Notes under the pieces: model-generated
Told to the model about the DNA's origin: nothing
Seen by the model: only the letters and a program-made list of their open reading frames with translations
Databases searched by the model: none
Shown: piece by piece, positions 1 through 64,000 of the stretch
How positions within the stretch are numbered: position 1 is the stretch's first letter
Layout of the letters: every line of letters starts with the position of its first letter
Origin: a bacterium
GTDB taxonomy: Bacteria > Patescibacteriota > Saccharimonadia > Saccharimonadales > SZUA-47
Assembly: GCA_030428125.1 (NCBI GenBank)
Contig: JAUIBF010000001.1
Location: 234,383 to 298,382 of the forward strand
Direction of reading: 5' to 3'
DNA length: 64,000 nucleotides
Program-made: the position numbers and the translations under genes

Positions 1-695
1 TGAGACAGTTTGAAAAACTAGCTGATGACGGACTAACTGGCGAAGAGGTGTTTACTCTTTATGACACATATGGATTCCCTGTTGAGCTGAGCGTTGAAGA
101 GGCCGAGAAGAGGGATATTGCTATTGCTAACGATTGGGGCAAGGTATTCAACACAAAGATGACAGAACAGCGGGAGCGTTCTCAGACGGCCGCAAAGGGC
201 ACTTTTAAAGGTGGATTAGGTGGTCAGAGCATGCAGCACAAGAAATACCACACGGCTACGCATTTGATGTATCAGGCGTTGCGTGACGTATTAGGTGATC
301 ACGTGATTCAGCACGGTTCTAATATCACAGAGGAACGTCTGCGTTTTGATTTCTCGCATCCTGAAAAGATGACACCCGAGCAGATTAAACGAGTGGAAGA
401 CATTGTGAATGAGCAAATAGGTAAAGATTTGAAGGTGTCTTACGCTGAATATCCTACAGAAGAAGCGACCGGCCCACTAGGTGCACTAGGCCAATTCGGG
501 GACAGGTACGGTAATTCTGTAAAGGTATATAAAATGATTGCTGATGATGCTGAGAAACCGTTCAGTTTTGAAATATGTGGTGGTCCACACGTAGATCACA
601 CTTTGCAACTTTTTGAAGAAGATAAAAAATTCAAAATCACAAAAGAACAGTCCAGTTCCGCTGGTATACGTAGAATAAAAGCAGTGCTAGATTGA
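1..695 (+). CDS. alaS: alanine--tRNA ligase, C-terminal portion (5' end upstream of window)
   Basis: Frame 3 is open from the window edge (RQFEKLADDGLTGEEVFTLYDTYGFPVEL). AlaRS editing-domain motifs are present: HTATHL, GSNITEERLRFDF, ICGGPHV. TGA stop at 693-695. Confidence 0.9.
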   Translation, partial: RQFEKLADDGLTGEEVFTLYDTYGFPVELSVEEAEKRDIAIANDWGKVFNTKMTEQRERSQTAAKGTFKGGLGGQSMQHKKYHTATHLMYQALRDVLGDHVIQHGSNITEERLRFDFSHPEKMTPEQIKRVEDIVNEQIGKDLKVSYAEYPTEEATGPLGALGQFGDRYGNSVKVYKMIADDAEKPFSFEICGGPHVDHTLQLFEEDKKFKITKEQSSSAGIRRIKAVLD

Positions 696-781
696 GCTCG
701 GGAAGAGCAGCCAGCAGAGGTGATTTATTCGCCTCTCCTGCGCGATGAGAAACCCTGAAAGGGTGTCTCATAGGATTTCTC
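696..781. other. 86-nt structured insert between two copies of the alaS 3' end
   Basis: Hairpins at 717-735 (GAGGTG/CGCCTC) and 747-769 (GAGAAACCC-TGAAA-GGGTGTCTC). A 9-bp inverted repeat GATGAGAAA/TTTCTCATC lies at 744-752 and 776-784. No ORF. Confidence 0.5.
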
Positions 782-841
782 ATCACAAAAGAACAGTCCA
801 GTTCCGCTGGTATACGCAGAATCAAAGCCGTTTTAATCTAA
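782..841 (+). pseudogene. displaced duplicate of the last 19 codons plus stop of alaS
   Basis: 782-816 is identical to 636-670. The remainder encodes the same peptide (ITKEQSSSAGIRRIKAVLI*) with mostly synonymous differences. Confidence 0.8.
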
Positions 842-1004
842 ACATGTAAACAAGTTGTGGTGTAGTAATTAAATCTACAAACACTACATGTAGTGCTTTT
901 CAAAAAAAGTAATTATTCTGTGATATAAATCACAGCTTTGTGGTGATTGCGGGCGTAGTGTCTAGATAACCTTAAGTTATATTAAACAAATAGGTACTAC
1001 AAAA

Positions 1005-1418
1005 ATGGTTAATCGAGTAAAAATAAACGGTCAATTTGAAACCGTTGCTCGATTCAGCGCTCACTACAATGAAGGCTGGAACCAATGTCTCGAAGGTCTA
1101 GGTGCTCTGCAACTAGGCCATTTAATGTATAATCCCGGAGAATTCCCAGGATTAACTGGCGTATATCCGAGAGACTCAGATGTTCATTCCCGGTTTATCC
1201 ACTATTGGACGTCAGACGAAGAAATTACTCATCATAGAGTTTTACATGCTGGCAGGGAATCAATTCAGGCTACGAGTTCCGCTGTGCTTCAATTAGTAAC
1301 AGCAGAATTTGAACCTCAGACGCCGAATTGGCTACAAGAAAAACACACAGCTGAACGTCAGGTATACGGACAAATGCCTACGGAGCTTCCGTCGAGACAA
1401 AGGGTGGGAGTAGCTTAA
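1005..1418 (+). CDS. hypothetical protein (orphan, 137 aa, 2 Lys)
   Basis: Long ORF, first of three tightly packed ORFs. No motif recognised. Confidence 0.6.
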   Translation: MVNRVKINGQFETVARFSAHYNEGWNQCLEGLGALQLGHLMYNPGEFPGLTGVYPRDSDVHSRFIHYWTSDEEITHHRVLHAGRESIQATSSAVLQLVTAEFEPQTPNWLQEKHTAERQVYGQMPTELPSRQRVGVA

Positions 1419-1419
1419 A

Positions 1420-2004
1420 ATGGTATTTCAGTCCCTCGAGCCAACACCAAACCTAGACGGCGCAGACAGGGCTGAACAGTACAGAGAAATGGATAGAGCC
1501 GACAGAGCAAGAATACTTTATGAGTCATTCATGCACGCAGATGATGACGAATTGTATATAGGCGACGAGGTGGGGGTTAAGGGGCTTCTGGTGTATCTAG
1601 TGGGGACCTACGTTTCACACAGGGGCGACGAGATAGCAAGTACGCATATATCATTCTCACCACCCACGAAAAAAATTACTTGCACCACAGACTTGGTGAG
1701 TATTTCGTCAGATGGAAGTGATGCGCCTACATTGGACTCGGTTGCTAGGCTTGGTCTAGAGATATTGAGAGAAGAGTACGGAGCGGAAGAAGGAGACCCT
1801 AGGTTCGCTGATTTAGGGTCATTCTGCATGGCCGAGGATATTTCGATTCGTAGTCTCCCAGAATCCCTAACATCTGTTCCTCAAATCGGAGCCATCGAGT
1901 GGCTCGCTGCTCATAGATCACCCGAGCTAGCAGAGGTGCGAAAGCTACCAGTAGCTTATGTGGACGGATCAGACGTAGTACAGGCAGTAGCAGTAGGCAA
2001 TTAA
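1420..2004 (+). CDS. hypothetical protein (orphan, acidic, 194 aa)
   Basis: ATG lies 1 nt after the upstream stop. GGGTGGGAG Shine-Dalgarno-like sequence upstream. No motif recognised. Confidence 0.6.
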   Translation: MVFQSLEPTPNLDGADRAEQYREMDRADRARILYESFMHADDDELYIGDEVGVKGLLVYLVGTYVSHRGDEIASTHISFSPPTKKITCTTDLVSISSDGSDAPTLDSVARLGLEILREEYGAEEGDPRFADLGSFCMAEDISIRSLPESLTSVPQIGAIEWLAAHRSPELAEVRKLPVAYVDGSDVVQAVAVGN

Positions 2005-2006
2005 CT

Positions 2007-2273
2007 ATGTATTTACAAAATGTAGGAATCGAAGCGCCCCAAGGAACTGGTGGGGGTGGCTACCGTGTTGAAAGAGGAATAACTCCCGGGGTTGCTATCG
2101 TGACAAAAGATCCATCCGAATTTAGTGTAATAAGAGAAATAGGAAGTAGTCCAGAAGTAGATATCAGAAGCATGAAGATAACCGAATCTATAGGATATGT
2201 GACAATACCCCAACCAGTTAATGTGGACGCGTTACCCGATTGCGCTCGTGTACTATTTGCTGTTGCTGCGTAG
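2007..2273 (+). CDS. hypothetical protein (orphan, 88 aa)
   Basis: ATG lies 2 nt after the upstream stop. Contains a GTGGGG glycine run. No motif recognised. Confidence 0.5.
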   Translation: MYLQNVGIEAPQGTGGGGYRVERGITPGVAIVTKDPSEFSVIREIGSSPEVDIRSMKITESIGYVTIPQPVNVDALPDCARVLFAVAA

Positions 2274-2333
2274 TTAACTATTGATGTTTTATATCTGTTT
2301 TGTGCGCTCTTTGCGTGATACAATAAAGCGCAT

Positions 2334-3635
2334 ATGCTAGACAAAATTCAGAGGGTTAAGGATAGTGTTCTAGAAAAAACTAGAGCGCGAACTGACAAGG
2401 TTGCTGAACGCTACATTGTGGCTTTAGATGTAGGAACGGAAAACGTGAAAGCTCTGATTGGCAAAATCAACGGAAATAACGTAGATATCATAGGAGTTGG
2501 CAAAGCCCATCAGGGTTTATCAGATATGCAAGCAGGTGCTGTTGCTGATATTGCCGCTGTTACTGCTAACTGCAACGAGGCATTGGCTCAAGCTGAAGAA
2601 CAGGCTGGGGTTAGTGCACGTGCAGTAGTAATTGGAATTGCTGGCGAACTAGTCAAAGGCACAACCATATCTGTTAGGGTTTCCCGGAAAGACGGCAAAA
2701 AACCTCTAGAGGTAGAAGAAGTTGAAAAGATTATTTCGCTTGTCCAAAAAAGAGCTTTCGAGAAAGCACGCAAGCAAATTGCTACCGAATTGGGTGGCAA
2801 AGAAGTCGACGTCCAGTTGGTTAATAGTGCGCTAGTGCGAATGGAGATTGATGGCTATGCCGTCACTAACCCTGTAGGGTTTCAAGGAAAAGAAGTCACA
2901 GTACAGCTTTACACAGCTTTTGCACCGTTGATTCACATCGGTGCACTGGAGCAAGTTGCCACACAACTAGACATGGATTTGCTGGCAGTTGCTGCAGAGC
3001 CTTTCGCGGTTGCCAGATCAGTTGTCGGTGATGACACGGAATCGACCTTTAGCGCTGTTTTAATGGATGTAGGTGGTGGGACTACGGATATCGCAGTCTT
3101 AAATGAGGGTGGAGTCCAAGGGACAAAGATGTTTGGCATTGGTGGACGTGCATTTACTAGGTCGGTTGAGCGTGAGCTGGACATTTCATTCGACGAAGCA
3201 GAGACAATGAAATTAGCGTTAGGAAAGGGTGCATTATCTGAGTCTAAGCGAAAGACTACCGAAAAAGCCCTGGGTAAAACAGTAAAAGTTTGGCGTTCAG
3301 GTGTCGAACTTGCTCTAGAAGAGTTTCAGAATCTAGATCACCTGCCTCATAACATTCTACTTTGTGGTGGTGGTGCTTCCCTGCAACTGCTGATCGATGA
3401 GCTAGAACAGTCTAGCTGGTATAGAAGTTTGCCGTTTGCAAAAAAACCAACGGTTAAATATATTTCACCAGAAACAGTCTCTGGGATAATTGATACAACT
3501 GAAAATCTCGATGATCACACATTCATAACTGCCATGGGACTTTTAAGAGTAGGAATTGATACAATAGGACAGACAGATGCCGATGATGACTCAGTAAGCA
3601 TCGGCGACAGAATAAACAGAATTTTAAGAATATAA
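2334..3635 (+). CDS. ftsA: actin/HSP70-fold ATPase, FtsA-like cell division protein
   Basis: Phosphate-binding motifs ALDVGTENVKALIG and VLMDVGGGTTDIAVL, plus ILLCGGGASL. Overall FtsA-like motif order. TGaTACAAT box at 2316-2324. Confidence 0.6.
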   Translation: MLDKIQRVKDSVLEKTRARTDKVAERYIVALDVGTENVKALIGKINGNNVDIIGVGKAHQGLSDMQAGAVADIAAVTANCNEALAQAEEQAGVSARAVVIGIAGELVKGTTISVRVSRKDGKKPLEVEEVEKIISLVQKRAFEKARKQIATELGGKEVDVQLVNSALVRMEIDGYAVTNPVGFQGKEVTVQLYTAFAPLIHIGALEQVATQLDMDLLAVAAEPFAVARSVVGDDTESTFSAVLMDVGGGTTDIAVLNEGGVQGTKMFGIGGRAFTRSVERELDISFDEAETMKLALGKGALSESKRKTTEKALGKTVKVWRSGVELALEEFQNLDHLPHNILLCGGGASLQLLIDELEQSSWYRSLPFAKKPTVKYISPETVSGIIDTTENLDDHTFITAMGLLRVGIDTIGQTDADDDSVSIGDRINRILRI

Positions 3636-3638
3636 ATT

Positions 3639-5285
3639 ATGGCAAACAGCACAAAAGATACAGTTTATATAGATGTCGAAGATGAAATAACTGCTGTAAT
3701 TGATAAAGTCGTAAATGCCAAGCACAAAATTGTAGCGTTAGTTTTACCTAAACGAGCTACAGTGTTCCAAAGTCCGGTTAACATGAAGTTGCTCCAAAAA
3801 GCAGCAAAATCTGCCAAGAAAAGTTTGGTTTTGATTACTTCCGATAAAGGGATTCTAGCGATCGCAGCTGTAAGTGGTGTTCATGTTGCTAAATCTCTAA
3901 CCACCAAACCTGAAATTCCCAAGATTGAACAACCAGAGGAAAACATCGAAGAGAGTGTAGACTTAACCGGAGCAGCTATTGCTGGCGCAGCCGGAGCAGC
4001 AGCTGTTGCCGCAAGTACAGATGATAAAGATGAGGCTATCGAGCTAGATAATACTGACGAAAGAGCTATCACATCTGACGAAAAGCCAAAAAGTGGCAAG
4101 AAAAAACTGATGAAAATACCTGATTTCTCAAGCTTTAGGTTAAAGGTTGGCCTAGGAATTGCTGGAGTAGTGCTTCTCGTAGTTCTGTGGTTTGTGGCTT
4201 TTGTTGTTATGCCTAAGGCTACCGTGACAGTAAATACCGATACTTCAACCACTAGTGTAAATACTCAAGCTATATTCCGAGTAGGTGCAGAAGAAGTCGA
4301 TGTTGAAGAGAACATAATACCGGCTGAGCGAGTACAAGCAGAAAAAATTGATAGCATAAAAGTACCAGCTACCGGCCAAAAAGACATAGGCGAGAAAGCT
4401 ACGGGCACATTGACACTAACCAACTGTATCGACGACGGTGAACAGAAAGTCGTTCCTGCTGGAACAAGATTTACAAAAGACGGACTAACATTTGTAACTG
4501 CTGAGCAGGTAATATTGCCGTTCGCTATCGTTGCAGCCGGTGACTGTATCAGCGCAGATTTCGGAAGAAGCCGGGACGTAGATGCTGTTGCCGAAGAAGC
4601 AGGACCTCAGTACAACATATCCGAAGGTAGCTATAACTCCAGCATAAGTGGCATACAAGCATATGGGTCGGATATGAGTGGTGGAAGCTCTGAGATTGTC
4701 AAAGTAATTTCCGATGAAGATGTGCAAAAAGCCGAACAGCAGCTAAAAGGCACCAGCAAAACAGCTGCACTTAACGAAATGAAGTCACAATTAGAAGAAT
4801 CAGGGAAGACACCGGTCGAAGAAACTCTGGCAGAAGGAACTCCGAAAACAACCGTAGTTCCGGCAGTAGGAAAAGAGGCGGACGAAGTTGAAGTTACCAT
4901 AACTATCACCTATAACTTACAAGGTGTTAACGAAGACGATTTGTCTGCAGTTCTAGATCATGAAATTAATGAAAAGATGGGTGAAGATAAAAAGAACATC
5001 AAAGATAATGGCATAGAGGCAGTTAGATTCCAGGTAAGCGATAACTCTAATGAGGCAGACACTAACGTCACGCTTCAAACAGTTGCAACGCTGGGGCCAG
5101 ACATAGATGAAGCTGCCTTAAGAGAGGAGATTGCTGGAAAAAAACGTGGTGATATCGAAAAGCAAATCGAAGAAATTGATGGAGTTAGATCCGTGAGCGT
5201 AGAGTATTCTCCTGCCTGGGTTACTACAACTCCTAAAAGTGCCGATAAGATAACAATAGTTTTTAACGAACCAGATGAAGAATAA
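3639..5285 (+). CDS. single-pass membrane protein with large beta-rich C-terminal domain, function unknown
   Basis: Cytoplasmic N-domain, Ala/Gly/acidic linker, TM helix (GIAGVVLLVVLWFVAFVVM), then a KATVTV...ATGTLTLTN...VPAGTRFT segment. That segment resembles, from memory, baseplate-J-like annotated proteins of CPR genomes; this was not verified. Confidence 0.6.
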   Translation: MANSTKDTVYIDVEDEITAVIDKVVNAKHKIVALVLPKRATVFQSPVNMKLLQKAAKSAKKSLVLITSDKGILAIAAVSGVHVAKSLTTKPEIPKIEQPEENIEESVDLTGAAIAGAAGAAAVAASTDDKDEAIELDNTDERAITSDEKPKSGKKKLMKIPDFSSFRLKVGLGIAGVVLLVVLWFVAFVVMPKATVTVNTDTSTTSVNTQAIFRVGAEEVDVEENIIPAERVQAEKIDSIKVPATGQKDIGEKATGTLTLTNCIDDGEQKVVPAGTRFTKDGLTFVTAEQVILPFAIVAAGDCISADFGRSRDVDAVAEEAGPQYNISEGSYNSSISGIQAYGSDMSGGSSEIVKVISDEDVQKAEQQLKGTSKTAALNEMKSQLEESGKTPVEETLAEGTPKTTVVPAVGKEADEVEVTITITYNLQGVNEDDLSAVLDHEINEKMGEDKKNIKDNGIEAVRFQVSDNSNEADTNVTLQTVATLGPDIDEAALREEIAGKKRGDIEKQIEEIDGVRSVSVEYSPAWVTTTPKSADKITIVFNEPDEE

Positions 5286-5709
5286 CCAAGAACAGCCACT
5301 AGAGGGTGAGTTGATCGGCCTTGATATTGGCGAGAAAAATATTGGAGTTGCTAGAATTAGTACTTTCGCAAGAATAGCTGAGCCCCTGGAAACTATTAAC
5401 GCAAACTTGGATGCATTTACAGCCATTTTGACAGCTGTTAAAGAACATGATGCTGTAGCAGTAGTAATTGGGCTGCCAAGGGGCTTAGATGGGCAGGAAA
5501 CAGCTCAGACGGCAAAAATTAGACAGTTTGTATCTGAATTTTCTAAAAAAACTGACAAACCGTTATATTTAATTGATGAAGCAGGTACGACAAAGGAAGC
5601 AGAAAAAAGATTAACATCAAATCCGAGTGCAAGTATTGATAGTCTTGCAGCTACCATATTTTTGGAGGATTTTGTGTCATCCGACAAACAATCCCTAATG
5701 AGGTATTAG
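5275..5709 (+). CDS. ruvX: Holliday junction resolvase-like nuclease YqgF/RuvX
   Basis: LIGLDIGEKNIGVA N-terminus, VVIGLPRGLDGQET, and DEAGTTKEAE near the C-terminus. Confidence 0.85.
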   Translation: MKNNQEQPLEGELIGLDIGEKNIGVARISTFARIAEPLETINANLDAFTAILTAVKEHDAVAVVIGLPRGLDGQETAQTAKIRQFVSEFSKKTDKPLYLIDEAGTTKEAEKRLTSNPSASIDSLAATIFLEDFVSSDKQSLMRY

Positions 5710-5712
5710 ATC

Positions 5713-6786
5713 ATGTCAAGATTTCACGTAGATCGTCAGCATCGTCGAAGAGGAAGGGTAAATTTCTGGATAGTACTCCTGCTTTTACCACTGCTTACCC
5801 TACTGGTAGTGTCGTTCAGTTTTGCCTACTGGTACCAGTCCAATCTACAACCATTGTCGGAGCACACGTCAGAGGTAATCGTGAACATACCTGAAGGGGC
5901 ATCAGCAGGCGAAATAGCAGAGTTACTAGAAGAAACTGGTGTTATAAAATCTAGTTTTGCATTTGATTTATACACAAGATTAAATGGTCATCGCAATGAT
6001 TTGCAGGCCGGAGGCTATAAAATTTCGCCGAATAGCAGTGTCCAAGAGATAGTAACACGACTGGTGAACGGTGATGTGGCGACAGATTTAGTCATAATAC
6101 TACCAGCAAGAAGAATAGATCAGGTTAAATCAGATTTTATTAATTCTGGATATGAACGAGACGAGGTGAACGCTGCGTTTAACCCTAAAAATTTCGTAGA
6201 CCACCCTGTCTACAAATACATTCCCAACGGCGCAACCCTAGAAGGTTTTATATACCCAGACAGCTATCAGAAAACTACCCAAACCGAAGCAATAGAGATT
6301 TTAACTATCGCGATGGATGAGCTGGACGAAGTAATCACTCCCGAGTTGACTCAAAAGTTCGCCGAACAGGGCTTAACGGTTTTTCAGGCAATCACCCTTG
6401 CTTCGATAGTTGAGAGCGAGGTGCCTGCTGCTTCTGGCGATAGGGCTACGGTTGCACAGGTTTATTTAAAGAGGCTTGCTGAGGGAATGCCACTGCAGGC
6501 CGATCCTACAGCCCAATACGGTACACTTCTAGCTACGGGTACTGCAGATGACTGGGCAAATTACGATACGCCGTACAATACCTATCTGTATACTGGATTA
6601 CCTCCTGGTCCGATCTCAAACGTCAGTGCATCTTCTCTTGAAGCTGTCGCTTACCCGTCAAATACAGACTATCTATTCTTTGTAGCTGATGACGATGATG
6701 ATAATGTTACACATTTCTCCAGAACTTTTGCTGAACATGAGGAGAATATTGCTAAATATTGTCAGGTGAAATGCAACAGCTACTAG
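5713..6786 (+). CDS. mltG: endolytic murein transglycosylase MltG (YceG-like)
   Basis: N-terminal TM anchor. LQAGGYKI, ASIVESE and YNTYLYTGLPPGPISN motifs. Confidence 0.85.
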   Translation: MSRFHVDRQHRRRGRVNFWIVLLLLPLLTLLVVSFSFAYWYQSNLQPLSEHTSEVIVNIPEGASAGEIAELLEETGVIKSSFAFDLYTRLNGHRNDLQAGGYKISPNSSVQEIVTRLVNGDVATDLVIILPARRIDQVKSDFINSGYERDEVNAAFNPKNFVDHPVYKYIPNGATLEGFIYPDSYQKTTQTEAIEILTIAMDELDEVITPELTQKFAEQGLTVFQAITLASIVESEVPAASGDRATVAQVYLKRLAEGMPLQADPTAQYGTLLATGTADDWANYDTPYNTYLYTGLPPGPISNVSASSLEAVAYPSNTDYLFFVADDDDDNVTHFSRTFAEHEENIAKYCQVKCNSY

Positions 6787-6798
6787 TGTTACAGCACT

Positions 6799-6828
6799 TG
6801 ACAAAACGCTATAGTTTTTGTTAATATT
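6799..6828 (+). promoter_or_regulatory. sigma70-like promoter (TTGACA-18-TAATAT with TGn)
   Basis: TTGACA at 6799-6804 and TGTTAATAT at 6820-6828. Precedes a leader of at least 190 nt ahead of the LysM/CHAP gene. Confidence 0.5.
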
Positions 6829-7145
6829 TCCTGCGTAGTGACAAAGATATAAACTATTTTTAGAAAGTTGATTATATCTGTTGCTATTGTTGATTTAAAA
6901 AGCATAGAAGTTAATAAATAACAGAGTTGATGAAAAACCACCTCTGAAACATAAGCTAAACGCAAGAATCAACAGACTTTGGCCATGCGAGCATAGCAAT
7001 ATGTGGCTAAAAGGAGAATTTTATTCGTACTTCAACTGAAAGTGCTACTAAACCAGCACAATCGTTAGTAAAACAAGTAGAGTCGACTGCAAAGTCGGTT
7101 AACCACGTAGTTAAGCGACGTTACTTTAGGAGTAAACGTCGTATT

Positions 7146-8162
7146 TTGCGTAACAGTCTCGTAATTATCAATGTTGCCGTAGTAGTCATGGTAATGGGGT
7201 TTGTTCTAGTATCCAGAAGGCCTACAACTACAACAAATATCGCAACACCATTGAATAATGCCCCAGATGAACAAATAGCCGATCCATTGGACACGCTGTC
7301 TAGTGCTGACATAGCAGTTAACATCGCACAGCTTGCCCGATTAGATGAAGTAACGGCAGTCGCAAACAATGCAGACACAGTTAATTCACAACTAGAAATT
7401 GTACCAGCTGATACACAGGTAGTAGCGAAACCACAAATCGTAACGACCGACATTAAGACCATCCAGGACTTAAAAACTTATGTGACAGTTGAGGGCGATA
7501 CAGTATCCTCAATCGCAGATAAATTTGATCTATCTGCAGAAACTGTCCGATGGTCAAATGATCTAACTGGTAATACCGTTGCAGTAGGCACAAAATTGAA
7601 AATACCTCCAATAAACGGACTAGTTTACGAAGTCAAAGACGGGGATACTGTCGAAAAAATTGCAGAAAAATATAGTGCCGACAAAGATAAGATTATAGCT
7701 TTCAATGATGCAGAAATCGTGGGCTTAAAATCAGGACAGCAAATCGTAATCCCTGGTGGAGAAGTTCCTGCTCCGGTGAGAAATAGCGTACCAACATATG
7801 GTGGGTTTAGGTTTGGTGGCTCAGCAGTCTACGGCTACAACGGCTACGATTACGGGTACTGTACTTGGTACACTGCGAATAGACGCGCAGAAGTAGGCAA
7901 AGCTATTCCTGCTAATCTTGGAAATGCAAGTACGTGGAAGGTGTTATCGCAAAGGGCAGGAATCCCGGTAGGCAGCAAACCAAAGAAACACGCTGTTATT
8001 TGGACTCCACCCCGAGATTATTATGGTCACGTAGGATTTGTAGAAGAAGTTTATCCGGACGGCAGTGTACGCGTTTCCGAAATGAATGTTCGAGGTTGGG
8101 GCGTAAGATCCGAGAAGGTCCTTACGCCTGCTCAAGCAGCAGGCTACTCATACATTTATTAA
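7146..8162 (+). CDS. LysM-repeat CHAP-domain peptidoglycan hydrolase
   Basis: TM anchor, two LysM repeats (YVTVEGDTVSSIADKF, YEVKDGDTVEKIAEKY), and C-terminal CHAP (CTWYTANRR...GHVGFVEEV). The frame is open back to 7011. AAGGAG at 7011-7016 followed by ATT at 7023 suggests a possible longer form. Confidence 0.85.
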   Translation: MRNSLVIINVAVVVMVMGFVLVSRRPTTTTNIATPLNNAPDEQIADPLDTLSSADIAVNIAQLARLDEVTAVANNADTVNSQLEIVPADTQVVAKPQIVTTDIKTIQDLKTYVTVEGDTVSSIADKFDLSAETVRWSNDLTGNTVAVGTKLKIPPINGLVYEVKDGDTVEKIAEKYSADKDKIIAFNDAEIVGLKSGQQIVIPGGEVPAPVRNSVPTYGGFRFGGSAVYGYNGYDYGYCTWYTANRRAEVGKAIPANLGNASTWKVLSQRAGIPVGSKPKKHAVIWTPPRDYYGHVGFVEEVYPDGSVRVSEMNVRGWGVRSEKVLTPAQAAGYSYIY

Positions 8163-8188
8163 ATGATATTGGCCTGAAATAAACCTGC

Positions 8189-8220
8189 TTTCTAGCAAAG
8201 CTAGAAACTTTGTTTATTTC
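8189..8220 (+). terminator. rho-independent terminator after LysM/CHAP gene
   Basis: 8-bp stem TTTCTAGC/GCTAGAAA with loop AAA, followed by a T-rich tail. Confidence 0.65.
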
Positions 8221-8393
8221 ATCTTGGCTTATCTTTAATTTTCTCGTCTACGTACTCGCTTCAACGTACAGCAGCGTACGTCTCGTTCCGTTCGTCAACG
8301 AAAAAATCCAAGCTAAGCTCAAGCCAATACCTTTTAAGGAAACAAGACCGTACAAAGGATATTATTCATTAACAGGGAAGTGATTTATAATAG

Positions 8394-9665
<1,272 letters not shown>

Positions 9666-9705
9666 CTTTAATAGCCCAGTAGTTGTTTGCTACACTAGCT
9701 AACAT

Positions 9706-11133
9706 ATGGCCCAGACCTTCTATTTTTATGACTTGGAGACCTCAAGTGGCAGTCCACGCGATGGACGGATTATGCAATTTGCGGGCCAGAGAACAGACGA
9801 AAATCTTGAGATAATTGGTGAGCCAGATAATATCCTGGTGCGTTTAGCAGATGACGTAATTCCTGAACCAGATGCTGTGTTAGTACATAAAATAACGCCA
9901 CAAAGGGCGCAAACAGAAGGCATCACTGAAGCAGAGTTTGCTAAGTTCTTTCAGGAAAAAATTGCTACTGCCGATACGGTTTTTGTGGGTTATAACAACA
10001 TTAGGTTTGATGATGAGTTTATGCGCAGGGTTTGTTATAGAACTTTTTACGATCCGTATCAATGGCACTGGAAAGACGGAAAAAGCAGGTGGGATTTACT
10101 TGATGCGATGCGAATGATGCGAGCTTTGCGACCTGAAGGCTTAAAGTGGCCGATGCTTGATGGCAAACCAACGGTAAAGCTCGAGTTAATGGCCAAAGAA
10201 AACGATTTATTGCATGAGAATGCTCATGACGCTCTCAGTGATGTTCAGGCATTAATACAGTTAGCACAAAAGTTCAAAAGTTCACAACCAAAACTCTTTG
10301 GCTATTTACTAAATGCTAGAAGTAAAAAAGCTGTTTCTTCGCTGGTAAGCTCTGGTGAACCGTTCGTCTACACTTCCGGAAAATACAGTAGTGAATATGA
10401 CAAAACTACAGTCGTTTATCCGTTGTTTGCACACCCTAGACGAGAAGCAGCTATTGTATATAATCTACGCGAAAATCCAGAAAAATGGTTCAATAAACCT
10501 GCGGAGGAGCTAGTTAAGCATTGGCAAGTAAGGTACGGTGATGACATTGAGCGTCTGCCGGTAAAAACTCTGCAATTTAATAAATGTCCGGCTGTTGCAC
10601 CGATGGGTGTTTTGGACGAGGAATCTCAGGATAGGCTGAGCGTTGATTTAGAAGAGATTTCTAAAAATTTGAGCATTATAAAAAGCAATCAAAACTTTAT
10701 TTCTGAGCTAGAAAAAGCGCTGGATATTATCGAAAACGCTCAACAAACAAAACTCTCTCTAGACGATTCAGTAGATAATAAAATTTACGATGAATTTTGG
10801 GTTGACTCCGATCAACGAGAACTGCAGCTAATTAGGGCAGCAGAACCAAATGAAATTAGTGGTCTAATAACTACAGTTAAAAACCAAAGAATCAGAGATA
10901 TGATTCCTTTGTACATAGCGCGAAATTTCCCTAACGTACTAGATAGTGAGCAGCGTGAGAAGTGGGAAGAGCACAGGCAAAAAGTGTTCTATGGAGGAGG
11001 AGAAAAAAGTAGATTTTCTAAGTTCTCCAAACGTATGCAAGAGTTAGGTAAGTCAAAGCTTAATTCGGAGCAAGAGTATCTTCTTACAGAGTTGCAGCTT
11101 TATGCCGAGTCAGTATTGCCGGAACCATCCTAG
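9706..11133 (+). CDS. sbcB: exodeoxyribonuclease I
   Basis: DEDDh exonuclease motifs (FYFYDLETSS, GYNNIRFDDEF, HDALSDV). Length is typical of SbcB. Confidence 0.85.
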   Translation: MAQTFYFYDLETSSGSPRDGRIMQFAGQRTDENLEIIGEPDNILVRLADDVIPEPDAVLVHKITPQRAQTEGITEAEFAKFFQEKIATADTVFVGYNNIRFDDEFMRRVCYRTFYDPYQWHWKDGKSRWDLLDAMRMMRALRPEGLKWPMLDGKPTVKLELMAKENDLLHENAHDALSDVQALIQLAQKFKSSQPKLFGYLLNARSKKAVSSLVSSGEPFVYTSGKYSSEYDKTTVVYPLFAHPRREAAIVYNLRENPEKWFNKPAEELVKHWQVRYGDDIERLPVKTLQFNKCPAVAPMGVLDEESQDRLSVDLEEISKNLSIIKSNQNFISELEKALDIIENAQQTKLSLDDSVDNKIYDEFWVDSDQRELQLIRAAEPNEISGLITTVKNQRIRDMIPLYIARNFPNVLDSEQREKWEEHRQKVFYGGGEKSRFSKFSKRMQELGKSKLNSEQEYLLTELQLYAESVLPEPS

Positions 11134-11306
11134 ATGGTCAAGTACTGAATCTTGTTTATAGCTTCTGTTAAAATTCGACTTTTTTCTTTGTACAAAAGAC
11201 TAATAAGATAGGCGAAACTAACAATACAAAACATTGTTGCTATATTATCGAAACCAATTTGAACTTCTGTCCCAGGTATATAACCCAGAACTATAAACTG
11301 CATCAT
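11130..11306 (-). CDS. possible small membrane protein (58 aa, below ORF-track cutoff)
   Basis: GAGAGGTGG Shine-Dalgarno-like sequence precedes ATGATG. Translates MMQFIVLGYIPGTEVQIGFDNIATMFCIVSFAYLISLLYKEK..., with one hydrophobic helix. Lies downstream of, and co-oriented with, the PGPGW gene. Confidence 0.3.
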   Translation of the reverse strand: MMQFIVLGYIPGTEVQIGFDNIATMFCIVSFAYLISLLYKEKSRILTEAINKIQYLTI

Positions 11307-11371
11307 TACTACAATGCCACCTCTCTTCTATTAAGCTTAAGGTAACATAAAATGGACTAAAAATCAAGTAT

Positions 11372-11818
11372 TTAGTTTGGTTTATTGCGTCTTGATGCCG
11401 GTCGTACTTTTTTATCCAGCCAAATTATACGGTCTCTATTGAGCATAAAAATAGTAGTAGAGCCTGCTAAAATCAAGTAACTGAATCCTTTCCAGAACCA
11501 GCCTTCGGCAACAACATTGAACCAAGTTCCGCCTACCAAACAAACTACAACAAAAATATCCCAAGCCCATTTAACCCAAGAGATGTCGGGGAAGAAAACG
11601 TGGCGTAGAGATTCGCTGCGAACTTTTGCATAATGCAACCATCTATCAGCCCAGTCATGATTTGCGGCAAGCAAGCCCAGGCCCGCGATTAACAGAGGAA
11701 TTCCACCCGGCCCAGGCAGGGGCCCCAGTAGTGGTACAAGAATCAAACAAATAACTCCTGCTATGTCGGTGAGTATGATTTTTATCACACTATTTCGTCG
11801 TTCTTCATCTTTTGACAT
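11372..11818 (-). CDS. PGPGW-motif transmembrane protein
   Basis: LLGPLPGPGGIPLLIAGLGLLA motif. Three to four hydrophobic helices. Confidence 0.6.
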   Translation of the reverse strand: MSKDEERRNSVIKIILTDIAGVICLILVPLLGPLPGPGGIPLLIAGLGLLAANHDWADRWLHYAKVRSESLRHVFFPDISWVKWAWDIFVVVCLVGGTWFNVVAEGWFWKGFSYLILAGSTTIFMLNRDRIIWLDKKVRPASRRNKPN

Positions 11819-11914
11819 GTACTCTAACAGTATACTTTATAACTTTTACACTTGTGAAAGAATAAATCTCTGCTACTCTAAGGGTAAGTTCAAGTGTAAA
11901 ACAAAGAGGTTAGA

Positions 11915-12718
11915 ATGCACACGAGACACATAAACAGAAATCCTAGGGGCGGATTGTACCCCGGGAGAAGAGAAGTTGATACTAGACCAGATATTGAGTC
12001 AGTGAAAGTTCCAAGTGTAAAGATAGGTCGTTATGTTGATTTTAGTGGTGATGGGGTGCTGTTCGCCAACTACCTTAGGCGACTAGAACTAGATGAAGGC
12101 AACGCTAGAGGACTCTCAAAAGGATGGTTCTCAATAGCCATGTCACCTATTTTTGTAGAGTACGCAGACATAACAACAGGCTTAGGTGAAATGCTGGTTG
12201 ATAGAGCAAGACCTCGAACGTATGCAGGCGAAGTTCGCAGAACCGTTGAAAGTTTACGCACCAATATAAGAGGTATCACAGCTAGCGACAGTGAGAGAGT
12301 AGATAAACTTAATGCATCAAGAAAAGAAGCAGTCGCAACGGCTATAGCAAATGGCGATCATGTTGATGAGATTCAAGAATTTTCCTGGCTGCATGAACCG
12401 GAGTCATCAAGATGGGGTACATCGTTATTTAGTCTTTTAAAGCAGCCCAAGGTTATGGCTACAAGTGGGAGCACCACTGCACACGAATACGGATTTCCGA
12501 TAGCGCAAGGCTTACAAGACCAGATTTTACGAGATGATCTTGCAGAGTTAATCAAAAGCGAAGGCTTACCACTACCTGAGCAAATGCAAAAAGGAAAACG
12601 ACCGGTAGTGCCAGCATTGTCTCTGCACAGAGAATTGTCAGGAATGGTGGGAGGAGAGCCAGTTTTGCCAGTTCCTCCTCAAGTACAGCTCGGACCACTA
12701 GAAATTCATCGATTTTGA
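11915..12718 (+). CDS. hypothetical protein (orphan, 267 aa)
   Basis: Long ORF with AGAGG Shine-Dalgarno-like sequence upstream. No motif recognised. Confidence 0.6.
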   Translation: MHTRHINRNPRGGLYPGRREVDTRPDIESVKVPSVKIGRYVDFSGDGVLFANYLRRLELDEGNARGLSKGWFSIAMSPIFVEYADITTGLGEMLVDRARPRTYAGEVRRTVESLRTNIRGITASDSERVDKLNASRKEAVATAIANGDHVDEIQEFSWLHEPESSRWGTSLFSLLKQPKVMATSGSTTAHEYGFPIAQGLQDQILRDDLAELIKSEGLPLPEQMQKGKRPVVPALSLHRELSGMVGGEPVLPVPPQVQLGPLEIHRF

Positions 12719-12760
12719 CAAAATTACCACTAAGTATTGTGGTATAATCATTTTTAAGGG

Positions 12761-13441
12761 ATGGCAAGAGTAGCAATATTTGAAACATATGCTCCGGTGC
12801 ACTTTGACGGCGAAGAAGATTTTTTCGGTAGAGTCACTGCACTAGTGAGAGACCACCTAGATGATAATAGGTCATCTGGTGGTGTTGTCACGCGAACAAG
12901 CGATAGATTGATTGCTGGCGTAAGCAACCGAGCACAAGTTTTCAACGAGGGCAGGTACTACTTCGGCAGACTATTAGTTCCCAATGTTACGCACAACAGT
13001 AGAAAATTGGACCAAATTCGCGATCAGCTTCTTGAACCAGATGGTGCATACACTAAGTTTGCCGGTGCTCTTATGGAGCTGACAATTGATAAAATTTCAA
13101 CGGTTGAAATTGGAACAGCAGCAGGCAGAAACACATTGATTGTTGCCGGTAATTCCAGACAACTAGATCCAGACATCAAAGTAGTTGATAACTCACTTGC
13201 AGAGTACACAGATGTAGTTGTGGATGCGACTAATAACTTAGTGAGGAGAAGGCAGTCAATGGAAGGCGCTAGTTTTAATACCCTTAATGGCTGTATGCCG
13301 ATTGCCTCTCTAGGCAATGTTGCAACTACGGGTATTGATACCGAACTGCTGGTCAAGAACATAGGTGAATTGGTCGAGGATCCACTAGAAACCTTTGTAG
13401 AGATACCGCAGGATGGTCTGGTGACAGTACTCAAGAGTTAA
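12761..13441 (+). CDS. hypothetical protein (orphan, 226 aa)
   Basis: Long ORF preceded by TGGTATAAT. No motif recognised. Confidence 0.6.
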   Translation: MARVAIFETYAPVHFDGEEDFFGRVTALVRDHLDDNRSSGGVVTRTSDRLIAGVSNRAQVFNEGRYYFGRLLVPNVTHNSRKLDQIRDQLLEPDGAYTKFAGALMELTIDKISTVEIGTAAGRNTLIVAGNSRQLDPDIKVVDNSLAEYTDVVVDATNNLVRRRQSMEGASFNTLNGCMPIASLGNVATTGIDTELLVKNIGELVEDPLETFVEIPQDGLVTVLKS

Positions 13442-13451
13442 ATCTTACATT

Positions 13452-13480
13452 TTGACCGATACAAAATAAGTATTTATAAT
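13452..13480 (+). promoter_or_regulatory. promoter TTGACC-17-TATAAT ending 9 nt before the uvrA ATG
   Basis: TTGACC at 13452-13457, TATAAT at 13475-13480, ATG at 13489. Confidence 0.6.
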
Positions 13481-13488
13481 AGAATGTC

Positions 13489-16305
13489 ATGTCTGAGGTG
13501 ATAAAGGTTCAGGGTGCTCGAGAGCACAATCTGAAAAATATCGATATAGATATACCCCGCAACAAGCTGGTGGTTATTACTGGATTGAGTGGATCTGGTA
13601 AATCTTCGTTAGCGTTCGACACTATTTATGCCGAAGGTCAACGACGCTACGTCGAATCTTTGAGTGCCTATGCACGCCAATTTTTGGGACTTATGGAAAA
13701 ACCCGATGTAGATTACATCGAAGGCTTAAGCCCAGCGATATCAATTGACCAAAAATCTACTTCTAGAAATCCTCGCTCAACTGTCGCGACTGTCACAGAA
13801 ATTTATGATTATTTGCGACTACTTTACGCACGGATTGGGACTGCACACGGACCTGATGGCAAGCCAATTCAGACAATGACCACTCAGGACATTGCCGAAG
13901 GTGTAGAACGTCTACCCGGAGGCCATAGGTTGATGGTTTTAGCGCCCGTAGTTATCGATAAAAAAGGTGAGCACGCCCATATTCCAGAACTATATACTCG
14001 TCAAGGTTATGCAAGAGTTCGCGTTGATGGAGTCGTGTACAGCTTAGAAGAATTTCCGAGTTTAGATAAAAAATACAAACACAATATTGAAGTGGTCGTT
14101 GATAGGGTAGTCAATAATGAAGATCAAAAAAGCCGAATATTCCAAGCTGTAGAAAACGCTTTGCAGTTGGCCGATGGACAGCTGGCTGTTCTTGATGTCG
14201 ATGATGAAGATAAACTACACCGGTTTTCACAGAGATACTACAATCCAGATTACCCGGATTTCATTGCGCCGGACATGGAGCCACGGACATTTAGTTTTAA
14301 TAACCCACACGGGGCCTGTCCAGTATGTACAGGTCTTGGTAACAGACTAGAAGTCGATCCGGAACTAGTAATGCCAAACGGTAAGTTGACAATTGCAGAA
14401 GGGGCGATTCGTCCGTACAATCGGATGGCTCCTGATGCATGGAATATGAAGAAGATGGCAGCCGTTGCTGAGAGGTACAAGTTTTCAATCCATGTTCCGA
14501 CGTCAGAACTTACTGAATCACAATTAGAAAAAATCTTGTACGGGACGGCCAGAGAAACTTACTCAATTGCTCTCGGGTCTGGTAGATATTTCGACACAAC
14601 TTATGAAGGCGTTATACCAAATCTCGAACGACGCCACAAAGAGACCGACAGTGACTTTATGCGTCGTGAAATTGAGCGATTCATGGTTGAGCGTCCATGC
14701 CACGCCTGTCATGGCAAGCGTCTGAAACCCGAAGTTTTGGCGGTTACGGTTCACAATCAATCAATCATGGACATTTGTGAGTTGCCTGTTGCAGACGCAG
14801 TTGAGTTCTTTGCCAAACTAAAATTAAGCGAGAGAGAGCTTAGGATCGCTAAGCAAATTATTAAAGAAATTAACGACAGGCTCAGATTCCTGCATGAAGT
14901 CGGGCTAGGCTATCTAACACTAGCCAGAAGTGCTAGTACCTTGTCTGGTGGAGAAGCTCAGAGAATTAGACTGGCAACGCAAATAGGTTCAGGATTGCAG
15001 GGTGTTTTGTATGTTTTGGACGAGCCATCAATAGGCCTTCATCAGCGTGATAACGAACGGTTGATAGCGACACTGAAGCGACTGAAAGAACTAGGTAATA
15101 CAGTAATTGTTGTCGAACACGATGAAGATACAATCAAAACCGCAGATTATTTAGTAGATATTGGTCCGAAAGCTGGAGTTCATGGAGGTGAAGTAGTAGC
15201 ACACGGGAAGCCTGAAGATGTAGCAAAAACTAAAGCCAGCATTACGGGTCAGTATTTACGCGGTGAACTAAAAATTGACATGCCAAGAACCAGGCGTAAA
15301 GGTAGCGGTAAAACATTAAATGTTCGTGGTGCGCGTGAGCACAACTTAAAAAACATTGATGTAGAAATCCCGTTAGGCAAGATGGTGGTTGTCAGTGGAG
15401 TAAGTGGTTCCGGCAAAAGTACATTAATTAACGACATTGTTGCAAAAGAACTGCACGTAAGGCTTAATCGTGCTCACGAGGCAGTTGGTAGGCATGATGA
15501 TATTGAGGGAATCGATAACCTGGACAAAGTTATTATCATTGATCAGTCGCCAATTGGTAGAACCCCTCGGTCTAATCCTGCAACATATGTTGGACTTTTC
15601 ACTCCAATTAGAGACTTATTTGCTGCAACCCCTGAAGCGAAAATTAGGGGCTACAAGCCAGGCAGATTCAGCTTTAACGTTAAGGGTGGACGTTGCGAAA
15701 ACTGTCAGGGCGACGGAATGATAAAAATTGAAATGCACTTTTTGCCTGATGTTTATGTCCCGTGTGAAGTTTGTAAGGGCAAGCGCTACAACCGTGAAGC
15801 ACTAGAAATTCACTACAAAGGTAAAACCATTGCCGACATTTTAGAAATGACAGTCGAGCAGGCGTTCGAATTTTTCCAGAACATACCAGCAATAGCACGT
15901 AAGTTAGAAACACTAGTTCAGGTAGGCTTGGGCTACATGCATCTGGGCCAGTCCGCAACAACACTGTCAGGCGGAGAAGCTCAGAGAGTGAAGCTTGCTA
16001 CCGAGCTGTCTAAACGCTCAACAGGCAGAACGCTTTATGTATTGGACGAGCCAACAACGGGGCTGCATATGGATGATGTAAATAGGTTGCTCGAAGTTTT
16101 GCATGCCCTGGTCGATACAGGCAACAGCATGGTGATAATCGAACACAATTTGGACGTGATCAAAAACGCAGATCACATTATAGATATGGGTCCAGAAGGT
16201 GGAGCAGGTGGTGGACAGGTAATTGCCGAGGGCACACCTGAGCAAGTCTCTAAAGTAAAAGATTCATTTACCGGTCAATTTTTAAAAAACATCATAGCTA
16301 AATAA
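13489..16305 (+). CDS. uvrA: excinuclease ABC subunit A
   Basis: Two ABC modules ([18 protein letters not shown]; LSGGEAQR twice). Zinc-finger CxxC pairs. 938 aa. Confidence 0.97.
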
Positions 16306-16715
16306 TGAAAACATCGCCGGTTTGTACTTTTAGTAACTTGTCCAATCCGGACATCGCCAATAATTTCCATGCGATTCAAGTAATTGATAGAGCCGCGACC
16401 GACTGCCTAGACACCGACCCCTACGATGAACCACAAAGAGCAGCCGCGCTTTTAGCAATACTTTTTGCTACTGTGCAAGAGCAACAACCAAAGAGAATTT
16501 ACTTCGAAGGAAACGACACCTCGATAATGGCGCAGTCATATTACGCCCTGGATGACCTATGGTTAGAAGATGACCTAGAGCTTTTTGAAGACCCAAAGTC
16601 ATTTATTGAGCGCAATAAAAGGCTAAACGTATATCTTGAAGCTACATGCTTGCTACTGTCGAACATGGATTTAAATCCCAACAATAATCCAATTGTTGCG
16701 GCGCTCGATAGTTGA
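16305..16715 (+). CDS. hypothetical protein (orphan, acidic, 136 aa)
   Basis: The ATG shares its A with the uvrA TAA stop (TAATG). No motif recognised. Confidence 0.55.
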   Translation: MKTSPVCTFSNLSNPDIANNFHAIQVIDRAATDCLDTDPYDEPQRAAALLAILFATVQEQQPKRIYFEGNDTSIMAQSYYALDDLWLEDDLELFEDPKSFIERNKRLNVYLEATCLLLSNMDLNPNNNPIVAALDS

Positions 16716-16756
16716 GTTCAATCTGTTATAATAGTATTAAAGAAACGAGGAAAATA

Positions 16757-17416
16757 ATGTCAGACAGTATTGAATTAGTAGCAGAGAAACGTGAAATTAC
16801 CGGTAAAAAGGTACGAGCTTTGCGAGCTGAGGGTTACATCCCAGCAACGGTTTATGAAAAAGGAAAAGACTCAATCAATGTTAGAGTTCCGTATATTCCA
16901 CTAACAAAAGCTTATGCAACAGCAGGGCAGGGACAACCAGTAGAGCTAACTGTTGATAAGAAAAAAATCCTAACTATGATCAAGGATGTTCATATTGACC
17001 CTGCTAAAAATACTATTATGCACGTTGCTTTTCATGCAGTGAACGCTAATGATCCGGTGGAAGCTGAAATTCCTGTGCATATTGAAGGTGATGTTCCTGC
17101 TGAAAAGGCTGGAAACTTTATTGTCCGACCAAACGACCACGTACTAGTGAAAGCATTGCCTGCAGACCTGCCTGAAGTATTGAACGTAAGTGCCGAAAAA
17201 CTAGTAGAGCCCGGCGATCACATCACTGTTGCTGATATTGCTGCAGTTCCAAAAGTAGAGATTCTTGCAGAGCCAGAAACCGTGTTAGCTACAGTTGAAG
17301 AGCCACGAAAAGTCGAAGAAGAACCAGAAGAAGCTGAAGTTGACGCAGCCGATGTGCCAAGCGCTCACGGTGGCGATGAGGGTGATTCCTCCGAAGAGCC
17401 AAAAGAAGACGAATAG
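16757..17416 (+). CDS. rplY: ribosomal protein L25/Ctc with acidic C-terminal tail
   Basis: MSDSIELVAEKREITGKKVRALRAEGYIPATVY is a typical L25 N-terminus. GAGG Shine-Dalgarno sequence precedes the ATG at 16757. The ORF-track start at 16712 lies over a TGTTATAAT box. Confidence 0.85.
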   Translation: MSDSIELVAEKREITGKKVRALRAEGYIPATVYEKGKDSINVRVPYIPLTKAYATAGQGQPVELTVDKKKILTMIKDVHIDPAKNTIMHVAFHAVNANDPVEAEIPVHIEGDVPAEKAGNFIVRPNDHVLVKALPADLPEVLNVSAEKLVEPGDHITVADIAAVPKVEILAEPETVLATVEEPRKVEEEPEEAEVDAADVPSAHGGDEGDSSEEPKEDE

Positions 17417-17428
17417 GCGTAACCGTTA

Positions 17429-17457
17429 TTGACATATTTAGTCATATTTGGTATAAT
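17429..17457 (+). promoter_or_regulatory. consensus promoter TTGACA-17-TATAAT
   Basis: TTGACA at 17429-17434, TATAAT at 17452-17457, ATG at 17466. Confidence 0.7.
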
Positions 17458-17465
17458 ATTATACT

Positions 17466-17789
17466 ATGACAGAGTATGCCTCCGAAACCCCCATCTTTGA
17501 TATAGGACAACCCGAATCAGCAAGCACAGTCCTAGATGTTGCACCTAATTCCTCTAAGTATTTTAGGTGTGAAGATGGTAATCTACTAAGCCCAGTAGAT
17601 ACGGTTACGATGTTAACCAGGCTAGAACTCGATGTTGACCCTCATCAAATTCAACAAATGGTAGAGCCTAGCCTTTTAGGGATAGCAAACGCAACGCATG
17701 TTGCGATCCTCCAGCATCACAACGAAAGAATCCGTCGTGCGCTAGATGCTAGTACGTGGTTTACGGAGTATTCTCAGATTCAAGCTTAG
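17466..17789 (+). CDS. hypothetical protein (orphan, 107 aa, 1 Lys)
   Basis: ORF directly behind a consensus promoter. Its 3' end overlaps the convergent ABC exporter gene by 4 nt. Confidence 0.55.
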   Translation: MTEYASETPIFDIGQPESASTVLDVAPNSSKYFRCEDGNLLSPVDTVTMLTRLELDVDPHQIQQMVEPSLLGIANATHVAILQHHNERIRRALDASTWFTEYSQIQA

Positions 17790-19558
17790 TCGTCTTGTAA
17801 GAAGCCACCAGATTGATGTTTCCAAAGCCTCGCGTAGCGTCCATTTTTCTTTTTAACTAGTGCAGAGTGTGAGCCTTCCTCTACAATTTTTCCTTCGTCC
17901 AGGACTATTATTCTGTCCATTTTTTGAATTGTACTTAGGCGATGAGCAATCACAATTGCTGTCTTGCCTTCCATCAATTTCCACAGAGCATCCTGTATTA
18001 ACTGTTCACTCTCAGAGTCAAGTGCAGAGGTAGCCTCATCAAGCAATAGAATTGGTGCATCTTTAACCATCGCTCTTGCGATTGCAACTCGTTGTTTTTG
18101 GCCTCCGGATAGTTTAACTCCACGCTCGCCGACTAGTGTTTCGTAACCTTTTTCAAGAGAATTTATGAATTCGCTAGCATGCGCGTTATCAGCTGCTTTG
18201 GTTATATCTTCGTCGCCTGCATTCTCGTCTCCGTATGCGATATTTTCACGTAGTGAACGATGGAAAAGCAACGGTTCTTGTGGAACGTAACTGACAATAC
18301 TGCGTAAATTGTCTTGTGTAACATCACGGATATCGACACCATTAACCTTAATTGATCCAGATTGAATGTCTTTAAATCTAAGAAGAAGTTTGGTCAAGGT
18401 AGTTTTACCCGAGCCTGAATGACCAACCAGGCCTATCTTTTCTCCATTTTTAATATTCAAATCAAAGTCTTCGAATAATTTATTGTTGTCGTGTGAAAAC
18501 GTGACATTCTCAAAATTAATCCGTCCATCATCATTAGGCATATTTACAGGATTTGCAGGGTCAACAATTTCTGGCTTGCGCATTAGGTTTTGTGCACCTT
18601 CTTCTGCATCGCCAAGTGATTTGTTTAGGTTACGCAAGGTGCGCTGAGAAAAGTCCCACAACCTTATGGTTAGATTGGTTGTATATGTGTATACCAGAAA
18701 TACCGTCCCGATTTCAGCATCATAAATCATGACGCTAACAACGGCCATTATTAGAGCTAGTGAAGAAATAGTGCCCGTCGATAGAGCAAAGATGTTTTCA
18801 CGATGAAGCTGCGCCCATTTAAGTTTATGCGTAGAGTTCTCCAAAGTTTTTGTAGCTCGTGCGAATCTGGAGTTCTCATAAGATTTTCTTGCAAAACTTT
18901 TTACTGCCAACACATTGGTAATCATGTCTGCCAGATAGCCTGTCACAATGTTCTGCTTTGAGGCTTCTACCGAAGAAAGCTGACGTATTCTTTTGGTAAT
19001 TTTTACTGCAATAACCATGTAAACTACCGAAAGAGTGTAGAACATTATCACGTAAGTAGGCACTCTAGACCAAAGTACTATCCCTGTTGCAATAAAAATA
19101 GTAAGTAGCCCATAAACCTCGAACACAAAGGTATCGGCTATGCGTATATAGCTGCCTACGAGCTTGTTGCTTCTAGAAACAAGCGAGCCTCCAAATGAGT
19201 TGTTATGGAACTCCATATCTATCTCAGTAAAGTGATTAAAAATCCTGCGCATTAAGTCTCTAACAACTTTGGCTTCTACCGTCCAGACAATGTAGATAAC
19301 AATTCTCCAACCAATCGTGTTCGTAAAAAGGATAAGACCTGTATACAGAAGAAGCTCAGGACCGAACGAAGCCCAAACTTCACCTGATGTAAACTCCCCG
19401 GCAGTTAGTTTGTTTAACACGTCAGCAGCAATTAGTGGGGGGATTATCTGGTTTAAGATTAAAAGTATCGGATGCCAAATCAGCAATACTAGGACGTATT
19501 TTTTATACTTCCATGCATGTTCAAAATATAGCCTAAATATATACTTCGTTACTGACAT
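17786..19558 (-). CDS. ABC exporter, fused permease/ATPase (MsbA/type I exporter-like)
   Basis: Six-TM N-domain. Walker A GHSGSGKTT, signature LSGGQKQR, Walker B ILLLDEATSALD. Confidence 0.9.
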   Translation of the reverse strand: MSVTKYIFRLYFEHAWKYKKYVLVLLIWHPILLILNQIIPPLIAADVLNKLTAGEFTSGEVWASFGPELLLYTGLILFTNTIGWRIVIYIVWTVEAKVVRDLMRRIFNHFTEIDMEFHNNSFGGSLVSRSNKLVGSYIRIADTFVFEVYGLLTIFIATGIVLWSRVPTYVIMFYTLSVVYMVIAVKITKRIRQLSSVEASKQNIVTGYLADMITNVLAVKSFARKSYENSRFARATKTLENSTHKLKWAQLHRENIFALSTGTISSLALIMAVVSVMIYDAEIGTVFLVYTYTTNLTIRLWDFSQRTLRNLNKSLGDAEEGAQNLMRKPEIVDPANPVNMPNDDGRINFENVTFSHDNNKLFEDFDLNIKNGEKIGLVGHSGSGKTTLTKLLLRFKDIQSGSIKVNGVDIRDVTQDNLRSIVSYVPQEPLLFHRSLRENIAYGDENAGDEDITKAADNAHASEFINSLEKGYETLVGERGVKLSGGQKQRVAIARAMVKDAPILLLDEATSALDSESEQLIQDALWKLMEGKTAIVIAHRLSTIQKMDRIIVLDEGKIVEEGSHSALVKKKNGRYARLWKHQSGGFLQDD

Positions 19559-19700
19559 TTTTCCTCAAACTTTTTTGTATTGGACCGGCTTTTAATTTTT
19601 ATTCTAGCCGTTCTTGCAAGAATTTAAATTTAGAAGGTTAACTATACTCTAGTTTAAATTCTAATGCAAACACCTTTATTTTATCTGTTAGAATTATTTT

Positions 19701-21638
19701 GTGGATAACGAAGATAAATCACCCGAAAAATTAAGAGCAGCAGAATCATCTAAAGATGAGTCAAATTCTGATGATGATGCCGAAAATGAGGGGTCAGAAA
19801 ATAAAGAATCGGAATCTAAGGCCGAATATCAACCAAAAAATGAATCAAAAAAAGAGAAGCCCGCAAGTTTCTTTACGGCAAAAGACAAAGAAGGCAAACC
19901 AGTAAGTCTATTTGACACAGGAAAAGATAATGCCGAAGAAGAGAGTAGTTCAGAAAATGAGAGCGCATCTGAAACTTTGGCCGAAGAAAGTGATGAATAT
20001 TCAAATTTAGAATCTGAAGTAGGAGAGCAAAAAGCTGACGATGAACCTGGATTAAGTGAACTAGAGGCGCAAGAGGTCGCAGTGGCTTTAATCGAGTCTA
20101 GAAATGAAGAGTTAACCGGAGAACTGTCCGGTGCTGATGAGGATAGCCCTGAAGAACTAGAAATTTTAGCAGATATAGCATTTTTAGAATCTTTGAGAGA
20201 AAAGATGGAGAGTGGTGAAGATTTGACTGAAGAATCTATTGACGAGGCGTTTGCAGAGACTGCCGAAGATTTAGGTGTAGATCCAGTCGAAAATTCGGTG
20301 GGTGAAAGTGTCGAAATCGTTGCTGAAGAAGTAGATTCAGAAGAAGTGCAGGAACCCGAATCAGAACAGGAAGAAGAATCAGAGTTCGAGAGTACAGATA
20401 TTGAGGAGGTTGCTGAAGAACTCGATGAGGATAAGGACGATACTGCAGCGCCACCAACCCCACCTACTCCACCAGTTCCACCCACTCCACCCGTACCCCC
20501 AACACCTACGAGCCCACCCGTACCTCCAACACCTCCGAGCCCACCTTCACCTCCGACCCCTCCAATTCCACCTGTGCCACCACCATCACACTATCCATAC
20601 AATCCAAATCAACACAATCAAAACGCGCCAAATCCGAATCAAAATAATAATTCAAATACCGTAATCCATTACGTTGAGCGTCGCAGGAGAGGTAGAGACT
20701 TGTTGGTGGGTGGAATTATTGGCTACATTATTGGTCGGCGTGGAGGAAGAAAACGTACTGAGAAAAAATTAATTCCGAAAATTGAAAAGTTGGAACGAGA
20801 AGTCGAAACTTTGCATGACGTAATTACCGAGCGTGAAGAAAAAATTAGGAAAATTGCAAGAAAAAGTGCTGAGACTGAATATAAATTACGCACTGCAGAA
20901 GAGGAAATAAGCGAACTAGGGTCTGCTAGTACAGATCAAGTTAAACAAAAATCCAATCAAGAAAAATCAACCAAAAACAGGGCAGTTTCTTTGGTGGAAA
21001 ATCGTCAAAAACGCGTCGAGATAAAGCAAACTTTGAAGCGACGTGAAGAGCTCGCATCTAAAGAATCGGTAGAGAAATTGACAAAGTTCACCCTGCCTGC
21101 GCTAGAAGTATTTAAGGAACGTAGATTGATGGATGGTAGCGAGAACAGCCCTAAACGAAAACGCTTTGAAGCCATGACCGAATCAGAATTGTTGGAACAA
21201 GCAGAAAATATAACTATCGAGGGAGCGTCTGTAGTGAAAATGTATCACGAAAAACGTATCACCAGGGACGGACTACTAGAAGTGGTTAAAAAATACTATC
21301 GCAAAGGAACCGGTAGTCACGAGCAAGTTTATTGGAAAGAGCTGAAGAACGATCCAAGCGTAGTGGATAAACATCGCCAGACTCTGGAAACTTTGCATGA
21401 AAGTGCTCAATCACCAAGCCCACGAAACAGCACTCTAGCCATAAACAGAGACACTGTATCTACGCCAAGTGATGTGGATAAGCAGAGATTTTATCAGCGT
21501 AATGCAGAATCGGACCAACAAGTTGTGCCAAAAGAAACCGACAACGCTAAAAAGCCGAAATCGTTGATGCCGTGGATTGCTGTGGTAGTTGTGATAGCCA
21601 TATTGGCAGTTGGATACTTGCTTATCTCGCTAAACTAA
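19701..21638 (+). CDS. membrane protein with acidic disordered N-region, Pro/Thr-rich repeat, two TM helices and a coiled-coil region
   Basis: GTG start. [45 protein letters not shown] tract. TM helix LLVGGIIGYIIG, and a second TM helix at the C-terminus (WIAVVVVIAILAVGYLLISL). Confidence 0.65.
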   Translation: MDNEDKSPEKLRAAESSKDESNSDDDAENEGSENKESESKAEYQPKNESKKEKPASFFTAKDKEGKPVSLFDTGKDNAEEESSSENESASETLAEESDEYSNLESEVGEQKADDEPGLSELEAQEVAVALIESRNEELTGELSGADEDSPEELEILADIAFLESLREKMESGEDLTEESIDEAFAETAEDLGVDPVENSVGESVEIVAEEVDSEEVQEPESEQEEESEFESTDIEEVAEELDEDKDDTAAPPTPPTPPVPPTPPVPPTPTSPPVPPTPPSPPSPPTPPIPPVPPPSHYPYNPNQHNQNAPNPNQNNNSNTVIHYVERRRRGRDLLVGGIIGYIIGRRGGRKRTEKKLIPKIEKLEREVETLHDVITEREEKIRKIARKSAETEYKLRTAEEEISELGSASTDQVKQKSNQEKSTKNRAVSLVENRQKRVEIKQTLKRREELASKESVEKLTKFTLPALEVFKERRLMDGSENSPKRKRFEAMTESELLEQAENITIEGASVVKMYHEKRITRDGLLEVVKKYYRKGTGSHEQVYWKELKNDPSVVDKHRQTLETLHESAQSPSPRNSTLAINRDTVSTPSDVDKQRFYQRNAESDQQVVPKETDNAKKPKSLMPWIAVVVVIAILAVGYLLISLN

Positions 21639-21685
21639 AAAATATCCAACCTGTTATAATATATTAAAGACAACAGAGAAGATTT

Positions 21686-22540
21686 ATGCAGAAGATAATT
21701 CTTTATTACAAATTTGTGCCGATTAAGGACCCGGAAATGACCGTTCGCTGGCAACGCGAGCTATGTACTCGATTGGGTCTGAAAGGACGGATACTAGTTA
21801 GCCCGCACGGCATTAACGGGACACTTGGTGGTGAGTTAGAGAATCTTCGTCTTTATCGTAGAGCAATGAGCGACACCAAAGAATTTAAGAATATAAAGTA
21901 CAAGTGGAGTAAGGGCGGAGAAGAGCATTTTCCTAAACTTAAAGTTAAAGTAAAGCCTGAGATTGTTGCTTTTGATGCTGCTGACGAAATCGTAGTATCA
22001 GAAAATGGAATTGAAAATGGCGGCAAACATTTAAAACCTGAAGCCCTGCATAAGTTAGTCGAAGAAAAAGGCGAAGACGTAATTTTCTATGATGGCCGTA
22101 ATATGTATGAAGCGCAAATCGGCAAGTTCAAAAACACCATCATACCCAAGACAACAACTAGCCGCGACTTTAAAAAAGATATCGAAGAAGGCGATATTTC
22201 CAAGCATAAAGATAAGCCAATCGTTACCTACTGTACTGGTGGAATTCGCTGTGAGATTCTTAGCGCTATGATGATGAACCGTGGCTATCAAGAGGTCTAT
22301 CAGATGGACGGTGGGATAGTGAAGTATGGTGAAAAATTTGCTGATGATGGGCTGTGGGAAGGTAAGTTATTTGTTTTTGATGACAGAATGCAAATGGGTT
22401 TTTCTGATAATGCCAAGGATATAGCCAGTTGTGAGTATTGTGGAAAAAAGACTTCACATCAAGTGAACTCTACAAATGTGCGTCGTAAATTACATGTAGT
22501 ATGTCAGGAGTGTGCAGTTGAACACTCGCCTTCAAACTAA
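21686..22540 (+). CDS. trhO: rhodanese-domain tRNA uridine(34) hydroxylase (UPF0176/YceA family)
   Basis: IILYYKF...GRILVSPHGINGTLGG N-domain. Rhodanese active-site loop YCTGGIRCE. C-terminal Cys cluster. Confidence 0.8.
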   Translation: MQKIILYYKFVPIKDPEMTVRWQRELCTRLGLKGRILVSPHGINGTLGGELENLRLYRRAMSDTKEFKNIKYKWSKGGEEHFPKLKVKVKPEIVAFDAADEIVVSENGIENGGKHLKPEALHKLVEEKGEDVIFYDGRNMYEAQIGKFKNTIIPKTTTSRDFKKDIEEGDISKHKDKPIVTYCTGGIRCEILSAMMMNRGYQEVYQMDGGIVKYGEKFADDGLWEGKLFVFDDRMQMGFSDNAKDIASCEYCGKKTSHQVNSTNVRRKLHVVCQECAVEHSPSN

Positions 22541-24026
22541 GCTTAAAGAACTTCCGAATACGCCTGGAGTTTACTTTCATAAAGATAAGTCGGGTGAAGT
22601 TATTTATGTCGGTAAAGCCGCTGTGCTTAAGAATAGAGTCAGGCAGTATTTTCAAAAATCTCGTAATCGAGATCCGAAAACCGAGGCATTAGTAGCAGAA
22701 ATCGAAGATATTGAATGGATTGAAGTCGAAACAGAAATCGATGCATTATTTTTGGAAGCCGAGATGGTCCGTCGTTACATGCCTCGTTACAATATCCTGC
22801 TTAGGGACGACAAAAGCCTATTGTATGTTCGAATAGACATAAAAAGCGAGCACCCAACAGTAACTTTTACTAGAAGGCCACTCGATGATAAGGCTGAGTA
22901 TTTTGGTCCGTACATTCAGGGGTACGCAGTTCGTAAAGCCCTCAGATTACTGCGCCGTATTTTTCCGTACGCAGTTACCAGGGAACAGGCAACAATGGGC
23001 AGTAAATTATACGAACAAATTGGCCTTGATCCGGGGCTGAATAGCGGCAAAACATCTATAGACGAGTATCGTAAGAATTTAAAAAACCTCATGTCATATC
23101 TTCGAGGAAATCGATCGGCGCTGATGCGCGAAGTAGAAAAGGAGATGAGGTTAGCTGCAGAAAACCATGAATTTGAAAAAGCTGCAGCACTTAGGAATAA
23201 ATTATCTGAGTTAAAAAGTCTTAAGAAACAGGTTATTTTTTCTGATAGAGAGTTTATGGACATCTCTAAAGACAAGGGCCTTCAAGGCCTAGCTGAACTG
23301 TTGAATATAGAATTGCCGCCCAAAAGGATAGAGGGCTACGACATTAGTCATATGAGCGGAACTGATAATGTTGCAAGTATGGTGGTATTTGAAAACGGTA
23401 TTCCAGCTAAATCATCATATAGGAAATTCAAGATGCGAAAGCTCGGCAACGATGACTTTGCGCATATGAATGAAGTAATCACTAGAAGGCTCGGCAAACA
23501 AAATGTTTCGTCTTGGGGATTGCCGAGTTTATTTTTGATCGATGGAGGCAAAGGACAGCTCGGAGCGGCCATTAAGGCTCGAAATAATGCAGAATGTGAT
23601 AAACCAATGATTGGAATTGCTAAAAGAGAGGAAGAAATAGTTATTAGTAAAAAAGACCCGAACACTTCTCTTAATGTTAAAAATGCAACTCAGATGCAAT
23701 TTGTAATTACAGAAACCAAAGACTTTTATTTGGTAAGAATGCCTTTGAGTAGTGATATTGTAAAGCTTCTTCAGCGCGTTCGTGACGAATCTCACAGATT
23801 TGCCGTGACATACCATTCAACACTTAAGCGAAATCGACAGACAACAAGTTGGCTAGATGAGGTGCCCGGGATTGGTCCTGCTACAAAAAAGAAGCTAATT
23901 AAGGAATTCGGAAGTTCCAAAGCTGTGCTGCAAGCACGTAAATCCGAACTCGAAAATTTAATTGGTGAAAGTAAAACTGCTATTCTAAAAACATACATAA
24001 GAGCTGAGAAAAAAAGTGATAAATAG
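22512..24026 (+). CDS. uvrC: excinuclease ABC subunit C
   Basis: GIY-YIG (GVYFHKDKSGEVIYVGKA...Y), UVR domain (FEKAAALRNKL), endonuclease domain, C-terminal HhH (VPGIGPATKKKLI). The GTG start overlaps the trhO 3' end. Confidence 0.93.
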   Translation: MQLNTRLQTKLKELPNTPGVYFHKDKSGEVIYVGKAAVLKNRVRQYFQKSRNRDPKTEALVAEIEDIEWIEVETEIDALFLEAEMVRRYMPRYNILLRDDKSLLYVRIDIKSEHPTVTFTRRPLDDKAEYFGPYIQGYAVRKALRLLRRIFPYAVTREQATMGSKLYEQIGLDPGLNSGKTSIDEYRKNLKNLMSYLRGNRSALMREVEKEMRLAAENHEFEKAAALRNKLSELKSLKKQVIFSDREFMDISKDKGLQGLAELLNIELPPKRIEGYDISHMSGTDNVASMVVFENGIPAKSSYRKFKMRKLGNDDFAHMNEVITRRLGKQNVSSWGLPSLFLIDGGKGQLGAAIKARNNAECDKPMIGIAKREEEIVISKKDPNTSLNVKNATQMQFVITETKDFYLVRMPLSSDIVKLLQRVRDESHRFAVTYHSTLKRNRQTTSWLDEVPGIGPATKKKLIKEFGSSKAVLQARKSELENLIGESKTAILKTYIRAEKKSDK

Positions 24027-25212
24027 TTTTAACAGTAAATTTTTTACGAAAAATAGAGAACGTCTGGCAGGAAAACTACCGGATTGTTTAATTGTAGTTA
24101 CAGCTAATTGCATGATGCAAAAATCTGCTGACGAACCATATCAATTTAGACAAGATAGTAGTTTTTGGTATCTGACCGGAATAAATGAACCTGACGTGGT
24201 GCTGGTTATTGATACAAAAGAAGGTGAGTCTACCCTACTCCTTCCGGAACAAAATCAGTATCAGAAAGAATGGGATGGCGAGATTGATAAAATACACCTT
24301 AAAAAGATAAGTGGGATTGATAAATTTGAAACCAGAACTAATCTCGAGGTTATTTTAAAGCGAGCAAAAAATGCGGGCTTACAAATATGCCAGCTTTCTC
24401 CGATGCCGGATAGAGTAGAGCCCTATGGGTTTATGAGCAATCCAGCACGTAAACTTTTAGAGCAAGAAATAAACAAAATTGAATCAAAACCTAAAGACGT
24501 CAGACTGGAAATGGCAAAAACGCGACAAATTAAACAGTCGGAAGAAATAGAGCTAATCCAAAAAGCGATTGATATTACAGGAGAGTCACTGGACGAGCTT
24601 AAGCAAAATATTCAGAATTATAAAAATGAAGCCGAGTTACAACGAGATTTGCTGATTAAATTTCTAGAGAAAGGTAGTGACGGACATATGTTCGACCCGA
24701 TTGTCGCTAGCGGCAAAAACTCAGCCACTATCCACTACAAGCAAAACAACGCAACAATAAAGAAGAACGAACTAATACTTATGGATGTTGGCGCTAAAAC
24801 CGGAATGTACGGAGCAGATATCAGCAGGACTTGGTCGGTTGGAGACCCTACGAAGAGGCAGAAAGATGTTTTTGATGCTGTTTTGAAGGTACACAAGAAT
24901 TCACTTTCAAGGTATAAGCCAGGGATGACTCTCAAAGAAGAACAAGATAATGTAAATAAAGATTTGTCTAAAGAGTACAAAAAGCTAAAAATTTCTGATA
25001 GACAGTTGCCGAACGGAATCTCGCATTTCTTAGGAGTCGACACTCACGATGCCGGGGATTATAGATCTCCACTAGAAATCGGATCCGTACTTACTGTGGA
25101 GCCAGGAATATACCTGCCTGATGAGGGAATCGGTGTAAGGATTGAGGACATTGTATTGATAACAAAAAATGGTGCACAAATTCTGTCTAGTAAAATAGAC
25201 CAGAATCTTTAG
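24016..25212 (+). CDS. pepP: Xaa-Pro aminopeptidase (M24B)
   Basis: Creatinase-like N-domain and M24 metal ligands (DVGA...YGADISRT, HFLGVDTHD, LTVEPGIY, IRIEDIV). Confidence 0.85.
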   Translation: MINSFNSKFFTKNRERLAGKLPDCLIVVTANCMMQKSADEPYQFRQDSSFWYLTGINEPDVVLVIDTKEGESTLLLPEQNQYQKEWDGEIDKIHLKKISGIDKFETRTNLEVILKRAKNAGLQICQLSPMPDRVEPYGFMSNPARKLLEQEINKIESKPKDVRLEMAKTRQIKQSEEIELIQKAIDITGESLDELKQNIQNYKNEAELQRDLLIKFLEKGSDGHMFDPIVASGKNSATIHYKQNNATIKKNELILMDVGAKTGMYGADISRTWSVGDPTKRQKDVFDAVLKVHKNSLSRYKPGMTLKEEQDNVNKDLSKEYKKLKISDRQLPNGISHFLGVDTHDAGDYRSPLEIGSVLTVEPGIYLPDEGIGVRIEDIVLITKNGAQILSSKIDQNL

Positions 25213-25249
25213 CGGATCCTTAGGCTAAAATGCTATAATTACACTTAAG

Positions 25250-25609
25250 ATGAGATTCAAAAAGTTTGTAATTCGATGGGGTGTGTCATCGCTTGGTCTA
25301 TGGATTGCCTCAGAATTACTAGGTAGCGAAAGTGTAGATCTGGGTGGCAAATTAGGAGCTGTAATTATATCTGGATTAGTGTTAGCCATCGTAAACACTA
25401 TCATTAGGCCGATCGTAGTTTTCTTAACCCTACCTGCTGTTTTGCTTACTTTAGGTATATTTATGGTTGTAATTAACGCCTTAATGGTAATGTTTGCTGC
25501 CTGGATTAGCCCCCTTGATGTAGACGGTTTCGGGATAGCATTAATAACCGGATTAGTAATAGGTCTGGTAAACTGGTTAGTAACAGCATTATTGGAGGAT
25601 AAAAAATGA
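25250..25609 (+). CDS. DUF360 / phage holin family IV-like membrane protein
   Basis: Four hydrophobic helices. IVNTIIRPIVVFLTLPAVLLTLGIF motif. Confidence 0.65.
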   Translation: MRFKKFVIRWGVSSLGLWIASELLGSESVDLGGKLGAVIISGLVLAIVNTIIRPIVVFLTLPAVLLTLGIFMVVINALMVMFAAWISPLDVDGFGIALITGLVIGLVNWLVTALLEDKK

Positions 25610-25827
25610 ATGTTTGGAATATAATTACAGTCGTGTCGGCGATAATTATGAGTATATTGATTTTAGTACAAGTACGTGGAGCCGGTTTAGGCGCAGGACT
25701 TGGTGGTAGTGGAAGTAGTGAAATGAATACCGTACGTAGAGGTTCTGACAGGACTATATTCCAGCTCACAATAATTGCAGCAATAACTTTCGCACTTTCT
25801 ATTTTGCTTGCAATTATTTTGGCCTAA
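25606..25827 (+). CDS. secG: preprotein translocase subunit SecG
   Basis: Two TM helices flank a Gly-rich loop (RGAGLGAGLGGSGSS). 73 aa. ATGA overlap with the upstream gene. Confidence 0.7.
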   Translation: MNVWNIITVVSAIIMSILILVQVRGAGLGAGLGGSGSSEMNTVRRGSDRTIFQLTIIAAITFALSILLAIILA

Positions 25828-25858
25828 TCTTTTTTAGGTGGGAGCTAAAATATAAATT

Positions 25859-27676
25859 ATGCCGATTATAGACAGAAGAACAAGACTTAGAGCCAGACGT
25901 GCACTGCGTAAGCAAAAACGACAAATGGAAGCAGTCACTGCTCAAGCTGATGATAATATCGACAAGCACGTGATGAGACGCTTTAGCAGATTGATGGCTG
26001 TAAGGCGTTTCGTTATTTTTTGGGTTGCTTTGGTCGCTTTGTTAGGGCTAGGCGCGTTGTGGCAAGTTCGTGGAATGGACAAATTTTATTTAGAAACTCG
26101 ACCTGCGTCTGGTGGGACGTACCGGGAAGGAATAATAGGCACATTCACTAATGCCAGCCCACTTTTTGCGACAAGTTCCGTCGATACCGCAGTGTCCAGA
26201 TTGCTATTCTCGGGGCTATTTAAGGTTGGTCCGGACGGCAAGGTATCAGGAGATTTGGCATCCAATTTAGAGGTTGACGAAGAAGGCAAGCTCTACACCG
26301 TTACCTTGAAGAAAGGTATAAAGTGGCACGACGGTGAGGAGTTTAATTCTGAGGATGTCTTATTTACATACGAGGTAATCCAAGACAGAGAAACAAGATC
26401 ACCGTTGCGACCAAGTTGGGATGGTGTGAAAGTAGAAAAAATAGACGACTATAAAATTTCATTTGAGATACCAAACGCTCTAAGTTCATTCCGGTATGCA
26501 TTGACTAACGGAATTGTTCCAGAACATTTACTTGGCAGTGTAGCTCCCACAGACTTAAGAAGTAGTAATTTCAACACCGTGCAACCAGTAGGTACAGGAC
26601 CATATTCAATAAAGACGCTTGAAGTTGTCGGTCAGGATTTAGACACAAGACAGGAAAGAATTGCATTAGTTAAGTATGAAGACTTTTATGTTTCTAATGA
26701 GGGTCCAGATGGTATCGTTATACGCTCATACAGAACAGATGAGGCAATGCTTAAAGATTTTGAAGAACAAGTCATACAGTCGATGGTAGGCTTAAGTTTC
26801 TTGCCAGATAATTTGCTGGAGGATGATGAAATAAAACAAGTATCTGCACCACTAACTAGTGCTGTAATGGCGTTTATCAATAATTCTTCAGAAGGACTAA
26901 ATGACAAAAAAGTGAGGAGAGCACTAGTCCAAAGCGTCGATAGTAATGAGTTGCGCAAAGGATTAAGTTTTAGCTCGATTGCTGTCGATAGCCCTTTTCT
27001 AAAAAGCCACTTCGCATACAATCCTGATATAGTCCAACGACCGTATGATTATGCCAAAGCCTTTGCGTTACTTGATGAAGCTGGATGGGAACTGAATGAT
27101 AGTGGTGTTCGCGAAAAAGATGGTAAAGAGCTTAAAATAAGATTAGTCTCGCAGAGTTTGTCGGAGTACTCAGTTATTGCTCAAAAACTACAGCAGAACT
27201 GGGGCGCCCTAGGAGTTAAGGTAGAAGCAATACTCCAACCAGAAGAAGACATACAGTCTGGAGCGATTGCCCGGCATGATTACGACGTGCTGTTGTATGG
27301 AATTTCAATTGGTTATGACCCGGACGTTTTTGCTTACTGGCATAGCTCGCAGTTTGATCCAAATGCTGCAACTAGATTGAATTTCTCAGAATTCAGCGAT
27401 AAGAAAGCTGACGAGGCACTTGAAGCAGGACGAACAAGAATTGATGAGGAGCTAAGAAACGTGAAATATCAACCATTCTTACAAGCCTGGAGGGACGAAG
27501 CCCCTGCGCTTGCCTTATATCAACCTAGATTTTCAATGATTGTCAGGGGTACATTTGAAGGGTTTCAAGGTGGGCAGTTAAGTACGGCGACGGACAGGTA
27601 CTACTCGATTGGTAACTGGAAGATTAGAAATGCCGAAGTAGTCAAGGAAACCAATTTAAATAAAGGCGATGAGTAA
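25859..27676 (+). CDS. ABC-type solute-binding protein, family 5 (peptide/nickel type), TM-anchored
   Basis: Basic N-tail plus TM anchor, then an SBP_bac_5-like body (GGTYREGIIG, KGIKWHDGEEF, GTGPY). Confidence 0.75.
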   Translation: MPIIDRRTRLRARRALRKQKRQMEAVTAQADDNIDKHVMRRFSRLMAVRRFVIFWVALVALLGLGALWQVRGMDKFYLETRPASGGTYREGIIGTFTNASPLFATSSVDTAVSRLLFSGLFKVGPDGKVSGDLASNLEVDEEGKLYTVTLKKGIKWHDGEEFNSEDVLFTYEVIQDRETRSPLRPSWDGVKVEKIDDYKISFEIPNALSSFRYALTNGIVPEHLLGSVAPTDLRSSNFNTVQPVGTGPYSIKTLEVVGQDLDTRQERIALVKYEDFYVSNEGPDGIVIRSYRTDEAMLKDFEEQVIQSMVGLSFLPDNLLEDDEIKQVSAPLTSAVMAFINNSSEGLNDKKVRRALVQSVDSNELRKGLSFSSIAVDSPFLKSHFAYNPDIVQRPYDYAKAFALLDEAGWELNDSGVREKDGKELKIRLVSQSLSEYSVIAQKLQQNWGALGVKVEAILQPEEDIQSGAIARHDYDVLLYGISIGYDPDVFAYWHSSQFDPNAATRLNFSEFSDKKADEALEAGRTRIDEELRNVKYQPFLQAWRDEAPALALYQPRFSMIVRGTFEGFQGGQLSTATDRYYSIGNWKIRNAEVVKETNLNKGDE

Positions 27677-27754
27677 TAATAAGCAATTGTGACTAGCCAA
27701 ATTCCTTATGCTATCATATGATTATTCAATGCTAATTTCGAGGAACAAGAAACA

Positions 27755-29392
27755 GTGAACAAGGTTGCGCATTACTTACAGCAACATCTAGTTGGTGAGG
27801 TATTAACAAGTCCGGATGTATTAAGTTACTTTTCTACGGATGAAAGTATTTTTCAGATACAGCCTATGTTGGTTGTGCATCCTAGATCGGAGAACGATTT
27901 AAGAAAAGCCGTGAGGTTTAGTTGGCAGCTTGCAGAGCGAGGCAGGAAGGTGCCAATAACCATTAAGGGCAAGGGTACTGATCAGTCAGGAGCGAGTTTA
28001 GGTAATGGAATTGTTCTGACAACTCCTGCTCATTTAAACAAGATTATTGAGCTAGATCCTAAATCTGGGGTCGTAAGCGCAGAGTCCGGTACAGTTGTAG
28101 CAAAAATCCAACAAACACTTCATACGCATGGCAGGTTTCTACCATCGGTTGCCAGTTCCGTAGAGACTATGACAATTGGTGGTTCGGTTGCCAATAATGA
28201 CTCAGGCCCAACTGCCTACAAGTATGGCCCCGTCCGTGAATATGTGAGGGGGTTGAGGGTTGTTCTGTCCAATGGAGAATTAATCAGGACAGAAAGACTC
28301 AGTAAAAGAGAGCTGAACAAGAAGCTTGGGCTTGCATCATTTGAGGGCGAGATATATCGGTCTCTGGATAAATTAATTGAGGAAAATCACGACCTAATTG
28401 AATCGTTAAGCGAATTCGGAGATCGAAATAATGCGGGCTATGCGATAAATGATGTGAAGCTCAAAGATGGTTCGTTTGACTTGACTCCACTATTCGTAGG
28501 GAGTCAAGGAACACTTGGTTTGATTAGCGAGGTAACTCTAGAGACAGAACCACATAGCGCGCAAACAGATATTATTGTGGGTCAGTTTTCGGATAGACAA
28601 AGTGCATGGAATGCAGTTAAAAAAATAAATAATATAAAGAATGGTCCTATATCGCTCGAATTCATAGACAGAAGTTTAATTGAGTTCGTAGTTAAGAATA
28701 ACCCAAATCTAGTCAAAAAAACTATAGATAAGACTTCCCCTGCGACAATTTTGTACGCTGAAATAGAGAAGAATACCAACCGAGCTTCTAAGAAAGTACA
28801 AAAGAAAGTACAAAAGATTTTTGAAGAGGCAGGAGCTGAAACGATCCAGGTTGATGAAGATAGTAGGCAGTCTTGGCTAGCACTTAAGGATAGCCCTTCG
28901 ATTTTTCTATCCGGAGACAGTGGTAAAAAGGCCGCAATTCCTATTACAGACGATGCTTATATTCCGGTTGAGCGATGCGCAGAGTTTATTGAAAAATCTG
29001 AAGAAATTCTCGCTGCGACTGGGCAAAAAGCATATGGTTTTTGGGGTCAGGCAGGAAATGGCGTAGTACACGCAGCTCCGTTGTTCGACATTAGTCAGAT
29101 TGGCGAAAAGCAAAAGATGTTCAAGTTGCTGGACTCTTACTATTCGTTAGTAGTGGACTTTAATGGATCTGTTGCAGGTGAGTTCGCAGAAGGAAGACTT
29201 AGAGGCTCGCAGGCAGAGAAGTTATTCTCGCCAGAGCAAATTAACCTCATGAACAGTATCAAATCCATATTTGATCCATTTGGCATTTTAAATCCAGGCG
29301 TGAAAGTTGGCGTTGAAATGGAGATTATAAAATCACAACTTAGAAATTCATACAGCCTAGACCATCAGTATTCTCATTTACCTAGAAATTAG
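27755..29392 (+). CDS. FAD-linked oxidase (GlcD/D-lactate dehydrogenase family)
   Basis: PCMH-type FAD-binding domain (KGKGTDQSG, IGGSVANNDSGP). C-terminal FDPFGILNPG. GTG start with GAGGAA Shine-Dalgarno sequence. Confidence 0.8.
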   Translation: MNKVAHYLQQHLVGEVLTSPDVLSYFSTDESIFQIQPMLVVHPRSENDLRKAVRFSWQLAERGRKVPITIKGKGTDQSGASLGNGIVLTTPAHLNKIIELDPKSGVVSAESGTVVAKIQQTLHTHGRFLPSVASSVETMTIGGSVANNDSGPTAYKYGPVREYVRGLRVVLSNGELIRTERLSKRELNKKLGLASFEGEIYRSLDKLIEENHDLIESLSEFGDRNNAGYAINDVKLKDGSFDLTPLFVGSQGTLGLISEVTLETEPHSAQTDIIVGQFSDRQSAWNAVKKINNIKNGPISLEFIDRSLIEFVVKNNPNLVKKTIDKTSPATILYAEIEKNTNRASKKVQKKVQKIFEEAGAETIQVDEDSRQSWLALKDSPSIFLSGDSGKKAAIPITDDAYIPVERCAEFIEKSEEILAATGQKAYGFWGQAGNGVVHAAPLFDISQIGEKQKMFKLLDSYYSLVVDFNGSVAGEFAEGRLRGSQAEKLFSPEQINLMNSIKSIFDPFGILNPGVKVGVEMEIIKSQLRNSYSLDHQYSHLPRN

Positions 29393-29394
29393 GC

Positions 29395-29577
29395 TGGTGG
29401 AGCTAAGGACTAAGCTTGAAATGCTCGCAAAAAGCTAGAAGCATTTGCTCGGCCAAGCAAGGATTCCGCAAACTGCCACAGGCAGTTTTCGCCTATCGGT
29501 TCAAATCCATTTACTGTAAATCGGGGGTCCCCGCAAAACCTGTTTTGTGGGGAAGAGGAATAATCATGCAAGACCAA
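29395..29577. other. unclassified structured non-coding region with tRNA-Ala/tmRNA-like 3' acceptor fragment
   Basis: On the minus strand, 29395-29405 reads TAGCTCCACCA, identical to the 3' end of tRNA-Ala at 36278-36288. Hairpins at 29419-29446, 29470-29488 and 29528-29553 (11 bp). The ORFs called here overlap tRNA-Leu and are discounted. Confidence 0.4.
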
Positions 29578-29608
29578 ACAAAAAAGACGCCACTTGTTTG
29601 CGTCTTTT
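29578..29608 (-). terminator. rho-independent terminator downstream of tRNA-Leu
   Basis: Stem AAGACGC/GCGTCTT with a 9-nt loop, followed by a T6 run on the minus strand. Confidence 0.7.
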
Positions 29609-29635
29609 ACAGTTTGGTTGGAATGAATTATTCCG

Positions 29636-29722
29636 TGGTGCGCAAGAGAGGACTTGAACCTCCACGGGAGTGATCCCACTACGACCTCAACGTAGCCTGT
29701 CTACCAATTCCAGCACTTGCGC
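29636..29722 (-). tRNA. tRNA-Leu (anticodon GAG), class II with long variable arm, CCA encoded
   Basis: Reverse complement is GCGCAAG-TG-CTGGAATTGGTAGACAG-G-CTACG-TTGAGGT-CGTAG-TGGGATCACTCCCGT-GGAGG-TTCAAGT-CCTCT-CTTGCGC-A-CCA. Confidence 0.9.
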
Positions 29723-29731
29723 TCTTCAAAC

Positions 29732-29757
29732 TAAAAACCCTGCTTCGTTTTGCAGGG
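29732..29757 (-). terminator. rho-independent terminator downstream of tRNA-Val
   Basis: Stem CCCTGC/GCAGGG with an 8-nt loop, followed by a T5 run on the minus strand. Confidence 0.65.
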
Positions 29758-29767
29758 CGATTGTTAA

Positions 29768-29844
29768 TGGTGGGTTGTGAGGGACTTGAACCCCCGACCC
29801 CCTCGGTGTAAACGAGGTGCTCTAGCCAGCTGAGCTAACAACCC
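29768..29844 (-). tRNA. tRNA-Val (anticodon TAC), CCA encoded
   Basis: Reverse complement is GGGTTGT-TA-GCTCAGCTGGCTAGAGC-A-CCTCG-TTTACAC-CGAGG-GGGTC-GGGGG-TTCAAGT-CCCTC-ACAACCC-A-CCA. Confidence 0.92.
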
Positions 29845-29964
29845 ATTAAACTATCCAATTGATTTTACTATCTTTATCGCAATTTCTCAAGTGTTGTAGG
29901 CTGTTATTTTTAAGTAAAATGTATGATTTATTGCTATACTAAAAGCATAAGTAAAGGAGATGGT

Positions 29965-30522
29965 ATGATTTGGATATTACTGATTGTGGCGGGTCTATTT
30001 TTGGTTGCAATTGTTGGAATATATAACGGACTGGTTAAGAGTAAGGTTCGGGTTGACGAAGCTTGGAGTGACATTACTGTTCAGCTGAAGCGACGAGTAG
30101 ACTTGATTCCAAATTTAGTTGAAACGGTCAAAGGTTATGCGAAGCATGAAAAAGGTGTTTTCGAAGAAGTCACAAAAGCACGGGCTGCTGTAGCTGGGGC
30201 AGGTAGTGTTGATGAAACTGCGAAAGCAGATAACATGCTTACTGGTGCTCTAAAGAGTTTATTCGCCGTTGCAGAAGCGTATCCAGATCTAAAAGCAAAT
30301 ACGAACTTCCAGGATTTACAAGCAGAACTAGTCGACACCGAGGACAAAATCCAAGCAGCACGACGTTTTTATAACGCTGCAGTTCGTGAGTTAAATACTA
30401 AATTACAGGTATTTCCAACTGTACTTTTTGGAAGAATGCTAGGCTTTTCACCTAGAGACTTTTTTGAGCTAGAAGAGTCAGAGCAGGCTGCAGCTGAAAA
30501 ACCAGTTGATGTTAAGTTTTAG
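29965..30522 (+). CDS. lemA: LemA family protein
   Basis: AAAGGAGA Shine-Dalgarno sequence before the ATG at 29965. TM anchor, then YNGLVKSKVRVDEAWSDITVQLKRRVDLIPNLVETVKGYAKHE. Confidence 0.88.
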   Translation: MIWILLIVAGLFLVAIVGIYNGLVKSKVRVDEAWSDITVQLKRRVDLIPNLVETVKGYAKHEKGVFEEVTKARAAVAGAGSVDETAKADNMLTGALKSLFAVAEAYPDLKANTNFQDLQAELVDTEDKIQAARRFYNAAVRELNTKLQVFPTVLFGRMLGFSPRDFFELEESEQAAAEKPVDVKF

Positions 30523-30550
30523 GTAGCTTGACTAACCTAGGGCCAGCTTC

Positions 30551-31423
30551 GTGTATTCCGAAATAGAATCAAATAAAAGAAAAACAGTCGGACTTCTTGC
30601 CGTGTTTTTACTAATACTAGGATGTTTGTCTTACTTCATTGGTATTTATTTCGGAGATTTTACGATCACTGTAGGTGCGTTAATCGGATCATTACTATAT
30701 GCTCTGTTTAGCTACTATGGTGCGGCCAAAACAGCACTAAGCTTTAACGGAGCAAGGCAGATTAAAAAACAGGACAACCCGAGGCTGTGGAGGACCGTTG
30801 AGAATTTAGCCATTACAGAAGGCCTGCCTATGCCAAAAATTTACATAGTTGAAGACAATGGCTTGAATGCATTTGCTACTGGTCGGGATCCTAAACATGC
30901 ATCAGTGGCTATCACAACTGGGCTCCTCGATAGCCTAGAAGATTCAGAGCTGGAAGGAGTTATGGCACACGAATTGGGTCACATAAAGAATTATGATATC
31001 AGGGTTAGTATGGTGGTTTTTGGGTTAGTCGTGGCGATATCACTACTTGCTGACGTTTTTCTTAGGATGAGTTTTTTCAGCAATGAAGACGATGATACGC
31101 CTCCGTTTATGATGGCATTTGGAATAATTGCTATGATTTTGGCTCCTATGGTAGCAGCGATGGTTCAGGCTGCAGTGTCGAGAAAGCGAGAATATTTAGC
31201 AGATGCTACGGGCGCGTTAACTACTAGATATCCTGAAGGTCTTGCAAATGCATTGGAAAAGATTAAAGATGGTTCTTCGACAACCAGGCGTCAACATACG
31301 GCATCAGCGCACCTATTCTTTGCTAACCCCATGAAGGGCAAAAGATTAAGTGGAGCATTTAGTACTCATCCACCGATTGATGAACGGATAAAGAGATTAC
31401 GCGAAATGGGCAGAAAGGTTTAA
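30551..31423 (+). CDS. htpX: M48 zinc metalloprotease HtpX
   Basis: HELGHIKNYD zinc motif, four TM helices, C-terminal STHPPIDERI. The LemA-HtpX pairing is common. Confidence 0.9.
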   Translation: MYSEIESNKRKTVGLLAVFLLILGCLSYFIGIYFGDFTITVGALIGSLLYALFSYYGAAKTALSFNGARQIKKQDNPRLWRTVENLAITEGLPMPKIYIVEDNGLNAFATGRDPKHASVAITTGLLDSLEDSELEGVMAHELGHIKNYDIRVSMVVFGLVVAISLLADVFLRMSFFSNEDDDTPPFMMAFGIIAMILAPMVAAMVQAAVSRKREYLADATGALTTRYPEGLANALEKIKDGSSTTRRQHTASAHLFFANPMKGKRLSGAFSTHPPIDERIKRLREMGRKV

Positions 31424-31428
31424 CGAAC

Positions 31429-34945
<3,517 letters not shown>

Positions 34946-35044
34946 GCGTTCGTGATGAAATAGCACTTAGACGGGTGTCTAGGCTCGAGTAAAACAAACA
35001 TCCAAAAACAAAAATACCCGAGCCGGGTGGGCACACCCGACAAC

Positions 35045-35071
35045 AATACCTCTGGCAGCAGGGGTATTTTT
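35045..35071 (+). terminator. rho-independent terminator after rdgB
   Basis: 8-bp stem AATACCTC/GGGGTATT (one G-U pair) with an 8-nt loop, then TTT. Confidence 0.5.
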
Positions 35072-35089
35072 AATATACAGATAAGTATA

Positions 35090-35118
35090 TTGACAAGAAA
35101 GCAAAAGCATGATACAAT
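35090..35118 (+). promoter_or_regulatory. promoter TTGACA-17-TACAAT (with TGn)
   Basis: TTGACA at 35090-35095 and TGATACAAT at 35110-35118. AAGGTGG Shine-Dalgarno sequence and ATG at 35144 follow. Confidence 0.65.
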
Positions 35119-35143
35119 GAAAAGATAAGGTGGTATTTATTTT

Positions 35144-36268
35144 ATGTCAGCGACAGCAGTAGCAATTTTATCGGCAACAAGTGTTTTAGGTGCAGGTTCT
35201 GCTTATGTAGGTCACGAGATGATGCAGGATCATCCTGAAATTAGTGGTAATAACTGTGTAGATATGTCAGGCATTCCACTAGAGGACGCATTTGCCGATC
35301 CGAGTGTTTCTAGCATTCAGCAAGCAATTATGGATAAAGCCGGTATAGAAATCATCGGAGGTGCAGATGGTGATTTTGGTCAGGCTAGCTGTATTGCTTT
35401 TGGTCTCGCTCAAGAAGCTCTTGGAGTTACAGTTGATTACAAATTCGGTCCTGAGTCGGCAGGAGCACTGGGAATTGATCTGAACAATATATTTCCGAAC
35501 AGTGACTTGGCTTCAGATGCTGACGCGGTAGAAGGTACTCAGGTTTCTGTGCCAACAACTGAAGATATCGAGTGTAGGAACATGGATGGCGTGCCTGCAG
35601 AGTCAGGATATACAAATGGCGCAATTCTGCAGATTCAGACAGCTCTTGACTCCCACGGTTACGGTAGAGGTGGAGTAGATGGTAAGTTCTTAGACCTAAC
35701 TTGTGATGAAGTCGTTGCTTTTCAGCGTGCTAATAATCTTACTGTAGACGGTATTGTAGGTCCCGCTACAGCAAGAGCTCTAGGCATAAATTATGAGTCA
35801 CTAGTTTCTGGTAGCATAGCTAGTCAGAAAGAATTTGAGCCAGAAATTGACTGCCCAGCTGCAAGTAGCTGTGACATCGAAGTAAATCTAAATACCCAAA
35901 GACTGCATATCACAGACGGCTCTGGAAATATCATTTGGGATAGACCAGTTCAGAGTGGTAAGCGAGGTTATGAAACCCGAAACATCCGAAGCACTTTAGG
36001 TCATGTCGAGTATGGTGAAGGTGGTAATCCTGAACGGCCCAGCGTTGATTATCCAGAAGCAATACTAGTAAATCCCAGGGGCTTTGGAAATGGTGGACAA
36101 AAGTTTCACGGGTCCTATAGTTTTAATGCTTGGGCAGTAGATAGTCCTGATTCTGGTAGTGCTGGATGTGTCCGTCTAGAGATTGGCGACTCTTATACCT
36201 TTGCCAAAATGCCAATCGGTACCAGTGTCTTGCTTTTTGGAGCAAAGCCCGGAACAACGCAACGATAA
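35144..36268 (+). CDS. L,D-transpeptidase (YkuD) with peptidoglycan-binding repeats
   Basis: PG_binding_1-like repeats (GADGDFGQAS, VDGKFLDLTCDEVVAFQRANNLTVDGIVGPAT). Catalytic HG...SAGCVRL motif near the C-terminus. Confidence 0.85.
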   Translation: MSATAVAILSATSVLGAGSAYVGHEMMQDHPEISGNNCVDMSGIPLEDAFADPSVSSIQQAIMDKAGIEIIGGADGDFGQASCIAFGLAQEALGVTVDYKFGPESAGALGIDLNNIFPNSDLASDADAVEGTQVSVPTTEDIECRNMDGVPAESGYTNGAILQIQTALDSHGYGRGGVDGKFLDLTCDEVVAFQRANNLTVDGIVGPATARALGINYESLVSGSIASQKEFEPEIDCPAASSCDIEVNLNTQRLHITDGSGNIIWDRPVQSGKRGYETRNIRSTLGHVEYGEGGNPERPSVDYPEAILVNPRGFGNGGQKFHGSYSFNAWAVDSPDSGSAGCVRLEIGDSYTFAKMPIGTSVLLFGAKPGTTQR

Positions 36269-36277
36269 GCATTTTTC

Positions 36278-36354
36278 TGGTGGAGCTACGGGGACTCAAA
36301 CCCCGGACCTCTTGTATGCCATACAAGCGCTCTAATCAACTGAGCTATAGCCCC
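36278..36354 (-). tRNA. tRNA-Ala (anticodon GGC), CCA encoded, atypical D- and T-loops
   Basis: Reverse complement is GGGGCTA-TA-GCTC-AGTTGATTA-GAGC-G-CTTGT-ATGGCAT-ACAAG-AGGTC-CGGGG-TTTGAGT-CCCCG-TAGCTCC-A-CCA. G3:U70 is present. Confidence 0.88.
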
Positions 36355-36402
36355 GGATGACAATAATCATATAGCATAGAATAGTGATATAAAAGTGCTA
36401 CA

Positions 36403-37353
36403 ATGAATGTCATGAGATTTAAAGCAAAACCGTCCTTTGATATAGGCCGGAAATTCAACAATGTTACTGCGAGCTGGAATTTAGTAAAGTTAACGAAATA
36501 CTTTTTGGTTATCGGTTTAATTATCGCTCTTGTATTTTCTTGTCTCTGGTACTCAAGGGTATACATGAACAGTGAAAGAAGATTCTGGTCGGCAGTCGAG
36601 AACAGTATGTCAACAAGAAGTGTAGTTCGCACACTGTCAGAAGGAGGCAGCGGAAACCAAGTAGTTCAAGATTACAGGTTCCATTTTTCTCCCCAGCAGG
36701 TAATCGAAAACAGAGTAGATTTTAAGCAAAAAAGCGCCACGACTGACACAGAAGTAGTGACCGAAGGGATTATATTTCCTCAGGAACAATTCTTACGCTA
36801 TACAAAGTTCAGAAATGATACTAATGGCGAAGAAGGAGCTAATCTAGACTCAGTTCTTGGTGAATGGGCAAATCAAGGCTCTGGGGCTGGGGAAGCGGAA
36901 GAAGCAAGGCTGAACTATTTAAGCGAATATGTAACTTTAGCAGTTTTTGGAAATTTTAACGCTCAGCAAAGAGCAGAATTAATTAACAATCTTCGACAAA
37001 ACAATGTTTATGATGTAGATTTCAACAATGTACTGGAAGATGAACTCGATGGCGAAGATGTGAAAATCTATCAGGTTACAGTTAATCTTCGGCCATTTGC
37101 AGAGTTGCTTAACGAAGCATTTGTAATGGCTGGCTACGGAGACTTCCCGCCATTAAACCCAGAAAACTACCGCGAAGGTTCAACCCTAAAGTCGGTATTT
37201 AAGGTCGCGGGTAACAATTCTATAGTCGGGATTAACTTTGGCAACAGAAATGAAGTATATAGCAATTACGGCGTAATCAAGATCATTGAGCGACCGGAAG
37301 CTGATATGACGATTAATGAGCTTCAAAACGAAGTACAATCAATTATTCAGTAA
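36403..37353 (+). CDS. membrane-anchored hypothetical protein
   Basis: N-terminal TM helix (YFLVIGLIIALVFSCLWY) and a soluble body. The TGCTACAAT box at 36396-36404 overlaps the first ATG, so the ATG at 36412 may be the true, leaderless start. Confidence 0.6.
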   Translation: MNVMRFKAKPSFDIGRKFNNVTASWNLVKLTKYFLVIGLIIALVFSCLWYSRVYMNSERRFWSAVENSMSTRSVVRTLSEGGSGNQVVQDYRFHFSPQQVIENRVDFKQKSATTDTEVVTEGIIFPQEQFLRYTKFRNDTNGEEGANLDSVLGEWANQGSGAGEAEEARLNYLSEYVTLAVFGNFNAQQRAELINNLRQNNVYDVDFNNVLEDELDGEDVKIYQVTVNLRPFAELLNEAFVMAGYGDFPPLNPENYREGSTLKSVFKVAGNNSIVGINFGNRNEVYSNYGVIKIIERPEADMTINELQNEVQSIIQ

Positions 37354-37441
37354 AGACATTGATCATGCAGCAATCTTATCAAAGCCAGTGTCCAGCCTGT
37401 TAGAATATAAGCATGGCTAATCAAGATTGTGCTTAAAAGTT

Positions 37442-38200
37442 ATGAATGTTGTAGTCGAGGATCTACTAATAAACTACACTGTTAACGGTTCAGGTCCTGT
37501 CGTGATATTAATTCATGGCTGGGGAGACAGTCTGAATACCTTTAGACCTATAGCAGAGGAGTTACAAAAAAAGTACAAGGTATATGCGCTTGATCTGCCA
37601 GGATTTGGTGGAAGTCAAACGCCTCAATCAGCCTATAATTTGGATAAATTTGTAGGTATAGTTTCTGGATTTTTGAGTAAACTAGGTATCAAGAAGGTAT
37701 ACACCTACATTGGTCACTCAAACGGTGGGGCGATAGCCATGAAGGGTCTATCGTCAGGTGTTTTAGTGTCTGAAAAACTAGTTTTGATTGCCAGTTCAGG
37801 GGTTAGGACAAGTTATACGGGCAGACAGAAAGCACTACGATTGGCCGTCAAGACCGCAAAAGTTCCGACCAAACTGTTACCTAAAATAACCCAAAAGAAA
37901 ATCAGAGCCAAAGTATATTCTGCAATTGGTTCAGATATGCTAGTTGCAGAAAATATGCAGGAAACATTTAAAAATGTCGTTACTGAGGATTTGGTGACTG
38001 ATTCTGCGATGATACCTTCAGATACACTACTGATCTATGGCAGGGAAGACACTGCGACTCCAATCGAGTATGGCAAGCTATTCTCAAAGCAAATAGAAAA
38101 TTCTAAACTTGTTGTTATCGAAGGCGCAGATCACTTTGTGCATCAGACTAAAAGTGCAGAAGTAGTTAAACAAATATCCAGCTTTTTAGGAAATAAATGA
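37442..38200 (+). CDS. alpha/beta-fold hydrolase
   Basis: VVILIHGWGDS, nucleophile elbow GHSNGG, C-terminal GADHFVH. Start taken at the ATG at 37442 (MNVVVEDLL). Confidence 0.8.
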   Translation: MNVVVEDLLINYTVNGSGPVVILIHGWGDSLNTFRPIAEELQKKYKVYALDLPGFGGSQTPQSAYNLDKFVGIVSGFLSKLGIKKVYTYIGHSNGGAIAMKGLSSGVLVSEKLVLIASSGVRTSYTGRQKALRLAVKTAKVPTKLLPKITQKKIRAKVYSAIGSDMLVAENMQETFKNVVTEDLVTDSAMIPSDTLLIYGREDTATPIEYGKLFSKQIENSKLVVIEGADHFVHQTKSAEVVKQISSFLGNK

Positions 38201-39630
38201 AATCAATATTATCGCTTTTTAATTTGCGTCTTCCCATTTACTACACTTATATGTTGCAACAGGTTGAGTACGAGCCCTCCAAGTTCATCAAATGGTTGTT
38301 TAGGCTCTTACGTCAAAATAAAGCCGTAAAAACCGTCATGAACAGACAGACATTAGTGTGGACTTCTAAAGCGAAGGCACTAGTTTTGGTAAGCTATTTA
38401 TTTGTCGCAATGAGCATGTTTCTGTATGTTTTCGCTTTGAAAGACCTGGTCTTCTGGCCGATATGCCTGGGCGTTATTTTACTTGCTACTCCCCTGTACC
38501 TTGCGTATTTTTTATGGGCATTAACTTTAGTTGCTCACATGTTTATCATAAAACCCAAGCAAATTAGACTAGTCGCTGAAGCAAATAAGATTTTCAAAAA
38601 TCATAAAGCAGTGAAAATCGCAGTTTTAGGTAGTTATGGCAAAACCACGGTTAAAGAATTGTTAAACACAGTTTTATCAGAAGGTAAAACTGTTGCTTCA
38701 ACTCCTGGCAACAAAAACGTTTCAGTTTCGCATGCTAGGTTCGCTAAAAAACTTACAGGTGATGAAGAAGTGATTGTTCTGGAATTTGGTGAGGGAGAGC
38801 CGGGTGACATCAGGAGGATGGCGGAAATGTTTGAGCCTGACTACGCAGTTATAACAGGTCTCGCACCAAATCACCTAGATCACTACGAGTCGCTGCAGGC
38901 TGTAGCAAAAGATTTGCTGGAAATAGAAAAATTTGTAGCAAACGACAACATATACATAAATGGCGACTCCGAAATGCTGACAGATTACACTAAAGAAAGA
39001 TTCGTGCACTACAGCGTAGAGGGTCTAGATGGCTGGAAGGTTAATAATGTAAAAGTTAGTGTTGATGCTACGAAGTTTGTACTCAGTAAAGGAAATAAAA
39101 AAATCAACGTCAAAACCAGTTTAGTCGGAAGGCATCAGATAGCTAACCTGACAGTGGTGTCAGTGATTGCTGACGTGCTTGGGCTAACTAAAAATCAGAT
39201 CGAAAAGGGCATAACATCAGCATCTCCGTTTCAGCACCGTATGCAACCAAGAGCTATCAATGGCGCCTGGATTATTGACGATACGTACAACGGAAATCTA
39301 GAAGGGTTAAAAGCGGGCTTGGATTTACTAAAGGAAATAAAAGCAGATAGAAAATGGTACGTTACCCCGGGGCTTGTTGATCAGGGTGACGAGACAGAAA
39401 GGGTCCACGTAGAATTAGGCAAAAAAATAGCTGAAATAAACCCCGACATAGTCGTACTAATGCAAAATTCGGTCACAGATACAGTCAGGAGCTCAATTGA
39501 AGCTGGTGGCTTTAAGGGTGAACTTAGGATTGAAGAAAATCCTCTAGAGTTTTACCTGAATATTGAACACTTACTTGCAAAAGGCGATTTAGTGCTGATG
39601 CAAAATGATTGGACCGATAACTACAATTAA
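38197..39630 (+). CDS. murF: Mur ligase family protein (MurF-like) with N-terminal transmembrane extension
   Basis: About 130 aa with two to three hydrophobic helices, then Mur ligase P-loop VLGSYGKTTVKE and DDTYNGNLEGLKAGLDLL. ddl lies downstream. Confidence 0.65.
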   Translation: MKSILSLFNLRLPIYYTYMLQQVEYEPSKFIKWLFRLLRQNKAVKTVMNRQTLVWTSKAKALVLVSYLFVAMSMFLYVFALKDLVFWPICLGVILLATPLYLAYFLWALTLVAHMFIIKPKQIRLVAEANKIFKNHKAVKIAVLGSYGKTTVKELLNTVLSEGKTVASTPGNKNVSVSHARFAKKLTGDEEVIVLEFGEGEPGDIRRMAEMFEPDYAVITGLAPNHLDHYESLQAVAKDLLEIEKFVANDNIYINGDSEMLTDYTKERFVHYSVEGLDGWKVNNVKVSVDATKFVLSKGNKKINVKTSLVGRHQIANLTVVSVIADVLGLTKNQIEKGITSASPFQHRMQPRAINGAWIIDDTYNGNLEGLKAGLDLLKEIKADRKWYVTPGLVDQGDETERVHVELGKKIAEINPDIVVLMQNSVTDTVRSSIEAGGFKGELRIEENPLEFYLNIEHLLAKGDLVLMQNDWTDNYN

Positions 39631-39830
39631 AGCCTTGTAATTGTAATAGTTAATTGTAATACTGTAAGCGTCAGAAGCTTGAATAATGACAGATTTTGTC
39701 AGTTATTGTCGAGCAAGCGTAGCAAAATGTATTCATGGTACGTGTGCGAGCAGCGCTGAGAAAACTGGCAAAAGATGTTATTAATGTCTTTCAGGCAAAC
39801 TACTTGTTTGATTGACGGAAAGACAGGTTC

Positions 39831-41009
39831 ATGTTTCTGATGAAGACAGTAGCAGTAATATTTGGAAGTCGTTCTGCCGAGCACGACATATCAATAGTCA
39901 CAGCACTTTCGGCAATAATCAAGCCCCTAGAGGCGACCAAAAAGTACAAAGTAGAATCAGTTTACATCTCGAAAGACGGTTCGTGGTTTTGGGACGATAA
40001 ACTAAAGGACATCAAACTCTATCAGTCTAGTGCGATAGACGAATTTATGCGAAAAGCACCAAAGGTGCAATTGCAGTTTGACGACGGCCTGACGCTGGTT
40101 AAGTCTAGTCAGTTCGCAGGTCGCAAAGCTTACAAGAAAATCGATATAGTATTTCCGGCAACACACGGTACTCACGGGGAAGACGGCGAGTTAATGGGGT
40201 TGCTTGAGATGGCTAATGTACCTTATGTGGGGTGCGATGTCCCGTCGAGCGCGATAGCTATGGACAAAGTGTTGTCCAGACAGATAGCAGATGTCAACGA
40301 AATTCCTGTTCCTAAATACGAGTACCTTCAGGCTAGTACGTTCCATCAAAAGGGCGCAGAAGTAGTAAAAGATCTAGAAAAAAGTCTAAAATATCCACTG
40401 TTTGTCAAGCCAGCACGACTAGGTTCGAGTATCGGGATATCTCACGTAAAGAATTCCAGAGAGTTGGTAAACGCTATAGAAGTTGCGCTACATTATGACA
40501 GCAAGGCAATTATCGAAGAAGCTGTCCAAAATTTGGTCGAGGTTACAGTGCCGATAATCGGTAATGATGAGCTAACTTACGCTTCAGCAGAACAACCTTT
40601 GTCCAAAGAAGACGGGGTATTTGATTTTGATACCAAGTACATGAATCAAGGTAAAGGTGGAAAAAAAATGGGCAGTAAATCAGGGGCTCAAGGCTATAGT
40701 AAAATACCAGCTGATATATCTGATGCCCTAACCAAGGAGTCGCTGCGTGTCGCAGGGGCAGTTTATCGCTCTGTTGGCTGTAAAGGAATCGCCAGAATCG
40801 ACCTGCTTATAGATTCAAAGACCAAAAAAGTTTTCTTTAACGAAATAAATCCACTGCCTGGTAGCCTCTATAACCATAACTGGCGAGCTAGCGGAATTTC
40901 CAATGTAGATTTAGTAAACAGACTCGTTGATCTAGCGGAAGACAGCTGGAAAGAAAAACAAAAACTGACAACTACATTCAGTACAAACTTCCTAAAACAA
41001 CAGGGCTAG
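39831..41009 (+). CDS. ddl: D-alanine--D-alanine ligase
   Basis: VAVIFGSRSAEHDISI N-terminus, HGTHGEDGELMGLLE, ATP-grasp body, EINPLPGS. The ATG at 39840 is an alternative start. Confidence 0.9.
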   Translation: MFLMKTVAVIFGSRSAEHDISIVTALSAIIKPLEATKKYKVESVYISKDGSWFWDDKLKDIKLYQSSAIDEFMRKAPKVQLQFDDGLTLVKSSQFAGRKAYKKIDIVFPATHGTHGEDGELMGLLEMANVPYVGCDVPSSAIAMDKVLSRQIADVNEIPVPKYEYLQASTFHQKGAEVVKDLEKSLKYPLFVKPARLGSSIGISHVKNSRELVNAIEVALHYDSKAIIEEAVQNLVEVTVPIIGNDELTYASAEQPLSKEDGVFDFDTKYMNQGKGGKKMGSKSGAQGYSKIPADISDALTKESLRVAGAVYRSVGCKGIARIDLLIDSKTKKVFFNEINPLPGSLYNHNWRASGISNVDLVNRLVDLAEDSWKEKQKLTTTFSTNFLKQQG

Positions 41010-41014
41010 TCATC

Positions 41015-41926
41015 GTGGCAAAAATGCACAAAAAGGTCTTTTTCAAAGACAAAATAATCGATAAAGAAAAAGCCAATTTAAGTATAGGTAGCTCAGCTGT
41101 ATTGTACGGTTTAAGTGTCTATACAGTATTCTCTGTTACTTTGGTGGGTGACAGAAAACTAGCCTTTAGACTTAAGGATCACTATCAAAGGCTGATTAAC
41201 TCTTCTAAAATTATTGGACTTGATGGCTTTGAAGAAAATTGGAGTTACGAAAGTTTCGTTGATATTACAAAGAAGTTGATAGAAAAAAATAAAGTAAAAA
41301 AAGACGTATATGTTCGAGCGACAGTACACGTTAATGCTGAAATTGCTGGTACAAAATCGCGAGGCCTACCTACAATTTTAAGTGTTTTCATATACGACGC
41401 TGTGCCCATATTGAGCTCAGAAGGCTGTCGGCTTAAGACCAGTACCTGGCGTAGAATACCAGACTATTCAATCCCATCTCGCGCTAAAGTAAATGGTGCA
41501 TATATAAACTCTGTCTTGGCCAAGCAAGAAGCTATAGATGCAGGTTTCGATGACTGTGTATTTCTTGACGGACATGGGCACGTTTGTGAACTGTCGGCGG
41601 CAAATATTTTCATTGTAAGGAACGGCAAGCTAATTACTCCTGACTCCACACAAGATTTGCTAGAGGGCATAAACAGAGACACAATAATTAAGCTTTCCAA
41701 AGAACATGATTTAACAGTCGTGGAAAGACCTATTGATTTGACCGAGCTGTACGTAGCAGATGAGGTTTTTGCTTGTGGTACGAGTGCCAATGTCGCTCCA
41801 GTTGTCGAAATCGACTCAAGAAAAGTTGGTGACGGTAAGCCTGGAAAAGTGACCAGAAAAGTCCAAGAATTTCACAAGCAGGCTCGACACAACCAGTCAA
41901 CACATAACTGGTTAACTGAAGTTTGA
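41015..41926 (+). CDS. class IV aminotransferase (IlvE/D-amino-acid aminotransferase family)
   Basis: Fold-type IV motifs (LYGLSVYTVF, KVNGAYINSVLAKQEA, ELSAANIFIV, EGINRDTII, EVFACGTSA). Its position after ddl suggests D-amino-acid supply; that is inference. Confidence 0.75.
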   Translation: MAKMHKKVFFKDKIIDKEKANLSIGSSAVLYGLSVYTVFSVTLVGDRKLAFRLKDHYQRLINSSKIIGLDGFEENWSYESFVDITKKLIEKNKVKKDVYVRATVHVNAEIAGTKSRGLPTILSVFIYDAVPILSSEGCRLKTSTWRRIPDYSIPSRAKVNGAYINSVLAKQEAIDAGFDDCVFLDGHGHVCELSAANIFIVRNGKLITPDSTQDLLEGINRDTIIKLSKEHDLTVVERPIDLTELYVADEVFACGTSANVAPVVEIDSRKVGDGKPGKVTRKVQEFHKQARHNQSTHNWLTEV

Positions 41927-41938
41927 TAGAATTTATGC

Positions 41939-42535
41939 ATGCTAGTTAATGCTGAAACGGGTTTTGTTCACGGGTTTGATATTTATAAAGAAGGATCCTC
42001 AGTTCCCGTAGATATTTTTGTTGGTCATGTCATTGTTGCAGATTGCAGTGTTATCTTGCCAGTCCACTCAAGGGATATGCTAATAGGATTGTCCACTCCA
42101 CTAGGAAGACCGATGCTGGCATCCCATCTTTCTGATAGGATTGAGACGCTAAAAAAACCAGTCAATGTAAACAAAGTTTACGCGGATCTTCAAGAGAGAT
42201 TTGAGGGGACGCCATTAGATGGTCATCTTGTAAGCTTAAGACCAGAAACAGGTGGCCGATCAACCTGGTACGGGATGGTAGATGAAGTTTCGGATGAAGC
42301 ATTGTTAGCATTCGCAAATGAGGGTGAAAGGATTGTCCGTGATTCGAAGACAAAAAAGGGGAAGAGCCTGGACAGACGCCTAGCTCCATTTGTATCATTG
42401 CGTGAATCAATAGATAACCCCGAGCTTGCTGACGAAATAGAAGCTAGTCATCATCTGGGTATTGCATTTGTTACCGCAGGCATTCTAACTTTAGGAACCG
42501 TAGCTACTATTGCGCTTATGAAGAGGGCTAAGTAG
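41939..42535 (+). CDS. hypothetical protein (orphan) with C-terminal TM anchor
   Basis: Long ORF with a C-terminal helix IAFVTAGILTLGTVATIALM. No motif recognised. Confidence 0.6.
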   Translation: MLVNAETGFVHGFDIYKEGSSVPVDIFVGHVIVADCSVILPVHSRDMLIGLSTPLGRPMLASHLSDRIETLKKPVNVNKVYADLQERFEGTPLDGHLVSLRPETGGRSTWYGMVDEVSDEALLAFANEGERIVRDSKTKKGKSLDRRLAPFVSLRESIDNPELADEIEASHHLGIAFVTAGILTLGTVATIALMKRAK

Positions 42536-42580
42536 CAAGTAGCTTGTGTTTAAAAAGAGAAAATATGTTTTTATATACTA

Positions 42581-43390
42581 ATGAGTAATTTTATTGCAGA
42601 GGTTAATCTGTGGAACGGAAGAGGCGCCGAAGGTAGACTGCGTGTGACTACTGGCTTTGAAGTCATGGCTGGCGACACAGTACTTAGCGATGTGAATGTG
42701 ATAGGTGGTTTGGCGATGGCTACGCTGATTAATCATCGAGACACACTTATTCCTAAAAGTGGTTTATTACCGTTAGTAGACACAATTGGGTTAGGGCACA
42801 ATCCACTTGATGATCTGGATCCTAAGTTAAATAGACAGAGTAAATTGACCAGAGGTGTTAATTCCTACAGAAGGGCACTACGTAACCCGTTTGCGAAGAA
42901 TGTCTTGCTGTTAGGGTCTGAAGTAGCTTCTGGGCAATGCTGGTATTTCGCAACTGACTTGAGAGACAAGGAGGCAGTTGTTGAATCAGTCACAAGACAG
43001 TCCGTAGAGGAGAGTGGTATCCCTGATGCTGACGCTGTAGTAAGGAGCGTTACGGAAATGTTCGACAAGAAAGGTTCTGGTCACCAAAGCACACCTAAGC
43101 CAAGAGTAGCTTGTTCAGACCGGCCCGAGGAACGGCTTAGGGGTTTTAGGGTGTTAAGACCGGCAACTGCAGCAGACAACAACGCTTTTTTAGACTTTAT
43201 CAAAGGAAGCGAGCCAGGTACTGAAATATCTGCATCTGCTATCGAGGCTTGGAAAGTAGCTAGGGGTATTAGCAGTATGGAGACAGATAAAATTCTCTTC
43301 GTTGCTAGTGGGTTAGATCTGGTTAGGTACAATACAAGGCCTCCAGAAAAACCAGGAAGCTCCTCAGAAGTTATATTTATACGGCAATAA
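42581..43390 (+). CDS. hypothetical protein (orphan, 269 aa)
   Basis: Long ORF. No motif recognised. Confidence 0.6.
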   Translation: MSNFIAEVNLWNGRGAEGRLRVTTGFEVMAGDTVLSDVNVIGGLAMATLINHRDTLIPKSGLLPLVDTIGLGHNPLDDLDPKLNRQSKLTRGVNSYRRALRNPFAKNVLLLGSEVASGQCWYFATDLRDKEAVVESVTRQSVEESGIPDADAVVRSVTEMFDKKGSGHQSTPKPRVACSDRPEERLRGFRVLRPATAADNNAFLDFIKGSEPGTEISASAIEAWKVARGISSMETDKILFVASGLDLVRYNTRPPEKPGSSSEVIFIRQ

Positions 43391-43453
43391 AAAAATGGCA
43401 AATCTATACAACAAAACACGCAAATTATAAATCCCAGGGACACATCGGAATGG

Positions 43454-43740
43454 ATGCCTTTTGGGGTCTGTAGAGCATATCCAACAGAAACCTTTTTTCC
43501 TTCAGATGGTGTCGGTGTCGATAATGCAATAAAAATATGTCGGGGGGTGGTGGTGGTGGAGTTATAGATGCTTGTTTGGAGTATGCTTTATCCGAAAGAA
43601 TTGAACATGGAGTATGGGGTGGAGAATCAGAAAGAGGAAGAAGACGTATTTTACGTAATCGTCGAGCTACTGCAAACCAAGCGATGGTTAGTACTGAGGT
43701 GTCAGTTAGTAAAGTACCACCGGATACAGCTAATTTTTAG
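43454..43740 (+). pseudogene. WhiB-like (Wbl) gene with a reading-frame break in a G6(TGG)4 tract
   Basis: Frame 2 reads (W)MPFGVCRAYPTETFFPSDGVGVDNAIKIC. Frame 1, from 43537, reads ...VIDACLEYALSERIEHGVWGGESERGRRRILRNRR. Together these give the Wbl pattern C-x22-C...C plus GVWGG and a basic tail. The switch lies at 43542-43559. Confidence 0.65.
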
Positions 43741-43775
43741 TTTTTCAGGTAAGAAGTTATACTAGTATCTGATTT

Positions 43776-46250
43776 ATGAAGAGATTTGAACCAAAAGTAA
43801 TTGAGCCGAAATGGCAAAAAATATGGGCTGAAAATGCAACGTATGAAACATCGGAAGATTCAGACAAGCCCAAAATTTATGCTACGCCGATGCTTCCATA
43901 TCCGAGTGGGACCGGTTTGCATACGGGCCATGTTCGTAATTATTCGATAACTGATGCCGTTGCTCGTTTTTATAGACAGAATGGTCACAATACCCTAACT
44001 ACAATGGCTTGGGACTCATTTGGATTACCGGCTGAAAACTACGCGATTAAAACTGGTACTCCACCAGCAGAATCAACAGCAAAGAACATTGCATATTTTA
44101 AAAAACAGCTTTTGACGCTTGGTATGAGCTACGACTGGTCTAGAGAGTTCGATACGTCAGATCCAAGTTATTACAAGTGGACACAATGGGTGTTTGCTTT
44201 GATGTACAAGCAAGGTCTTGCTTACAAGGCTGAAAAACAGCAGTGGTGGTGCGAAAAATGTAACACCGTGCTTGCTGATGAGCAGGTAATAGCCGGGAAG
44301 TGTTGGCGACACGACGGAGAAGATGACCCTCTGGTCAACAAGCGACCATTATCACAATGGTTTTTCAAAATTACAGATTACGTGGATGATATCCTGGAAT
44401 CAACTGACGAGCTAAACTGGCCAGAAAAAATCAAAACTATGCAGAAAAACTGGATTGGTCGCTCTGAAGGTACAGTAGTGAACTTCAAGTTATCAGGGCT
44501 TGGTGCTGACAAGCATCATCTGGACGTGTTCACCACTGCTATCGAGACCATATACGGTACGACGTTCATGGTTGTAGCGCCAGAACACCCTATCGTTGGC
44601 GAATTTGGTCAACTTGCAGAAAACGCCCAAGAAGTTCAAGATTACGTGGAAAAATCTTTGCGAAAAAGTGAACTTGATCGCGAAACAGACAAAGTAAAAA
44701 CTGGAATTCAGATCGATGGCCTAAAGGCTGTGAACCCATTGAACGGAGAAGAAATTCCGGTTTGGATTGCAGACTACGTACTAATGGGCTACGGAAGTGG
44801 TGCAATTATGGCAGTCCCAGGTGAGGACGAGCGTGACTTTGAATTCGCCAAAAAGTATGATTTGCCAATTATTTATACGACCGACAGAAACGAATTTGTT
44901 AATTACGGAAAAGACATTAAACCCAACAGAGCAGGTTACAAGATGGCAAATTCTGGTGAGTTTGATGGGTTAGATTTAGAAGCTGCCAGAGATGCAATTG
45001 TTAATAAACTTATCGATGAAAATTTAGGTGAGCAAAAAGTTCACTACAAAATTCGCGACTGGTTAGTCAGCAGGCAGCGATATTGGGGCGCTCCAGTGCC
45101 GATTATTTATTGTCCCGAGCACGGCGAAGTTTTGGTTCCCGAAGACAAATTACCGGTAGAGCTTCCAAAGGTAGATAACTATGTGCCAGATGGTAAAAAT
45201 TCGTCAGTTCTTGCAGGGGTAGAAGACTGGGTAAATACAACTTGTCCAGAATGTGATAAGCCTGCAAAACGCGAAACAGACACCATGGATGGCTATGTTT
45301 GCAGTACCTGGTATTTGCATCGCTACACAGACGCGCAAAATGCAAGCCAGGCATTTAACCCAGAAAAATCAAATTACTGGTTCCCGATTGATTTTTACTT
45401 TGGTGCAGATCACGCGGTTGCGCACTTGCTATACATTAGATTTTTCCAGAGAGTATTGGTCGATGCAGGTTTAGCAGATGATAAAGAACCTGTGAAGAGG
45501 CTGGTTTACAACGGTTACATCAATGCAGAAGATGGAACGAAAATGAGCAAGAGCAAAGGCAATACAGTTGATCCGATGGATATTATCGAGTCAGGCTATG
45601 GAGCTGATGCGTTGCGTGTGTTTGAGTTGTTTATTGCGCCATATGATCAGGACACAAGCTGGAACAGTAACGGGGTACCGGGTGCTTATAGATTCTTGAA
45701 TCGAGTTTGGGTTTTGCTTCAGGAGTATCTAGAAGATAAAAATTCTGAACCTGCCACACCAGAAGAAATTTTGCGTAGTTGCCATAAAATGATTGCTAAA
45801 GTTACTGATGACATTAAGAATCTAGGTTTTAACACCGCAGTATCTTCGATGATGACAGCAGTAAATGAGCTGTATCTGCTTAAAGCACAGCATGGATATG
45901 GGGACAGAGAAGAATGGAAGTTTGCACTAGAAAGCTTTGCGCAATTGCTGGGTCCATTTGCTCCACACATAGCTGAAGAAATGTGGCATGAACTGGGCCA
46001 TGAGGACTCGGTGCATATTGATAATTGGCCGAAACATGATGAAAAGTATTTAGCCGAAGATACTCTTACAATTGCCGTGCAGGTAAACGGAAAGGTTAGA
46101 GCAGAAATTAACATCCCGGCTGATGCAGGCAAGGACTTTGTCGAATCTGAAGCGATGAAACAAGAAAATGTTGCAGCTCATATGGAAGGCAAGCAAGTGG
46201 TTAAATTCATCTACGTTCCTGGCAAAATCGCTAATATAGTTGTTAAATAG
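43776..46250 (+). CDS. leuS: leucine--tRNA ligase
   Basis: HIGH-type motif (LHTGHVRNY), KMSKS, CP1 editing domain. 824 aa. Confidence 0.97.
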   Translation: MKRFEPKVIEPKWQKIWAENATYETSEDSDKPKIYATPMLPYPSGTGLHTGHVRNYSITDAVARFYRQNGHNTLTTMAWDSFGLPAENYAIKTGTPPAESTAKNIAYFKKQLLTLGMSYDWSREFDTSDPSYYKWTQWVFALMYKQGLAYKAEKQQWWCEKCNTVLADEQVIAGKCWRHDGEDDPLVNKRPLSQWFFKITDYVDDILESTDELNWPEKIKTMQKNWIGRSEGTVVNFKLSGLGADKHHLDVFTTAIETIYGTTFMVVAPEHPIVGEFGQLAENAQEVQDYVEKSLRKSELDRETDKVKTGIQIDGLKAVNPLNGEEIPVWIADYVLMGYGSGAIMAVPGEDERDFEFAKKYDLPIIYTTDRNEFVNYGKDIKPNRAGYKMANSGEFDGLDLEAARDAIVNKLIDENLGEQKVHYKIRDWLVSRQRYWGAPVPIIYCPEHGEVLVPEDKLPVELPKVDNYVPDGKNSSVLAGVEDWVNTTCPECDKPAKRETDTMDGYVCSTWYLHRYTDAQNASQAFNPEKSNYWFPIDFYFGADHAVAHLLYIRFFQRVLVDAGLADDKEPVKRLVYNGYINAEDGTKMSKSKGNTVDPMDIIESGYGADALRVFELFIAPYDQDTSWNSNGVPGAYRFLNRVWVLLQEYLEDKNSEPATPEEILRSCHKMIAKVTDDIKNLGFNTAVSSMMTAVNELYLLKAQHGYGDREEWKFALESFAQLLGPFAPHIAEEMWHELGHEDSVHIDNWPKHDEKYLAEDTLTIAVQVNGKVRAEINIPADAGKDFVESEAMKQENVAAHMEGKQVVKFIYVPGKIANIVVK

Positions 46251-46340
46251 TCTTTCTTTCATTTGTGCATATGCTCTAAAACAGGTATAATTAAAGGCAA
46301 TATTTCAGAATAAATTTGAGGAAGGAGCAGGTGCACACCC

Positions 46341-46493
46341 GTGGGTAAACCTAAGAAACGAACTAGCGCGCGTAAAACCGGTCTTCGCAGAAGTCACATT
46401 GTATTGGACTTAGCAAAGAAAGTTAACGCAAAATCTCCGGTAAAAGCCCGGACTACTACCAAGCAATCTGGTAAAAAACTAGCTGCAAAATAG
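46341..46493 (+). CDS. rpmF: ribosomal protein L32 (50 aa, below ORF-track cutoff)
   Basis: GTG start. Translation (M)GKPKKRTSARKTGLRRSHIVLDL... matches the L32 K-[KR]-x-T-S...RR-x-H pattern. AGGTG Shine-Dalgarno-like sequence 7 nt upstream. Confidence 0.75.
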   Translation: MGKPKKRTSARKTGLRRSHIVLDLAKKVNAKSPVKARTTTKQSGKKLAAK

Positions 46494-46552
46494 TTAGTTT
46501 ATTTTAAACTTTACAATTTAATACCGCAATCTACTTAAAAAAGAGGTGAAAA

Positions 46553-47017
46553 ATGGCTTCAAACCGACACTTAGGAAGAATCGTCGCTCTGCAGACACTG
46601 TATGAGCTTGATTTTCGGACTGAAGTAGAAGAGAAAGACCTCGATAAAAAAGCAGTATTAAAGCGAAACATTGACCGATATAGTGAAGTAGTGGATGATC
46701 AGGAGTTTATTAGCGCACTAGTTGATGGAGTTTTGAGTCGTCAAGATGAGCTAGATGGGATTATTCAGCCAATCGCACCAGAATGGCCACTTGCGCAGAT
46801 AGCAAGGATCGACCGAGCAGTTTTGCGTATAGGTGTCTACGAGCTATTGTACAACCAGTCCGTACCATCTAAAGTAGTTATTAACGAAGCAGTTGAACTA
46901 GCTAAAAGTTTTGGAGCAGATAATTCTAGTAAATTCGTAAATGGCGTCTTAGGAACAGCCTACAAGCAGGTGGAGAAGGATTCAAAGCCGGCTAAAAGTA
47001 CCACAGGGAAAAAATGA
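46553..47017 (+). CDS. nusB: transcription antitermination factor NusB
   Basis: [14 protein letters not shown]-terminus, [26 protein letters not shown]. Confidence 0.9.
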
Positions 47018-47517
47018 GCATGAAAAGACCAAAACCCCTAAAAGCTTTCAAAAAAATTGTTAAAAATCGCCGCCCAGCAATTTCAGAAGTTGTTAAGGAA
47101 CCTACTGCAGGTGGTGTCGTATGGCGCCGTACGGACAGAGGTGTTATTGAAATTCTGTTGATTCAAGACGCGAAAGAGCGTTGGACAATCCCTAAGGGCC
47201 ACATAGAAGAGGGCGAGACTGCAAAGCAGACTGCCGAACGTGAAATTAACGAAGAAACTGGTTTGAAGCAAATGGAAATGCAAGGTTTCTTAGGTAAAAT
47301 TAATTTTCGTTACCGTAGGCAGCAGAGTCTAGTGCTGATGACCACAGACATATTCCTGGTAAAAGCTAAGGGCGATACCGATGACATAACTCCAGAGGAA
47401 TGGATGAAGGGTATTCGATGGTTCCCGGCAACTGATGCGCTGGACAAAATTGAATACGAAGACATAGGTAAACTAATTTTAATCGGCTTGCAGAAGATAA
47501 GGAAGAACAAGCTCTAA
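47014..47517 (+). CDS. NUDIX hydrolase
   Basis: Nudix box [23 protein letters not shown]. Confidence 0.85.
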
Positions 47518-47521
47518 ATTT

Positions 47522-48223
47522 ATGCAGCAACAAGTTAAAAAATACATAGATTTTGCGCGAGACACTCTTGGACTAACCTTTAAAGACGTGCAGCTACTAA
47601 TGACAGCATTTACTCACAGGAGCTATGTCAACGAGCATAAAAAGTCAGTAAAGGAACACAACGAACGGCTAGAGTTCCTTGGCGATGCTGTTTTGGAGCT
47701 AGTAGTTACAGACTTCTTGTTCGATAATCATGATGAACAAGAAGGTGTTCTGACTAACTGGCGCAGTGCACTAGTTCGTACAGAGAGTATCGGTGCTGCT
47801 GCGCATAAGTTAGGTTTTGAAGAAATGTTACGTCTAAGTAAGGGCGAAAAACGCGGCTCAGAAAGAGCTAGGCTACAGATTCTCGCAAACTCTTACGAGG
47901 CAGTAGTTGGCGCAATTTACCTTGACCAAGGGTACGAGGCTGCAGAAAAATTTATCACTAACTCCGTTATTAAAACATTCGATAATATCTTAGAAACCGG
48001 CTCATGGCTTGATCCTAAATCTAAATATCAGGAGGTAGTACAAAGCGACGAAGGCTTCACCCCTCAGTACAAGGTCTTAAGCGAAGAAGGGCCAGATCAC
48101 GACAAGGTGTTTACCGTGGGTGTGTTCGTAAATGACGACTTGCGCGCTAAAGGAACTGGACCAAGCAAGCAAAATGCTCAAGTAACAGCTGCCGAAAAAG
48201 CCCTCAAAAAACACAAATCTTAA
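47522..48223 (+). CDS. rnc: ribonuclease III
   Basis: Signature NERLEFLGDAVLE and a C-terminal dsRBD (PKSKYQEVVQ...HDKVFTV). Confidence 0.93.
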   Translation: MQQQVKKYIDFARDTLGLTFKDVQLLMTAFTHRSYVNEHKKSVKEHNERLEFLGDAVLELVVTDFLFDNHDEQEGVLTNWRSALVRTESIGAAAHKLGFEEMLRLSKGEKRGSERARLQILANSYEAVVGAIYLDQGYEAAEKFITNSVIKTFDNILETGSWLDPKSKYQEVVQSDEGFTPQYKVLSEEGPDHDKVFTVGVFVNDDLRAKGTGPSKQNAQVTAAEKALKKHKS

Positions 48224-48269
48224 ACTTCTCATGCTTGCAGTTTGCAATGTCCTGTAGGAATATTATCTG

Positions 48270-48932
48270 ATGGGAAATATTGAAATTGCTCCAGAGCTTG
48301 ATAGGAGCTTAACTGCACTCCAGGTCTTTAGACGTTTACATGTTGCAGCAGAAGTTCCGTTTGAAACAGCAGCCGAACTACAGGGAATCGATCTTCAGGA
48401 TACCAGCACCTGTCGGGTGTCACCACAGGTTGGCAATACTGCTGTTTTGATGACAAGATTTCTAGATAGAAGTTACGGTAGTAAGCATAGGATGATACGT
48501 ACAATACACTTGCAACCAACAAACTCTAGTGTACCTTTAATGCAAGTCAATAGAGTCGGAAACAATGGTTCATATGTGGCACGTAGTGTTCAGGCATATC
48601 CACACCTTGAGATAAATGGATTGCGAGTGTACTCTTCTCGTCTGGATAGCGAAGAAGTAGTCTTCAATTTCGATGTATTGCGAAAATCAGCAGAAGAACT
48701 AGCTAAGCAGTCTCGGACTTTAATTCCTGTCGGATATGGCAGAGTTGTTGCTGCTGATGGAATGACACTTGACGAAATGACTGAAGAGGACTTTGCGACC
48801 GTAAACTCTGTTAATAGAGTGATTAGGATTACTGCCGCTGCGGCAGTAACTGCTTTGGGTGGCGCCAATCAAAGACATCTACTTGACGAGATGAACCTTA
48901 CAGCTAGAACTTCGGTTTCCTTGTCCGAGTAG
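48270..48932 (+). CDS. hypothetical protein (orphan, 220 aa, 3 Lys)
   Basis: Long ORF between rnc and rpsP. No motif recognised. Confidence 0.55.
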   Translation: MGNIEIAPELDRSLTALQVFRRLHVAAEVPFETAAELQGIDLQDTSTCRVSPQVGNTAVLMTRFLDRSYGSKHRMIRTIHLQPTNSSVPLMQVNRVGNNGSYVARSVQAYPHLEINGLRVYSSRLDSEEVVFNFDVLRKSAEELAKQSRTLIPVGYGRVVAADGMTLDEMTEEDFATVNSVNRVIRITAAAAVTALGGANQRHLLDEMNLTARTSVSLSE

Positions 48933-48957
48933 TCTGCTCCGTATGTCTTCAATATAA

Positions 48958-48986
48958 TTGACATTTTCTACCTCTGTTGTTATACT
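48958..48986 (+). promoter_or_regulatory. promoter TTGACA-17-TATACT (with TGn) for rpsP
   Basis: TTGACA at 48958-48963 and TGTTATACT at 48978-48986. Confidence 0.6.
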
Positions 48987-49032
48987 ATTTTGAGTATAAA
49001 ATTTAAGTTAAAGACAGGAAGATAACCGAAAC

Positions 49033-49521
49033 ATGCTTACTATCCGTATGCAGCGTACTGGCCGTAAAGGTCTAGCAAATTTCCGTGTTGTTGTGCAGGA
49101 TTCCAAATTCTCACCGACTAGCGGGCGTGTTGTGACTCAGTTGGGTCACTACAATCCACACACTAAAGAGACTGTTCTTGATAAAGAAGAGACTGAAAAA
49201 TATTTGAAGAACGGAGCGCAGCCATCACCGCGTGTCGTAAAACTTCTAGAGGAACAAAAAGTAAAATTACCGGAGTGGGTAGAGAAGTCAGCTACTGACA
49301 AGAAGCGAGCAATCCGAAACCCTGAAAAACTTCGAAAGAATCAACCAAAAGAAGAAGTAGTCGAAGAAGCTCCAGCTGAAGAGCCTATGGCAGAAGCTCC
49401 TGAAGCAACTGAAGAAGCTACAGCTCCTGAAGCAGAAGAAAAAGCTCCTGAAGCAACTGAAGAAGTGTCCGAAACACCAGCAGAAAAGTCTGCTGAAGAA
49501 GAAAAGCCAGCAGAAGCTTAA
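49033..49521 (+). CDS. rpsP: ribosomal protein S16 with long acidic Ala/Glu/Pro-rich C-terminal extension
   Basis: MLTIRMQRTGRKGLANFRVVV and GHYNP core, then roughly 70 aa of EEAPAEE-type low complexity. Confidence 0.9.
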   Translation: MLTIRMQRTGRKGLANFRVVVQDSKFSPTSGRVVTQLGHYNPHTKETVLDKEETEKYLKNGAQPSPRVVKLLEEQKVKLPEWVEKSATDKKRAIRNPEKLRKNQPKEEVVEEAPAEEPMAEAPEATEEATAPEAEEKAPEATEEVSETPAEKSAEEEKPAEA

Positions 49522-49620
49522 AAACTCGCGCATTTTATTTTTGTTTTACAAAAACTTAACAACCAGAAATTAACGAAAGGAGCGCCTGCGCTTAAATTAA
49601 AAGCGTAAGCGAATTAGAGA

Positions 49621-50085
49621 ATGTCTGATAACAAAACAATCGACCAGCAATTTATAGAATATGTGGTCCAATCACTTGTAAGTAACCCGGATGCTGTAGT
49701 CGTTGAGCGAACTATTGATGAAAAAGGTGTATTACTAACTCTTACAGTAGACCCAGAAGATCTAGGGCGAGTAATTGGTAAAAGGGGTGCAACTGCACAA
49801 AGCCTGCGTACTCTGCTGCGTGCACTTGGCACAAAACAAGAAGCTCGATTCAACCTTAAAATTGTAGACAACGGCGAACCTAAGCCTGAGCGACAGTCAA
49901 AAGGTTCAGGCGATGGATGGGCTTCAGCGCCATCTAGCTCAAATGACGAAAGCTCTAATGAAGTAGAAGCTGAAGAAGATACAACGTCAGCTGCAGAAGA
50001 CGCAGCAAACGATAGTGGCGAAGAAGAATCTGCAGTAGAGCGAACTCGACGCGAACTAGAAGATCTTGATGATCTTGATGTCTAG
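49621..50085 (+). CDS. khpA: KH-domain RNA-binding protein (KhpA/YlqC-like) with acidic C-terminal extension
   Basis: VQSLVSNPDAVVVE...GRVIGKRGATAQSLRTLL (GxxG KH motif). Classic position after rpsP. Confidence 0.8.
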   Translation: MSDNKTIDQQFIEYVVQSLVSNPDAVVVERTIDEKGVLLTLTVDPEDLGRVIGKRGATAQSLRTLLRALGTKQEARFNLKIVDNGEPKPERQSKGSGDGWASAPSSSNDESSNEVEAEEDTTSAAEDAANDSGEEESAVERTRRELEDLDDLDV

Positions 50086-50108
50086 AAAGTAAACTAAGAT
50101 ATTGATTG

Positions 50109-50134
50109 AAGAGCTCCTCGGAGCTCTTTTATTA
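50109..50134 (+). terminator. rho-independent terminator after the KH-domain gene
   Basis: Stem AGAGCTC/GAGCTCT around CTCG, followed by TTTTATT. Confidence 0.7.
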
Positions 50135-50149
50135 TGTATTGAAATCGGA

Positions 50150-50177
50150 TTTAAATCGGAGTTAACTCCGATTTAAA
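50150..50177. repeat. perfect 28-bp palindrome TTTAAATCGGAGTT|AACTCCGATTTAAA, plus an extra half-site AAATCGGA at 50142-50149
   Basis: Read directly from the sequence: the reverse complement of the left 14 nt equals the right 14 nt. Confidence 0.85.
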
Positions 50178-50248
50178 GTGAAATAACAGATTAAAATTTG
50201 TACATACTGAACTGAGACCGGATTAATACCAAGGAACAATTATTTAAC

Positions 50249-50277
50249 TTGCTTATGCATAGTTTGTCTGGTATCAT
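50249..50277 (+). promoter_or_regulatory. promoter TTGCTT-17-TATCAT for the candidate ncRNA
   Basis: TTGCTT at 50249-50254, a 17-nt spacer, TATCAT at 50272-50277. Confidence 0.45.
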
Positions 50278-50283
50278 CTGATT

Positions 50284-50500
50284 AGTCGATACAAAAATAA
50301 AACGACTGCGAGCCCCAGTAGTAAGCCAAAAAATTACACTGGTGGAAACCCGAAAGTAAATATGTGGCTACTACGGGGTAAAATCCCAGCTCTGGATTAA
50401 TATGAGCAAGACGGTTTAACAGATAGAAAGCTCACGCGAGCAAACCTTATTGGTTTGGAGCTTTATGTGACTAAACAACCATCCACTGGGGTGGTTTTTT
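50284..50500 (+). ncRNA. candidate structured small RNA of unknown class (about 215 nt)
   Basis: No ORF of 60 aa or more in any frame across 50086-50521. Bounded by a promoter-like element and a strong terminator (50477-50500). An internal 13-bp stem joins 50316-50330 with 50366-50378 (two bulged A). Smaller hairpins at 50384-50399 and 50441-50457. Confidence 0.45.
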
Positions 50501-50521
50501 AGTTGTGATATAATAAAATCA

Positions 50522-51166
50522 ATGAAAATACAAGTTATAACACTTTTCCCAGAGATGTTTGAAGGAGTTTTAGGATCCAGCATGCTTTGGAAGGCTAAAG
50601 AGCGAAATGGTGTCGAATATGAGTTAATTGATTTGCGTCAGTACGGCATTGGACCTCGCAAGCAAGTCGACGATCCTCCATATGGTGGTGGTGACGGTAT
50701 GCTCATGAAGCCAGAGCCAATAGTTGCGGCCATTGAAGCAGCAAAAAAGCTAGATCCATCAGCAAAGGTATATTTACCTACACCTAGAGGAGAAATATTC
50801 AAACAATCAAAAGCTAAGAAGATCGCAAAATCTGAACAGGGTATGATTATTGTCTGCCCAAGATATGAAGGTTACGACGAGAGAATCACTAAATGGATAG
50901 ACGAGCAGTTCTGTATCGGAAACTATGTGTTAACAGGAGGCGAAATACCGGCAATGGCATTAATTGATAGTGTTGTTCGATTACTGCCAGGAGTGCTTGG
51001 TGGCGAAGCATCAGCTGAAATAGAGAGTTTTCAGGCAGATGATAAGTCGATTGAGTTTCCACAGTACACTCGTCCGGAAGATTTTAAAGGCATGAAAGTC
51101 CCAGATGTTCTCTTAAGTGGCCATCATGCTGAAATTCAGAAATGGCGCAAGGAAAACAGTAAATGA
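50522..51166 (+). CDS. trmD: tRNA (guanine37-N1)-methyltransferase
   Basis: MKIQVITLFPEMFEG, PPYGGGDGMLMKPEP, GRYEGYDER, VLTGGEIPAM. TGATATAAT box at 50506-50514. Confidence 0.95.
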   Translation: MKIQVITLFPEMFEGVLGSSMLWKAKERNGVEYELIDLRQYGIGPRKQVDDPPYGGGDGMLMKPEPIVAAIEAAKKLDPSAKVYLPTPRGEIFKQSKAKKIAKSEQGMIIVCPRYEGYDERITKWIDEQFCIGNYVLTGGEIPAMALIDSVVRLLPGVLGGEASAEIESFQADDKSIEFPQYTRPEDFKGMKVPDVLLSGHHAEIQKWRKENSK

Positions 51167-52170
51167 GCAACGTTATAGATATAAAGAAAGCGCTAGAAGA
51201 GCGCAACAGAGATGCTTCAATAGCTGAATCAGGAGAAATAGCACAGCTTCAGCACTTTCCTGAGGCGCCACCACTAGCCACCGCAGGAGAGGTTAGGGCA
51301 CTGGTTGGAGATCCTTTTACAAGTGAAGAGCTTGCTAAAGTTTTTGATTATCACAGAGAAACAGTGCTGGGTTTCACAGCACGGAACGGATTGGAGTCTC
51401 GCACCCAAAGAATCTTTGAAGAATCACTAGCTGACACTACACCATTTCTGCAAGACGACACAGGCAATCCAATACCATCATACTTAGACGTTGCAGAAAC
51501 TGAACCAAAGTCTAAGGAGTGGATACACCGAGGAGTAATAACTTTATCAGATATTAACAGATACGCAGGAGAAATAGTTTTTGGTTATCGCAGAACTTTT
51601 CCACGACGCAAAAGCCATCCGTATTCTGCTGCAGATATTGTCTTAAGGAGTGCTTATGCGGGCGTCGCATATGAACTATTTGCTAAAAGTTTAAACGCTG
51701 CAGCAATGCAAGCCAATAAATTCGGTACGTATAGGCACGGGATTAATATGCATTCTATACATATGGATGAAGGTACCCAGCAGCTACTTGTAGGTGAAAG
51801 ACTACGTAAATTAAAAAGATTTGAGTTGCGTGACCACGAAGGCGAAAGACTGATCAGGGGTTTCGGTCATTTAGGGCTAACTGCCGAGCTTGAAAGAACT
51901 GAACTAGTGACTGAAATTGAAGCTGGTGAGATTACTCGCTACATAAATGCGTACTGGCGAGAACGTCTACCTGAAGGTTGCGGTATAGAAGGCGCCGAGA
52001 ATTGGTTAATAGGATACTCCTACCCGTATCATGTTGACGATATTATTCAGACTCTAAAAGCTTTCAGGAGCATAGAACAACCAAGGTTAATAGAAGACAA
52101 CTTCAAGGATACCCTTGAACAGGCATTTACCCCGTCGCATGGCTTACGACTAGTTACGGACGCTGATTAG
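51163..52170 (+). CDS. hypothetical protein (orphan, 335 aa)
   Basis: ATGA overlap with the trmD stop. No motif recognised. Confidence 0.6.
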   Translation: MSNVIDIKKALEERNRDASIAESGEIAQLQHFPEAPPLATAGEVRALVGDPFTSEELAKVFDYHRETVLGFTARNGLESRTQRIFEESLADTTPFLQDDTGNPIPSYLDVAETEPKSKEWIHRGVITLSDINRYAGEIVFGYRRTFPRRKSHPYSAADIVLRSAYAGVAYELFAKSLNAAAMQANKFGTYRHGINMHSIHMDEGTQQLLVGERLRKLKRFELRDHEGERLIRGFGHLGLTAELERTELVTEIEAGEITRYINAYWRERLPEGCGIEGAENWLIGYSYPYHVDDIIQTLKAFRSIEQPRLIEDNFKDTLEQAFTPSHGLRLVTDAD

Positions 52171-52208
52171 TTTGGTATTTGCTAGAATATAATTAACTAG
52201 GAGGGAAT

Positions 52209-52616
52209 ATGTTAAAGAAATTTATCAAACCAGTTTATGCGCATTGTGATGTACCGTGTGGGATTTACGAAACGGATACCATGACTCATGCGGCCGCAAC
52301 GGTAAAGCGTATGGTTGAAAAATACAATGAAATCGGAGAGGTTGACGACGAAGACCCAGAAAGCATGAATACAGCTATCCGTTGCGTGATGACTAAGGAA
52401 GAACATGCACAGAAGTGTAAAGACCAGTTGTACTTACTATGGAGTGATTACTTTAAGCCCGAACACCTCGAAAAGTTTCCAGATTTGCATGAGAAATTCT
52501 GGATGGCAACAAAACAGTGCGGAAAAGTAAAACAAACAATGAGTGCCGAAGAGGCAGATAGGCTTATCGAAATGGTGCACGAAATATCTCATATGTTCGC
52601 AGATAGCAAAAAGTAG
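52209..52616 (+). CDS. sodN: nickel-containing superoxide dismutase precursor
   Basis: Leader MLKKFIKPVYA is followed by the Ni-hook HCDVPCGIY. The LWSDYFKPEHLEKFPDLH block is typical of NiSOD. AGGAGGG Shine-Dalgarno sequence. Confidence 0.9.
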   Translation: MLKKFIKPVYAHCDVPCGIYETDTMTHAAATVKRMVEKYNEIGEVDDEDPESMNTAIRCVMTKEEHAQKCKDQLYLLWSDYFKPEHLEKFPDLHEKFWMATKQCGKVKQTMSAEEADRLIEMVHEISHMFADSKK

Positions 52617-52886
52617 ATGATATTTTTTAGACGAGTAGTAGGTGAAAGTATGAGGCCGACTCTGCGGCCTGGTCAGATTGTTTGGGCTCATGAAATTCGC
52701 AGTTTCAGAAAAGGCCAAGTTGTAGTTGCTTTTGTTGGCGATAGAGAAGTAGTAAAGCGTATTGAAAGCATCGAAAATGGTGTCGTTACTCTAGTAGGGG
52801 ATAACGCAGAAAAATCAAACACTTATAAAGTCTCGGATACTAAAATTGAAGGTGTAGTATTTTGGCCCTGGGTGTCTACTAGATAA
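52617..52886 (+). CDS. sodX: S26-family signal-peptidase-like protease, NiSOD maturation protease
   Basis: GESMRPTL catalytic-Ser motif and VKRI (Lys) motif. ATG immediately follows the sodN stop. Confidence 0.8.
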   Translation: MIFFRRVVGESMRPTLRPGQIVWAHEIRSFRKGQVVVAFVGDREVVKRIESIENGVVTLVGDNAEKSNTYKVSDTKIEGVVFWPWVSTR

Positions 52887-53838
52887 GTCGACGTTCACGC
52901 AGGTAAAGGTACGCAATCGTTCCGGGTATAAGAGGTTGCCAATAAGTTATTGTCCTGTAGAGAAGTGCGACACTGACTGCTTCTTGAGATCCGAATCCTA
53001 ATATTGATAGTGAAGTGGCTATACCTGCTTCAACACCGAATAATCCACCGGGAGTAGGCAACAATCCACCTACTAAGACGCCGATACTTAGCGCTATGAC
53101 GGCATCAGATGTTGTAATCGATAAGCCAAGAGCGTCTCCACTTAGCTGCAGGAGTAATATGTTACCAATCAGAATTATCAATGCGATTAGTAGAAGCGAA
53201 GCTAATTTTTTCGGCTGTTTTAGAAGCTTAACTGATAGTTTTACGAATTGTTTCTCCACTTTTTTAACAGATTTTTGAATTTTTCTGAAGTGATAGAGCC
53301 AAACACATAGGACCAAGATTCCTATCAGCAAAAGTCCTAAAAAGAGTAGCGACTTAGTGGATATACTAGAGAAGATCGAGTCGCGAATATCTGGTTGGTA
53401 GAAAATCACGAACATAAAAACCAGAACATTCATGATTACACCTAAGACATTGTTGGTAAGGCTGACTACTACAGCTTTGTGAACAGGGACCCCAACCTTT
53501 TTTAGATGAAATACCCCCATAGATATATGGCCAAGCCCGCCAGGGATGATGCGACCTGGTCCCGCGCCTGCAAGGTGTGCAAGAACGGTAGAAAGAAATG
53601 GAATTTTTCTATCGCAAAGTATCTTATAGCTAATAGCAGTCAGGGGTAGCATTAACCACCATAGTGCAAACGCGACCATTAAGTATAAAAGGTCTCCGTT
53701 ACGGATAGCGAACAAGCTGCTATCAATTAACTCCCATTCGCTAATTACGAAAATAATGAGTGCTATCAGGCCTAGCAGCTCTAGCACAGCTCTTCTTTTT
53801 AAATGAGGCCAATGTTCGCTTTTTAGTATTTGTTTCAT
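52879..53838 (-). CDS. polytopic membrane protein, UPF0104/LPG-synthase-TM-like (flippase-like domain)
   Basis: About eight hydrophobic helices, GPGRIIPGGLG-type loop. Assignment rests on overall pattern only. Confidence 0.45.
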   Translation of the reverse strand: MKQILKSEHWPHLKRRAVLELLGLIALIIFVISEWELIDSSLFAIRNGDLLYLMVAFALWWLMLPLTAISYKILCDRKIPFLSTVLAHLAGAGPGRIIPGGLGHISMGVFHLKKVGVPVHKAVVVSLTNNVLGVIMNVLVFMFVIFYQPDIRDSIFSSISTKSLLFLGLLLIGILVLCVWLYHFRKIQKSVKKVEKQFVKLSVKLLKQPKKLASLLLIALIILIGNILLLQLSGDALGLSITTSDAVIALSIGVLVGGLLPTPGGLFGVEAGIATSLSILGFGSQEAVSVALLYRTITYWQPLIPGTIAYLYLRERRLI

Positions 53839-53944
53839 AGAATTTGTTTACTGTTGGTTTGATTATAACAGATAGCCATAAGCGTGATACAATACAGATA
53901 AATACATATAAGTTTAAAAAATCAAAAAATAATGTGGGATATAA

Positions 53945-55597
53945 ATGAAGAGACTACTTAATCAGTTATCAAAGGTTTTAGAAGGCAATATTAGTATTAA
54001 CGAGGAAGATCTAGAGTATTACTCCACCGATGGTGGCGTGTTCGAGTTAGAACCGACTGCTATCGTTTTCCCAAAAGATGTGAATGATGTCGAAAACCTA
54101 GTAAAAACAGTAGATGAATTCCACGAGCTTGGCAACGACAGGATATCCTTAACGGCAAGAGGCAATGGCACCGATCAGGGGGGAGGCCCAATAAATACGG
54201 GCATCATCGTGGATTTCATGAAGCATATGGATCATATTCTAGAAATCGGAGACGATTACGTTGTGGTGCAGCCTGGTTGTCTATACGGTCGGATGCAAAA
54301 AGAGTTGAAGAAGCGAGGGCGCTATATCCCGTCATATCCTGCTTCTATCGAGATAGCCACGATTGGTGGAGCAGTAGCAAATAATGCCGCGGGCGAAAAA
54401 ACAGTTAAATACGGTGCTACGCGAGACTATGTTGAAGCAATCCAAGTTGTTTTAAGCGACGGAACAGTAACATGGCTCCATAATGCTAGTCCATCTCAAG
54501 TTGAAGAAAAGAAAAGCAAGGATACTCTCGAAGGAAACATTTACAGACAGATAGAGAAAATTGTCGATGAGAATCAAGAGACAATTAATAATCATCCGAA
54601 CGTAACCAAAGAATCGTCTGGTTACGCGCTATGGAAGGTTAGAAATGGAAACAACCTAAACCTGGCCCAGGTTATTGTTGGTTCACAAGGAACACTTTGT
54701 TTCGTAACTGCAATTAGACTTAAGACTATCCCGATGCCAGACCCAGATAAAGTCGAACTTATCGTAAGTTATTATGAGTCATTAGACAAAGCCGGTTCTT
54801 CAGCGCAAGAGTTACACAGTCTAGAGCCAAGTGCGTTAGAAATCGTCGATAAGAATTTAATAGAACTAGTTAATAGTCAAAAACCTGAACTTCTAAAAGG
54901 ACTTCTCCCTGACGGACCTACACCAGCAGTAGTATTGTTGTGCGAGTTCGATAACCAAGATAATGAAGAAAGAAAAAATAAACTTCATCAAGCATCCGAG
55001 ATTATAAATAAATATGCATACGAGTCGGCTTTGAAAAATACTCCCGAAGAAGAAGCAGAAGCATGGAAGTTGCGTCGTTCTGCGGCTGCCGTGATGTGGA
55101 CTATACCAGGCAAGAAGAAAGCATTGCCAATTATAGAAGATGGCACAGTGCCACCACATAAACTCACCGAATTTATTAAGAGAGCATATCAAATATTTGA
55201 AAAATACGACCTAGAAATCGCTATATGGGGACATGCCGGCGACGCCGACCTGCATATGCAGCCTTTTATGGACTTGTCTAAAACATCAGATCGTAAAAAA
55301 TTATTTGCAATGACAGATGAGTTCTATAAGATGGTGCATGAACTCGGTGGTACTGCTGCGGGAGAGCATAATGATAGTCTGATGAGAGCTGTATATAGGC
55401 CAATTATGTTTGGTCCTGAACTAGAGAAGTTGTTTGACCAAGTTAAGGCAGTATTTGATCCTGAAAATATGTTCAATCCTCATAAAAAAGTCGGGGTTGA
55501 TTTCAATTATATTAAAAAACACTTAAGACACAGTTATTCTATAGAATCTATCGCGAAATTAGAACGACAAAAAGCTCAAGACACAATAGATAGATAA
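53945..55597 (+). CDS. FAD-linked oxidase (GlcD family), paralog of 27755-29392
   Basis: RGNGTDQGG, IGGAVANNAAGE, C-terminal FDPENMFNPHKKVGV. Same architecture and a similar C-terminal tail (LRHSYS/LRNSYS) as the other copy. Confidence 0.8.
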   Translation: MKRLLNQLSKVLEGNISINEEDLEYYSTDGGVFELEPTAIVFPKDVNDVENLVKTVDEFHELGNDRISLTARGNGTDQGGGPINTGIIVDFMKHMDHILEIGDDYVVVQPGCLYGRMQKELKKRGRYIPSYPASIEIATIGGAVANNAAGEKTVKYGATRDYVEAIQVVLSDGTVTWLHNASPSQVEEKKSKDTLEGNIYRQIEKIVDENQETINNHPNVTKESSGYALWKVRNGNNLNLAQVIVGSQGTLCFVTAIRLKTIPMPDPDKVELIVSYYESLDKAGSSAQELHSLEPSALEIVDKNLIELVNSQKPELLKGLLPDGPTPAVVLLCEFDNQDNEERKNKLHQASEIINKYAYESALKNTPEEEAEAWKLRRSAAAVMWTIPGKKKALPIIEDGTVPPHKLTEFIKRAYQIFEKYDLEIAIWGHAGDADLHMQPFMDLSKTSDRKKLFAMTDEFYKMVHELGGTAAGEHNDSLMRAVYRPIMFGPELEKLFDQVKAVFDPENMFNPHKKVGVDFNYIKKHLRHSYSIESIAKLERQKAQDTIDR

Positions 55598-55602
55598 GTT
55601 AT

Positions 55603-55887
55603 TTACTTAACCTCGACAACTGATTTGTCGAAAGCTATATACCGACTAATGTCCCGCTTGATTCTTAGCTCCGCTGACGGTAGTGGGTTAGGGTAGCCCC
55701 ACATTGCGTCTTTGTTTTCACCTAGATTATAGTATTGAGCATCACCCTTCCACGGGCAGTGATACTGCGTGTCGCTCTTAGAGACTAAATCTGGATTTAC
55801 GGAGTCAAGAGGGAAGTACTGGTTGCCTTCGATATATATTGTGTCGTCTGATTCAGCAATAACATCGCCGTCCATTAACGCTTGCAT
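55603..55887 (-). CDS. DUF427 domain protein
   Basis: VIAESDDTIYIEGNQYFP...YHCPWKGDAQYY pattern. Confidence 0.7.
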   Translation of the reverse strand: MQALMDGDVIAESDDTIYIEGNQYFPLDSVNPDLVSKSDTQYHCPWKGDAQYYNLGENKDAMWGYPNPLPSAELRIKRDISRYIAFDKSVVEVK

Positions 55888-55895
55888 ATTTCCTC

Positions 55896-56147
55896 CTAAT
55901 TTAGTCCGAGAACTGTATCGATTTTTTGCCTATCGAAGCCCAGGATTAGTTCTTCTTTGCCACTATCATCAGTTATCACAGTGAAGGGAACGCCTAGTTG
56001 GCCACTTTTTTCATAGAGTTCTTGCGCTATTTTTTGGTCTTCGTCAGCTTTTTTTTCGTCAAATTTAATATCTTTACTGTTCAGGTAACTTTTAAGCATT
56101 TTACAGAAGCCACAAGTTGCAGTGCTGTAGATTGTTATATTTTTCAT
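55896..56147 (-). CDS. glutaredoxin-like protein (NrdH/YruB type)
   Basis: ITIYSTATCGFCKMLKSYL (CxxC) and GVPFTVI. 83 aa. Confidence 0.8.
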   Translation of the reverse strand: MKNITIYSTATCGFCKMLKSYLNSKDIKFDEKKADEDQKIAQELYEKSGQLGVPFTVITDDSGKEELILGFDRQKIDTVLGLN

Positions 56148-56151
56148 GGTG

Positions 56152-56442
56152 CTAGTTCTCCTTTGTTAATTCTTTTAAATCTTTTACCAGTAAATCATCT
56201 GACTTCAGGGCATAGCATATCTTTTGTCCATAACGATGCTTATCTACCAGACCGATCATCTCAAAATTTCTGAAATGTTGTGAGACAGCGGAAGATGAAA
56301 TATTGAGCTTATCGGCAATCTCTCCAACGCAGTACTCATTATCAGTTTTTAAAAGTTTAAAAATTTCAAATCTTGTACTGTCACCGAGCAAATTCATTAC
56401 GTGGACTAGTCGTTTTTCATCGTGAACGGTTGTCGTTTCCAT
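56152..56442 (-). CDS. ArsR/SmtB-family transcriptional regulator
   Basis: LGDSTRFEIFKLL...CVGEIADKLNISSSAVSQHFRNFEMIGLV winged-HTH pattern. Confidence 0.8.
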   Translation of the reverse strand: METTTVHDEKRLVHVMNLLGDSTRFEIFKLLKTDNEYCVGEIADKLNISSSAVSQHFRNFEMIGLVDKHRYGQKICYALKSDDLLVKDLKELTKEN

Positions 56443-56476
56443 AATATTAGTATTTTAGCAGACACTAAAACATACT

Positions 56477-57052
56477 TCAAGTTTTCGCTATTTCAAAGCT
56501 GTTGTTTATCACTTCTCCAAGCTTATATATTGAATACAGGATCAAAATTATGCTAACCCAGTTAAGAATATTGCTAAGCTCCTCGACAGATACAGCTGCG
56601 GTAGCACCTAATGACGCAATAATTGGAGTTAATATTGATGTACCGCAAGCCACACACCCACCACTCAATATCGCAAAGAATAGTCCAGCCCCGCCGCTTT
56701 TTTTAGGAATTTTTTTAAAACTATTCATACGGACTGCCTTTACTATCAAGGCAAAATTAATACCAAAGAAAATCCCAAATAGAATTATCCCAGTTGCTTG
56801 AGCGTTATTGTAAGCAGTATATATTCCAGTCTGAACATCCCAGATTATCTGGAGTTTATCGGACAAAGCGAACCCTGACTCAAACAGAGTAAACCGAAGC
56901 AGATCTAAGTTAAGTGCCCATATGACCAGACCGGTAATAAGAAAACTGAATACTGCAGCTAAAAGAATATAGACGGGGCTTTTAAACGTTTTTTTTATTC
57001 CAGACCAGCTATTTTTAAGTCTGAACCGTAGTGGAATTTTTATTTTCGACAT
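56477..57052 (-). CDS. polytopic membrane protein with a single CxxC (SGGCVACGTS)
   Basis: Four to five hydrophobic helices; the only two Cys form CVAC. The start lies 1 nt after the DsbA-like stop. Confidence 0.6.
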   Translation of the reverse strand: MSKIKIPLRFRLKNSWSGIKKTFKSPVYILLAAVFSFLITGLVIWALNLDLLRFTLFESGFALSDKLQIIWDVQTGIYTAYNNAQATGIILFGIFFGINFALIVKAVRMNSFKKIPKKSGGAGLFFAILSGGCVACGTSILTPIIASLGATAAVSVEELSNILNWVSIILILYSIYKLGEVINNSFEIAKT

Positions 57053-57053
57053 T

Positions 57054-57764
57054 TTATTGTAGCTGCCTATCGATTAAAGCATTAAACACCGAAATCGGTT
57101 GCAAACCGATAAAGCTTTGCTCACCGATTACAAAACCCGGTGTGCCTCGTATCCCATCATCAGCAGCCAGCAATAAATCCCGGTCTATAAGGTAATTTTT
57201 AGATTCGGAGTCGATGCATTGCCTGAAAGACTCTGAATCAGCTACATAAGAACCGCTTAGCTCAACAAGCAGATCCGTGGTCAGTATATCTTCAATTTCA
57301 ATCTGGTAATTTTCGCTAGAATAGTAATTATCCCAGATGTAATTCATTACAGTGTTATGGTAATCAGTGAATGCATTTTGATCGTTTGCGCAGTACGCGC
57401 CTCTTAATGCACGCCCAGAATCTGGCCCAAAGGCAGGATAGGCACGGATTTCAAAGTTAACTTGAGAATCGTATTCTGTTGTAATTTTTTGAGCAGCCCC
57501 ACGATGGAATTTGTTACAGTTCGGGCATTTGTAGTCTATATATTCGATAACCGTAACCTTGGCGTTCGGACTACCAATTATTAAGGTAGATTCAATAACT
57601 TCAGGATTACTATTCTCGGATACACCTTGGTTCTCTTCCGAGGAAGAGATGGCTACCTCATTAGAATTTTCGTCTTCACCGTCATAGTTTAAAAAATAAA
57701 GTCCAGTGCCTGCTGCTAAGAATATTAAAATTGCCAGCAAAGTGGTTGCTACTGATTTGTTCAT
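57054..57764 (-). CDS. DsbA-like thiol:disulfide oxidoreductase, membrane-anchored
   Basis: Signal anchor MNKSVATTLLAILIFLAAG and thioredoxin fold with YKCPNCNKFH. Start moved to 57764 because a TATAAT box lies inside the longer ORF. Confidence 0.8.
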   Translation of the reverse strand: MNKSVATTLLAILIFLAAGTGLYFLNYDGEDENSNEVAISSSEENQGVSENSNPEVIESTLIIGSPNAKVTVIEYIDYKCPNCNKFHRGAAQKITTEYDSQVNFEIRAYPAFGPDSGRALRGAYCANDQNAFTDYHNTVMNYIWDNYYSSENYQIEIEDILTTDLLVELSGSYVADSESFRQCIDSESKNYLIDRDLLLAADDGIRGTPGFVIGEQSFIGLQPISVFNALIDRQLQ

Positions 57765-57881
57765 CTCCTGCCCTTTCGCAATGTTAATATTTAAGTAAGT
57801 ACTTAATCGTTGTGATATTATACTATACATTATACTAACGTTAATTTATGTGTAAAACTAATCTATAAAAGGGGTTATAAG

Positions 57882-58367
57882 GTGAATAAAGGCGTAATAA
57901 CAGCAATAATAGTTGCGATATTTGTGGCAGTTGGTGCCTTTGCTTTTCTGGGCAACGATAGTGATGACGATAACAGTAATGTTTCTACTAACTCACCAGC
58001 AAGTCCATCTTCAGAAACTAGTAGTAATCCTGTGAGTTCACCTTCCGGTGCAGGTTCGTATGTTGAATACTCAGATACAGTTTTAGCTGACACAGCCGGC
58101 ACTGAACAAGTGTTATTCTTCCATGCTGAGTGGTGTCCGACCTGTAAATTTTACGAATCAGAAATAGAAAAATCCGGAGTTCCTGAAGGAATCACGGTCA
58201 TTAAGATTGATTATGACGATGAAGATGAGCTAAAAGAGCAGTACGGAGTTACAGTACAGTCGACATTTGTTTGGCTTGATGCTAACGGTGAAGTGATGCA
58301 GTCTTGGCCTTTTGCTAGTGGACTAAAATCGCCACAAGATCTTTTTGATGTAGTTCAAGAAGGATAG
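57882..58367 (+). CDS. membrane-anchored thioredoxin-like protein
   Basis: TM anchor, Ser-rich linker, FFHAEWCPTCKFY (WCxxC). GTG start. Confidence 0.8.
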   Translation: MNKGVITAIIVAIFVAVGAFAFLGNDSDDDNSNVSTNSPASPSSETSSNPVSSPSGAGSYVEYSDTVLADTAGTEQVLFFHAEWCPTCKFYESEIEKSGVPEGITVIKIDYDDEDELKEQYGVTVQSTFVWLDANGEVMQSWPFASGLKSPQDLFDVVQEG

Positions 58368-58370
58368 TAA

Positions 58371-59096
58371 ATGGAATTGCAGCTTGTTTTCGTATCTTTA
58401 ATAGCTGGGGCATTAACAATCCTTGCTCCTTGTATATTTCCTTTGCTTCCGATTCTGATAGGCACCAGTGTAGACGGAAAAGCCGATAGAAACAGAGCTT
58501 TTACTGTAATAGCTTCGCTTTTAATATCAATTGCTGCACTAACGCTTCTAATACATGGAACTTCTAACTTTTTCAATATAGATGAAGGGGTATTAAGAGG
58601 AATTAGCGCCACTATTCTTGTATTGATAGGTCTAGTTATGCTGTTCCCGAGAGTTTGGGAAAAATTAATAGCAAAACTTGGCCTAGGAACATCAAGCAAT
58701 AAATGGTTAGGTAAGGCCATGTCTAAGGGTGGTAGGAGTGGAGATATCTTAATTGGTGCGGCCTTGGGGCCGGTTTTTTCAAGTTGTAGCCCGACATATG
58801 GAGTAATAATTGCTACTATTTTGCCGGCAGATTTTGCTGAAGGTACATTTTACTTGCTCTGGTATTTATTAGGTTTAGGACTTATGTTTGCTCTCATAGC
58901 GTTCTTGGGTCGCAAATTTATTTCCAAAATTTCATGGGCGACAGATCCAGAAGGTTGGTTTAAGCGATCAGTCGGTGCCCTATTCTTGCTAATTGGAGTT
59001 TCTATTTTCTTTGGTTGGGATAAAGATTTCGAAGCTTGGCTTCTGCAATTTGAGTTTTATAACAATTTAGTTAATTTTGAATTAGATTTGCTGTAA
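58371..59096 (+). CDS. ccdA: CcdA/DsbD-family thiol-disulfide transporter
   Basis: LAPCIFPLLPILIG and GPVFSSCSPTYG conserved-Cys helices. Six TM helices. Confidence 0.85.
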   Translation: MELQLVFVSLIAGALTILAPCIFPLLPILIGTSVDGKADRNRAFTVIASLLISIAALTLLIHGTSNFFNIDEGVLRGISATILVLIGLVMLFPRVWEKLIAKLGLGTSSNKWLGKAMSKGGRSGDILIGAALGPVFSSCSPTYGVIIATILPADFAEGTFYLLWYLLGLGLMFALIAFLGRKFISKISWATDPEGWFKRSVGALFLLIGVSIFFGWDKDFEAWLLQFEFYNNLVNFELDLL

Positions 59097-59158
59097 TTGA
59101 TTTAACTTCTTTTCATCGGTAGTGATTCCTGTATACTAGATACTCGTACAGGAGATTT

Positions 59159-61342
59159 ATGGCGAATAATAAGCTCGTTATCATATCAACGCGCTTGCCC
59201 GTGAGTGTTAGCAAGGTAAATGGAAAGTTACATTACTCCCAGAGCACTGGAGGGTTAGCTACCGGAGTCTCTACAGTTAGTAAATCTCGAGATAGCGTTT
59301 GGGTAGGATGGCCAGGCATAAGCTCCGACGAATTAACAGCTAAAGACAAAAAAGAGATTACAGAAGAGTTAAAAAAATACAAGTGCCATCCGGTGTTTCT
59401 CACAGAAGAAGAAATCGAGAATTTTTATTCAGGTTACTGTAATGCAACAATTTGGCCCCTACTCCATTACTTTACAAATATGACAGAGTTTAGTGACGAA
59501 TATTGGAAGTTTTATAAAAAAGTTAACCAGCTGTTCTATAAAGAAACTCGGCAATTTGTTAATGGGGGCTCGCAGATTTGGGTACATGATTATCAACTAA
59601 TGCTGCTACCTAATTTGATTCGTGAAAAACACCCTAATTCATTAATTGGATTTTTCTTGCACACGCCTTTCCCGTCGTTTGAAATATTTAGACTACTGCC
59701 CGAAAGAGAAGAATTGCTCAGAGGACTGCTGGGCGCCAACTTAATTGGTTTTCATACCTACGACTACGTTCGACACTTCTTAAGTAGTACCCTGCGAACT
59801 TTGGGATACGAGAGCAGTTTAGGAGTCATTCAGCTTGAGGATAGAGTCGTGCAAACCGATGCTTTCCCTATCGGAATCGACTACAAGAAGTTTGCAAAAT
59901 CTGGCAAGTCTAGATTAGTAAAAAGTACTATAAAATCTTTTGATTTATATAAAGAAAAGACCAAGGTCATCCTAGCCGTTGATAGGGCTGACTATACGAA
60001 AGGCATCCCAGCCCGTCTAGACGCCTTCGAGATGTTTTTGCAGAAACATCCGGAGTATATTGAAAAAGTTGTGATGGTTCTACTTGCCGCACCATCACGT
60101 GAAAATGTAGACGCATATCAGCAGCTACGTGAAGAAATCGAGCAAAAGATTAGTCGAATAAATGGCGAATACTCGACGGTGGACTGGTCGCCAATTACCT
60201 ACTTCCATAAATCAATGCCGCAAGAAGAGGTCAGTGCTCTTTACGCAATTGCTGATGTGATGCTCGTAACACCTTTACGCGATGGGATGAACCTCGTCGC
60301 GAAAGAGTATGTAGCAGCAAAGCATCGCCAAAAGGGAGTATTAGTATTGAGTGAGATGGCAGGAGTTGCCAGTGAGTTAACTGAAGCTCTTCAGGTGAAC
60401 CCAAATAACACCAAGCAAATTGCAAACGCAATTAACCAAGCTTTAAAAATGAAACCTTCGGAGCAAAAAAAGCGCATGCGAGCAATGCAAGACAGGATTT
60501 CAAGCTACACCATTAATAAGTGGGCAGAGGACTTCATCGCAGAACTAGAAGAGACAAAGAACAAAGAGAGTAGGCATCCAAAACTTCTGAGCGACAAAAA
60601 CAGAGGAAATCTAATAAATGATTATAAAAATGCGAATAGACGATTGATAATGCTTGATTATGACGGTACATTGAAAAGTTTTGTTGCATCTCCAGATAAA
60701 TCGCTTGCATACCCCTCATCCAAAGTTCGCAGGATAATCAGGCGCATGACTAATGATCCAGCAAATAAAGTCGTCATAGTGAGTGGCAGGCCAAAGAATA
60801 CTCTAGAGGCATTCTTCGAAGACAAAGGTTTAGGTTTAGTAGCAGAGCATGGCGCTTGGGTTTTTGATGCCGGTAACTGGGTTAAATCTTCGCTGACTTC
60901 TAAAAAATGGAAAAAGCCACTCATGCCAATCCTGCAGCAATTTGCCTCAAGGACTCCGGGTGCGGTGCTTGAAGAAAAAGATTTCTCCTTCGTTTGGCAC
61001 TACAGGAATGTGTCAGCAGATCTCGCATTTGTGCGAAAAGAAGAGCTTAAAATGGAACTTCATAACATACTTGGCGATTCAGAAATTGACGTTTTTGAAG
61101 GCGAGAAGATTCTGGAAGTTAAACCACGAAATATGCATAAAGGAGCGATTGTAACCGAGCTAGTTTCTCAGGAGCAGTGGGATTTTATTCTATGTATGGG
61201 GGATGACTATACTGACGAGGATATGTTCAGAGCCTTGCCCGAGCGTGCAAATTCTATTCATGTTGGATCGGGCGAAACCGAAGCTCGATACATAGTAGAA
61301 AGCGTCAAAGACGTTGTTAACCTGCTAAACGATCTCAAATAA
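59159..61342 (+). CDS. otsAB: bifunctional trehalose-6-phosphate synthase (GT20) / trehalose-6-phosphate phosphatase
   Basis: N-terminal OtsA motifs ([41 protein letters not shown]). C-terminal HAD phosphatase ([28 protein letters not shown]). Confidence 0.9.
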
Positions 61343-61398
61343 CAGATTGAAAAAACACCCCTAAAAAGGTAAAATAACATAAGTCAAAAACCAGATAT

Positions 61399-61473
61399 TG
61401 GGGTGTAGCCAAGTGGTAAGGCAACGGGTTCTGGTCCCGTGATGCGTAGGTTCGAATCCTACCACCCCAGCCA
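61399..61473 (+). tRNA. tRNA-Gln (anticodon CTG), CCA encoded
   Basis: TGGGGTG-TA-GCCAAGTGGTAAGGC-A-ACGGG-TTCTGGT-CCCGT-GATGC-GTAGG-TTCGAAT-CCTAC-CACCCCA-G-CCA, with a U1:A72 pair. Confidence 0.9.
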
Positions 61474-61482
61474 AACTAGGAC

Positions 61483-61504
61483 ACCATCCATTCGGGTGGT
61501 TTTT
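61483..61504 (+). terminator. rho-independent terminator after tRNA-Gln
   Basis: Stem ACCATCC/GGGTGGT (one G-U pair), loop ATTC, then TTTT. Confidence 0.7.
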
Positions 61505-61630
61505 AGTTTGTTTTGGGATGCAGGATTGTTACGCGATCATAGATCGGGGTGAAATATGCCTGTGGCATATTGCAAGGCAATCTTCGCTTGCAAACTAGTT
61601 TGCAAAGTAGAAGTTGCGGGCCTGCTGGAA

Positions 61631-61694
61631 GCAGGTCGAATCCCTCCACCCTAGCCAAGAAAAAGTAATTAACTAAATCCCTCCATCCCAGCCA
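61631..61694 (+). repeat. two degenerate copies of the tRNA-Gln T-arm/acceptor 3' end
   Basis: GAATCCCTCCACCCTAGCCA (61638-61657) matches the genuine GAATCCTACCACCCCAGCCA (61454-61473) at 17 of 20 positions. AAATCCCTCCATCCCAGCCA (61675-61694) matches the first copy (61638-61657) at 17 of 20 positions and the genuine end at 16 of 20. Confidence 0.7.
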
Positions 61695-61772
61695 GGAATA
61701 AATAACTAACAAAGCCTCATACCTTAAAAATAGCAAACAATAAACAACCCCTCTTGTCCCCGGTTAAACGAA

Positions 61773-61820
61773 TTGACCTTAATCCTAATCAGAAGTATTA
61801 TCAATACAAGGTTGATAATA
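61773..61820 (+). promoter_or_regulatory. promoter TTGACC-17-TATTAT overlapped by a 9-7-9 inverted repeat (candidate operator)
   Basis: TTGACC at 61773-61778 and TATTAT at 61796-61801. TATTATCAA (61796-61804) pairs with TTGATAATA (61812-61820). Confidence 0.5.
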
Positions 61821-61835
61821 AGAGGGGATTTAGTT

Positions 61836-64000
61836 GTGAGTAAGAGATCAAAGAAAGATCGCGAGGGTTTTTGGGCGAGAGTAGCAGGCTTCTGGATGAA
61901 GCGCAGTGTGCTCTCGATTTTTATTATTGTGTTTTTACTTGCGTCAGGGGGCTATGTATATAGCTCTGTCATCTCGCGGGATGGCTTCCCGGCTTTAAGC
62001 TTGCCTCTCGTTCAAGTTTCGGTTGAACATGACATTGATAATACTATTGAAGCTGATGAAGAAATCGCAACTGTGCTTAATTCGACTGTTGGTGACATAG
62101 CAGAAGTAGAGGAAGTGCAAACTTCATCAGTAGAAGGCGCTGTTGTATCAGCGATAGTGCTTACACCCGGTAGTGATTCCGAACTTTTAAGTGAACAGAT
62201 TAAAAATGATTTAGATGAAGCCGGTTTAACAAATAGCGAAGTCCTAGAGTTGACACTCGATAACATTGGTTTCTCACTTTCTATTTCATCGACTGAGCTA
62301 GAAGGAAGAGAGCTGGAAGCACTTGCCACTAAGGTTGCCGATAGGTTAAAGCAAGAGGATGATTTGATTCTAGACGCAACAGCATCCAGTAACTACGATG
62401 CAAACGGAAACCTAATCGGATTTGGGCGATACGGTAGTCGAGATGATTCTGGTGAATTTACATTTTCATCCTCTGCGCCACTATTGCTGCAAAAGCAGGC
62501 AAGCGTAGATACACTGACGTTTTCTGATGAAGTAACAGTCCTGATTACTGAAGACTTGGTGTTAGACGGAACATTGCCTGAGCATGCCAACGTCGAATAT
62601 GTTGGTGACGGCGCACAAGCGATACGCGATCAAATAGCAGGCTTGGAGGTTAGTCTCTTCCAGTCGTTGGCTGTTGTCGCGGTCATGGTTATGGTTTTGG
62701 TCGGCTGGCGTGCTGCCGCTGTTTCAATCGTGTTTATCCCAACAGTTATGGCTGGAACAATACTGGTTATGTACGCATTAGGAGCAACACTAAACACCAT
62801 TTCGTTATTTGGATTATTGCTAGTACTTGGCCTATTTATAGACGACATTATCGTTATTGTTGAAGCTATAGATAAAGAACGTCAGCGAGGTCTGAAACGA
62901 ATTGATGCAGTTAAGGCTGCGCTTAGTAAGATTGGTTCTGCGGACGTCATGGGAAGTCTAACGACTATTGCCGTGTTCGTTCCACTCCTGACAATTACCG
63001 GGTTACTTGGTGAATTAGTCTTTGAGCTGCCTGAGGCAGTTATTATTGCGCTATCACTTTCCGTAGTGCTCGCACTAACGGCTTTCTTGTGGCTTTCATC
63101 ACTCACAGTTTCAAGGGGTGAAAAAGGCTCTGATTCTAAAGAAGCTAAAGATGATGACACCCATATTTTAGATAAGGTGCTTAACCCGATAACTAAAGTT
63201 GGGGCAGGAATAATCAATGCAATAGGTAATACGTTAGTTAAATTTGTATCAGGATATTTGAAAAGAAAAACGACTACCTTATTGGTCGCAATTTTCGGAA
63301 TTGTAGCTATAGTGCTCGGCGCTAGTTACGCTACAAAACTAGATTTCGAGATATTTCCTTCACCAGATGATTTGCCAGAAGTTAACTATAGCATCACTTT
63401 CAATGGTGCTAGTTCTGTAGAAGAGGCAGAAGAAATAGCCGCCGAAACTGATCAGCTAATCGTCGCTGAGCTCGGCGACCAAATAGAAAAGGTAGTTTAT
63501 TCAACAGGAACGATTCAATCTGCCGAAGTTGGGGTACAACTTGCAGAAGAACGAACGATGACTTCATCTGAGATCGAAGACGAGATCGCTTCGCTACTAG
63601 AAGAAAACGAAAAAGTTTCAGTTGCCTTCGGAGATCAAGGTGCGTTAGAAGCTCGATTTTCTGCAGATAGTATTGATGAACTGGTAACTTTGACAGCCGA
63701 AATACCTAGGTTTATCCAAACTCAAGATGGCGCTAATTTTGCAACCGTAGCACCGTTAACAAGCGTTGTACAGCGTTGGGATGATTCGCTTGTAGCTACA
63801 GCATTAATTAGTGTCGAAGACGATGTGACTTCAGATGATTTTTTCGAAACCTTAGGAGAGGATGCTGAAGCCGATGGCCTAGGGGTTGAAATAACAGCCG
63901 ACCAAGTAAATACACAAAATGCTATCGAAAAGAGTCAAGAAGATTCATTTAGTAGTATGGCGGTAGTATTCTTGGTTTCTATTGTGGCCGTGTCAATAAT
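61836..64000 (+). CDS. RND-superfamily transporter permease (AcrB/MMPL-like), 3' end beyond window
   Basis: Not in the ORF track because no stop is reached. I translated it by hand from the GTG at 61836 (AAGAGGGGA Shine-Dalgarno sequence) with no stop to the window edge. It has an N-terminal TM helix, a large loop, then TM-cluster motifs TLNTISLFGLLLVLGLFIDDIIVIVEAIDKE. Confidence 0.8.
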   Translation, partial: MSKRSKKDREGFWARVAGFWMKRSVLSIFIIVFLLASGGYVYSSVISRDGFPALSLPLVQVSVEHDIDNTIEADEEIATVLNSTVGDIAEVEEVQTSSVEGAVVSAIVLTPGSDSELLSEQIKNDLDEAGLTNSEVLELTLDNIGFSLSISSTELEGRELEALATKVADRLKQEDDLILDATASSNYDANGNLIGFGRYGSRDDSGEFTFSSSAPLLLQKQASVDTLTFSDEVTVLITEDLVLDGTLPEHANVEYVGDGAQAIRDQIAGLEVSLFQSLAVVAVMVMVLVGWRAAAVSIVFIPTVMAGTILVMYALGATLNTISLFGLLLVLGLFIDDIIVIVEAIDKERQRGLKRIDAVKAALSKIGSADVMGSLTTIAVFVPLLTITGLLGELVFELPEAVIIALSLSVVLALTAFLWLSSLTVSRGEKGSDSKEAKDDDTHILDKVLNPITKVGAGIINAIGNTLVKFVSGYLKRKTTTLLVAIFGIVAIVLGASYATKLDFEIFPSPDDLPEVNYSITFNGASSVEEAEEIAAETDQLIVAELGDQIEKVVYSTGTIQSAEVGVQLAEERTMTSSEIEDEIASLLEENEKVSVAFGDQGALEARFSADSIDELVTLTAEIPRFIQTQDGANFATVAPLTSVVQRWDDSLVATALISVEDDVTSDDFFETLGEDAEADGLGVEITADQVNTQNAIEKSQEDSFSSMAVVFLVSIVAVSI

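Follow-up and report, generated by a model that had tools for sequence, protein, structure and literature searches.

A dispersed two-hairpin element of Saccharimonadales lies between alaS and a second copy of its 3′ end

The window analyzed here, i.e., the whole 64-kb stretch of DNA, opens inside alaS, which is followed by an 86-nt spacer, a second copy of the alaS tail, and three open reading frames (ORFs) ahead of an ftsA-like gene (Table 1). The alaS product was 77–85% identical to the AlaRS C-termini of 80 Saccharimonadales genomes, its closest relative in the protein collection stood at 84%, and its database matches carry PF01411/PF07973. Direct reading and a repeat search both bore out the initial annotation of this DNA, according to which the end of alaS recurs downstream with its first 35 nt identical: positions 636–685 and 782–831 form a 50-nt direct repeat with 94% identity, and the window contains exactly two instances of the 35-nt core (ATCACAAAAGAACAGTCCAGTTCCGCTGGTATACG), at 636–670 and 782–816, for 0 occurrences expected (100 shuffles). 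Divergence between the tails sets in sharply: the first 35 nt are free of mismatches, the following 25 nt have about 10, and in-frame similarity extends to both stop codons. In-frame reading likewise agreed with the annotation that, besides five synonymous third-position differences (cgt/cgc, ata/atc, gca/gcc, gtg/gtt, and cta/tta), only the last codon (gat/atc) and the stop (tga/taa) differ, so that the copy-1 type of tail ends in AVLD and the copy-2 type in AVLI. Copy 2 has no in-frame ATG, GTG, or TTG following the stop that precedes it.

Table 1 Features at the alaS 3′ end (positions within the 64-kb window)
Feature	Position	Strand	Basis or remark
3′ part of alaS (alanine-tRNA ligase)	3–695	+	ORF list; frame runs off window start; stop TGA 693–695
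Repeat copy 1, functional last 19 codons and stop of alaS (ITKEQSSSAGIRRIKAVLD, then stop)	636–695	+	In-frame reading; 636–670 identical to copy 2
Element E, best-scoring copy of the family	695–775	+	Covariance model R1: 92.7 bits, E = 1e-19
Short optional hairpin of E	696–699/705–708		
Conserved 5′ segment of E, GGGAAGAGCAG	700–710		
P1 of E	710–743		Fold; loop 724–728
Conserved junction of E, GCGCGATGAGAAA	740–752		
P2 of E	745–771		Fold; inner helix 752–756/760–764
Core end of E, GTCTCAT	765–771		
Variable linker from E core to copy 2, aggatttctc	772–781	+	3–21 nt in other copies
Repeat copy 2, untranslated alaS-tail copy (ITKEQSSSAGIRRIKAVLI, then stop)	782–841	+	Frame differs from alaS
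Candidate alaS terminators, now after copy 2	879–935	+	Consensus scans only: palindrome 879–898 then CTTTTC; terminator-like site 918–935
Three ORFs (137, 194, and 88 aa), context outside E	1005–2273	+	Without Pfam match; between copy 2 and ftsA-like gene

The independent Logan assembly of run ERR3428546 contains a contig that begins at window position 787, inside copy 2, and then carries the copy-2 tail and the downstream genes. Such a break is to be expected from a 35-nt repeat in an assembly at k = 31. All comparisons of alaS tails and of the element described below rest on metagenome or metagenome-assembled genome (MAG) assemblies. Further downstream, the three ORFs were missing from 80 of 80 relatives, in 71 of which the ftsA-like gene follows alaS; the sequence 3′ of copy 2 is therefore non-homologous to that of relatives.

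Judged from its sequence and predicted fold, the 86-nt spacer (696–781) is one copy of a dispersed two-hairpin element of Saccharimonadales of ~75–80 nt, hereafter E, with the layout GGGAAAAGAGCAG-P1-GCGCGAUGAGAAA-P2-UGUCUCAU. Folding supported the two strong hairpins annotated in the spacer, both as RNA (690–790, −41.2 kcal/mol, z = −4.5) and as DNA (696–781, z = −4.2). Their initial positions (717–735 and 747–769) were approximately right, although the fold extends both helices to the limits given in Table 1, and the annotated inverted repeat was recovered by the repeat search as 744–756/772–784. No ORF of at least 30 aa beyond chance ORFs was found in the spacer. The window holds no further copy of E, even with filters off, and none of its four tRNA genes carries one.

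Next, we evaluated E as a family. A covariance model built from six copies (R1) recovered 7 copies when applied to the alaS loci of GTDB Saccharimonadales (80 loci) and 116 copies over 100 loci, and a strict pattern of E was found in >120 metagenome contigs and in 0 viral contigs, for which a loose pattern returned chance matches only. Across the 116 copies, 97.9% of 2330 pair cells were paired and 407 had changed on both sides, a level reached by 0 of 500 shuffles and compared with 38–51% pairing in slid controls. The helices covary almost purely from one Watson-Crick pair to another (G.T 19 vs A.C 12). Between co-directional genes, E lies in the sense of host transcription in 39 cases and antisense in 25, and both orientations co-occur in L239, in a gene block whose eight called genes share a strand. 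Both orientations and almost pure Watson-Crick pairing fit a DNA-level element. Core lengths are spread evenly over the three mod-3 classes (46, 38, and 49), which argues that E is not coding. Between lineages with about 70% gene identity, the unpaired core hardly varies, while outside the core the ends of E are fuzzy, with unshared sequence of 0–45 nt on the left and 3–21 nt on the right. No conserved promoter or terminator was detected in the E copies, and no description of E was found in the literature searched. Overall, this family is previously uncatalogued and has an unusual signature.

The sites occupied by E are diverse. Nearly a quarter of copies (31 of 133) precede a tRNA of the same strand by 3–17 nt, compared with 3 for tRNAs of the opposite strand, and one copy precedes the 5′ end of 23S by 9 nt. 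Within 23S genes, E sits at the tip of helix 25 in two loci (L207 and L226, E. coli position ~543), a site that is empty in four others (L263, L270, L274, and L217) and at which relatives have a UUCG-capped stem; another copy lies in the helix-63 region, and all 23S cases examined are in the sense orientation. Other copies are located between ribosomal-protein cistrons, between groES and groEL, upstream of dnaK, secY, and msrA, and after alaS or lepA. Several sites are common to diverged lineages, i.e., alaS in 4, msrA in 7, and lepA in 2.

About a fifth of E copies lie between direct repeats, 9–71 nt long, of the end of the neighboring gene, and exact matches of at least 9 nt flank 17 of 131 copies, for about 0.6 expected. 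Aligned repeats of this kind (9–71 nt) were found at alaS, lepA, the msrA 5′ end, a tlyA-like gene, cysS, L29/S17, L3/L4, terminators, and a tRNA 3′ end, and >20 other E loci have cargo-free repeats like those of the window. The suggestion that the alaS tails diverged under protein-level constraint could be generalized: in 15 E-flanking repeat pairs, 70 of 96 mismatches (73%) fall at third codon positions (p = 2.6e-15), synonymous codon differences outnumber non-synonymous ones by 63 to 18, and in-frame stops are kept. Given this third-position bias, the two copies resemble genuine gene ends that stem from different alleles. For instance, the lepA tail of L251 shares 89% identity with copy 2 at L236, against 70% between the two lepA genes. 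At the other extreme, two loci have perfect flanking repeats of 38–42 nt (L251 and L254), and sharp boundaries between identical and diverged sequence recur at L316, L227, and L260. In base composition, copy 2 was closer than copy 1 to the gene body at L236 and L227 (GC3 of 0.70 and 0.69; GC at differing third positions 4/13 vs 9/13 and 1/5 vs 5/5, respectively), while the comparison was reversed at two msrA loci (L305 and L313) and gave no clear direction for alaS in the window.

The alaS 3′ regions of relatives, which the initial annotation had proposed to compare, include both an empty and a filled site: L016 lacks E, and L034 consists of the alaS tail, E, and a 54-nt copy with 98% identity, with the sequence 3′ of copy 2 in L034 orthologous to that 3′ of the stop in L016. 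Empty and filled sites likewise exist at groES/groEL, S3/L16, and ssb/S18. Duplication was absent from most tRNA-adjacent copies and from the helix-25 copy; duplicated tRNA 5′ ends were seen beside E in L211 and L300 only, overall at the level of the control.

Several known identities could be set aside for E. The Rfam 15 scan of 400–1200 gave no match on 696–781 at E-values up to 10 for any family, among them hammerhead, twister, SRP, tRNA-like, and STAXI, and the gathering scan of the window returned 4 tRNAs only; a RAGATH-1 hammerhead match at 513–590 scored 22 bits against a threshold of 56.3 and lies inside alaS. Resemblances of E to a hammerhead (GAUGAG...GAAA), to SRP RNA (GGAAGCAGCC resembles GGAAAGAGCAGCC), and to group II intron domain 5 failed on core order, topology, and lack of a GNRA loop, respectively, each without an Rfam match. 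ARAGORN found no tRNA or tmRNA gene at 636–841. The 5′ end of E with an optional upstream AGCTCA does resemble a tRNA D-arm (TAGCTCAG..AGAGCAGC); AGCTCA is present in only 12 of 133 copies, and the remainder of E is not tRNA-like. No terminator-like site was found in 696–781 by a scan for Rho-independent terminators, and a promoter inside E is contradicted by a spacing that varies with the P2 loop. A small protein gene would require core lengths kept in multiples of three, and a small ORF through E in three loci (L202, L219, and L234, with a ribosome-binding site and ATG 15 nt upstream) is better read as the duplicated start of the downstream gene. The two orientations at L239 speak against an orientation of E tied to replication. 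The differences between the alaS tails (T/C, A/C, A/C, G/T, and C/T) are not confined to adenines as in the variable and template repeats of diversity-generating retroelements, and the ORFs nearest the alaS repeat contain no reverse transcriptase domain. Finally, a neutral copy 2 under concerted evolution should differ mainly at first and second codon positions, contrary to the predominance of third-position differences.

We consider it somewhat better than an even bet (roughly 55%), from these sequence comparisons, that E is a miniature, non-autonomous, cargo-free insert and that the two alaS tails are an insertion-associated target duplication. A miniature non-autonomous insert was among the options initially raised for the spacer, and it fits with the spacer belonging to a dispersed family; an sRNA, also raised then, is a conceivable further reading. 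Specifically, E would have inserted just after the alaS stop, with copy 1 finishing the gene and copy 2 left as an untranslated relic. In compact genomes, only insertions duplicating a gene boundary would spare both neighbors, and survivors would then straddle gene ends. The duplication, of a length varying by site, may arise at insertion through widely staggered nicks or replication template switching. We further propose that, homology being interrupted at E, each flank of E later exchanges sequence on its own with alleles of other lineages; such exchange would explain both the allele-like tail differences and the sharp boundary after 35 nt. With lineage-specific sequence to the right of copy 2, an exchange from the right could end only inside copy 2. 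E itself is probably without effect on alaS, and its conserved core is most likely recognized by a trans-acting enzyme or a DNA-level process. Some observations sit uneasily with an insert, however: the diverged parts are near-saturated at synonymous sites, which points to distant donors with which homologous exchange is inefficient; sites shared between lineages and an invariant unpaired core also fit an old, selected, functional element; same-strand tRNA enrichment and sense-only 23S copies hint at a role at the RNA level; E has fuzzy ends and often lacks the duplication beside tRNAs and in helix 25; and no transposase, reverse transcriptase, or recombinase could be linked to it.

Two alternatives can be weighed. 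In one, which we regard as unlikely but deserving of serious attention, a foreign fragment with an alaS tail and E entered an E-less genome through a homologous crossover in alaS, where the identical 35 nt stop, and an illegitimate join to the right of E, upstream of the resident stop. The distal part of copy 1 and E would then be foreign and copy 2 would be the resident's original tail, with no transposase duplication needed. The sharp switch in divergence here and at three other loci, the GC3 of copy 2 at L236 and L227, and the lineage-specific downstream region, where a second homologous arm would be missing, are all consistent with such an entry, as is natural transformability, which has been reported for Saccharibacteria (PMC10633639). 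Conversely, GC3 points the opposite way at the two msrA loci, the donor must already have had E beside the same gene, which leaves first arrivals at new sites unexplained, the perfect repeats of L251 and L254 would require a near-clonal E-bearing donor, and anchored recombination is inefficient at about 70–75% identity. A still more doubtful alternative makes E mainly a functional, selected module of stable-RNA and translation-gene transcripts, the gene-end duplications being incidental to an old acquisition; candidates are a protein-binding site or a module, cleaved by RNase III or RNase P, that resembles an intervening sequence (IVS) or serves leader processing or insulation. The placement of E before same-strand tRNAs and 23S, inside helix 25 (the classic IVS site) and the helix-63 region, between ribosomal-protein and groES/groEL cistrons, and upstream of dnaK and secY would follow naturally, as would the near-invariant core and shared sites. 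Yet about 20–25 copies run antisense to co-directional host genes, L239 has both orientations, there is no G.U excess over A.C and no conserved promoter or terminator, and the tRNA genes of the window are all free of E.

A lost site-specific island, with the alaS 3′ end as attB and the two tails as attL and attR, had also been put forward initially, and we now hold it to be highly improbable. Islands of this kind do leave direct repeats of a gene 3′ end in which the core is identical and the tails have diverged, and three lineage-specific ORFs lie just downstream, but these lie outside the repeats, which enclose E alone, and no third alaS tail was found on their far side. The same structure occurs in L034 with an ftsA-like gene immediately after copy 2, and a full island with an integrase between alaS tails, which the initial annotation had suggested looking for, was seen in 0 of 80 loci. 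The cargo-free arrangement of gene end, E, and gene end recurs at many unrelated targets; given these targets and the 9–71-nt range of repeat lengths, a single fixed-core site-specific recombinase would not be their source. The chance that the locus is an assembly artefact or strain chimera, i.e., two alaS alleles stitched at a repeated element, seems very small as well. All sequences are metagenome-derived, the Logan contig breaks within the repeat, and the copies look allelic, but some real molecule must contain the junction that leads from the right end of E into the middle of an alaS tail. The layout also recurs in dozens of assemblies made independently, in different studies and with different assemblers, among them cases with perfect repeats of 38–54 nt, a length below the k of 141 used for contigs named k141_.

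Saccharibacteria and other members of the CPR have tiny, tightly packed genomes with few recognized mobile elements. An element common to 23S helix 25, the upstream regions of tRNAs and 23S, ribosomal-protein gene junctions, and the end of alaS gives these insertions a common origin and a searchable signature, where short rRNA insertions of CPR and Saccharibacteria had been counted but not explained (PMC11270868). The flanking gene-end duplicates are a record of insertion events, and the allele-like differences between copies a record of between-lineage recombination at single-nucleotide resolution, from which gene flow could be measured in an uncultured phylum. For annotation, E accounts for spurious short ORFs, for contigs that break at gene ends, and for what look like 3′-end pseudogene fragments in these MAGs. 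A bolder proposal, which we put forward as speculative and would not expect to hold, is that E belongs to a new class of bacterial elements that move or propagate. A structured module of ~75 nt would place copies of itself at gene boundaries, at the 5′ ends of tRNAs, and in rRNA loops, with long, variable target duplications (RNA-templated or by template switching), and would spread between species using its own core and the duplicated gene end as portable homology, bringing a substitute gene end along. Should this be true, one family would unite the intervening sequences of 23S, the leaders of tRNAs, and the intercistronic inserts in Saccharibacteria, and an RNA-templated or template-switch-based duplication would represent a form of mobility so far undescribed for bacteria.

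E can be compared with several known systems. Islands and prophages with surrogate 3′ ends (at tRNA, tmRNA, or protein-gene attB sites) resemble E in that one copy completes the gene and the other is an allele-like relic, while E has no integrase, cargo, or fixed core, leaves only 86 nt between the alaS repeats, and has targets that include gene 5′ ends, terminators, and operon junctions. The copies at the tip of helix 25 in L207 and L226, as opposed to that of the window, are similar to 23S intervening sequences (IVSs, helix 25/helix 45), and 64 of 66 rRNA insertions in Saccharibacteria were short (≤250 bp), without introns or homing endonucleases, those at classical IVS sites of CPR 23S genes being probably IVSs (PMC11270868). 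In contrast to IVSs, the same sequence family also occupies tRNA, mRNA, and intergenic sites. To our knowledge, IVSs have been described only within rRNA. The variable target duplications, variable 5′ junctions, and better-defined 3′ end of E recall retroposed elements of the LINE/SINE type (target-primed reverse transcription), in resemblance only, as E has no A-tail and no link to a reverse transcriptase, and we know of no such elements in bacteria. MITEs such as Correia/NEMIS, RUP, and BOX are, like E, miniature, non-autonomous, located at gene boundaries, and co-transcribed with their neighbors; they carry terminal inverted repeats and create target-site duplications of a set, short length (2–10 bp), whereas the ends of E (GGGAAAAGAGCAG and TGTCTCAT) are not complementary, its two hairpins are internal, and its duplications span 9–71 nt. 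REP/REPIN and IS200/IS605-derived hairpin elements (mobilized in trans by Y1 HUH transposases) differ from E in that they show no target duplication, a short specific insertion motif, and usually tens to hundreds of copies, against target repeats of 9–71 nt, two different hairpins rather than an inverted doublet, and a single copy in the 64-kb window. Both groups are nonetheless like E in being short, non-coding, extragenic, and dispersed in both orientations, with hairpins that keep conserved flanking bases and strict Watson-Crick pairing, and E is itself a palindromic unit with conserved pairing, extragenic and in either orientation.

The window opens inside alaS, whose frame closes with ...ITKEQSSSAGIRRIKAVLD and a TGA at 693-695, and the terminal 60 nt of the gene (636-695, copy 1) recur at 782-841, where copy 2 reads ITKEQSSSAGIRRIKAVLI before its own stop. 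A repeat search recovered 636-685/782-831 as a 50-nt direct repeat with 94% identity, and the identical 35-nt core (636-670/782-816) occurs exactly twice in 64 kb versus never in 100 shuffles, so that the tail repeat described in the initial annotation is real. Past the core, the copies differ by cgt/cgc, ata/atc, gca/gcc, gtg/gtt, and cta/tta, then gat/atc and tga/taa, which amounts to one amino acid replacement and, if the stop pair is counted, six synonymous codon changes. Copy 2 lies in a different frame from alaS, and no in-frame start codon was found for it. Whether treated as RNA or as DNA, the 86-nt spacer (696-781) folds far more stably than shuffled sequences (z about -4.2 to -5.5), bearing out the strong hairpins read from the sequence. 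One contig of a Logan assembly of ERR3428546 has its start within copy 2 (window position 787) and runs through the tail of that copy into the genes beyond; a 35-nt repeat would give exactly such a break at k=31. The duplication is confirmed at the assembly level, and it is unlikely to be an assembly artefact.

Compared with 80 Saccharimonadales (Saccharibacteria/TM7) species representatives, the AlaRS C-terminus shows 77-85% identity, and an ftsA/pilM-like gene comes next after alaS in 71 of 80 Saccharimonadales genomes. In the window, three ORFs intervene (see table); they have no Pfam match, no homologue in any of the 80 alaS neighbourhoods compared, and an ordinary composition (GC 0.44-0.49). 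A RAGATH-1 hammerhead match inside the alaS coding region (513-590, 22 bits for a gathering score of 56.3, E=0.43) is most likely due to chance.

BLAST and inspection revealed the spacer motif at several places in the 80 alaS loci. The recurring element (E, ~75-80 nt) consists of GGGAAAAGAGCAG, a variable hairpin P1, and then P2, GCGCGAUGAGAAA(A)CC-loop-GG(U)UUGUCUCAU. R1, a covariance model built from six copies, gives the window copy 92.7 bits and detects 116 copies in 100 loci, with 2-4 copies on several contigs; at least 120 metagenome contigs, and no viral contigs, match the strict DNA pattern of E. Standard pairs fill 97.9% of pair cells across the 116 copies, and 407 cells are altered on both sides; none of 500 shuffles reached the observed value, and slid controls gave 38-51%. 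Pair changes run almost exclusively from Watson-Crick to Watson-Crick (19 G.T and 12 A.C among 2330 cells), which indicates a real structure without discriminating RNA from single-stranded or cruciform DNA, and the data tend to favour constraint on complementarity as such. Core lengths occupy all three mod-3 residues, thus E is not coding. Many copies carry a small additional hairpin (GGCGAAGCC or GCGAAGC) right after GTCTCAT. Rfam 15 gave no match for the spacer, ARAGORN returned nothing there, and we found no description of E in the literature, the nearest published statement being that 64 of 66 Saccharibacteria rRNA insertions are short, without introns or homing endonucleases (PMC11270868). 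Structured and dispersed, E is uncatalogued and has an unusual signature, and the window spacer is one copy of it, in line with the miniature non-autonomous insert offered as one option in the initial annotation. At L052 (2126-2342; L numbers denote compared alaS neighbourhoods and metagenome contigs), in another Saccharimonadales genome, a partial alaS-tail copy (GIRRIKAVL, with synonymous differences) lies 166 nt past the stop; the covariance model finds no E between the tail copies, so these may flank an insert of another kind.

Nearly a quarter of E copies (31/133) precede a tRNA on the same strand by 3-17 nt, versus 3 for opposite-strand tRNAs; the window contains one copy and four tRNA genes, none with E. 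AGCTNA precedes 12 of 133 copies (e.g., the 3500-3520 region of L207, L208, L211, and L058), and TAGCTCAG-GGAAA-AGAGCAGC is then similar to a tRNA D-arm (cf. tRNA-Lys TAGCTCAGTCGGTTAGAGCAGC). At L211 and L300, the DNA to the left of E repeats, in diverged form, the initial 12-15 nt of the tRNA that follows. L243 (5364-7865) holds two inverted E-tRNA-Met(cat) units, one adjoining a 528-aa serine-recombinase-like ORF (starting MIIIPSDTERRKTAIAYVRVSSDKQ); an island may have integrated at tRNA-Met and duplicated tRNA and E as a unit. Four copies, all sense, lie in one rRNA operon of L207 (69-3629, minus strand), whose 23S gene exceeds the Rfam model by about 416 nt. In the relatives L263, L270, L274, and L217, helix 25 is a plain stem capped by UUCG. 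L220, which also carries E, has LAGLIDADG-type ORFs within its 23S rRNA gene (2516-2992, 4105-4593). Between co-directional genes, crude gene calls yielded 39 sense and 25 antisense copies, and L239 presents both orientations within one block of eight called genes, all on the same strand. At L229, L231, L246, L308, and L058, a Shine-Dalgarno-like AAAGGAG ~20-25 nt before E and the ATG of the downstream gene ~20 nt past it indicate that E is wedged between ribosome-binding site and start codon.

Positions of E copies, flanking repeats, and downstream ORFs
Feature	Locus	Position or extent
Three consecutive ORFs (137, 194, 88 aa)	window	1005-2273, between alaS and ftsA/pilM-like gene
E copy	L034, L020, L006	past alaS stop
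E copy	L058	directly upstream of alaS start
E copy	L045, L061	opposite strand, between membrane-protein gene and mnmA
E copies 1-2	L207	one ends 9 nt before 23S 5' end; one farther upstream
E copy 3	L207	in place of helix 25 tip (E. coli ~543)
E copy 4	L207	helix-63 region of 23S
E between genes		L22/S3, L29/S17, S17/L14, L3/L4, S6/ssb/S18, groES/groEL
E upstream of genes		dnaK, secY, argS; divergently upstream of msrA
E downstream of genes		lepA, nusG, cysS, tlyA-like gene
alaS repeat	window; L034	60 nt; 54 nt, 98%
lepA repeat	L251; L236	42 nt, 100%; 56 nt
msrA 5' end repeat, ATG included	L254; also L235, L214, L305, L292, L313, L216	38 nt, 100% (L254)
tlyA-like tail repeat	L316; L320	66-71 nt (L316)
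cysS repeat	L260	
Terminator repeat	L213, L294	
tRNA 3' end repeat, other strand	L309	16 nt
Operon-junction repeats (stop, RBS, start)	L218, L238, L297, L321, L268	

Duplication of gene ends characterises E in general. Of 131 copies, 17 sit between exact direct repeats of 9 nt or longer (about 0.6 expected), and local alignment identified 28 flanking similarities, 4 of which are merely adjacent tRNAs; the table lists the genuine repeats. At L034, the sequence past copy 2 is orthologous to that past the alaS stop in the E-less L016; likewise, the groES/groEL, S3/L16, and ssb/S18 junctions of E-less contigs match the right-hand copy and the gene after it at filled sites. The gene is left intact by whichever repeat copy is contiguous with it. 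The alaS repeat in the window is the same insertion-associated duplication as at many other targets. Inside the 54-nt repeats of L034, a 9-nt direct repeat (AGCCGTAAA, 4769-4777 and 4864-4872) abuts E on both sides; a second step may have left it as a short target duplication, or it may mark a junction formed at microhomology.

The two repeat copies stem from different alleles. Over 15 repeat pairs, 70 of 96 mismatches fall at third codon positions (binomial p=2.6e-15), with 63 synonymous versus 18 non-synonymous codon differences, extending to other loci the protein-level constraint proposed for the alaS tails, and in relic copies the homologous stop or start codon is retained in frame. Examples include Arg AGG vs CGT at L260 and Arg CGT vs AGA at L316; at L236, third positions differ 13 times over 19 codons, and copy 2 there is 89% identical to the L251 lepA tail although the lepA genes themselves share 70%. 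A neutrally drifting relic, even if sometimes overwritten from the functional copy, predicts mostly first- and second-position differences, and was rejected given the dominance of third positions. Divergence is often polar, an identical stretch giving way to near-saturated synonymous divergence (mismatches 0/35 then about 10/25 in the window, 0/39 then 6/27 at L316; also L227 and L260).

Given perfect 31-54-nt repeats, variable lengths, and fuzzy junctions, we infer that the target duplication would arise at insertion, through widely staggered nicks or template switching, and in compact genomes only insertions straddling gene boundaries would survive. Since homology ends at E, recombination tracts from either side would stop in or at the repeat, and functional alleles from other lineages could replace each copy on its own, with the conserved E core possibly acting as an identity block between genomes that have diverged elsewhere. 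Downstream of copy 2 in the window, the DNA is lineage-specific, so an exchange entering from there would have to stop inside that copy, which fits the sharp boundary at 670/816. Such boundaries would also be explained by the main rival reading, i.e., joint arrival of E and the adjoining gene end from another lineage through one homologous and one illegitimate join. Joint arrival accounts for the GC3 pattern of L236 and L227 as well; however, the GC3 test gives conflicting answers at different loci and an ambiguous one in the window.

Proximity to tRNA and rRNA genes and a conserved core suggest that E may have a function at the RNA level, IVS-like or in leader processing, which would not exclude mobility, but this reading is weakened by the copies in antisense and by the lack of wobble pairing. 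The other option of the initial annotation, the scar of an integrase island, is unlikely and found no support, as no integrase, cargo, or fixed target accompanies the gene-end relics at E.

Among known systems, REP/REPIN, IS200/IS605-derived hairpin elements, and MITEs come closest to E in being small, non-autonomous, extragenic, and hairpin-defined, yet E departs from them in the target duplication and termini by which they are defined. Its gene-end relic is similar to the att sites of islands bringing a surrogate 3' end, although E, unlike these islands, has neither integrase nor cargo nor fixed target. Its variable duplications recall, by resemblance only, target-primed reverse transcription, and some copies fall within the positional definition of 23S intervening sequences.

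Follow-up and report, generated by a model that had tools for sequence, protein, structure and literature searches.

Saccharibacteria are epibionts with reduced genomes, and their lineage-specific biology is thought to reside largely in unannotated genes. The locus analysed here, from a member of the Saccharimonadales, presents this problem in a compact form: three small orphan genes (ORF1–3) are packed between alaS and ftsA, and the question is whether they are real genes, whether they belong together and what they represent. The answer that we favour, and consider fairly probable, is that they form a lineage-restricted accessory cassette in an alaS–ftsA gene-turnover hotspot of Saccharimonadales. 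Below, the window denotes the entire 64-kb stretch of DNA that was analysed. The genes in question and their flanks are:

1–695, forward strand: 3' portion of alaS, truncated by the start of the window (Pfam tRNA-synt_2c/tRNA_SAD in the orthologues)
1005–1418, forward strand: ORF1, 137 aa, pI 6.0, ATG start
1420–2004, forward strand: ORF2, 194 aa, pI 4.4 (acidic), ATG start
2007–2273, forward strand: ORF3, 88 aa, pI 4.7, ATG start; a singleton, called as coding on statistics only
2334–3635, forward strand: FtsA-like gene (Pfam FtsA), the conserved right flank

Coding status and orphan character of ORF1–3

The three ORFs are located on the same strand, with spacers of 1 nt (ORF1–ORF2, TAA-A-ATG) and 2 nt (ORF2–ORF3), and each ATG is preceded, 9–10 nt upstream, by an AGG/GGAG-type motif; they are probably co-transcribed and translationally coupled, judging from this layout. 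Together, they cover 99.8% of the 1269 nt of the segment, compared with a maximum ORF coverage of 57% in 2000 dinucleotide-preserving shuffles, none of which produced an ORF of at least 194 aa. The codon log-likelihood is the best in the annotated frame of each ORF (0.11–0.16, vs −0.2 to −1.05 in the other frames, apart from +0.04 in a single antisense frame of ORF3), and all three display GC1>GC2>GC3 periodicity. In ORF3, the annotated frame scores 0.11 against −1.05 and −0.82, and the GC fractions at the three codon positions are 0.58/0.47/0.28. The scores of ORF1–3 lie at the low end of those of the genome's genes (0.22 ± 0.05), and the GC content of ORF2 is 49%, compared with 42 ± 2% for the genome. 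ORF1–3 are genuine protein-coding genes; for ORF3, this call is a statistical one. Long antisense ORFs overlap ORF3.

Comparison with relatives points to purifying selection on ORF1 and ORF2, with pN of ~0.31 against saturated pS of 0.7–0.8. For ORF1, dN is 0.40 and dS is 1.9 (pN/pS 0.43); for ORF2, pN is 0.31 and pS is 0.82, and the ratio of its dN to that of FtsA in the same genome pair is 7.4. Four lineages preserve uninterrupted reading frames and keep the ATG directly after the upstream stop; in one of the relatives (L082), the stop-A-ATG junction between ORF1 and ORF2 and the start codons are conserved.

The search for relatives among ~15 billion proteins yielded three for ORF2, all at the alaS–ftsA site of related Saccharimonadales, and one for ORF1; ORF3 has no homologue in this or any other search. 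At E≤1, none of the three matches Pfam, NCBIfam, PHROGs or the anti-phage defence systems of PADLOC-DB v2, nor do the members of the ORF2 alignment match Pfam; sequence and profile searches of the PDB produced no match either, the best hits (TIM, polyamine oxidase) having E-values of 0.3–0.8, that is, noise. Neither JGI metagenome contigs nor IMG/VR yielded further homologues, INPHARED phages and PLSDB plasmids gave no tblastn match at E≤1, and profile searches of the six-frame translations of 89 loci and the window added no members or paralogues. The hhalign comparison of the window ORFs with every other hotspot ORF gave probabilities of 2.3% or less throughout, and no protein longer than ORF1, ORF2 or ORF3 matches any of them. 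Orphans are common in this genome: five of the ten other mid-size ORFs tested lack a Pfam match.

The first-pass annotation, made from the sequence alone, had described three ORFs of 137, 194 and 88 aa spaced by 1 and 2 nt, tightly packed and suggestive of translational coupling, with no recognizable motif or transmembrane helix. All of this was borne out: the coordinates are exact, the AGG/GGAG motifs and the stop-A-ATG junction in L082 agree with coupling, the recommended homology search detected no known family, and no transmembrane segment is apparent in ORF1–3 (maximum Kyte–Doolittle value of 1.1 in 19-residue windows). The dN/dS near 1 named there as a sign of non-coding or decaying sequence does not apply to ORF1 and ORF2, for which pN/pS is well below 1. 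The recommended structure prediction could be run for these two proteins, with unusable models as the outcome (AlphaFold2 on tiny alignments; pLDDT 36 for ORF1 and 43 for ORF2). The hand counts of lysine given there (2 of 137 residues in ORF1 and 2 of 88 in ORF3) are correct, and ORF2, with 4 of 194, is similar (1.5–2.3% overall, vs a mean of 6.7 ± 2.6% in 37 long ORFs of the window), but the contrast with the rest of the genome was overstated: lysine poverty is a lower-tail, non-unique trait because several further ORFs of the window contain as little (e.g. 48270–48932, 1.4%, and 35144–36268, 2.1%) and the ORF1 homologue has six lysines. With pI values of 4.4–6.0, the three products range from acidic to near-neutral.

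Gene turnover between alaS and ftsA

Of 80 species-level loci, 74 have alaS upstream of ftsA, and over these 74 species the gap between the two genes extends from 41 nt to 4.2 kb (4217 nt), with 25 loci at or below 134 nt and 49 in the 293–4217 nt range. The ORFs in the gap belong to many small, unrelated families that mostly lack Pfam matches, with a cupin, an isochorismatase and an Asn-synthase-like protein among the slot genes found elsewhere. With its conserved flanks and variable content, the gap qualifies as a core-gene-flanked accessory hotspot. Flexible genomic islets, or chromosomal hotspots between core genes, are a general concept of comparative genomics; the alaS–ftsA slot resembles them in the bracketing of a variable segment with mostly orphan cargo and in mosaic identity indicative of recombination, but differs in its very small size (one to three genes), in the lack of a tRNA, an integrase or another hallmark of mobile elements, and in the leader with a palindrome and promoter that, in one clade, persists while the cargo genes change.

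The relatives of ORF2 (P0005, 56% identity; P0006 and P0007, 36%; and a partial copy in L082, 54%) are all sited between alaS and ftsA, in varying company. The ORF2 homologue is the sole slot gene in L083–L088, is accompanied by an unrelated 74-aa gene in L089–L092, and in L082 follows the ORF1 homologue (P0003), which is 54% identical to ORF1, with a highly conserved N-terminal stretch of 70 residues, and occupies the same position; ORF1 homologues are absent from L083 and L089. BLASTP detected no relationship between ORF3 and the 74-aa gene of L089. The GC content of the homologues tracks that of their own genomes, which marks them as long-term residents. On this distribution, ORF2 is the core, or anchor, of the locus, representing a tiny, rapidly evolving family of acidic cytoplasmic proteins found only at the alaS–ftsA site, with ORF1 as an optional upstream add-on and ORF3 as a singleton. 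The suggestion that the triad might be conserved as a unit, perhaps as a small protein complex, did not survive this comparison, and absence of the triad as a unit had been named in the first-pass annotation as a refuting outcome: ORF2 occurs alone, with the 74-aa gene or after an ORF1 homologue, ORF3 has no relatives, and the three proteins are no conserved machine.

The slot cargo differs among relatives and has been replaced inside near-identical flanks. An example is provided by L005 and L089, which match at 96.8% identity across alaS and the leader. Their first genes are unrelated (141 aa vs an ORF2 homologue), and next comes a 74/75-aa gene common to both (dS 0.16; the adjoining ftsA has dS 1.4); these two close relatives have thus swapped the first gene. 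No integrase or transposase was detected among the hotspot ORFs of the relatives or the called neighbours. The downstream boundary of the slot would be set by the promoter of ftsA:

2316–2333, forward strand: conserved GCATATGC, containing the extended −10 element of ftsA (TGaTACAAT, 2316–2324) 9 nt before the ATG

This motif recurs in L083, L089, L005, L003 and L050 and would imply a nearly leaderless ftsA mRNA. An 8-nt repeat, AAAATGGT, is present on both sides of ORF1 (1002–1009 and 1417–1424) and also in L082; it may be the footprint of a precise insertion or deletion event with respect to L083 or, equally, reflect a shared start-codon context.

The leader with a palindrome and a candidate promoter

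Upstream of ORF1, the following elements were identified:

879–903, forward strand: terminator-like palindrome CACTACATGTAGTG (an inverted repeat) followed by a CTTTTC tract; conserved in L082
919–934, forward strand: perfect palindrome TGTGATATAAATCACA, matching TGTGA-N6-TCACA; candidate operator or activator site
956–961, forward strand: −10-like hexamer TAGTGT, separated from the preceding palindrome by exactly 21 nt
967–1004, forward strand: 5' leader (TAACCTTAAG ... AAACAAAnAGGTA), conserved in the alignment, with an AGG Shine–Dalgarno-like motif at 992–994

The first palindrome, CACTACATGTAGTG, is likely to mark the end of the alaS transcript. The second is the sole perfect copy in the window, and its GTGA-N6-TCAC core is invariant in seven lineages, upstream of differing cargo genes. 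A TAnnnT hexamer follows at the identical distance of 21 nt in six lineages (the window, L082, L083, L089, L005 and L003), and the composite motif (palindrome, 20–22 nt, TAnnnT) occurs, within ~1.07 Mb, only in the leader and in one stray minus-strand match (L050). In L050, the palindrome precedes a canonical TTGCAA-16-TATAAT promoter and another orphan gene, with a spacing of 28 nt rather than 21. The leader is shared by one clade, always ahead of the cargo, whatever that may be. A place for the palindrome in a wider regulon was considered and rejected: the window contains three one-mismatch copies, and none of them has the promoter layout.

With a transcription start near position 968, 7 nt beyond the hexamer, the palindrome would be centred at about −41.5. 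In class II CRP/FNR-dependent promoters of Escherichia coli, the site, with the consensus TGTGA-N6-TCACA, is centred at −41.5. The leader shares with these the exact CRP half-site match, the fixed 21 nt to TAnnnT and the absence of a recognizable −35 element, and differs in that there is no other such site in 64 kb and that the L050 variant combines the 28-nt spacing with a proper −35. No CRP/FNR-family regulator was detected by phmmer with the E. coli CRP in the 64-kb window and ~1 Mb of syntenic loci, or by the Pfam scan of ten mid-size ORFs of this genome, a coverage too small for this result to count against such a regulator, and the literature search on Saccharibacterial hotspots or CRP regulators turned up nothing specific.

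In the model suggested by these features, the cassette would be a single transcription unit driven by an activator-type promoter without a −35 element, the palindrome at about −41.5 corresponding to class II geometry. The palindrome is kept before unrelated cargo, which argues that its binding protein is not cassette-encoded; the regulator would then be encoded by the host genome. ORF1–3 would be translated by coupling, and the cargo would be exchanged via homologous recombination in the conserved flanks; Saccharibacteria are known for natural competence (PMC10633639). The most speculative part of the model is that the products may be non-enzymatic binding or modulator proteins, immunity-like or anti-defence-like, employed in conflict or host interaction, with ORF2 acting autonomously and ORF1 and ORF3 as lineage-specific partners. 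The sequences contain no pointer to a conflict role (no match in PADLOC, Pfam or the PDB), and the slot could simply tolerate neutral cargo, given how common orphan ORFs are in this genome.

In its boldest form, which we put forward as a rather unlikely conjecture, the gap would be an activator-controlled 'expression slot' of one Saccharibacterial clade, working like an integrase-free mini-integron in which unrelated orphan genes, the ORF2 family among them, replace one another behind a fixed palindromic operator and promoter through natural transformation and flank recombination, diversifying factors for interaction with host bacteria or with phages. The likeness to integron cassette arrays consists of a promoter-proximal slot where unrelated, often orphan ORFs are exchanged under a constant upstream platform. 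The differences are that no intI integrase is found among the called neighbours, that the ORF boundaries have no suitable inverted repeats (attC hairpins are impossible because the ORFs are 1–2 nt apart) and that the pattern of exchange resembles homologous recombination within the flanks. The locus offers three handles: the tiny ORF2 family with its single genomic address, a conserved and testable regulatory sequence before interchangeable cargo, and direct evidence that cargo was replaced while the flanks stayed nearly identical. Should the leader prove to be a genuine activator-dependent promoter, it would count among the rare defined regulatory elements of the phylum and would offer a natural insertion and expression site for genetics in these naturally competent bacteria; otherwise, the locus would be an ordinary orphan-gene islet.

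Alternative readings and the alaS duplication

The proposal that these ORFs are spurious, decaying or fragments of a larger pseudogene draws on the missing known domains, the low codon scores, the very low AlphaFold confidence and the singleton ORF3 with its overlapping antisense ORFs. It is hard to reconcile with ORF coverage far beyond that of the shuffles, the low pN relative to pS in ORF1 and ORF2, the frames and adjoining start codons preserved in four lineages and the lack of any longer matching protein, and for the cassette as a whole it is highly improbable; for ORF3 alone, decay or spurious prediction is a minority possibility of some weight. A single pseudogene split by frameshifts was rejected in particular, there being no longer homologue and each ORF starting with an ATG of its own right behind the preceding stop. 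A division role, by analogy with SulA, YneA and SidA, would make these small, fast-evolving proteins lineage-specific regulators or accessory factors of the adjacent FtsA-like protein; the regulated-promoter architecture and the location immediately before ftsA, the place of FtsQ/DivIB in the dcw cluster of many bacteria, speak for it. This too is improbable: the genes are absent from most relatives, including the close L002 and L003, ftsA keeps its own promoter, ORF1–3 have neither a membrane anchor nor a POTRA/FtsQ domain, and elsewhere the slot holds unrelated genes. Of comparably low probability is a tripartite toxin–antitoxin, or addiction, module (toxin, antitoxin and chaperone or regulator) kept by post-segregational killing. 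Like such modules and orphan immunity clusters, ORF1–3 are small, tightly coupled, fast-evolving cytoplasmic proteins with a patchy, islet-type distribution, and the upstream palindrome could serve as an autoregulatory operator; but no toxin or antitoxin family is matched in Pfam, NCBIfam or PADLOC, the products are acidic or near-neutral with no basic DNA-binding partner, the partners are non-obligatory (ORF2 alone in L083–L088, with an unrelated partner in L089–L092), there is no adjacent toxin gene or polymorphic-toxin locus, and the palindrome is conserved before unrelated cargo (L005, L003 and L050). One more feature of the locus, separate from the cassette, is the duplicated end of alaS:

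636–695, forward strand: copy A, a direct repeat, the currently used alaS 3' end
688–779, forward strand: inserted structured RNA-like element with three helices, outside the operon
782–841, forward strand: copy B, the displaced, ancestral alaS 3' end, which adjoins the leader without interruption, as it does in L082

The duplication of the 3'-terminal 50–60 nt of alaS, its recurrence with the element in the distant L042 and the elevated GC content of ORF2 could indicate that ORF1–3 are cargo that remained after an integrative mobile element had inserted into the 3' end of alaS, and the first-pass annotation had placed the operon next to such an integration-like scar. The data do not support the link: the repeats (636–685 and 782–831) enclose only the ~86-nt structured element, with the ORFs outside, and L082, L083 and L089 carry ORF1 or ORF2 homologues without the duplication or the element. 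The relatives' hotspot ORFs and called neighbours include no integrase or transposase, comparison with phages, plasmids and IMG/VR contigs revealed no resemblance, and the GC content of the homologues follows the hosts, leaving a mobile-element origin quite improbable, marginally more so than the division and addiction readings.

Copy B is 94% identical to 636–685 over 50 nt and aligns with the genuine end of alaS in L082, and the same duplication surrounds the same element in L042; the alaS 'scar' is best described, from these alignments, as a separate insertion of a covarying RNA-like element of ~90 nt. The element has no match in Rfam, and the IMG/VR matches to one of its 17-mers come from unrelated phage. 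Its fold has a z-score of −4.5, the covariance model finds nine copies in ~1 Mb of relatives, and the helices show compensatory changes in 16 of the 26 pairs, with 89.7% of the cells pairing, compared with 37–51% when the partners are slid.

Three orphan genes between alaS and ftsA

The genome belongs to the Saccharibacteria (TM7, order Saccharimonadales), in which its FtsA-like protein has 436 relatives, the best at 83–85% identity. Three adjacent ORFs precede the gene for this protein (ftsA), with coordinates exactly as claimed in the first-pass annotation and spacers of 1 nt (ORF1–ORF2) and 2 nt (ORF2–ORF3), on the strand that carries nearly all genes of the window:

1005–1418, + strand: ORF1, 137 aa, ATG start
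1420–2004, + strand: ORF2, 194 aa, ATG start
2007–2273, + strand: ORF3, 88 aa, ATG start
2334–3635, + strand: FtsA-like gene

The best-supported description would make these ORFs a regulated accessory cassette within a hotspot of recombination, ORF2 being its sole recurrent component. That they are real genes is indicated by several lines of evidence. The ORFs cover 99.8% of the 1269 nt, compared with a maximum of 57% in 2000 dinucleotide-preserving shuffles, none of which (0/2000) yielded an ORF of at least 194 aa. The codon log-likelihood is highest in the annotated frame for each ORF, and the order GC1>GC2>GC3 matches that of the other genes of the genome; the codon scores (0.11–0.16) are at the low end compared with the genome (0.22 ± 0.05). 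With pS saturated (0.7–0.8), pN is 0.31 for both ORF1 (window versus locus L082 of a related genome) and ORF2 (window versus L083), and dN/dS of ORF1 is ~0.21 (NG86), so that both proteins are constrained, and the value near 1 that would signal decay was not seen. An AGG/GGAG-type motif 9–10 nt upstream of each ATG is consistent with the proposed coupled translation. The identical ORF2 sequence is recorded in a 558-kb NCBI contig and in the Logan assembly of run ERR3428546.

The orphan status of the three genes stands as well: there is no match at E ≤ 1 in Pfam, PHROGs, PADLOC or NCBIfam, sequence and profile searches of the PDB returned noise only, and neither relatives in the phage, plasmid and IMG/VR collections nor paralogues within the 64-kb window were found. 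The AlphaFold2 models are unusable (mean pLDDT of 43 for ORF2 and 36 for ORF1). None of the products (pI 4.4–6.0) has a hydrophobic segment, in agreement with the reported lack of a TM helix. The reported lysine poverty is real (1.5–2.3% versus 6.7 ± 2.6% in the genome) but not distinctive, given that the ORF1 homologue in L082 is not Lys-poor and that some mid-size window ORFs (among 48270–48932, 35144–36268, 12761–13441, 11915–12718, 41939–42535 and 42581–43390) are equally so, at 1.4–2.7%. A Pfam family was detected in none of the five of these that were scanned (all except 35144–36268); genes of this kind, orphan and of unusual composition, are frequent in the genome.

Relatives and gene turnover in the alaS–ftsA gap

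Searches spanning ~15 billion proteins recovered three relatives of ORF2, a single relative of ORF1 (P0003 in L082, 54% identity) and none of ORF3. The ORF2 family includes P0005 (56% identity, 188 aa), P0006/P0007 (36% identity, 187 aa using the correct start) and the L082 protein, which aligns over its N-terminal 65 residues (54% identity), the gene being cut by the contig end. All relatives of ORF1 and ORF2 lie between alaS and the FtsA-like gene, in varying company: the ORF2 homologue is the sole gene of the gap in L083–L088, precedes an unrelated gene of 74 aa in L089–L092, and in L082 follows the ORF1 homologue across a stop-A-ATG junction identical to that of the window. The three genes are thus not conserved as a unit: the core is formed by ORF2, ORF1 is an optional addition, and ORF3 is a singleton. 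One 8-mer, AAAATGGT, covers the start codon both of ORF1 (1002–1009) and of ORF2 (1417–1424), in the window and L082 alike, and the L083 leader, the conserved stretch ahead of the first gap gene, joins the ORF2 homologue directly at this point. This repeat is compatible with precise gain or loss of ORF1 via microhomology, or with merely a common start-codon context.

The distribution is patchy, since L003 and L002 lack all three ORFs despite FtsA identities to the window of 85% and 83%, yet the more distant L089 (70%) carries ORF2. The GC content of the homologues tracks that of their own genomes, which argues for long residence and against recent import. For the window–L083 pair, ORF2 shows a dN of 0.41, exceeding the FtsA value (0.055; 92% amino-acid identity) by a factor of 7.4.

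Of 80 species-level loci, 74 have alaS immediately upstream of ftsA, with a gap of 41–134 nt in 25 and 293–4217 nt in 49. The longer gaps contain at least one ORF, mostly on the + strand, and these ORFs form many small families unrelated to one another and to ORF1–3 (BLASTP, HMM and hhalign), most without a Pfam family (those with one are a cupin, an isochorismatase and an Asn-synthase-like protein); no integrase or transposase was found among them. The L005 and L089 loci are 96.8% identical across 1.5 kb of alaS and leader, lose all similarity across the first gene behind it, regain it at a common orphan gene of 74/75 aa (L089 9156–9380; L005 about 5726–5953; dS 0.16), and are 79% identical through ftsA (dS ~1.4). 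The difference in dS points to a recent movement of the 74/75-aa segment, and the mosaic is the pattern expected from recombination in conserved flanks. Natural competence is a trait of Saccharibacteria (PMC10633639). The 74/75-aa gene, which contains '...LRLGG...' and a C-terminal 'GGGGL', is not homologous to ORF3.

A toxin–antitoxin module, a mobile-element remnant, a division regulator and junk were also considered for ORF1–3, and each fails at least one direct test. The most speculative proposal is a role in conflict or host interaction, to which only rapid evolution, patchiness and turnover point.

A conserved leader ahead of exchangeable genes

The cassette is bounded by candidate transcription signals:

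879–903: small palindrome and T-tract, likely alaS transcript end
919–934, + strand: palindrome TGTGA-N6-TCACA, perfect
956–961, + strand: TAnnnT hexamer (TAGTGT), exactly 21 nt downstream of the palindrome
2316–2324: ftsA extended −10, TGaTACAAT, ending 9 nt upstream of the ATG

The leader precedes ORF1–ORF2–ORF3 in the window, the ORF1–ORF2 homologues in L082, the ORF2 homologue alone in L083, the ORF2 homologue and the 74-aa gene in L089, an unrelated 141-aa gene and the 75-aa gene in L005, and two unrelated ORFs (88 and 79 aa) in L003. A variant is present in L050 (4274–6000), where there is no alaS and the order is mnmA, palindrome, a canonical TTGCAA-16-TATAAT promoter at 28-nt spacing, another orphan ORF (147 aa, Trp-rich) and ftsA. 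The core GTGA-N6-TCAC is invariant in these seven lineages; the perfect form recurs in L003, L005, L089 and L050, and the hexamer keeps the 21-nt spacing in six lineages. Over ~1.07 Mb, both strands, the composite of palindrome and hexamer occurs only in leaders, bar one stray minus-strand match in L050.

If transcription starts ~7 nt past the hexamer, the palindrome centre would fall at −41.5, with no −35 element. Class II CRP/FNR-activated promoters have their site at −41.5 and no −35 element, and the window leader would resemble them in this layout, its transcription start being presumed. Because the same palindrome precedes differing genes, its putative binding protein is not encoded by them; no CRP-family gene was found in the sequence searched, which covers only a small part of this genome.

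Transcription of alaS probably ends at 879–903. The ftsA extended −10 (TGnTACAAT/TATAAT) is kept in all relatives inspected (L083, L089, L005, L003 and L050) and sits within a conserved palindrome, GCATATGC (2316–2340); its distance from the ATG implies a leaderless or near-leaderless ftsA mRNA. Placed between a predicted terminator and the ftsA promoter, the cassette would be an independent unit. Downstream of ftsA, all relatives have a 548-aa gene (window 3639–5285) with a precomputed Pfam Baseplate_J match and a hydrophobic stretch, GLGIAGVVLLVVLWFVAFVV; such a conserved neighbour is unusual for an FtsA-like protein.

The alaS duplication and an RNA-like element

Among the by-products of this analysis, those of greater interest are the conserved palindrome-promoter 'slot' and the adjoining unclassified structured RNA. 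The duplicated alaS 3' ends (636–685 and 782–831, 94% identical), flagged earlier as integration-scar-like and lying just ahead of the operon, enclose only an ~86-nt insert. Of the two, the downstream copy represents the ancestral alaS end and runs directly into the leader, as the alaS end does in L082. Between the duplicated ends lies an RNA-like element of ~90 nt with three helices, for which a covariance model found nine copies in ~1 Mb of relatives.

Copies of the RNA-like element
Window 688–779, + strand
L003 1581–1671, + strand
L007 10945–11039, − strand
L011 10892–10986, − strand
L023 3352–3442, − strand
L042 5363–5452, + strand
L042 11782–11890, − strand
L057 1878–1970, − strand
L064 11841–11929, − strand

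The covariation is strong: compensatory changes occur at 16 of the 26 base pairs, 89.7% of cells are paired compared with 37–51% when the partners are slid, and the motifs GGGAAGAG-AGCC and GCGATGAGAAA are invariant; there is no match in Rfam 15. In L042, the element likewise lies between duplicated alaS ends, so that both it and the window element have the last 50–60 nt of alaS on either side, the layout that insertion with a long duplication of the target would leave. The ORF1/ORF2 homologues of L082, L083 and L089 occur without the element; hence, operon and scar are independent. A minus-strand copy is located ~5 kb downstream of ftsA in L064, L042, L007 and L011, that of L064 between ORFs of 351 and 427 aa.

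Follow-up and report, generated by a model that had tools for sequence, protein, structure and literature searches.

The ORFans of bacteria, reportedly described as taxonomically restricted genes by Daubin and Ochman in 2004, are in their classical form A+T-richer than their own genome and often linked to phages. Phage morons are single extra genes that lie between conserved genes, are co-directional with them, and often carry their own promoter. In the window analyzed here, a 64,000-nucleotide stretch of a Saccharibacteria chromosome, eleven ORFs that make up roughly one sixth of the genes have features of both. Like ORFans, they are short, evolve fast, have a narrow distribution, and lack known domains; unlike classical ORFans, they match core genes in GC3, slightly exceed them in GC1 and GC2, carry no phage signal, and show a specific shift from lysine to arginine. 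Like morons, they are single co-directional extra genes between conserved genes, some with their own promoter, but they are located in a cellular chromosome, and neither phage genes nor matches to PHROGs or viral contigs accompany them.

The minimal mobile elements of Neisseria (Saunders and Snyder in 2002, and Snyder et al. in 2007), as defined in PMC3787668, similarly have variable content between the same conserved flanks, and both mobility genes and repeats are absent. The content of such an element may match that of a distant genome and differ from that of a close one, as was also found here at one slot; the explanation given is that flanking sequences recombine once DNA has entered by natural transformation. 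The cargo in the window consists almost entirely of orphan genes and not of recognizable restriction, toxin, or metabolic cassettes. The genomes compared here are also much more deeply diverged (dS saturated), and individual exchange events are therefore hard to date.

Among Saccharibacteria, a highly syntenic backbone on which single genes come and go has been reported, including in group G1 (PMC7427843), and hypervariable genes have been reported in the oral HMT-352 (PMC9040727). The window belongs to the same phylum and likewise has a conserved gene order in which some genes, a minority, are of very low identity and single genes are gained or lost. However, junction-specific slots, the exchange of a block with a neighboring core gene, and lysine depletion are not described in those two studies. 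It is reasonably probable that the eleven ORFs are separate, unrelated, fast-evolving, clade-restricted accessory genes in recombination-exchanged slots of a syntenic Saccharibacteria chromosome.

Coding status and family searches

The preliminary description had placed eleven ORFs on the plus strand, all of which were confirmed (Table 1). Under the core codon model, the annotated frame was the best of six in every ORF, with the pattern GC1>GC2>GC3. The length was beyond shuffled expectation at P<=0.0005 for nine ORFs and at P=0.007 for o17466, while that of o2007 alone was not significant. With the smallest frame preference of the eleven (0.16), o2007 is the weakest candidate gene among them. 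The amino-acid composition of the set was protein-like, at a distance of 0.075 to the core and 0.14 to random translation, and intact syntenic orthologues that kept the same length were known for five ORFs. For the three ORFs flanking uvrA (o11915, o12761, and o16305), dS was saturated and dN ranged from 0.107 to 0.53 versus 0.037 for uvrA, a non-synonymous rate of approximately 3 to 14 times that of uvrA. The values of dN and dS were computed for these three, and the evidence for o51163 and o41939 consisted of identities of 37% and 58%, respectively. From these sequence features, the eleven ORFs are judged to be real protein-coding genes, under purifying selection.

Table 1. Coordinates of the eleven ORFs and associated features in the window
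Feature	Coordinates	Strand	Length	Remarks
o1005	1005..1418	+	137 aa	Opens a closely packed trio in the alaS-ftsA junction; Lys 1.5%, Arg 6.6%
o1420	1420..2004	+	194 aa	Second of the trio; starts 1 nt past the o1005 stop
o2007	2007..2273	+	88 aa	Third of the trio
o11915	11915..12718	+	267 aa	First of a pair in the PGPGW-uvrA slot; Arg-rich N-terminus
o12761	12761..13441	+	226 aa	Second of the PGPGW-uvrA pair; Lys 2.7%
o16305	16305..16715	+	136 aa	uvrA-L25 slot
Promoter of o17466	17429..17457	+		Sigma-70-type consensus; ends 8 nt before the ATG; leaderless-type layout
o17466	17466..17789	+	107 aa	L25-ABC transporter slot; Lys 0.9%
o41939	41939..42535	+	198 aa	3' of a class IV aminotransferase gene; C-terminal membrane anchor, residues 173-195
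o42581	42581..43390	+	269 aa	Specific to the window lineage
o48270-bearing stretch	48221..48957		~737 bp	Lies after the rnc stop and ahead of the conserved rpsP promoter
o48270	48270..48932	+	220 aa	Lys 1.4%, Arg 8.6%
o51163	51163..52170	+	335 aa	trmD-sodN slot
sodN	52209..52616	+		Ni superoxide dismutase gene; exchanged together with o51163

The ORFs use the expression signals of the genome itself: either a -10 box lies a few nucleotides ahead of the ATG, or translation is coupled to that of the upstream core gene. For example, the strong promoter proposed for o17466 was verified as a perfect TTGACA-17-TATAAT (12/12) with an extended TG, and o12761 is preceded by a TGnTATAAT box at 12741-12748, 12 nt upstream of its ATG. 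Both of the couplings proposed earlier were also present: the uvrA stop overlaps the start of o16305 by one base (TAATG), and the trmD stop overlaps the start of o51163 through ATGA.

The impression that none of the ORFs has a recognizable motif was borne out by database searches. No ORF had a match in Pfam, where the best E-value was 0.033 and below every gathering score, or in NCBIfam, PHROGs, and the PADLOC defence library (systems described up to 2023) at E<=0.01. A PDB sequence search of seven ORFs and a viral-contig scan of four ORFs returned no match, and none was found in Pfam, PDB, or viral contigs for o1420, which has the highest GC of the eleven (0.49; Lys 2.1%). A Kyte-Doolittle scan identified no signal peptide or membrane segment in ten ORFs, the exception being o41939 with a C-terminal anchor only. 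AlphaFold2 models of o51163 with its single homologue (pLDDT 36) and of o12761 as a single sequence (pLDDT 30) were too low in confidence for a fold search.

The hidden paralogy for which a check had been proposed was not observed, as no pair of ORFs fell below E=0.1 in all-vs-all BLASTP and phmmer searches. By these comparisons, the eleven are mutually without detectable similarity and would not be one family by shared ancestry. In clusters at 90%, the ORFs are singletons, but so are 16 of the 19 core proteins that the collection contains, and the status is therefore nothing special; sampling is poor for the entire genome, a caveat on the word orphan.

Slot content across related loci

About 100 related Saccharibacteria loci were compared. 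The evidence on synteny and conservation spans eight of the eleven ORFs, with the alaS-ftsA trio (1005-2273) lying outside the coverage of the relatives, and all eight are at variable junctions, where many relatives have either no gene or unrelated ORFs. In the closest relative, four of the eight have orthologues (46-83% identity), another two are missing, and unrelated ORFs fill the slots of the remaining two. Differing content between the same conserved flanks was found at rnc-rpsP, trmD-sodN, uvrA-L25, PGPGW-uvrA, L25-ABC, and Ddl-leuS, and slot contents vary even between close relatives. Around six slots, the search for flanking repeats returned chance-level short matches only, and neither the genes called in the related loci nor the Pfam scans revealed a mobility gene (26 window genes were not scanned directly). 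Only seven family matches in Pfam, from at most seven proteins, were obtained for 45 slot ORFs of the relatives.

At the rnc-rpsP junction, the ~737-bp stretch bearing o48270 stands in place of a ~45 nt spacer in the closest relative. The blastn alignments to this relative break at 48220 and 48958, and the junction is clean, without flanking repeats. Of 63 relatives, 41 have a gap of ~100 bp between the two genes and the other 22 have unrelated ORFs there; in the closest relative the gap measures 114 bp. No tblastn match to o48270 was found in 80 rnc loci. Similarly, o42581, for which only a self-match was found among 5.8 billion proteins, is missing in the closest relative, where leuS lies directly 3' of the o41939 orthologue. 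A WhiB-like fragment adjoins o42581, and the Ddl-leuS gap is at most 222 bp in four of eight relatives (534 bp in L054). The orthologue of o41939 in L112 and L114 has 201 aa and 58% identity, and it keeps the anchor.

The trmD-sodN slot included an exchange that extends into a core gene. Among 1.84 billion proteins, o51163 has one non-self representative, P0012, which is also 335 aa long (E=1.8e-54; 38% identity in the search and 37% in a global alignment) and is encoded in the same trmD-X-sodN context of another Saccharibacteria genome, L105. An unrelated 229-aa ORF occupies this position in the closest relative, L113, and the trmD-sodN gap is at most 137 bp in 10 of 15 relatives. The sodN gene is 85% identical to that of L105 and 47% to that of L113, whereas trmD is 91% identical to that of L113 and 78% to that of L105, and S24 and LPG synthase are back to the L113-like pattern. 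With o51163 and sodN resembling the distant L105 and the flanks resembling the closest L113, the block was therefore exchanged by recombination.

At the uvrA locus, the closest relative is L106, with a UvrA that is 96% identical. The PGPGW-uvrA slot contains zero, one, or two ORFs among the relatives. The L106 orthologue of o11915 is 267 aa long (57% identity; dN 0.33, dS saturated), and no homology was detectable between o11915 and its positional counterparts in L107 and L108. The second ORF of the pair, o12761, is as conserved as L25 (83% identity to L106; dN 0.107, dS 2.4). Orthologues of o16305 were found in L106 (46%, E=6.5e-37) and L108 (33%, E=1.7e-13), and the uvrA-L25 slot is empty in L002, L109, and L110. 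No homologue of o17466 was found anywhere, and its position is taken in the closest relative by an unrelated ORF of 100 aa. The ABC transporter beside it is 54% identical to that of the closest relative and 66-68% identical to those of more distant ones, a discordance that therefore suggests a recombination breakpoint at the slot between the two genes.

Profile-profile comparison of the positional counterparts of two subclades was not significant (best hhalign p=0.015 over 27 N-terminal residues), and in Smith-Waterman alignment with shuffling of 14 positional pairs, z did not exceed 2.5. Positional counterparts nevertheless retain some similarity at their termini, a hint that some apparent replacements may be extreme divergence.

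The preliminary description had offered two readings, a lineage-specific gene class or foreign genes acquired and fixed at many loci. The restriction to a narrow lineage stands, while the shared ancestry implied by a class found no support in BLASTP and phmmer. At least three, o48270, o42581, and o51163 with sodN, were acquired by insertion or exchange. The eleven are not compositionally foreign, and o11915, o12761, o16305, and o41939 are also present in the closest relative and are not recent insertions. By sequence comparison, these four are consistent with vertical inheritance and fast divergence. Recombination is directly supported at one slot (trmD-sodN) and is suggested at two more, and ordinary accessory genes fit better than a new gene class.

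Slot turnover may occur when DNA that has been taken up recombines homologously within the conserved flanking genes and, by analogy with the Neisseria minimal mobile elements, would need no mobility genes. Natural competence has been demonstrated in cultivated Saccharibacteria (PMC10633639), from which the competence of this organism may be extrapolated; its com genes are located beyond the window. That the ORFs diverge fast and are present in a strain-specific manner points to putative roles in strain-specific interactions with the host, phage, or competitors. The unrecognizable sixth of the window genes is neither junk nor one family, representing instead a fast-turnover layer over a rigid gene order. 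The comparison maps concretely the places that strain-specific genes occupy in Saccharibacteria and provides a direct example of block exchange between lineages in a phylum with little documented natural recombination.

Lysine depletion and codon composition

The lysine counts made by hand in the preliminary description were exact (2/137, 2/88, 1/107, and 3/220, against eight in the first 60 residues of UvrC), and the shared bias is real and specific when compared with the background. The pooled lysine content was 3.0% in the eleven ORFs and 7.3% in the other 51 genes (Mann-Whitney p=1.6e-5), and the pooled arginine content was 7.2% versus 4.7% (p=0.0012), with a K/(K+R) of 0.30 versus 0.61. 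Most of the remaining residues were within ~20% of the core; His, Pro, and Trp deviated more, with significance for Pro only. The per-protein mean of lysine was 2.8% in the ORFs and 8.6% in 31 conserved proteins that are free of transmembrane segments and presumed cytoplasmic (p=4e-6). The ORFs also contain about half of the lysine expected at random from the local nucleotide composition (5.4-6.0%).

The GC3 of the ORFs is indistinguishable from that of the core (0.364 versus 0.355, p=0.95), while GC1 and GC2 are slightly higher and synonymous codon usage is slightly less typical (p=0.0014). The share of AGA/AGG among arginine codons is 66% in the ORFs versus 48%, and the arginine excess arises through AGR and not CGN codons.

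Low lysine is retained in the orthologues of the ORFs. The other lysine-poor proteins in the window are exported ones only (such as MltG, YkuD, and a DsbA-like protein; mean 4.3%). The depletion is not peculiar to these eleven ORFs: non-core ORFs were lysine-poorer than their conserved neighbors in 44 of 52 related loci. The idea that lysine content tracks evolutionary rate was rejected, as o12761 is 83% identical to its orthologue and yet has 2.7% Lys, and as the divergent leuS (62%), sodN (47%), and ABC transporter (54%) have 6-12%. Additionally, not all unknown genes of the window are lysine-poor, since four of the five other Pfam-less genes are conserved in relatives and have 7.3-8.4% Lys.

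Competing explanations

Spurious or decaying ORFs in expanded intergenic DNA, or de novo genes not yet functional, would account for the chance-range length of o2007, for the lack of a homologue of o17466 even in the closest relative, and for the slightly less typical synonymous usage. This explanation is very unlikely in view of the lengths of nine ORFs, the preference for their own frame in all eleven, the five intact orthologues with dS saturated in the three computed, and the protein-like composition; an in-place origin of the ORFs of 220-335 aa is also ruled against because the ancestral junctions are only ~100 bp. The common bias, lack of motifs, and similar genomic placement would all be expected of one hidden paralogous family that has diverged beyond sequence recognition. 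Such a family is extremely improbable, however, as pairwise similarity is nil, lengths span 88 to 335 aa, unrelated non-core ORFs of the relatives have the same bias, and positional counterparts lack profile-profile similarity. If the ORFs had recently been transferred horizontally from donors of distinct composition, for instance a high-GC actinobacterial host or the phages of that host, low lysine and high arginine would be a donor signature. The K/(K+R) of the ORFs does resemble that of high-GC proteomes, GC1 and GC2 are above the core, o48270 and o42581 are inserted when compared with the closest relative, and the WhiB-like fragment lies beside o42581. Nevertheless, this origin is disfavored and quite unlikely: GC3 equals that of the core, the extra arginine uses AGA/AGG, no homologue outside the lineage was found for o51163 (1.84 billion representatives) or o42581 (5.8 billion proteins), PHROG and viral-contig matches are nil (viral contigs for four ORFs), and the sole homologue of o51163 is from another Saccharibacteria genome in the same context.

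Adaptive lysine avoidance would make the ORFs hypervariable effectors that leave the cytoplasm for the cell surface or an actinobacterial host, where lysine is a target of modification (e.g., pupylation) or of proteases. A lysine content at half of random expectation suggests selection against lysine and not drift, low lysine is kept in orthologues, exported proteins are the only others in the window that are lysine-poor, and fast evolution with strain-specific presence suits conflict genes. There is also a precedent in the A chains of AB toxins, which are strongly depleted in lysine relative to arginine, limiting ubiquitination (PMC4030972, PMC3153193); the depletion in these toxins is demonstrably linked to escape from ubiquitination in the eukaryotic cytosol, whereas in the eleven ORFs a link of this kind would be hypothetical. 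Lysine avoidance is unlikely all the same, as ten ORFs have no signal peptide or membrane segment by the Kyte-Doolittle scan, a common N- or C-terminal motif is absent, even exported proteins have a higher K/(K+R) (0.54, versus 0.29 in the ORFs; p=0.001), and no secretion system gene is found nearby. In its specific form, a recombination-shuffled, lysine-avoiding set that acts on or in the host bacterium, escapes lysine-directed tagging or proteolysis (e.g., pupylation), and is exported without an N-terminal signal, this reading is very doubtful. Should lysine avoidance be functional, the ORFs would be candidate host-interaction proteins, the main unknown of the episymbiotic lifestyle.

With the eleven ORFs read as separate accessory genes in exchanged slots, the lysine depletion would be a shift from K to R by way of AAR-to-AGR codon changes, and its most likely source is the absence of the selection that keeps abundant cytoplasmic housekeeping proteins of this organism lysine-rich, and not a shared function. 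This low-abundance explanation leaves unaccounted for the well-conserved but lysine-poor o12761 and the lysine content below random expectation. A K/(K+R) below ~0.45 in a proteome averaging 0.6 provides a simple marker for this layer of genes in other genomes.

Coding status of the orphan ORFs

The window has a GC content of 42%, with almost all genes on the plus strand and a purine-rich coding strand. The eleven orphan ORFs (o1005, o1420, o2007, o11915, o12761, o16305, o17466, o41939, o42581, o48270, and o51163, each named by its start) are located among core genes that include alaS, ftsA, ruvX, mltG, obg, exoI, uvrA, L25, uvrC, ligA, ddl, leuS, nusB, rnc, rpsP, trmD, and sodN. ORF calling recovered all eleven exactly as in the preliminary description, and its hand-made lysine counts were exact on recount. 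The overlaps of uvrA with o16305 (TAATG) and of trmD with o51163 (ATGA) were seen in the sequence, and the strong promoter proposed for o17466 proved to be a perfect consensus with an extended TG, ending 8 nt from the ATG. The reported lack of recognizable motifs also held, as no hit was obtained for any of the eleven in Pfam, NCBIfam, PHROGs, or PADLOC, nor in PDB sequences for the seven that were compared with them.

With a codon model fitted to the remaining genes, the annotated frame scored best for every orphan. Nine of the eleven were far longer than expected from shuffled sequence, with P=0.007 for o17466, while o2007 was not significant by length. Several carried a TATAAT box 6-12 nt ahead of the start codon, the same layout as in uvrA, obg, and trmD.

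The nearest relatives of the core genes were found in Saccharibacteria (Patescibacteria) MAGs. The GTDB species representatives do not include the window genome; their best match to its L25 was 70% identical. Closer relatives were reached via UvrA homologues and a NUDIX cluster mate. Three of the related loci were assigned to one organism, since L113 and L114 are 100% identical across 3977 nt and L106 and L114 share a sample. This closest relative is 96% identical to the window in UvrA, 95% in the KH-domain protein, 91% in trmD, and 90% in rnc.

What settled that the orphans are genes was the presence of orthologues in closer relatives. Same-length orthologues at the same position were present in the closest relative for o11915 (57% identity), o12761 (83%), o16305 (46%), and o41939 (58%). 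Synonymous sites had reached saturation in the three ORFs flanking uvrA as well as in the neighboring core genes, and dN was 0.33 for o11915, 0.107 for o12761, and 0.53 for o16305, compared with 0.037 for uvrA and 0.111 for L25. The three are constrained proteins, evolving about 3 to 14 times as fast as uvrA. Additionally, the search with o51163 among 1.84 billion proteins yielded a single representative other than itself, which is likewise 335 aa long, is 37% identical, and shares the context trmD(ATGA)-X-sodN-S24.

Variable junctions and probable exchange by recombination

Gene order was strongly conserved among about 100 related loci. The comparative evidence covers eight testable orphans, with the trio between alaS and ftsA outside it. 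In tblastn searches across these loci, every neighboring core gene was detected, while none of the eight testable orphans was. The synteny comparison proposed beforehand revealed that junction contents vary. For example, of 63 relatives, 41 had an rnc-rpsP junction of about 100 bp and the other 22 had unrelated ORFs there, and the trmD-sodN junction was at most 137 bp in 10 of 15. Among eight relatives, the Ddl-leuS junction was at most 222 bp in four, 534 bp in one, and filled with unrelated ORFs in three. Even among genomes with UvrA 88-89% identical, the PGPGW-uvrA junction contained zero, one, or two ORFs, the uvrA-L25 junction contained zero or one, and the L25-ABC junction contained mutually unrelated ORFs of 67-186 aa.

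The closest relative lacked o48270, and its rnc-rpsP gap was 114 bp; the window carries about 737 bp in place of a spacer of about 45 nt, downstream of the rnc stop and ahead of the conserved rpsP promoter, and no repeats were found at this stretch. It also lacked o42581 with the adjoining WhiB-like fragment, and had unrelated ORFs in the o17466 and o51163 slots. The junctions thus act as slots. Their occupants do not form one class: the all-vs-all comparison suggested for hidden paralogy found no similarity, at the sequence level, between any two of the eleven by BLASTP or phmmer, and 45 slot ORFs of relatives gave only seven Pfam family matches, in at most seven proteins.

Both divergence and replacement take place in these slots. 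While o16305 was still detectable where UvrA is 89% identical (L108, E=1.7e-13), o12761 went from 83% identity at UvrA 96% to undetectable at UvrA 89%, a drop too abrupt for its measured rate. Positional counterparts nevertheless showed faint terminal resemblance, such as N-termini with MA+..FE and, for the pair's first gene, LGI[HY] at the C-terminus.

Relationships of the flanking genes were discordant with those of the slot contents. The window trmD is nearer to the closest relative (91% identity) than to a second relative, L105 (78%). This pattern was reversed in o51163, with a homologue in L105 only, and in sodN (85% identity to L105, 47% to the closest relative), and it then resumed in S24 (70% versus 56%) and LPG synthase (68% versus 42%). 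The sodN alleles were of two types, distributed independently of trmD relationships. Similarly, the ABC transporter adjoining o17466 is 66-68% identical to more distant genomes and 54% to the closest relative, and leuS adjoining o42581 is just 62% identical to the latter. Such discordance is the signature described for the minimal mobile elements of Neisseria (PMC3787668). Natural competence has been demonstrated in Saccharibacteria (PMC10633639), whose gene order is stable while single genes are gained and lost (PMC7427843). Slot contents are probably exchanged through recombination within the conserved flanking genes, and the reading that we favor somewhat is that the orphans are accessory genes of a general kind already known, new and mutually unrelated, that evolve fast and occupy recombination-exchanged slots. 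Several core genes, with leuS, sodN, and the ABC transporter among them, were mosaic relative to the closest relative (see table), and the window Ddl, of a 392-aa type, is only 29% identical to the 306-aa Ddl of that organism.

Lysine depletion and its possible causes

The compositional bias noted beforehand was confirmed, with pooled lysine at 3.0% in the orphans and 7.3% in the other 51 genes (p=1.6e-5), while arginine was 7.2% and 4.7%, respectively (p=0.0012). Most other residues differed from the core by no more than about 20%, with larger differences in His, Pro, and Trp. Per-protein mean lysine separated the orphans (2.8%) almost completely from 31 conserved, TM-free, presumably cytoplasmic proteins (8.6%). 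Orphan lysine was about half the level expected if the local nucleotide composition were translated at random, and overall orphan composition was far nearer to core proteins than to such translation.

The depletion extends beyond the eleven ORFs: across 52 related loci, lysine averaged 4.8% in ORFs that had no homologue in the window and 7.2% in conserved genes, and lysine was lower in the non-conserved ORFs at 44 of the 52. It is general neither to unknown genes nor to residents of variable slots. Five further window genes without a Pfam match were all conserved in relatives and four were lysine-rich, and the aminotransferase (9.2%) and sodN (11.9%) were lysine-rich although both reside in variable slots, which marks low lysine as specific to non-conserved soluble orphans.

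The preliminary description had offered a lineage-specific gene class or foreign genes, and this interpretation was partly borne out: placement among conserved genes stood, while a single class did not. Low lysine inherited from a high-GC donor is unlikely. AGA/AGG made up 66% of arginine codons in the orphans versus 48%, so that the shift equals A-to-G at codon position 2, which raises GC1 and GC2 and leaves GC3 the same as in the core (p=0.95). Evolutionary rate as the sole cause was ruled out by comparing identity with lysine across genes. The most economical reading is that solubility pressure keeps abundant cytoplasmic proteins lysine-rich and that low-abundance accessory proteins would escape it; soluble proteins on average favor lysine over arginine (bioRxiv 10.64898/2026.07.13.738247; PMC5870856). 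However, orphan lysine falls under the neutral expectation and is still low in orthologues. Exported proteins of the window were likewise lysine-poor, but 10 of the 11 orphans had no export signal.

Additional features of the window

Coordinates of additional features in the window
Feature	Position	Observation
alaS 3' end	636-685; 782-831	Terminal 50 nt repeated 146 nt downstream, 94% identity
Trio (o1005, o1420, o2007)	1005-2273	
Trio protein ends	1400-1418; 1987-2004; 2256-2273	..QRVGVA; ..QAVAVGN; ..VLFAVAA
548-aa gene	3639-5285	After ftsA
TATAAT, uvrA	13475-13480	
Promoter, o17466	17429-17457	
TATAAT, o17466	17452-17457	
Mosaic core genes	17786-19558; 39831-41009; 43776-46250; 52209-52616	ABC transporter; Ddl; leuS; sodN (in order of position); neighbors 90-96% identical
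645-aa protein	19701-21638	Asp+Glu 22%
WhiB-like gene	43420-43740	Frameshift at G-rich run
WhiB-like C-terminal half	43537-43740	67-aa ORF
leuS-nusB gap ORF	46341-46493	50 aa, GTG start
KH-trmD gap	50085-50522	437 bp without ORF
Terminator-like hairpins	50108-50129; 50477-50496	In KH-trmD gap
TATAAT, trmD	50509-50514	

The second copy of the alaS end keeps the frame and has its own stop (after ITKEQSSSAGIRRIKAVLI), and the 96 nt separating the copies include hairpin-forming stretches. This duplication, upstream of the trio, looks like a scar of insertion or recombination. The three trio proteins have small hydrophobic tails that resemble one another, a likeness that may be due to chance. The 548-aa gene had no Pfam match at E<=0.001; its counterpart in L121 bears the precomputed Pfam label Baseplate_J, and its L109 homologue is unlabelled. 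Relatives conserve the 645-aa protein (47% identity in L002), which has one C-terminal membrane segment and no Pfam match.

The N-terminal half of the WhiB-like gene (..CRAYPTETFFPSDGVGVDNAIKIC..) is in one frame and the C-terminal half (..VIDACLEYALSERIEHGVWGG..) in the separate ORF, which indicates a pseudogene or else an error of assembly. In the KH-trmD gap, the closest relative has a 179-aa NUDIX gene, of which no remnant was detectable in the window. Between rpsP and trmD, the usual location of rimM, the window has no ORF of at least 60 aa. This length was the minimum of the ORF list, which thus missed the ORF in the leuS-nusB gap, presumably ribosomal protein L32 as read from its sequence and 100% identical to that of the closest relative. 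Finally, many genes have a TATAAT box just 6-12 nt from the start codon (examples in the table), and only about 35% have a Shine-Dalgarno-like motif of any sort, suggesting that leaderless or near-leaderless mRNAs are common in this genome.

Follow-up and report, generated by a model that had tools for sequence, protein, structure and literature searches.

A copy of a tRNA-linked structured element family downstream of a tRNA gene pair

Positions 29395-29577 of the window (the whole stretch of DNA analysed, 64,000 nt) were resolved into two minus-strand modules joined to each other: element X (29395-29509) and part of a trailer module, Y (29512-29635). That 29395-29509 is a copy of the X family and that the tmRNA reading of the region fails are, taken together, near certain. 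An nhmmer profile built from 56 other copies, with the window left out, gave a single match in the 64 kb, and the window copy was ranked 16th out of 44 copies by its score with covariance model R1 (Table 1). The preliminary description of this DNA had treated 29395-29577 as one structured unit; the minus-strand sequence that it gave was confirmed by reading, but the unit did not hold, as GGGGACCCCC and the hairpin at 29528-29553 belong to the separate module Y. Comparison of the homologous regions in relatives, which the same description had proposed, yielded the X family (length approximately 110-120 nt), of which 44 copies were aligned and displayed strong covariation. X is a conserved, structured family that is absent from Rfam and for which a full-text literature search returned no description. 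With tmRNA and tRNA detectors and with Rfam, neither the window nor 12 related loci gave anything beyond real tRNAs and miRNA-like matches, the latter being due to the long palindrome that the tRNA end makes with the terminator and the 5' arm.

Table 1. Features of the locus around element X (positions are those of the window)
Feature	Position	Strand	Basis
FAD-binding oxidase gene, convergent with X, stop codon 2 nt from CCA	27755..29392	+	PF01565, PF02913
Element X, whole copy, family type i	29395..29509	-	covariance model R1 94 bits, E~1e-21; profile HMM E=1.9e-24
3' arm and tail of X, TTCAAGCTTAGTCCTTAGCTCCACCA	29395..29418	-	sequence and alignment
Variable hairpin E of X, flanks CGAG...CGAG (tandem G·A), includes tag-like frame	29423..29451	-	helix 4 in covariation count
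Conserved single-stranded junction of X, GAATCCTTGCTTGGCC	29451..29466	-	alignment conservation line
Hairpin C of X, CG-AAAACTGCC-TGT-GGCAGTTT-GCG (the 29470-29488 hairpin of the preliminary description)	29467..29491	-	covariation
Small hairpin B of X, CC-GATA-GG	29492..29499	-	paired though varying across copies
5' arm of X, GGATTTGAACC, reverse complement of T-loop/T-stem (GGTTCAAATCC)	29498..29508	-	family alignments; pairs with 3' arm in family (helices 1 and 2)
Trailer module Y, begins right after tRNA-Leu CCA	29512..29635	-	nhmmer profile matches in L113, L119, L013
GC hairpin of Y, CCCCACAAAAC-AG-GTTTTGCGGGG (the 29528-29553 hairpin of the preliminary description)	29529..29552	-	sequence and folding
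Bidirectional terminator-like hairpin within Y, AAAAGACGC...GCGTCTTTTTT	29580..29608		read from sequence; part of conserved Y
Small hairpin and AACCA within Y	29615-29635	-	part of Y module
tRNA-Leu(GAG), tRNA preceding X, 3' end GTTCAAGTCCTCTCTTGCGCACCA	29636..29722	-	ARAGORN; Rfam tRNA model 49.4 bits
tRNA-Val(TAC), first gene of minus-strand tRNA pair	29768..29844	-	ARAGORN; Rfam tRNA model 66.7 bits

Members of the family share a fixed order of parts: a 5' arm that is an inverted T-loop/T-stem, hairpin B, a triloop hairpin C (8 to 11 bp), the segment TTGCTTGGCCG (single-stranded and at least 90% conserved), hairpin E, and a 3' arm that reproduces a tRNA from its T-loop through the acceptor 3' strand as far as CCA. 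Pairing of the 5' with the 3' arm closes the fold and leaves an acceptor strand of approximately 13 nt with its CCA single-stranded; across copies the inverted arms measure 7 to 14 bp or more, and their sequence follows that of the neighbouring tRNA. All of these parts were found in the window copy, in which every invariant junction base is preserved and hairpin C is perfect; it deviates in an insert in the 3' arm and in a tail unlike the neighbouring tRNA. The T-loop-derived strand of this arm is interrupted by approximately 5 nt (CTTAG duplicated) and is followed by an acceptor 3' strand of tRNA-Ala type with CCA, which differs from the neighbouring tRNA-Leu at 6 of 12 positions and is 2 nt shorter than a genuine tRNA end. 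Resemblance to tRNA in 29395-29577 is confined to the last 17 nt or so. The four good hairpins claimed earlier for the interval were upheld in part: those at 29470-29488 and 29528-29553 are present, the one at 29419-29446 is one possible pairing, and single-sequence folding was no better than chance (29393-29580, z=-1.86 on the minus and -1.27 on the plus strand; X alone, z=-1.23); the evidence for structure comes only from the comparison of the 44 homologous copies.

In that comparison, 90.4% of cells were paired, relative to 73.7% in shuffles and 29-42% with partners slid, and 139 cells carried double changes, against 35 in shuffles. Changes on both sides were seen in eight of the nine pairs of hairpin C, in which 97.7% of cells were paired; a separate count on 43 copies gave 373 Watson-Crick pairs, 10 G·T and 2 A·C. 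Hairpin B is paired throughout in varying forms (ACC/GGT, ACCC/GGGT, ATC/GGT and ACT/AGT). Hairpin E is hypervariable in length and sequence across the 44 copies; its inner stem is swapped with compensating changes between relatives (for example, L107 versus L110), and at its base tandem G·A (56 G·A cells) alternates with Watson-Crick pairs. Junctions are invariant and stems variable. The tRNA-sense strand showed G·U and A·C in a ratio of 39:2, or 17:2 with the closing helix excluded and 10:2 in hairpin C alone; these counts derive from mutually related copies and in part from an alignment fitted by the covariance model. For 34 of 41 copies, the predicted fold of this strand was more stable than that of the complementary one. 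The X core is approximately 80-90% identical between genomes with FAD-oxidase proteins only 48-55% identical; between L014 and L116, X differs by 4.5% and the flank by 10%.

Virtually no weight is left for the earlier suggestion of a decayed or rearranged ssrA (tmRNA) gene, or for a minimal one, the case for which consisted of superficial features only: the tRNA-Ala-type ...TAGCTCCACCA 3' end, an upstream GGGG, the string GGATTTGAACC and a short frame that closes with ...QA and a stop codon. The string, read as a tmRNA 5' motif, is the reverse complement of the tRNA T-loop in every family member. The frame (ANASSFLRAFQA and stop) does exist, but hairpin E, in which it falls, varies most of all hairpins in the family, and homologues do not preserve the frame; coding potential on the minus strand was rejected on this ground. 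Two reservations of the preliminary description proved correct, namely the lack of a T-arm, since no T-stem or T-loop precedes the tail, and the inability of GGGGACC to pair fully with TAGCTCC, only four of seven positions being matched; moreover, GGGGACC lies in Y, and there is no closing acceptor stem. ARAGORN called no tmRNA, standard or permuted, in the 64-kb window and no tmRNA or tRNA overlapping 29395-29577. Rfam gave nothing there at gathering scores, and in a search of 29300-29700 no Rfam model reached even E=4 over the element, the best being an unrelated sRNA family at E=8.8. Finally, homologous tails are mostly those of Leu, Arg, Met, Ser, Trp and Pro tRNAs, without the G3·U70 needed for alanine charging. 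The ssrA reading is refuted for every defining feature testable in the window, and the window X is not an ssrA gene. The option of an unrelated sRNA, also offered earlier, came closest to the result, although X is tied to tRNA genes, is one of a large family and has tRNA-derived ends.

Module Y consists, in order, of the small hairpin with AACCA, the terminator-like hairpin (unlisted in the consensus hairpin scan because its loop exceeds 8 nt), a TGGTCTTGCA stretch, a pyrimidine run and the GC hairpin. Outside the window, Y occurs without X or in another order; by profile search with nhmmer it was found after tRNA-Pro in L113, where X comes next, and in L119 and L013, where it follows the X tail. 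The hairpins homologous to its GC hairpin are perfect in L113 and L119. A small plus-strand ORF inside Y with a strong ribosome-binding site was rejected as a coding candidate, as it is not conserved in homologues.

The identity of the last 11 nt with the 3' end of a tRNA-Ala, noted earlier, was borne out: the 64 kb contain exactly two occurrences of TAGCTCCACCA, one at 29395-29405 and the other forming the 3' end of tRNA-Ala(GGC) (36278-36288). One further site, at 43554 inside a CCACCACC run, has a single mismatch, and shuffles gave 0.88 matches on average when up to one mismatch was allowed. This exact repeat, in the same orientation as tRNA-Ala and 6.9 kb downstream of it, with weaker similarity for approximately 6 nt further (AGTCC), would fit an attR-type direct repeat left by a genomic island occupying 29395-36277 and inserted in tRNA-Ala(GGC) (36278-36354). 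Such an island is very improbable, however, and the reading is largely refuted. The 6.8-6.9 kb between X and tRNA-Ala hold housekeeping or core genes (LemA, M48 peptidase, the NAD-dependent DNA ligase LigA, Ham1 and L,D-transpeptidase) together with tRNA-Val and tRNA-Leu, and no integrase was found among them; in relatives, LemA and the M48 peptidase likewise lie just past the tRNA cluster that follows the FAD-oxidase gene. The repeat itself is what members of the X family normally have as their 3' module, and in most of them this module is found approximately 150 nt from the tRNA. In the same neighbourhood, a relative (L003) also carries a TAGCTCCACCA end on an unrelated element, Z, which likewise ends in a hairpin, ACCA and a terminator. 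Of the att-remnant proposal, then, the copied tRNA 3' end stands and the tRNA-Ala-targeting element does not.

Linkage to tRNA genes is a property of the family as a whole. Among the 38 strong copies with sufficient upstream sequence, 34 had a co-oriented tRNA within 250 nt upstream and none an antiparallel one. In Candidatus Saccharibacteria, X usually lies 41-57 nt downstream of the tRNA, just beyond the terminator of the latter and always co-oriented with it, and most X tails are followed by a terminator of their own. The upstream tRNAs are those for Leu (four anticodons), Trp, Arg, Ser, Met and Pro, and X is linked to at least 13 tRNA species when counted by anticodon. The 12-nt tail was identical to that of the upstream tRNA in 19 of 34 copies and differed by at most two mismatches in 27 of 34, none of these tRNAs being tRNA-Ala; a tail not belonging to the neighbouring tRNA was found in L097 and in the window. 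The duplication spans 20-60 nt of the tRNA end, only the terminator and approximately 100 nt of X lying between the repeats in typical copies, and in the first 85 loci approximately 19% of Leu, Val, Phe and Gly tRNA genes had their 3' end repeated downstream.

The best reading of X is that of a tRNA-linked small RNA, and an even chance, approximately, is given to X acting as RNA. The excess of G·U on the tRNA-sense strand, the greater stability of that strand, the co-orientation with tRNA genes, the terminators after most tails, the similar ending of the unrelated element Z, and the family covariation with its invariant junctions and variable stems are all consistent with this. X would be transcribed in the direction of the tRNA, whether by transcripts that run past the tRNA terminator or by initiation at its own weak promoter, and would mature to a small RNA with a 3' end set and protected by the borrowed tRNA-type tail, potentially in a manner resembling that of rtT RNA from the tyrT repeats of Escherichia coli; copies could move between tRNA loci via recombination inside the shared T-arm sequence. 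Against the small-RNA reading, transcription of X is deduced rather than observed for every copy, no convincing conserved promoter was found upstream of X, and the terminator of the tRNA intervenes. The stems are near-perfect Watson-Crick, with only approximately 3% G·U in hairpin C, which would also fit palindrome correction in DNA; the strand bias carries the reservation about related copies and model fitting given above, and the window copy has neither a clean closing helix nor a terminator.

The remaining difficulties for the small-RNA reading lie in the distribution of the copies, which is typical of selfish DNA. As the main rival reading, X could instead, tentatively, be a selfish non-autonomous DNA element, MITE-like or attC-like, in which a folded single strand serves as the substrate of a recombinase acting in trans; it would target or recombine with the T-loop region of tRNA genes and leave a duplicated tRNA 3' end behind, its structure being kept for propagation of the element and not for an RNA role in the cell. 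Presence at orthologous tRNA loci is indeed patchy, with different body types (i, ii and iii are known, type iii having terminal inverted repeats of at least 14 bp) occupying the same slot in different lineages. Some copies are decaying (L081-83, L099 and L111), some loci hold several in tandem or nested (L011, L014, L028 and L118), and L111 has a truncated second copy 1.4 kb from the first. Arms abutted in permuted order, CAAGTCC/AGATTTGAACC, occur upstream of tRNA-Leu genes in L014, L116 and L011; L056 and L063 have similar junctions, and L030 and L060 have them with a short spacer. Chimeras join a tRNA 5' fragment to an X body, and in L072 the duplicated segment runs past the T-run of the terminator, so this duplication arose in DNA. 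The foreign tails in L097 and the window, and the flipped order and orientation of tRNAs between close relatives at the locus of the window, point the same way. Integron attC sites likewise combine strand-biased folding and variable sequence with a conserved structure. On the other hand, no recombinase or transposase gene lies consistently nearby, the neighbours in the window being housekeeping genes, and a transposase with a fixed binding site cannot explain X, as the arm sequences track the adjacent tRNA. The integron R''/R' consensus (RYYYAAC / GTTRRRY) is not matched. No X copy was found in IMG/VR viral contigs, where two pattern scans gave chance matches only and the covariance model none, and an origin in phage was rejected. 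Conservation of the core across genomes with strongly diverged FAD-oxidase proteins, together with compensating changes in the stems, points to long-term purifying selection rather than to recent bursts of copying.

The window copy is probably a relocated, partly degenerate member of the family, since its closing helix is interrupted, its tail is of Ala type, it lies 127 nt from the tRNA-Leu behind Y, and its own terminator is absent. It is unlikely, on balance, that this copy, and perhaps many others, is a functionless by-product of palindrome formation and unequal recombination around tRNA terminators, in which a decaying duplicate of a tRNA 3' end became fused to a repeat. The interrupted helix, the shortened tail, the missing terminator and the unusual distance from the tRNA would suit such an origin, as would the closest relatives (82% FAD-oxidase identity), which carry a clearly decayed X in the same place, a relative at 86% identity, in which tRNA-Leu directly follows the FAD-oxidase gene in opposite orientation and leaves no space for X on that side, and L040, a site without X that nevertheless retains a degenerate inverted T-arm after the terminator. 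However, the body of the window copy scores 94 bits, 16th of the 44 copies, with junction bases and hairpin C unimpaired, and the covariation and strand bias of the family would be impossible without selection on structure.

Several further candidates were rejected. An opposite-strand class-II tRNA-like gene was among them, as type i has no T-stem, anticodon arm or closing acceptor stem and the excess of G·U is on the tRNA-sense strand. In the case of an intron in a T-loop, both exon ends could be bound by the 5' arm, in the manner of a group I-like internal guide sequence. This reading was nonetheless dismissed: the element is far too small, no copy lies inside an intact tRNA, and the chimeras of tRNA 5' fragment and X have no 3' exon. 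Neither a core motif nor an Rfam match was found for small self-cleaving ribozymes (hammerhead, twister and others). Retrons, diversity-generating retroelements (DGR) and bridge RNAs were set aside, as no reverse transcriptase or recombinase is adjacent and the guide-like segments pair mutually.

The genomes of Saccharibacteria are very small, yet roughly one in five of the tRNA genes in the first 85 loci carries such an element; X-type elements must therefore either benefit the cell or parasitise tRNA loci with unusual success. Should X be an RNA, the family would be a new structured one, strongly covarying and ending in a tail borrowed from tRNA; if it is mobile DNA, it may explain the rapid change of tRNA order and orientation between related genomes at the locus of the window. 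In either case, these elements imitate tmRNA ends, partial tRNAs and the att repeats of genomic islands, and will give rise to false annotation calls unless recognised. More speculatively, X and types ii and iii might together form a new class of structured nucleic acid that mimics tRNA ends, widespread in Saccharibacteria and possibly present in other CPR bacteria. Its members might be small RNAs displaying a single-stranded tRNA acceptor end with CCA on a conserved scaffold (a decoy, sensor or processing cofactor for tRNA 3'-end enzymes), or else miniature elements that, as folded single strands, recombine with the matching tRNA T-loop and reshuffle tRNA loci.

Among known systems, tmRNA, with its two-piece permuted forms included, resembles X in that its 5' and 3' ends pair around a large structured insert, and the window copy alone shares with it a 3' end of the form ...GCTCCACCA. 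X lacks a T-arm, a G3·U70 acceptor stem, a conserved tag frame and pseudoknots, its length is approximately 115 nt versus 250-400 nt for tmRNA, and most of its tails are not of alanine type. As with the attL/attR repeats left by integrative elements that target the 3' half of tRNA genes, an intact tRNA is followed by a direct repeat of its sequence between T-loop and 3' end, which sometimes extends into the flank, but only approximately 150 nt separate the repeats, no integrase or cargo is present, and the intervening sequence starts with an inverted T-arm copy and is a conserved fold with compensating changes. Like attC sites and MITEs, X is short, lacks an ORF, carries terminal inverted repeats and occurs in many copies with a patchy distribution, and like attC it combines a variable sequence with a conserved fold biased to one strand. 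Its terminal repeats, in contrast, copy the adjacent tRNA instead of representing a fixed recognition sequence, a short target-site duplication is absent, neither an integron integrase nor a transposase was identified, and CTTGAAC and GTTCAAG each miss the attC consensus at two positions; the 64 kb of the window hold one X copy, and no autonomous partner of X was found. The rtT RNA of the tyrT-linked repeats of E. coli (Rfam RF00391) arises from 178-nt tandem repeats. Both rtT RNA and X are non-coding, come immediately after a tRNA gene with which they are co-oriented, and end in a copy of the 3'-terminal nucleotides of the tRNA including CCA, so that in both cases the tRNA 3'-end machinery can define the end. 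The two have no similarity in sequence or structure, and X gives no match to RF00391. X, unlike rtT RNA, has a closing inverted T-loop 5' arm and a conserved body of three hairpins, and it is found on at least 13 tRNA species in several body types rather than as 178-nt tandem repeats.

Positions 29395-29509 of the window hold a partly degenerate copy of a tRNA-linked structured element whose family appears to be undescribed so far. The strings quoted in the preliminary description were present as stated, and the 11-mer common to the 29395 region and the tRNA-Ala 3' end was exact: TAGCTCCACCA occurred at exactly two sites in the window, the end of the element (here called X) and the 3' end of tRNA-Ala(GGC) (36278), and a third site with one mismatch (43554) lay inside a CCACCACC run. 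In total, 80 Saccharibacteria loci were fetched around homologues of the neighbouring FAD-oxidase gene, all belonging to Candidatus Saccharibacteria (the CPR lineage TM7). With 29393-29640 as the query, blastn and nhmmer matched 29395-29511 significantly in many of these loci. Iterated profiles yielded 22 X copies, and 33 loci were added via one pattern scan of metagenome contigs (loci outside the window carry L numbers). Alignment of the homologous region in relatives, which the preliminary description had suggested, identified 29395-29511 as a repeated family with 57 profile hits in total. A profile from the 56 non-window copies matched the window once (29405-29508, minus strand, E=1.9e-24), and under the X covariance model (R1) the window copy scored 94 bits, ranking 16th of 44 strong copies; it is a member of this large family. 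X was absent from Rfam, and none of the IMG/VR contigs picked up by two pattern scans contained it.

Features of the window and of related loci (parts of X are listed 5' to 3' on the tRNA-sense strand)
Feature	Position	Strand	Remarks
tRNA-Val(TAC)	29844-29768	-	first of minus-strand pair
Terminator-like hairpin	between tRNA-Val(TAC) and tRNA-Leu(GAG)	-	
tRNA-Leu(GAG)	29722-29636	-	then about 240 nt non-coding
FAD-oxidase gene	27755-29392	+	converges on non-coding stretch; stop codon 2 nt from its end
X 5' arm, (A)GGAYTTGAACC	29508-29498	-	exact reverse complement of tRNA T-loop/T-stem GGTTCARGTCC(T)
X hairpin B, ACC...GGT	29499-29492	-	small
X CGA, hairpin C, GAG	29491-29467	-	hairpin 8-11 bp, NGY triloop
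X invariant single-stranded stretch, GTTTTCC-TTGCTTGGCCG	29466-29451	-	window version GGAATCC-TTGCTTGGCCG
X hairpin E	29451-29423	-	length variable; base CGAG/CGAG, tandem G·A pairs
X segment between hairpin E and 3' arm			GCA plus about 7 nt
X 3' arm CAAGTCC, T-stem 3' strand, acceptor 3' strand, discriminator base, CCA	29418-29395	-	
Genes between X and tRNA-Ala			LemA, M48 peptidase, hypothetical protein, NAD-dependent DNA ligase, Ham1, L,D-transpeptidase
Y, window copy	29512-29635	-	
Y bidirectional terminator	29580-29608		
Y GC hairpin	29529-29552		
Y, other copies	L113 4718-4828	-	
	L119 2101-2211	+	
	L013 3466-3526	-	
Slot copies of other body types	L070 2580-2840, 5975-6240; L027 3600-3790; L045; L060; L024 5832-5964; L002 3240-3361; L003 5688-5810; L133 4449-4587; L135 4185-4323		
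Oxidase locus L135			69% FAD-oxidase identity; type-ii X, proper Leu tail
Oxidase loci L081-83			82%; X clearly decayed, two genes inserted
Oxidase locus L133			71%; tRNA pair reversed in orientation and order; type-ii X after tRNA-Val
Oxidase locus L084		+	86%; tRNA-Leu immediately after oxidase gene
Oxidase locus L003			67%; type-ii X, preceded by unrelated element Z ending in hairpin + TAGCTCCACCA
Chimeras	L014 3221-3366; L116 ~4790-4933; L011 3363-3600; L001 4283-4440		
Abutted-arm junctions	L011 ~3325-3350, 3590-3612; L014 3366-3385; L116 ~4925-4945		
Similar junctions upstream of tRNA-Leu	L056, L063; L030, L060		short spacer in L030 and L060

The region 29395-29577 had been taken for one structured unit, possibly a decayed or rearranged ssrA, an att remnant or an unrelated sRNA. 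The tmRNA reading failed each defining test that could be run: ARAGORN annotated four tRNAs across the 64 kb but detected no tmRNA, Rfam 15 at gathering thresholds returned nothing but those four tRNAs, and at permissive settings the best non-tRNA matches in 29300-29700 were irrelevant (E of about 4 or more). Folding of the single sequence was no better than chance (z-scores of -1.86 and -1.27 for the minus and plus strands of 29393-29580, respectively, and -1.23 for the X core alone). The att reading was correct only in that the CCA end is copied from a tRNA. With no integrase between X and tRNA-Ala, the segment is not a genomic island flanked by tRNA-Ala repeats; in relatives, LemA and M48 likewise lay just past the tRNA cluster located after the oxidase gene.

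The anatomy of X was read from two alignments of its copies (A2 and A4). The 5' arm pairs with the 3' arm over 6 to 9 bp (the closing helix), and some 13 nt of acceptor strand stay single-stranded together with the CCA. Among 44 copies, standard pairs made up 90.4% of cells, compared with 73.7% in column shuffles and 29-42% with slid partners, and both-sided changes affected 139 cells (35 in shuffles) and 14 of the 20 pairs. Hairpin C contained 373 Watson-Crick, 10 G·T and 2 A·C pairs in 43 copies, while all modelled helices together had 39 G·U against 2 A·C on the tRNA-sense strand (17 to 2 without the closing helix, p ~7e-4), and the fold was more stable on this strand than on its complement in 34 of 41 copies. 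The closing helix covaried with the tail type (C-G for CAAGTCC, U-A for CAAATCC in Arg, Met and Ser), with U·G in 12 copies. These counts are limited by the relatedness of the copies and by the use of the covariance model to align A4. The fold is kept through compensating changes, with a bias to the tRNA-sense strand.

X is also linked to tRNA genes. A co-oriented tRNA lay within 250 nt upstream in 34 of the 38 strong copies with upstream room, and an antiparallel one in none of the 38; the distance was mostly 41-57 nt, just past the tRNA's terminator. The tRNAs concerned were Leu (CAG, GAG, TAA, TAG), Trp, Arg, Ser (GCT, GGA), Met and Pro, and the 12 nt preceding the CCA of X were identical to those of the upstream tRNA in 19 of 34 cases (at most two mismatches in 27); the ends of X are tRNA-derived. 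When the first 85 loci were searched without the X model, tRNA 3' ends recurred within 450 nt downstream for Leu(CAG) (9/48), Leu(GAG) (12/60), Val (10/48), Phe (4/21) and Gly (1/13). The duplicated end can include the terminator and a few further bases (L072, L024), which indicates that it arose as a DNA event. One tRNA-Leu locus without X (L040 4823-4915, compared with L100 245-335) had a degenerate inverted T-arm, GAGGACGAATC, after the terminator; given this arm, the palindrome of tRNA end, terminator and inverted tRNA end may predate the X body itself or occur more widely than it does.

The window copy (body type i) lies 127 nt from tRNA-Leu(GAG), compared with the usual ~50 nt, and the extra spacing is a second module, Y. 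The structured region of the preliminary description was real but merged two modules: Y recurs at other loci, lacking X or arranged differently, and GGGGACCCCC and one of the four reported hairpins belong to Y, not X. Y opens directly after an ACCA end, which either a tRNA or an X tail can supply, and consists of CG(G/TCAG)AAT..TTCC-AACCA (AACCA preceded by a small hairpin), a bidirectional terminator, TGGTCT.GCA, an anti-Shine-Dalgarno-like pyrimidine run (TTCCTCCTTTCCCC in L119) and a GC hairpin; the window copy has TGGTCTTGCA between terminator and pyrimidine run. Y stands between tRNA-Pro and X in L113, and after the X tail in L119 and L013. Within the window Y, a strong plus-strand ribosome-binding site (GGGGAAGAGGAA) precedes an ATG and a 35-codon frame (~29566-29673) running antisense into tRNA-Leu, which was not kept in the matching L113 and L119 sequences. 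In the window X, CTTAG is found twice and breaks up the 3' arm (TTCAAG-CTTAG-TCC), the 5' arm can alternatively pair with the internal GGAATCC, and the tail, TTAGCTCCACCA, is the tRNA-Ala acceptor 3' strand, 2 nt short of the true tRNA end, differs from the adjacent tRNA-Leu at 6 of 12 positions and is followed by no terminator. A third element, Z (GCGGGTCAGCCTTTGGCTGGCAAAC...; L003 5879-5977, minus strand; L064 3798-3898, plus strand), unrelated to X and Y and without a match in Rfam, also ends in a short hairpin, ACCA and a terminator, in L003 with the window's 11-mer. Hairpin, ACCA and terminator may represent general 3'-end formation in these genomes.

Two further body types with the same layout were found among the recurring tRNA 3' ends. 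Type ii (GGTGAGAA..GCCAGTGGC..TTCGCAAGG..GAAAACTTGTTTTC..GAAGTTTCGGGG) shares its 5' half with type i, and type iii has a body of ~190 nt, its arms, at least 14 bp long, imitating the complete acceptor and T-stem. The 5' arm in L070 and L027 repeats the whole tRNA end in inverted form; one such arm, GCGGATGAGAGGAGTTGAACCTC, forms a 14-bp pairing with CTCCTCTCATCCGC-ACC, and the pair becomes GCGGACG/CGTCCGC beside the other tRNA-Leu. Comparison of 29636-29844 with L084, L133, L135, L081 and many of L001-L080 showed that tRNA-Leu(GAG) and tRNA-Val beside the oxidase gene repeatedly switch order and orientation among relatives with 69-86% protein identity, which is unusually fast for a tRNA cluster; inverted tRNA-end repeats may be the driver. 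DUF4357/HNH and DUF6953 genes lay between the oxidase gene and the decayed X in L081 (4196-5438), L082 and L083, with a bAvd/23S_rRNA_IVP-like gene a short distance beyond them, a hint of a diversity-generating retroelement.

The rapid rearrangement of tRNA order at this locus, together with the patchy presence of X and the turnover of body types within one slot, favours the main alternative to a function as RNA, namely a selfish element working through a folded DNA single strand. Such an element would also fit the decayed, tandem, nested and truncated copies, the tails mismatched to the adjacent tRNA in L097 and the window, and the chimeras, whose tRNA-Leu 5' fragment (comprising the acceptor, the D-arm and the anticodon arm; anticodon loop enlarged to 9 nt in L014) runs straight into an X body, with an intact copy of the same tRNA ~20 nt downstream. 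Upstream of many tRNA-Leu genes, moreover, X arms abut or nearly so (CAAGTCC followed by AGATTTGAACC; ..CCAAGTCC followed by (A)GGACTTGAACC), and in most such cases the next feature is a -10-like box, TATAAT or a near variant of it, 9-11 nt ahead of the tRNA's first base; the arrangement resembles a tandem or circular-permutation junction overlapping the tRNA promoter. We nevertheless infer, tentatively, that X would act as an RNA, since its junctions stay invariant where its stems vary, G·U pairs are in excess over A·C, terminators follow the tails, and divergence is slower than that of the flank (4.5% against 10% in the orthologous pair L014 and L116); the closest precedent is presumably the rtT RNA, which E. 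coli encodes in the tyrT operon.
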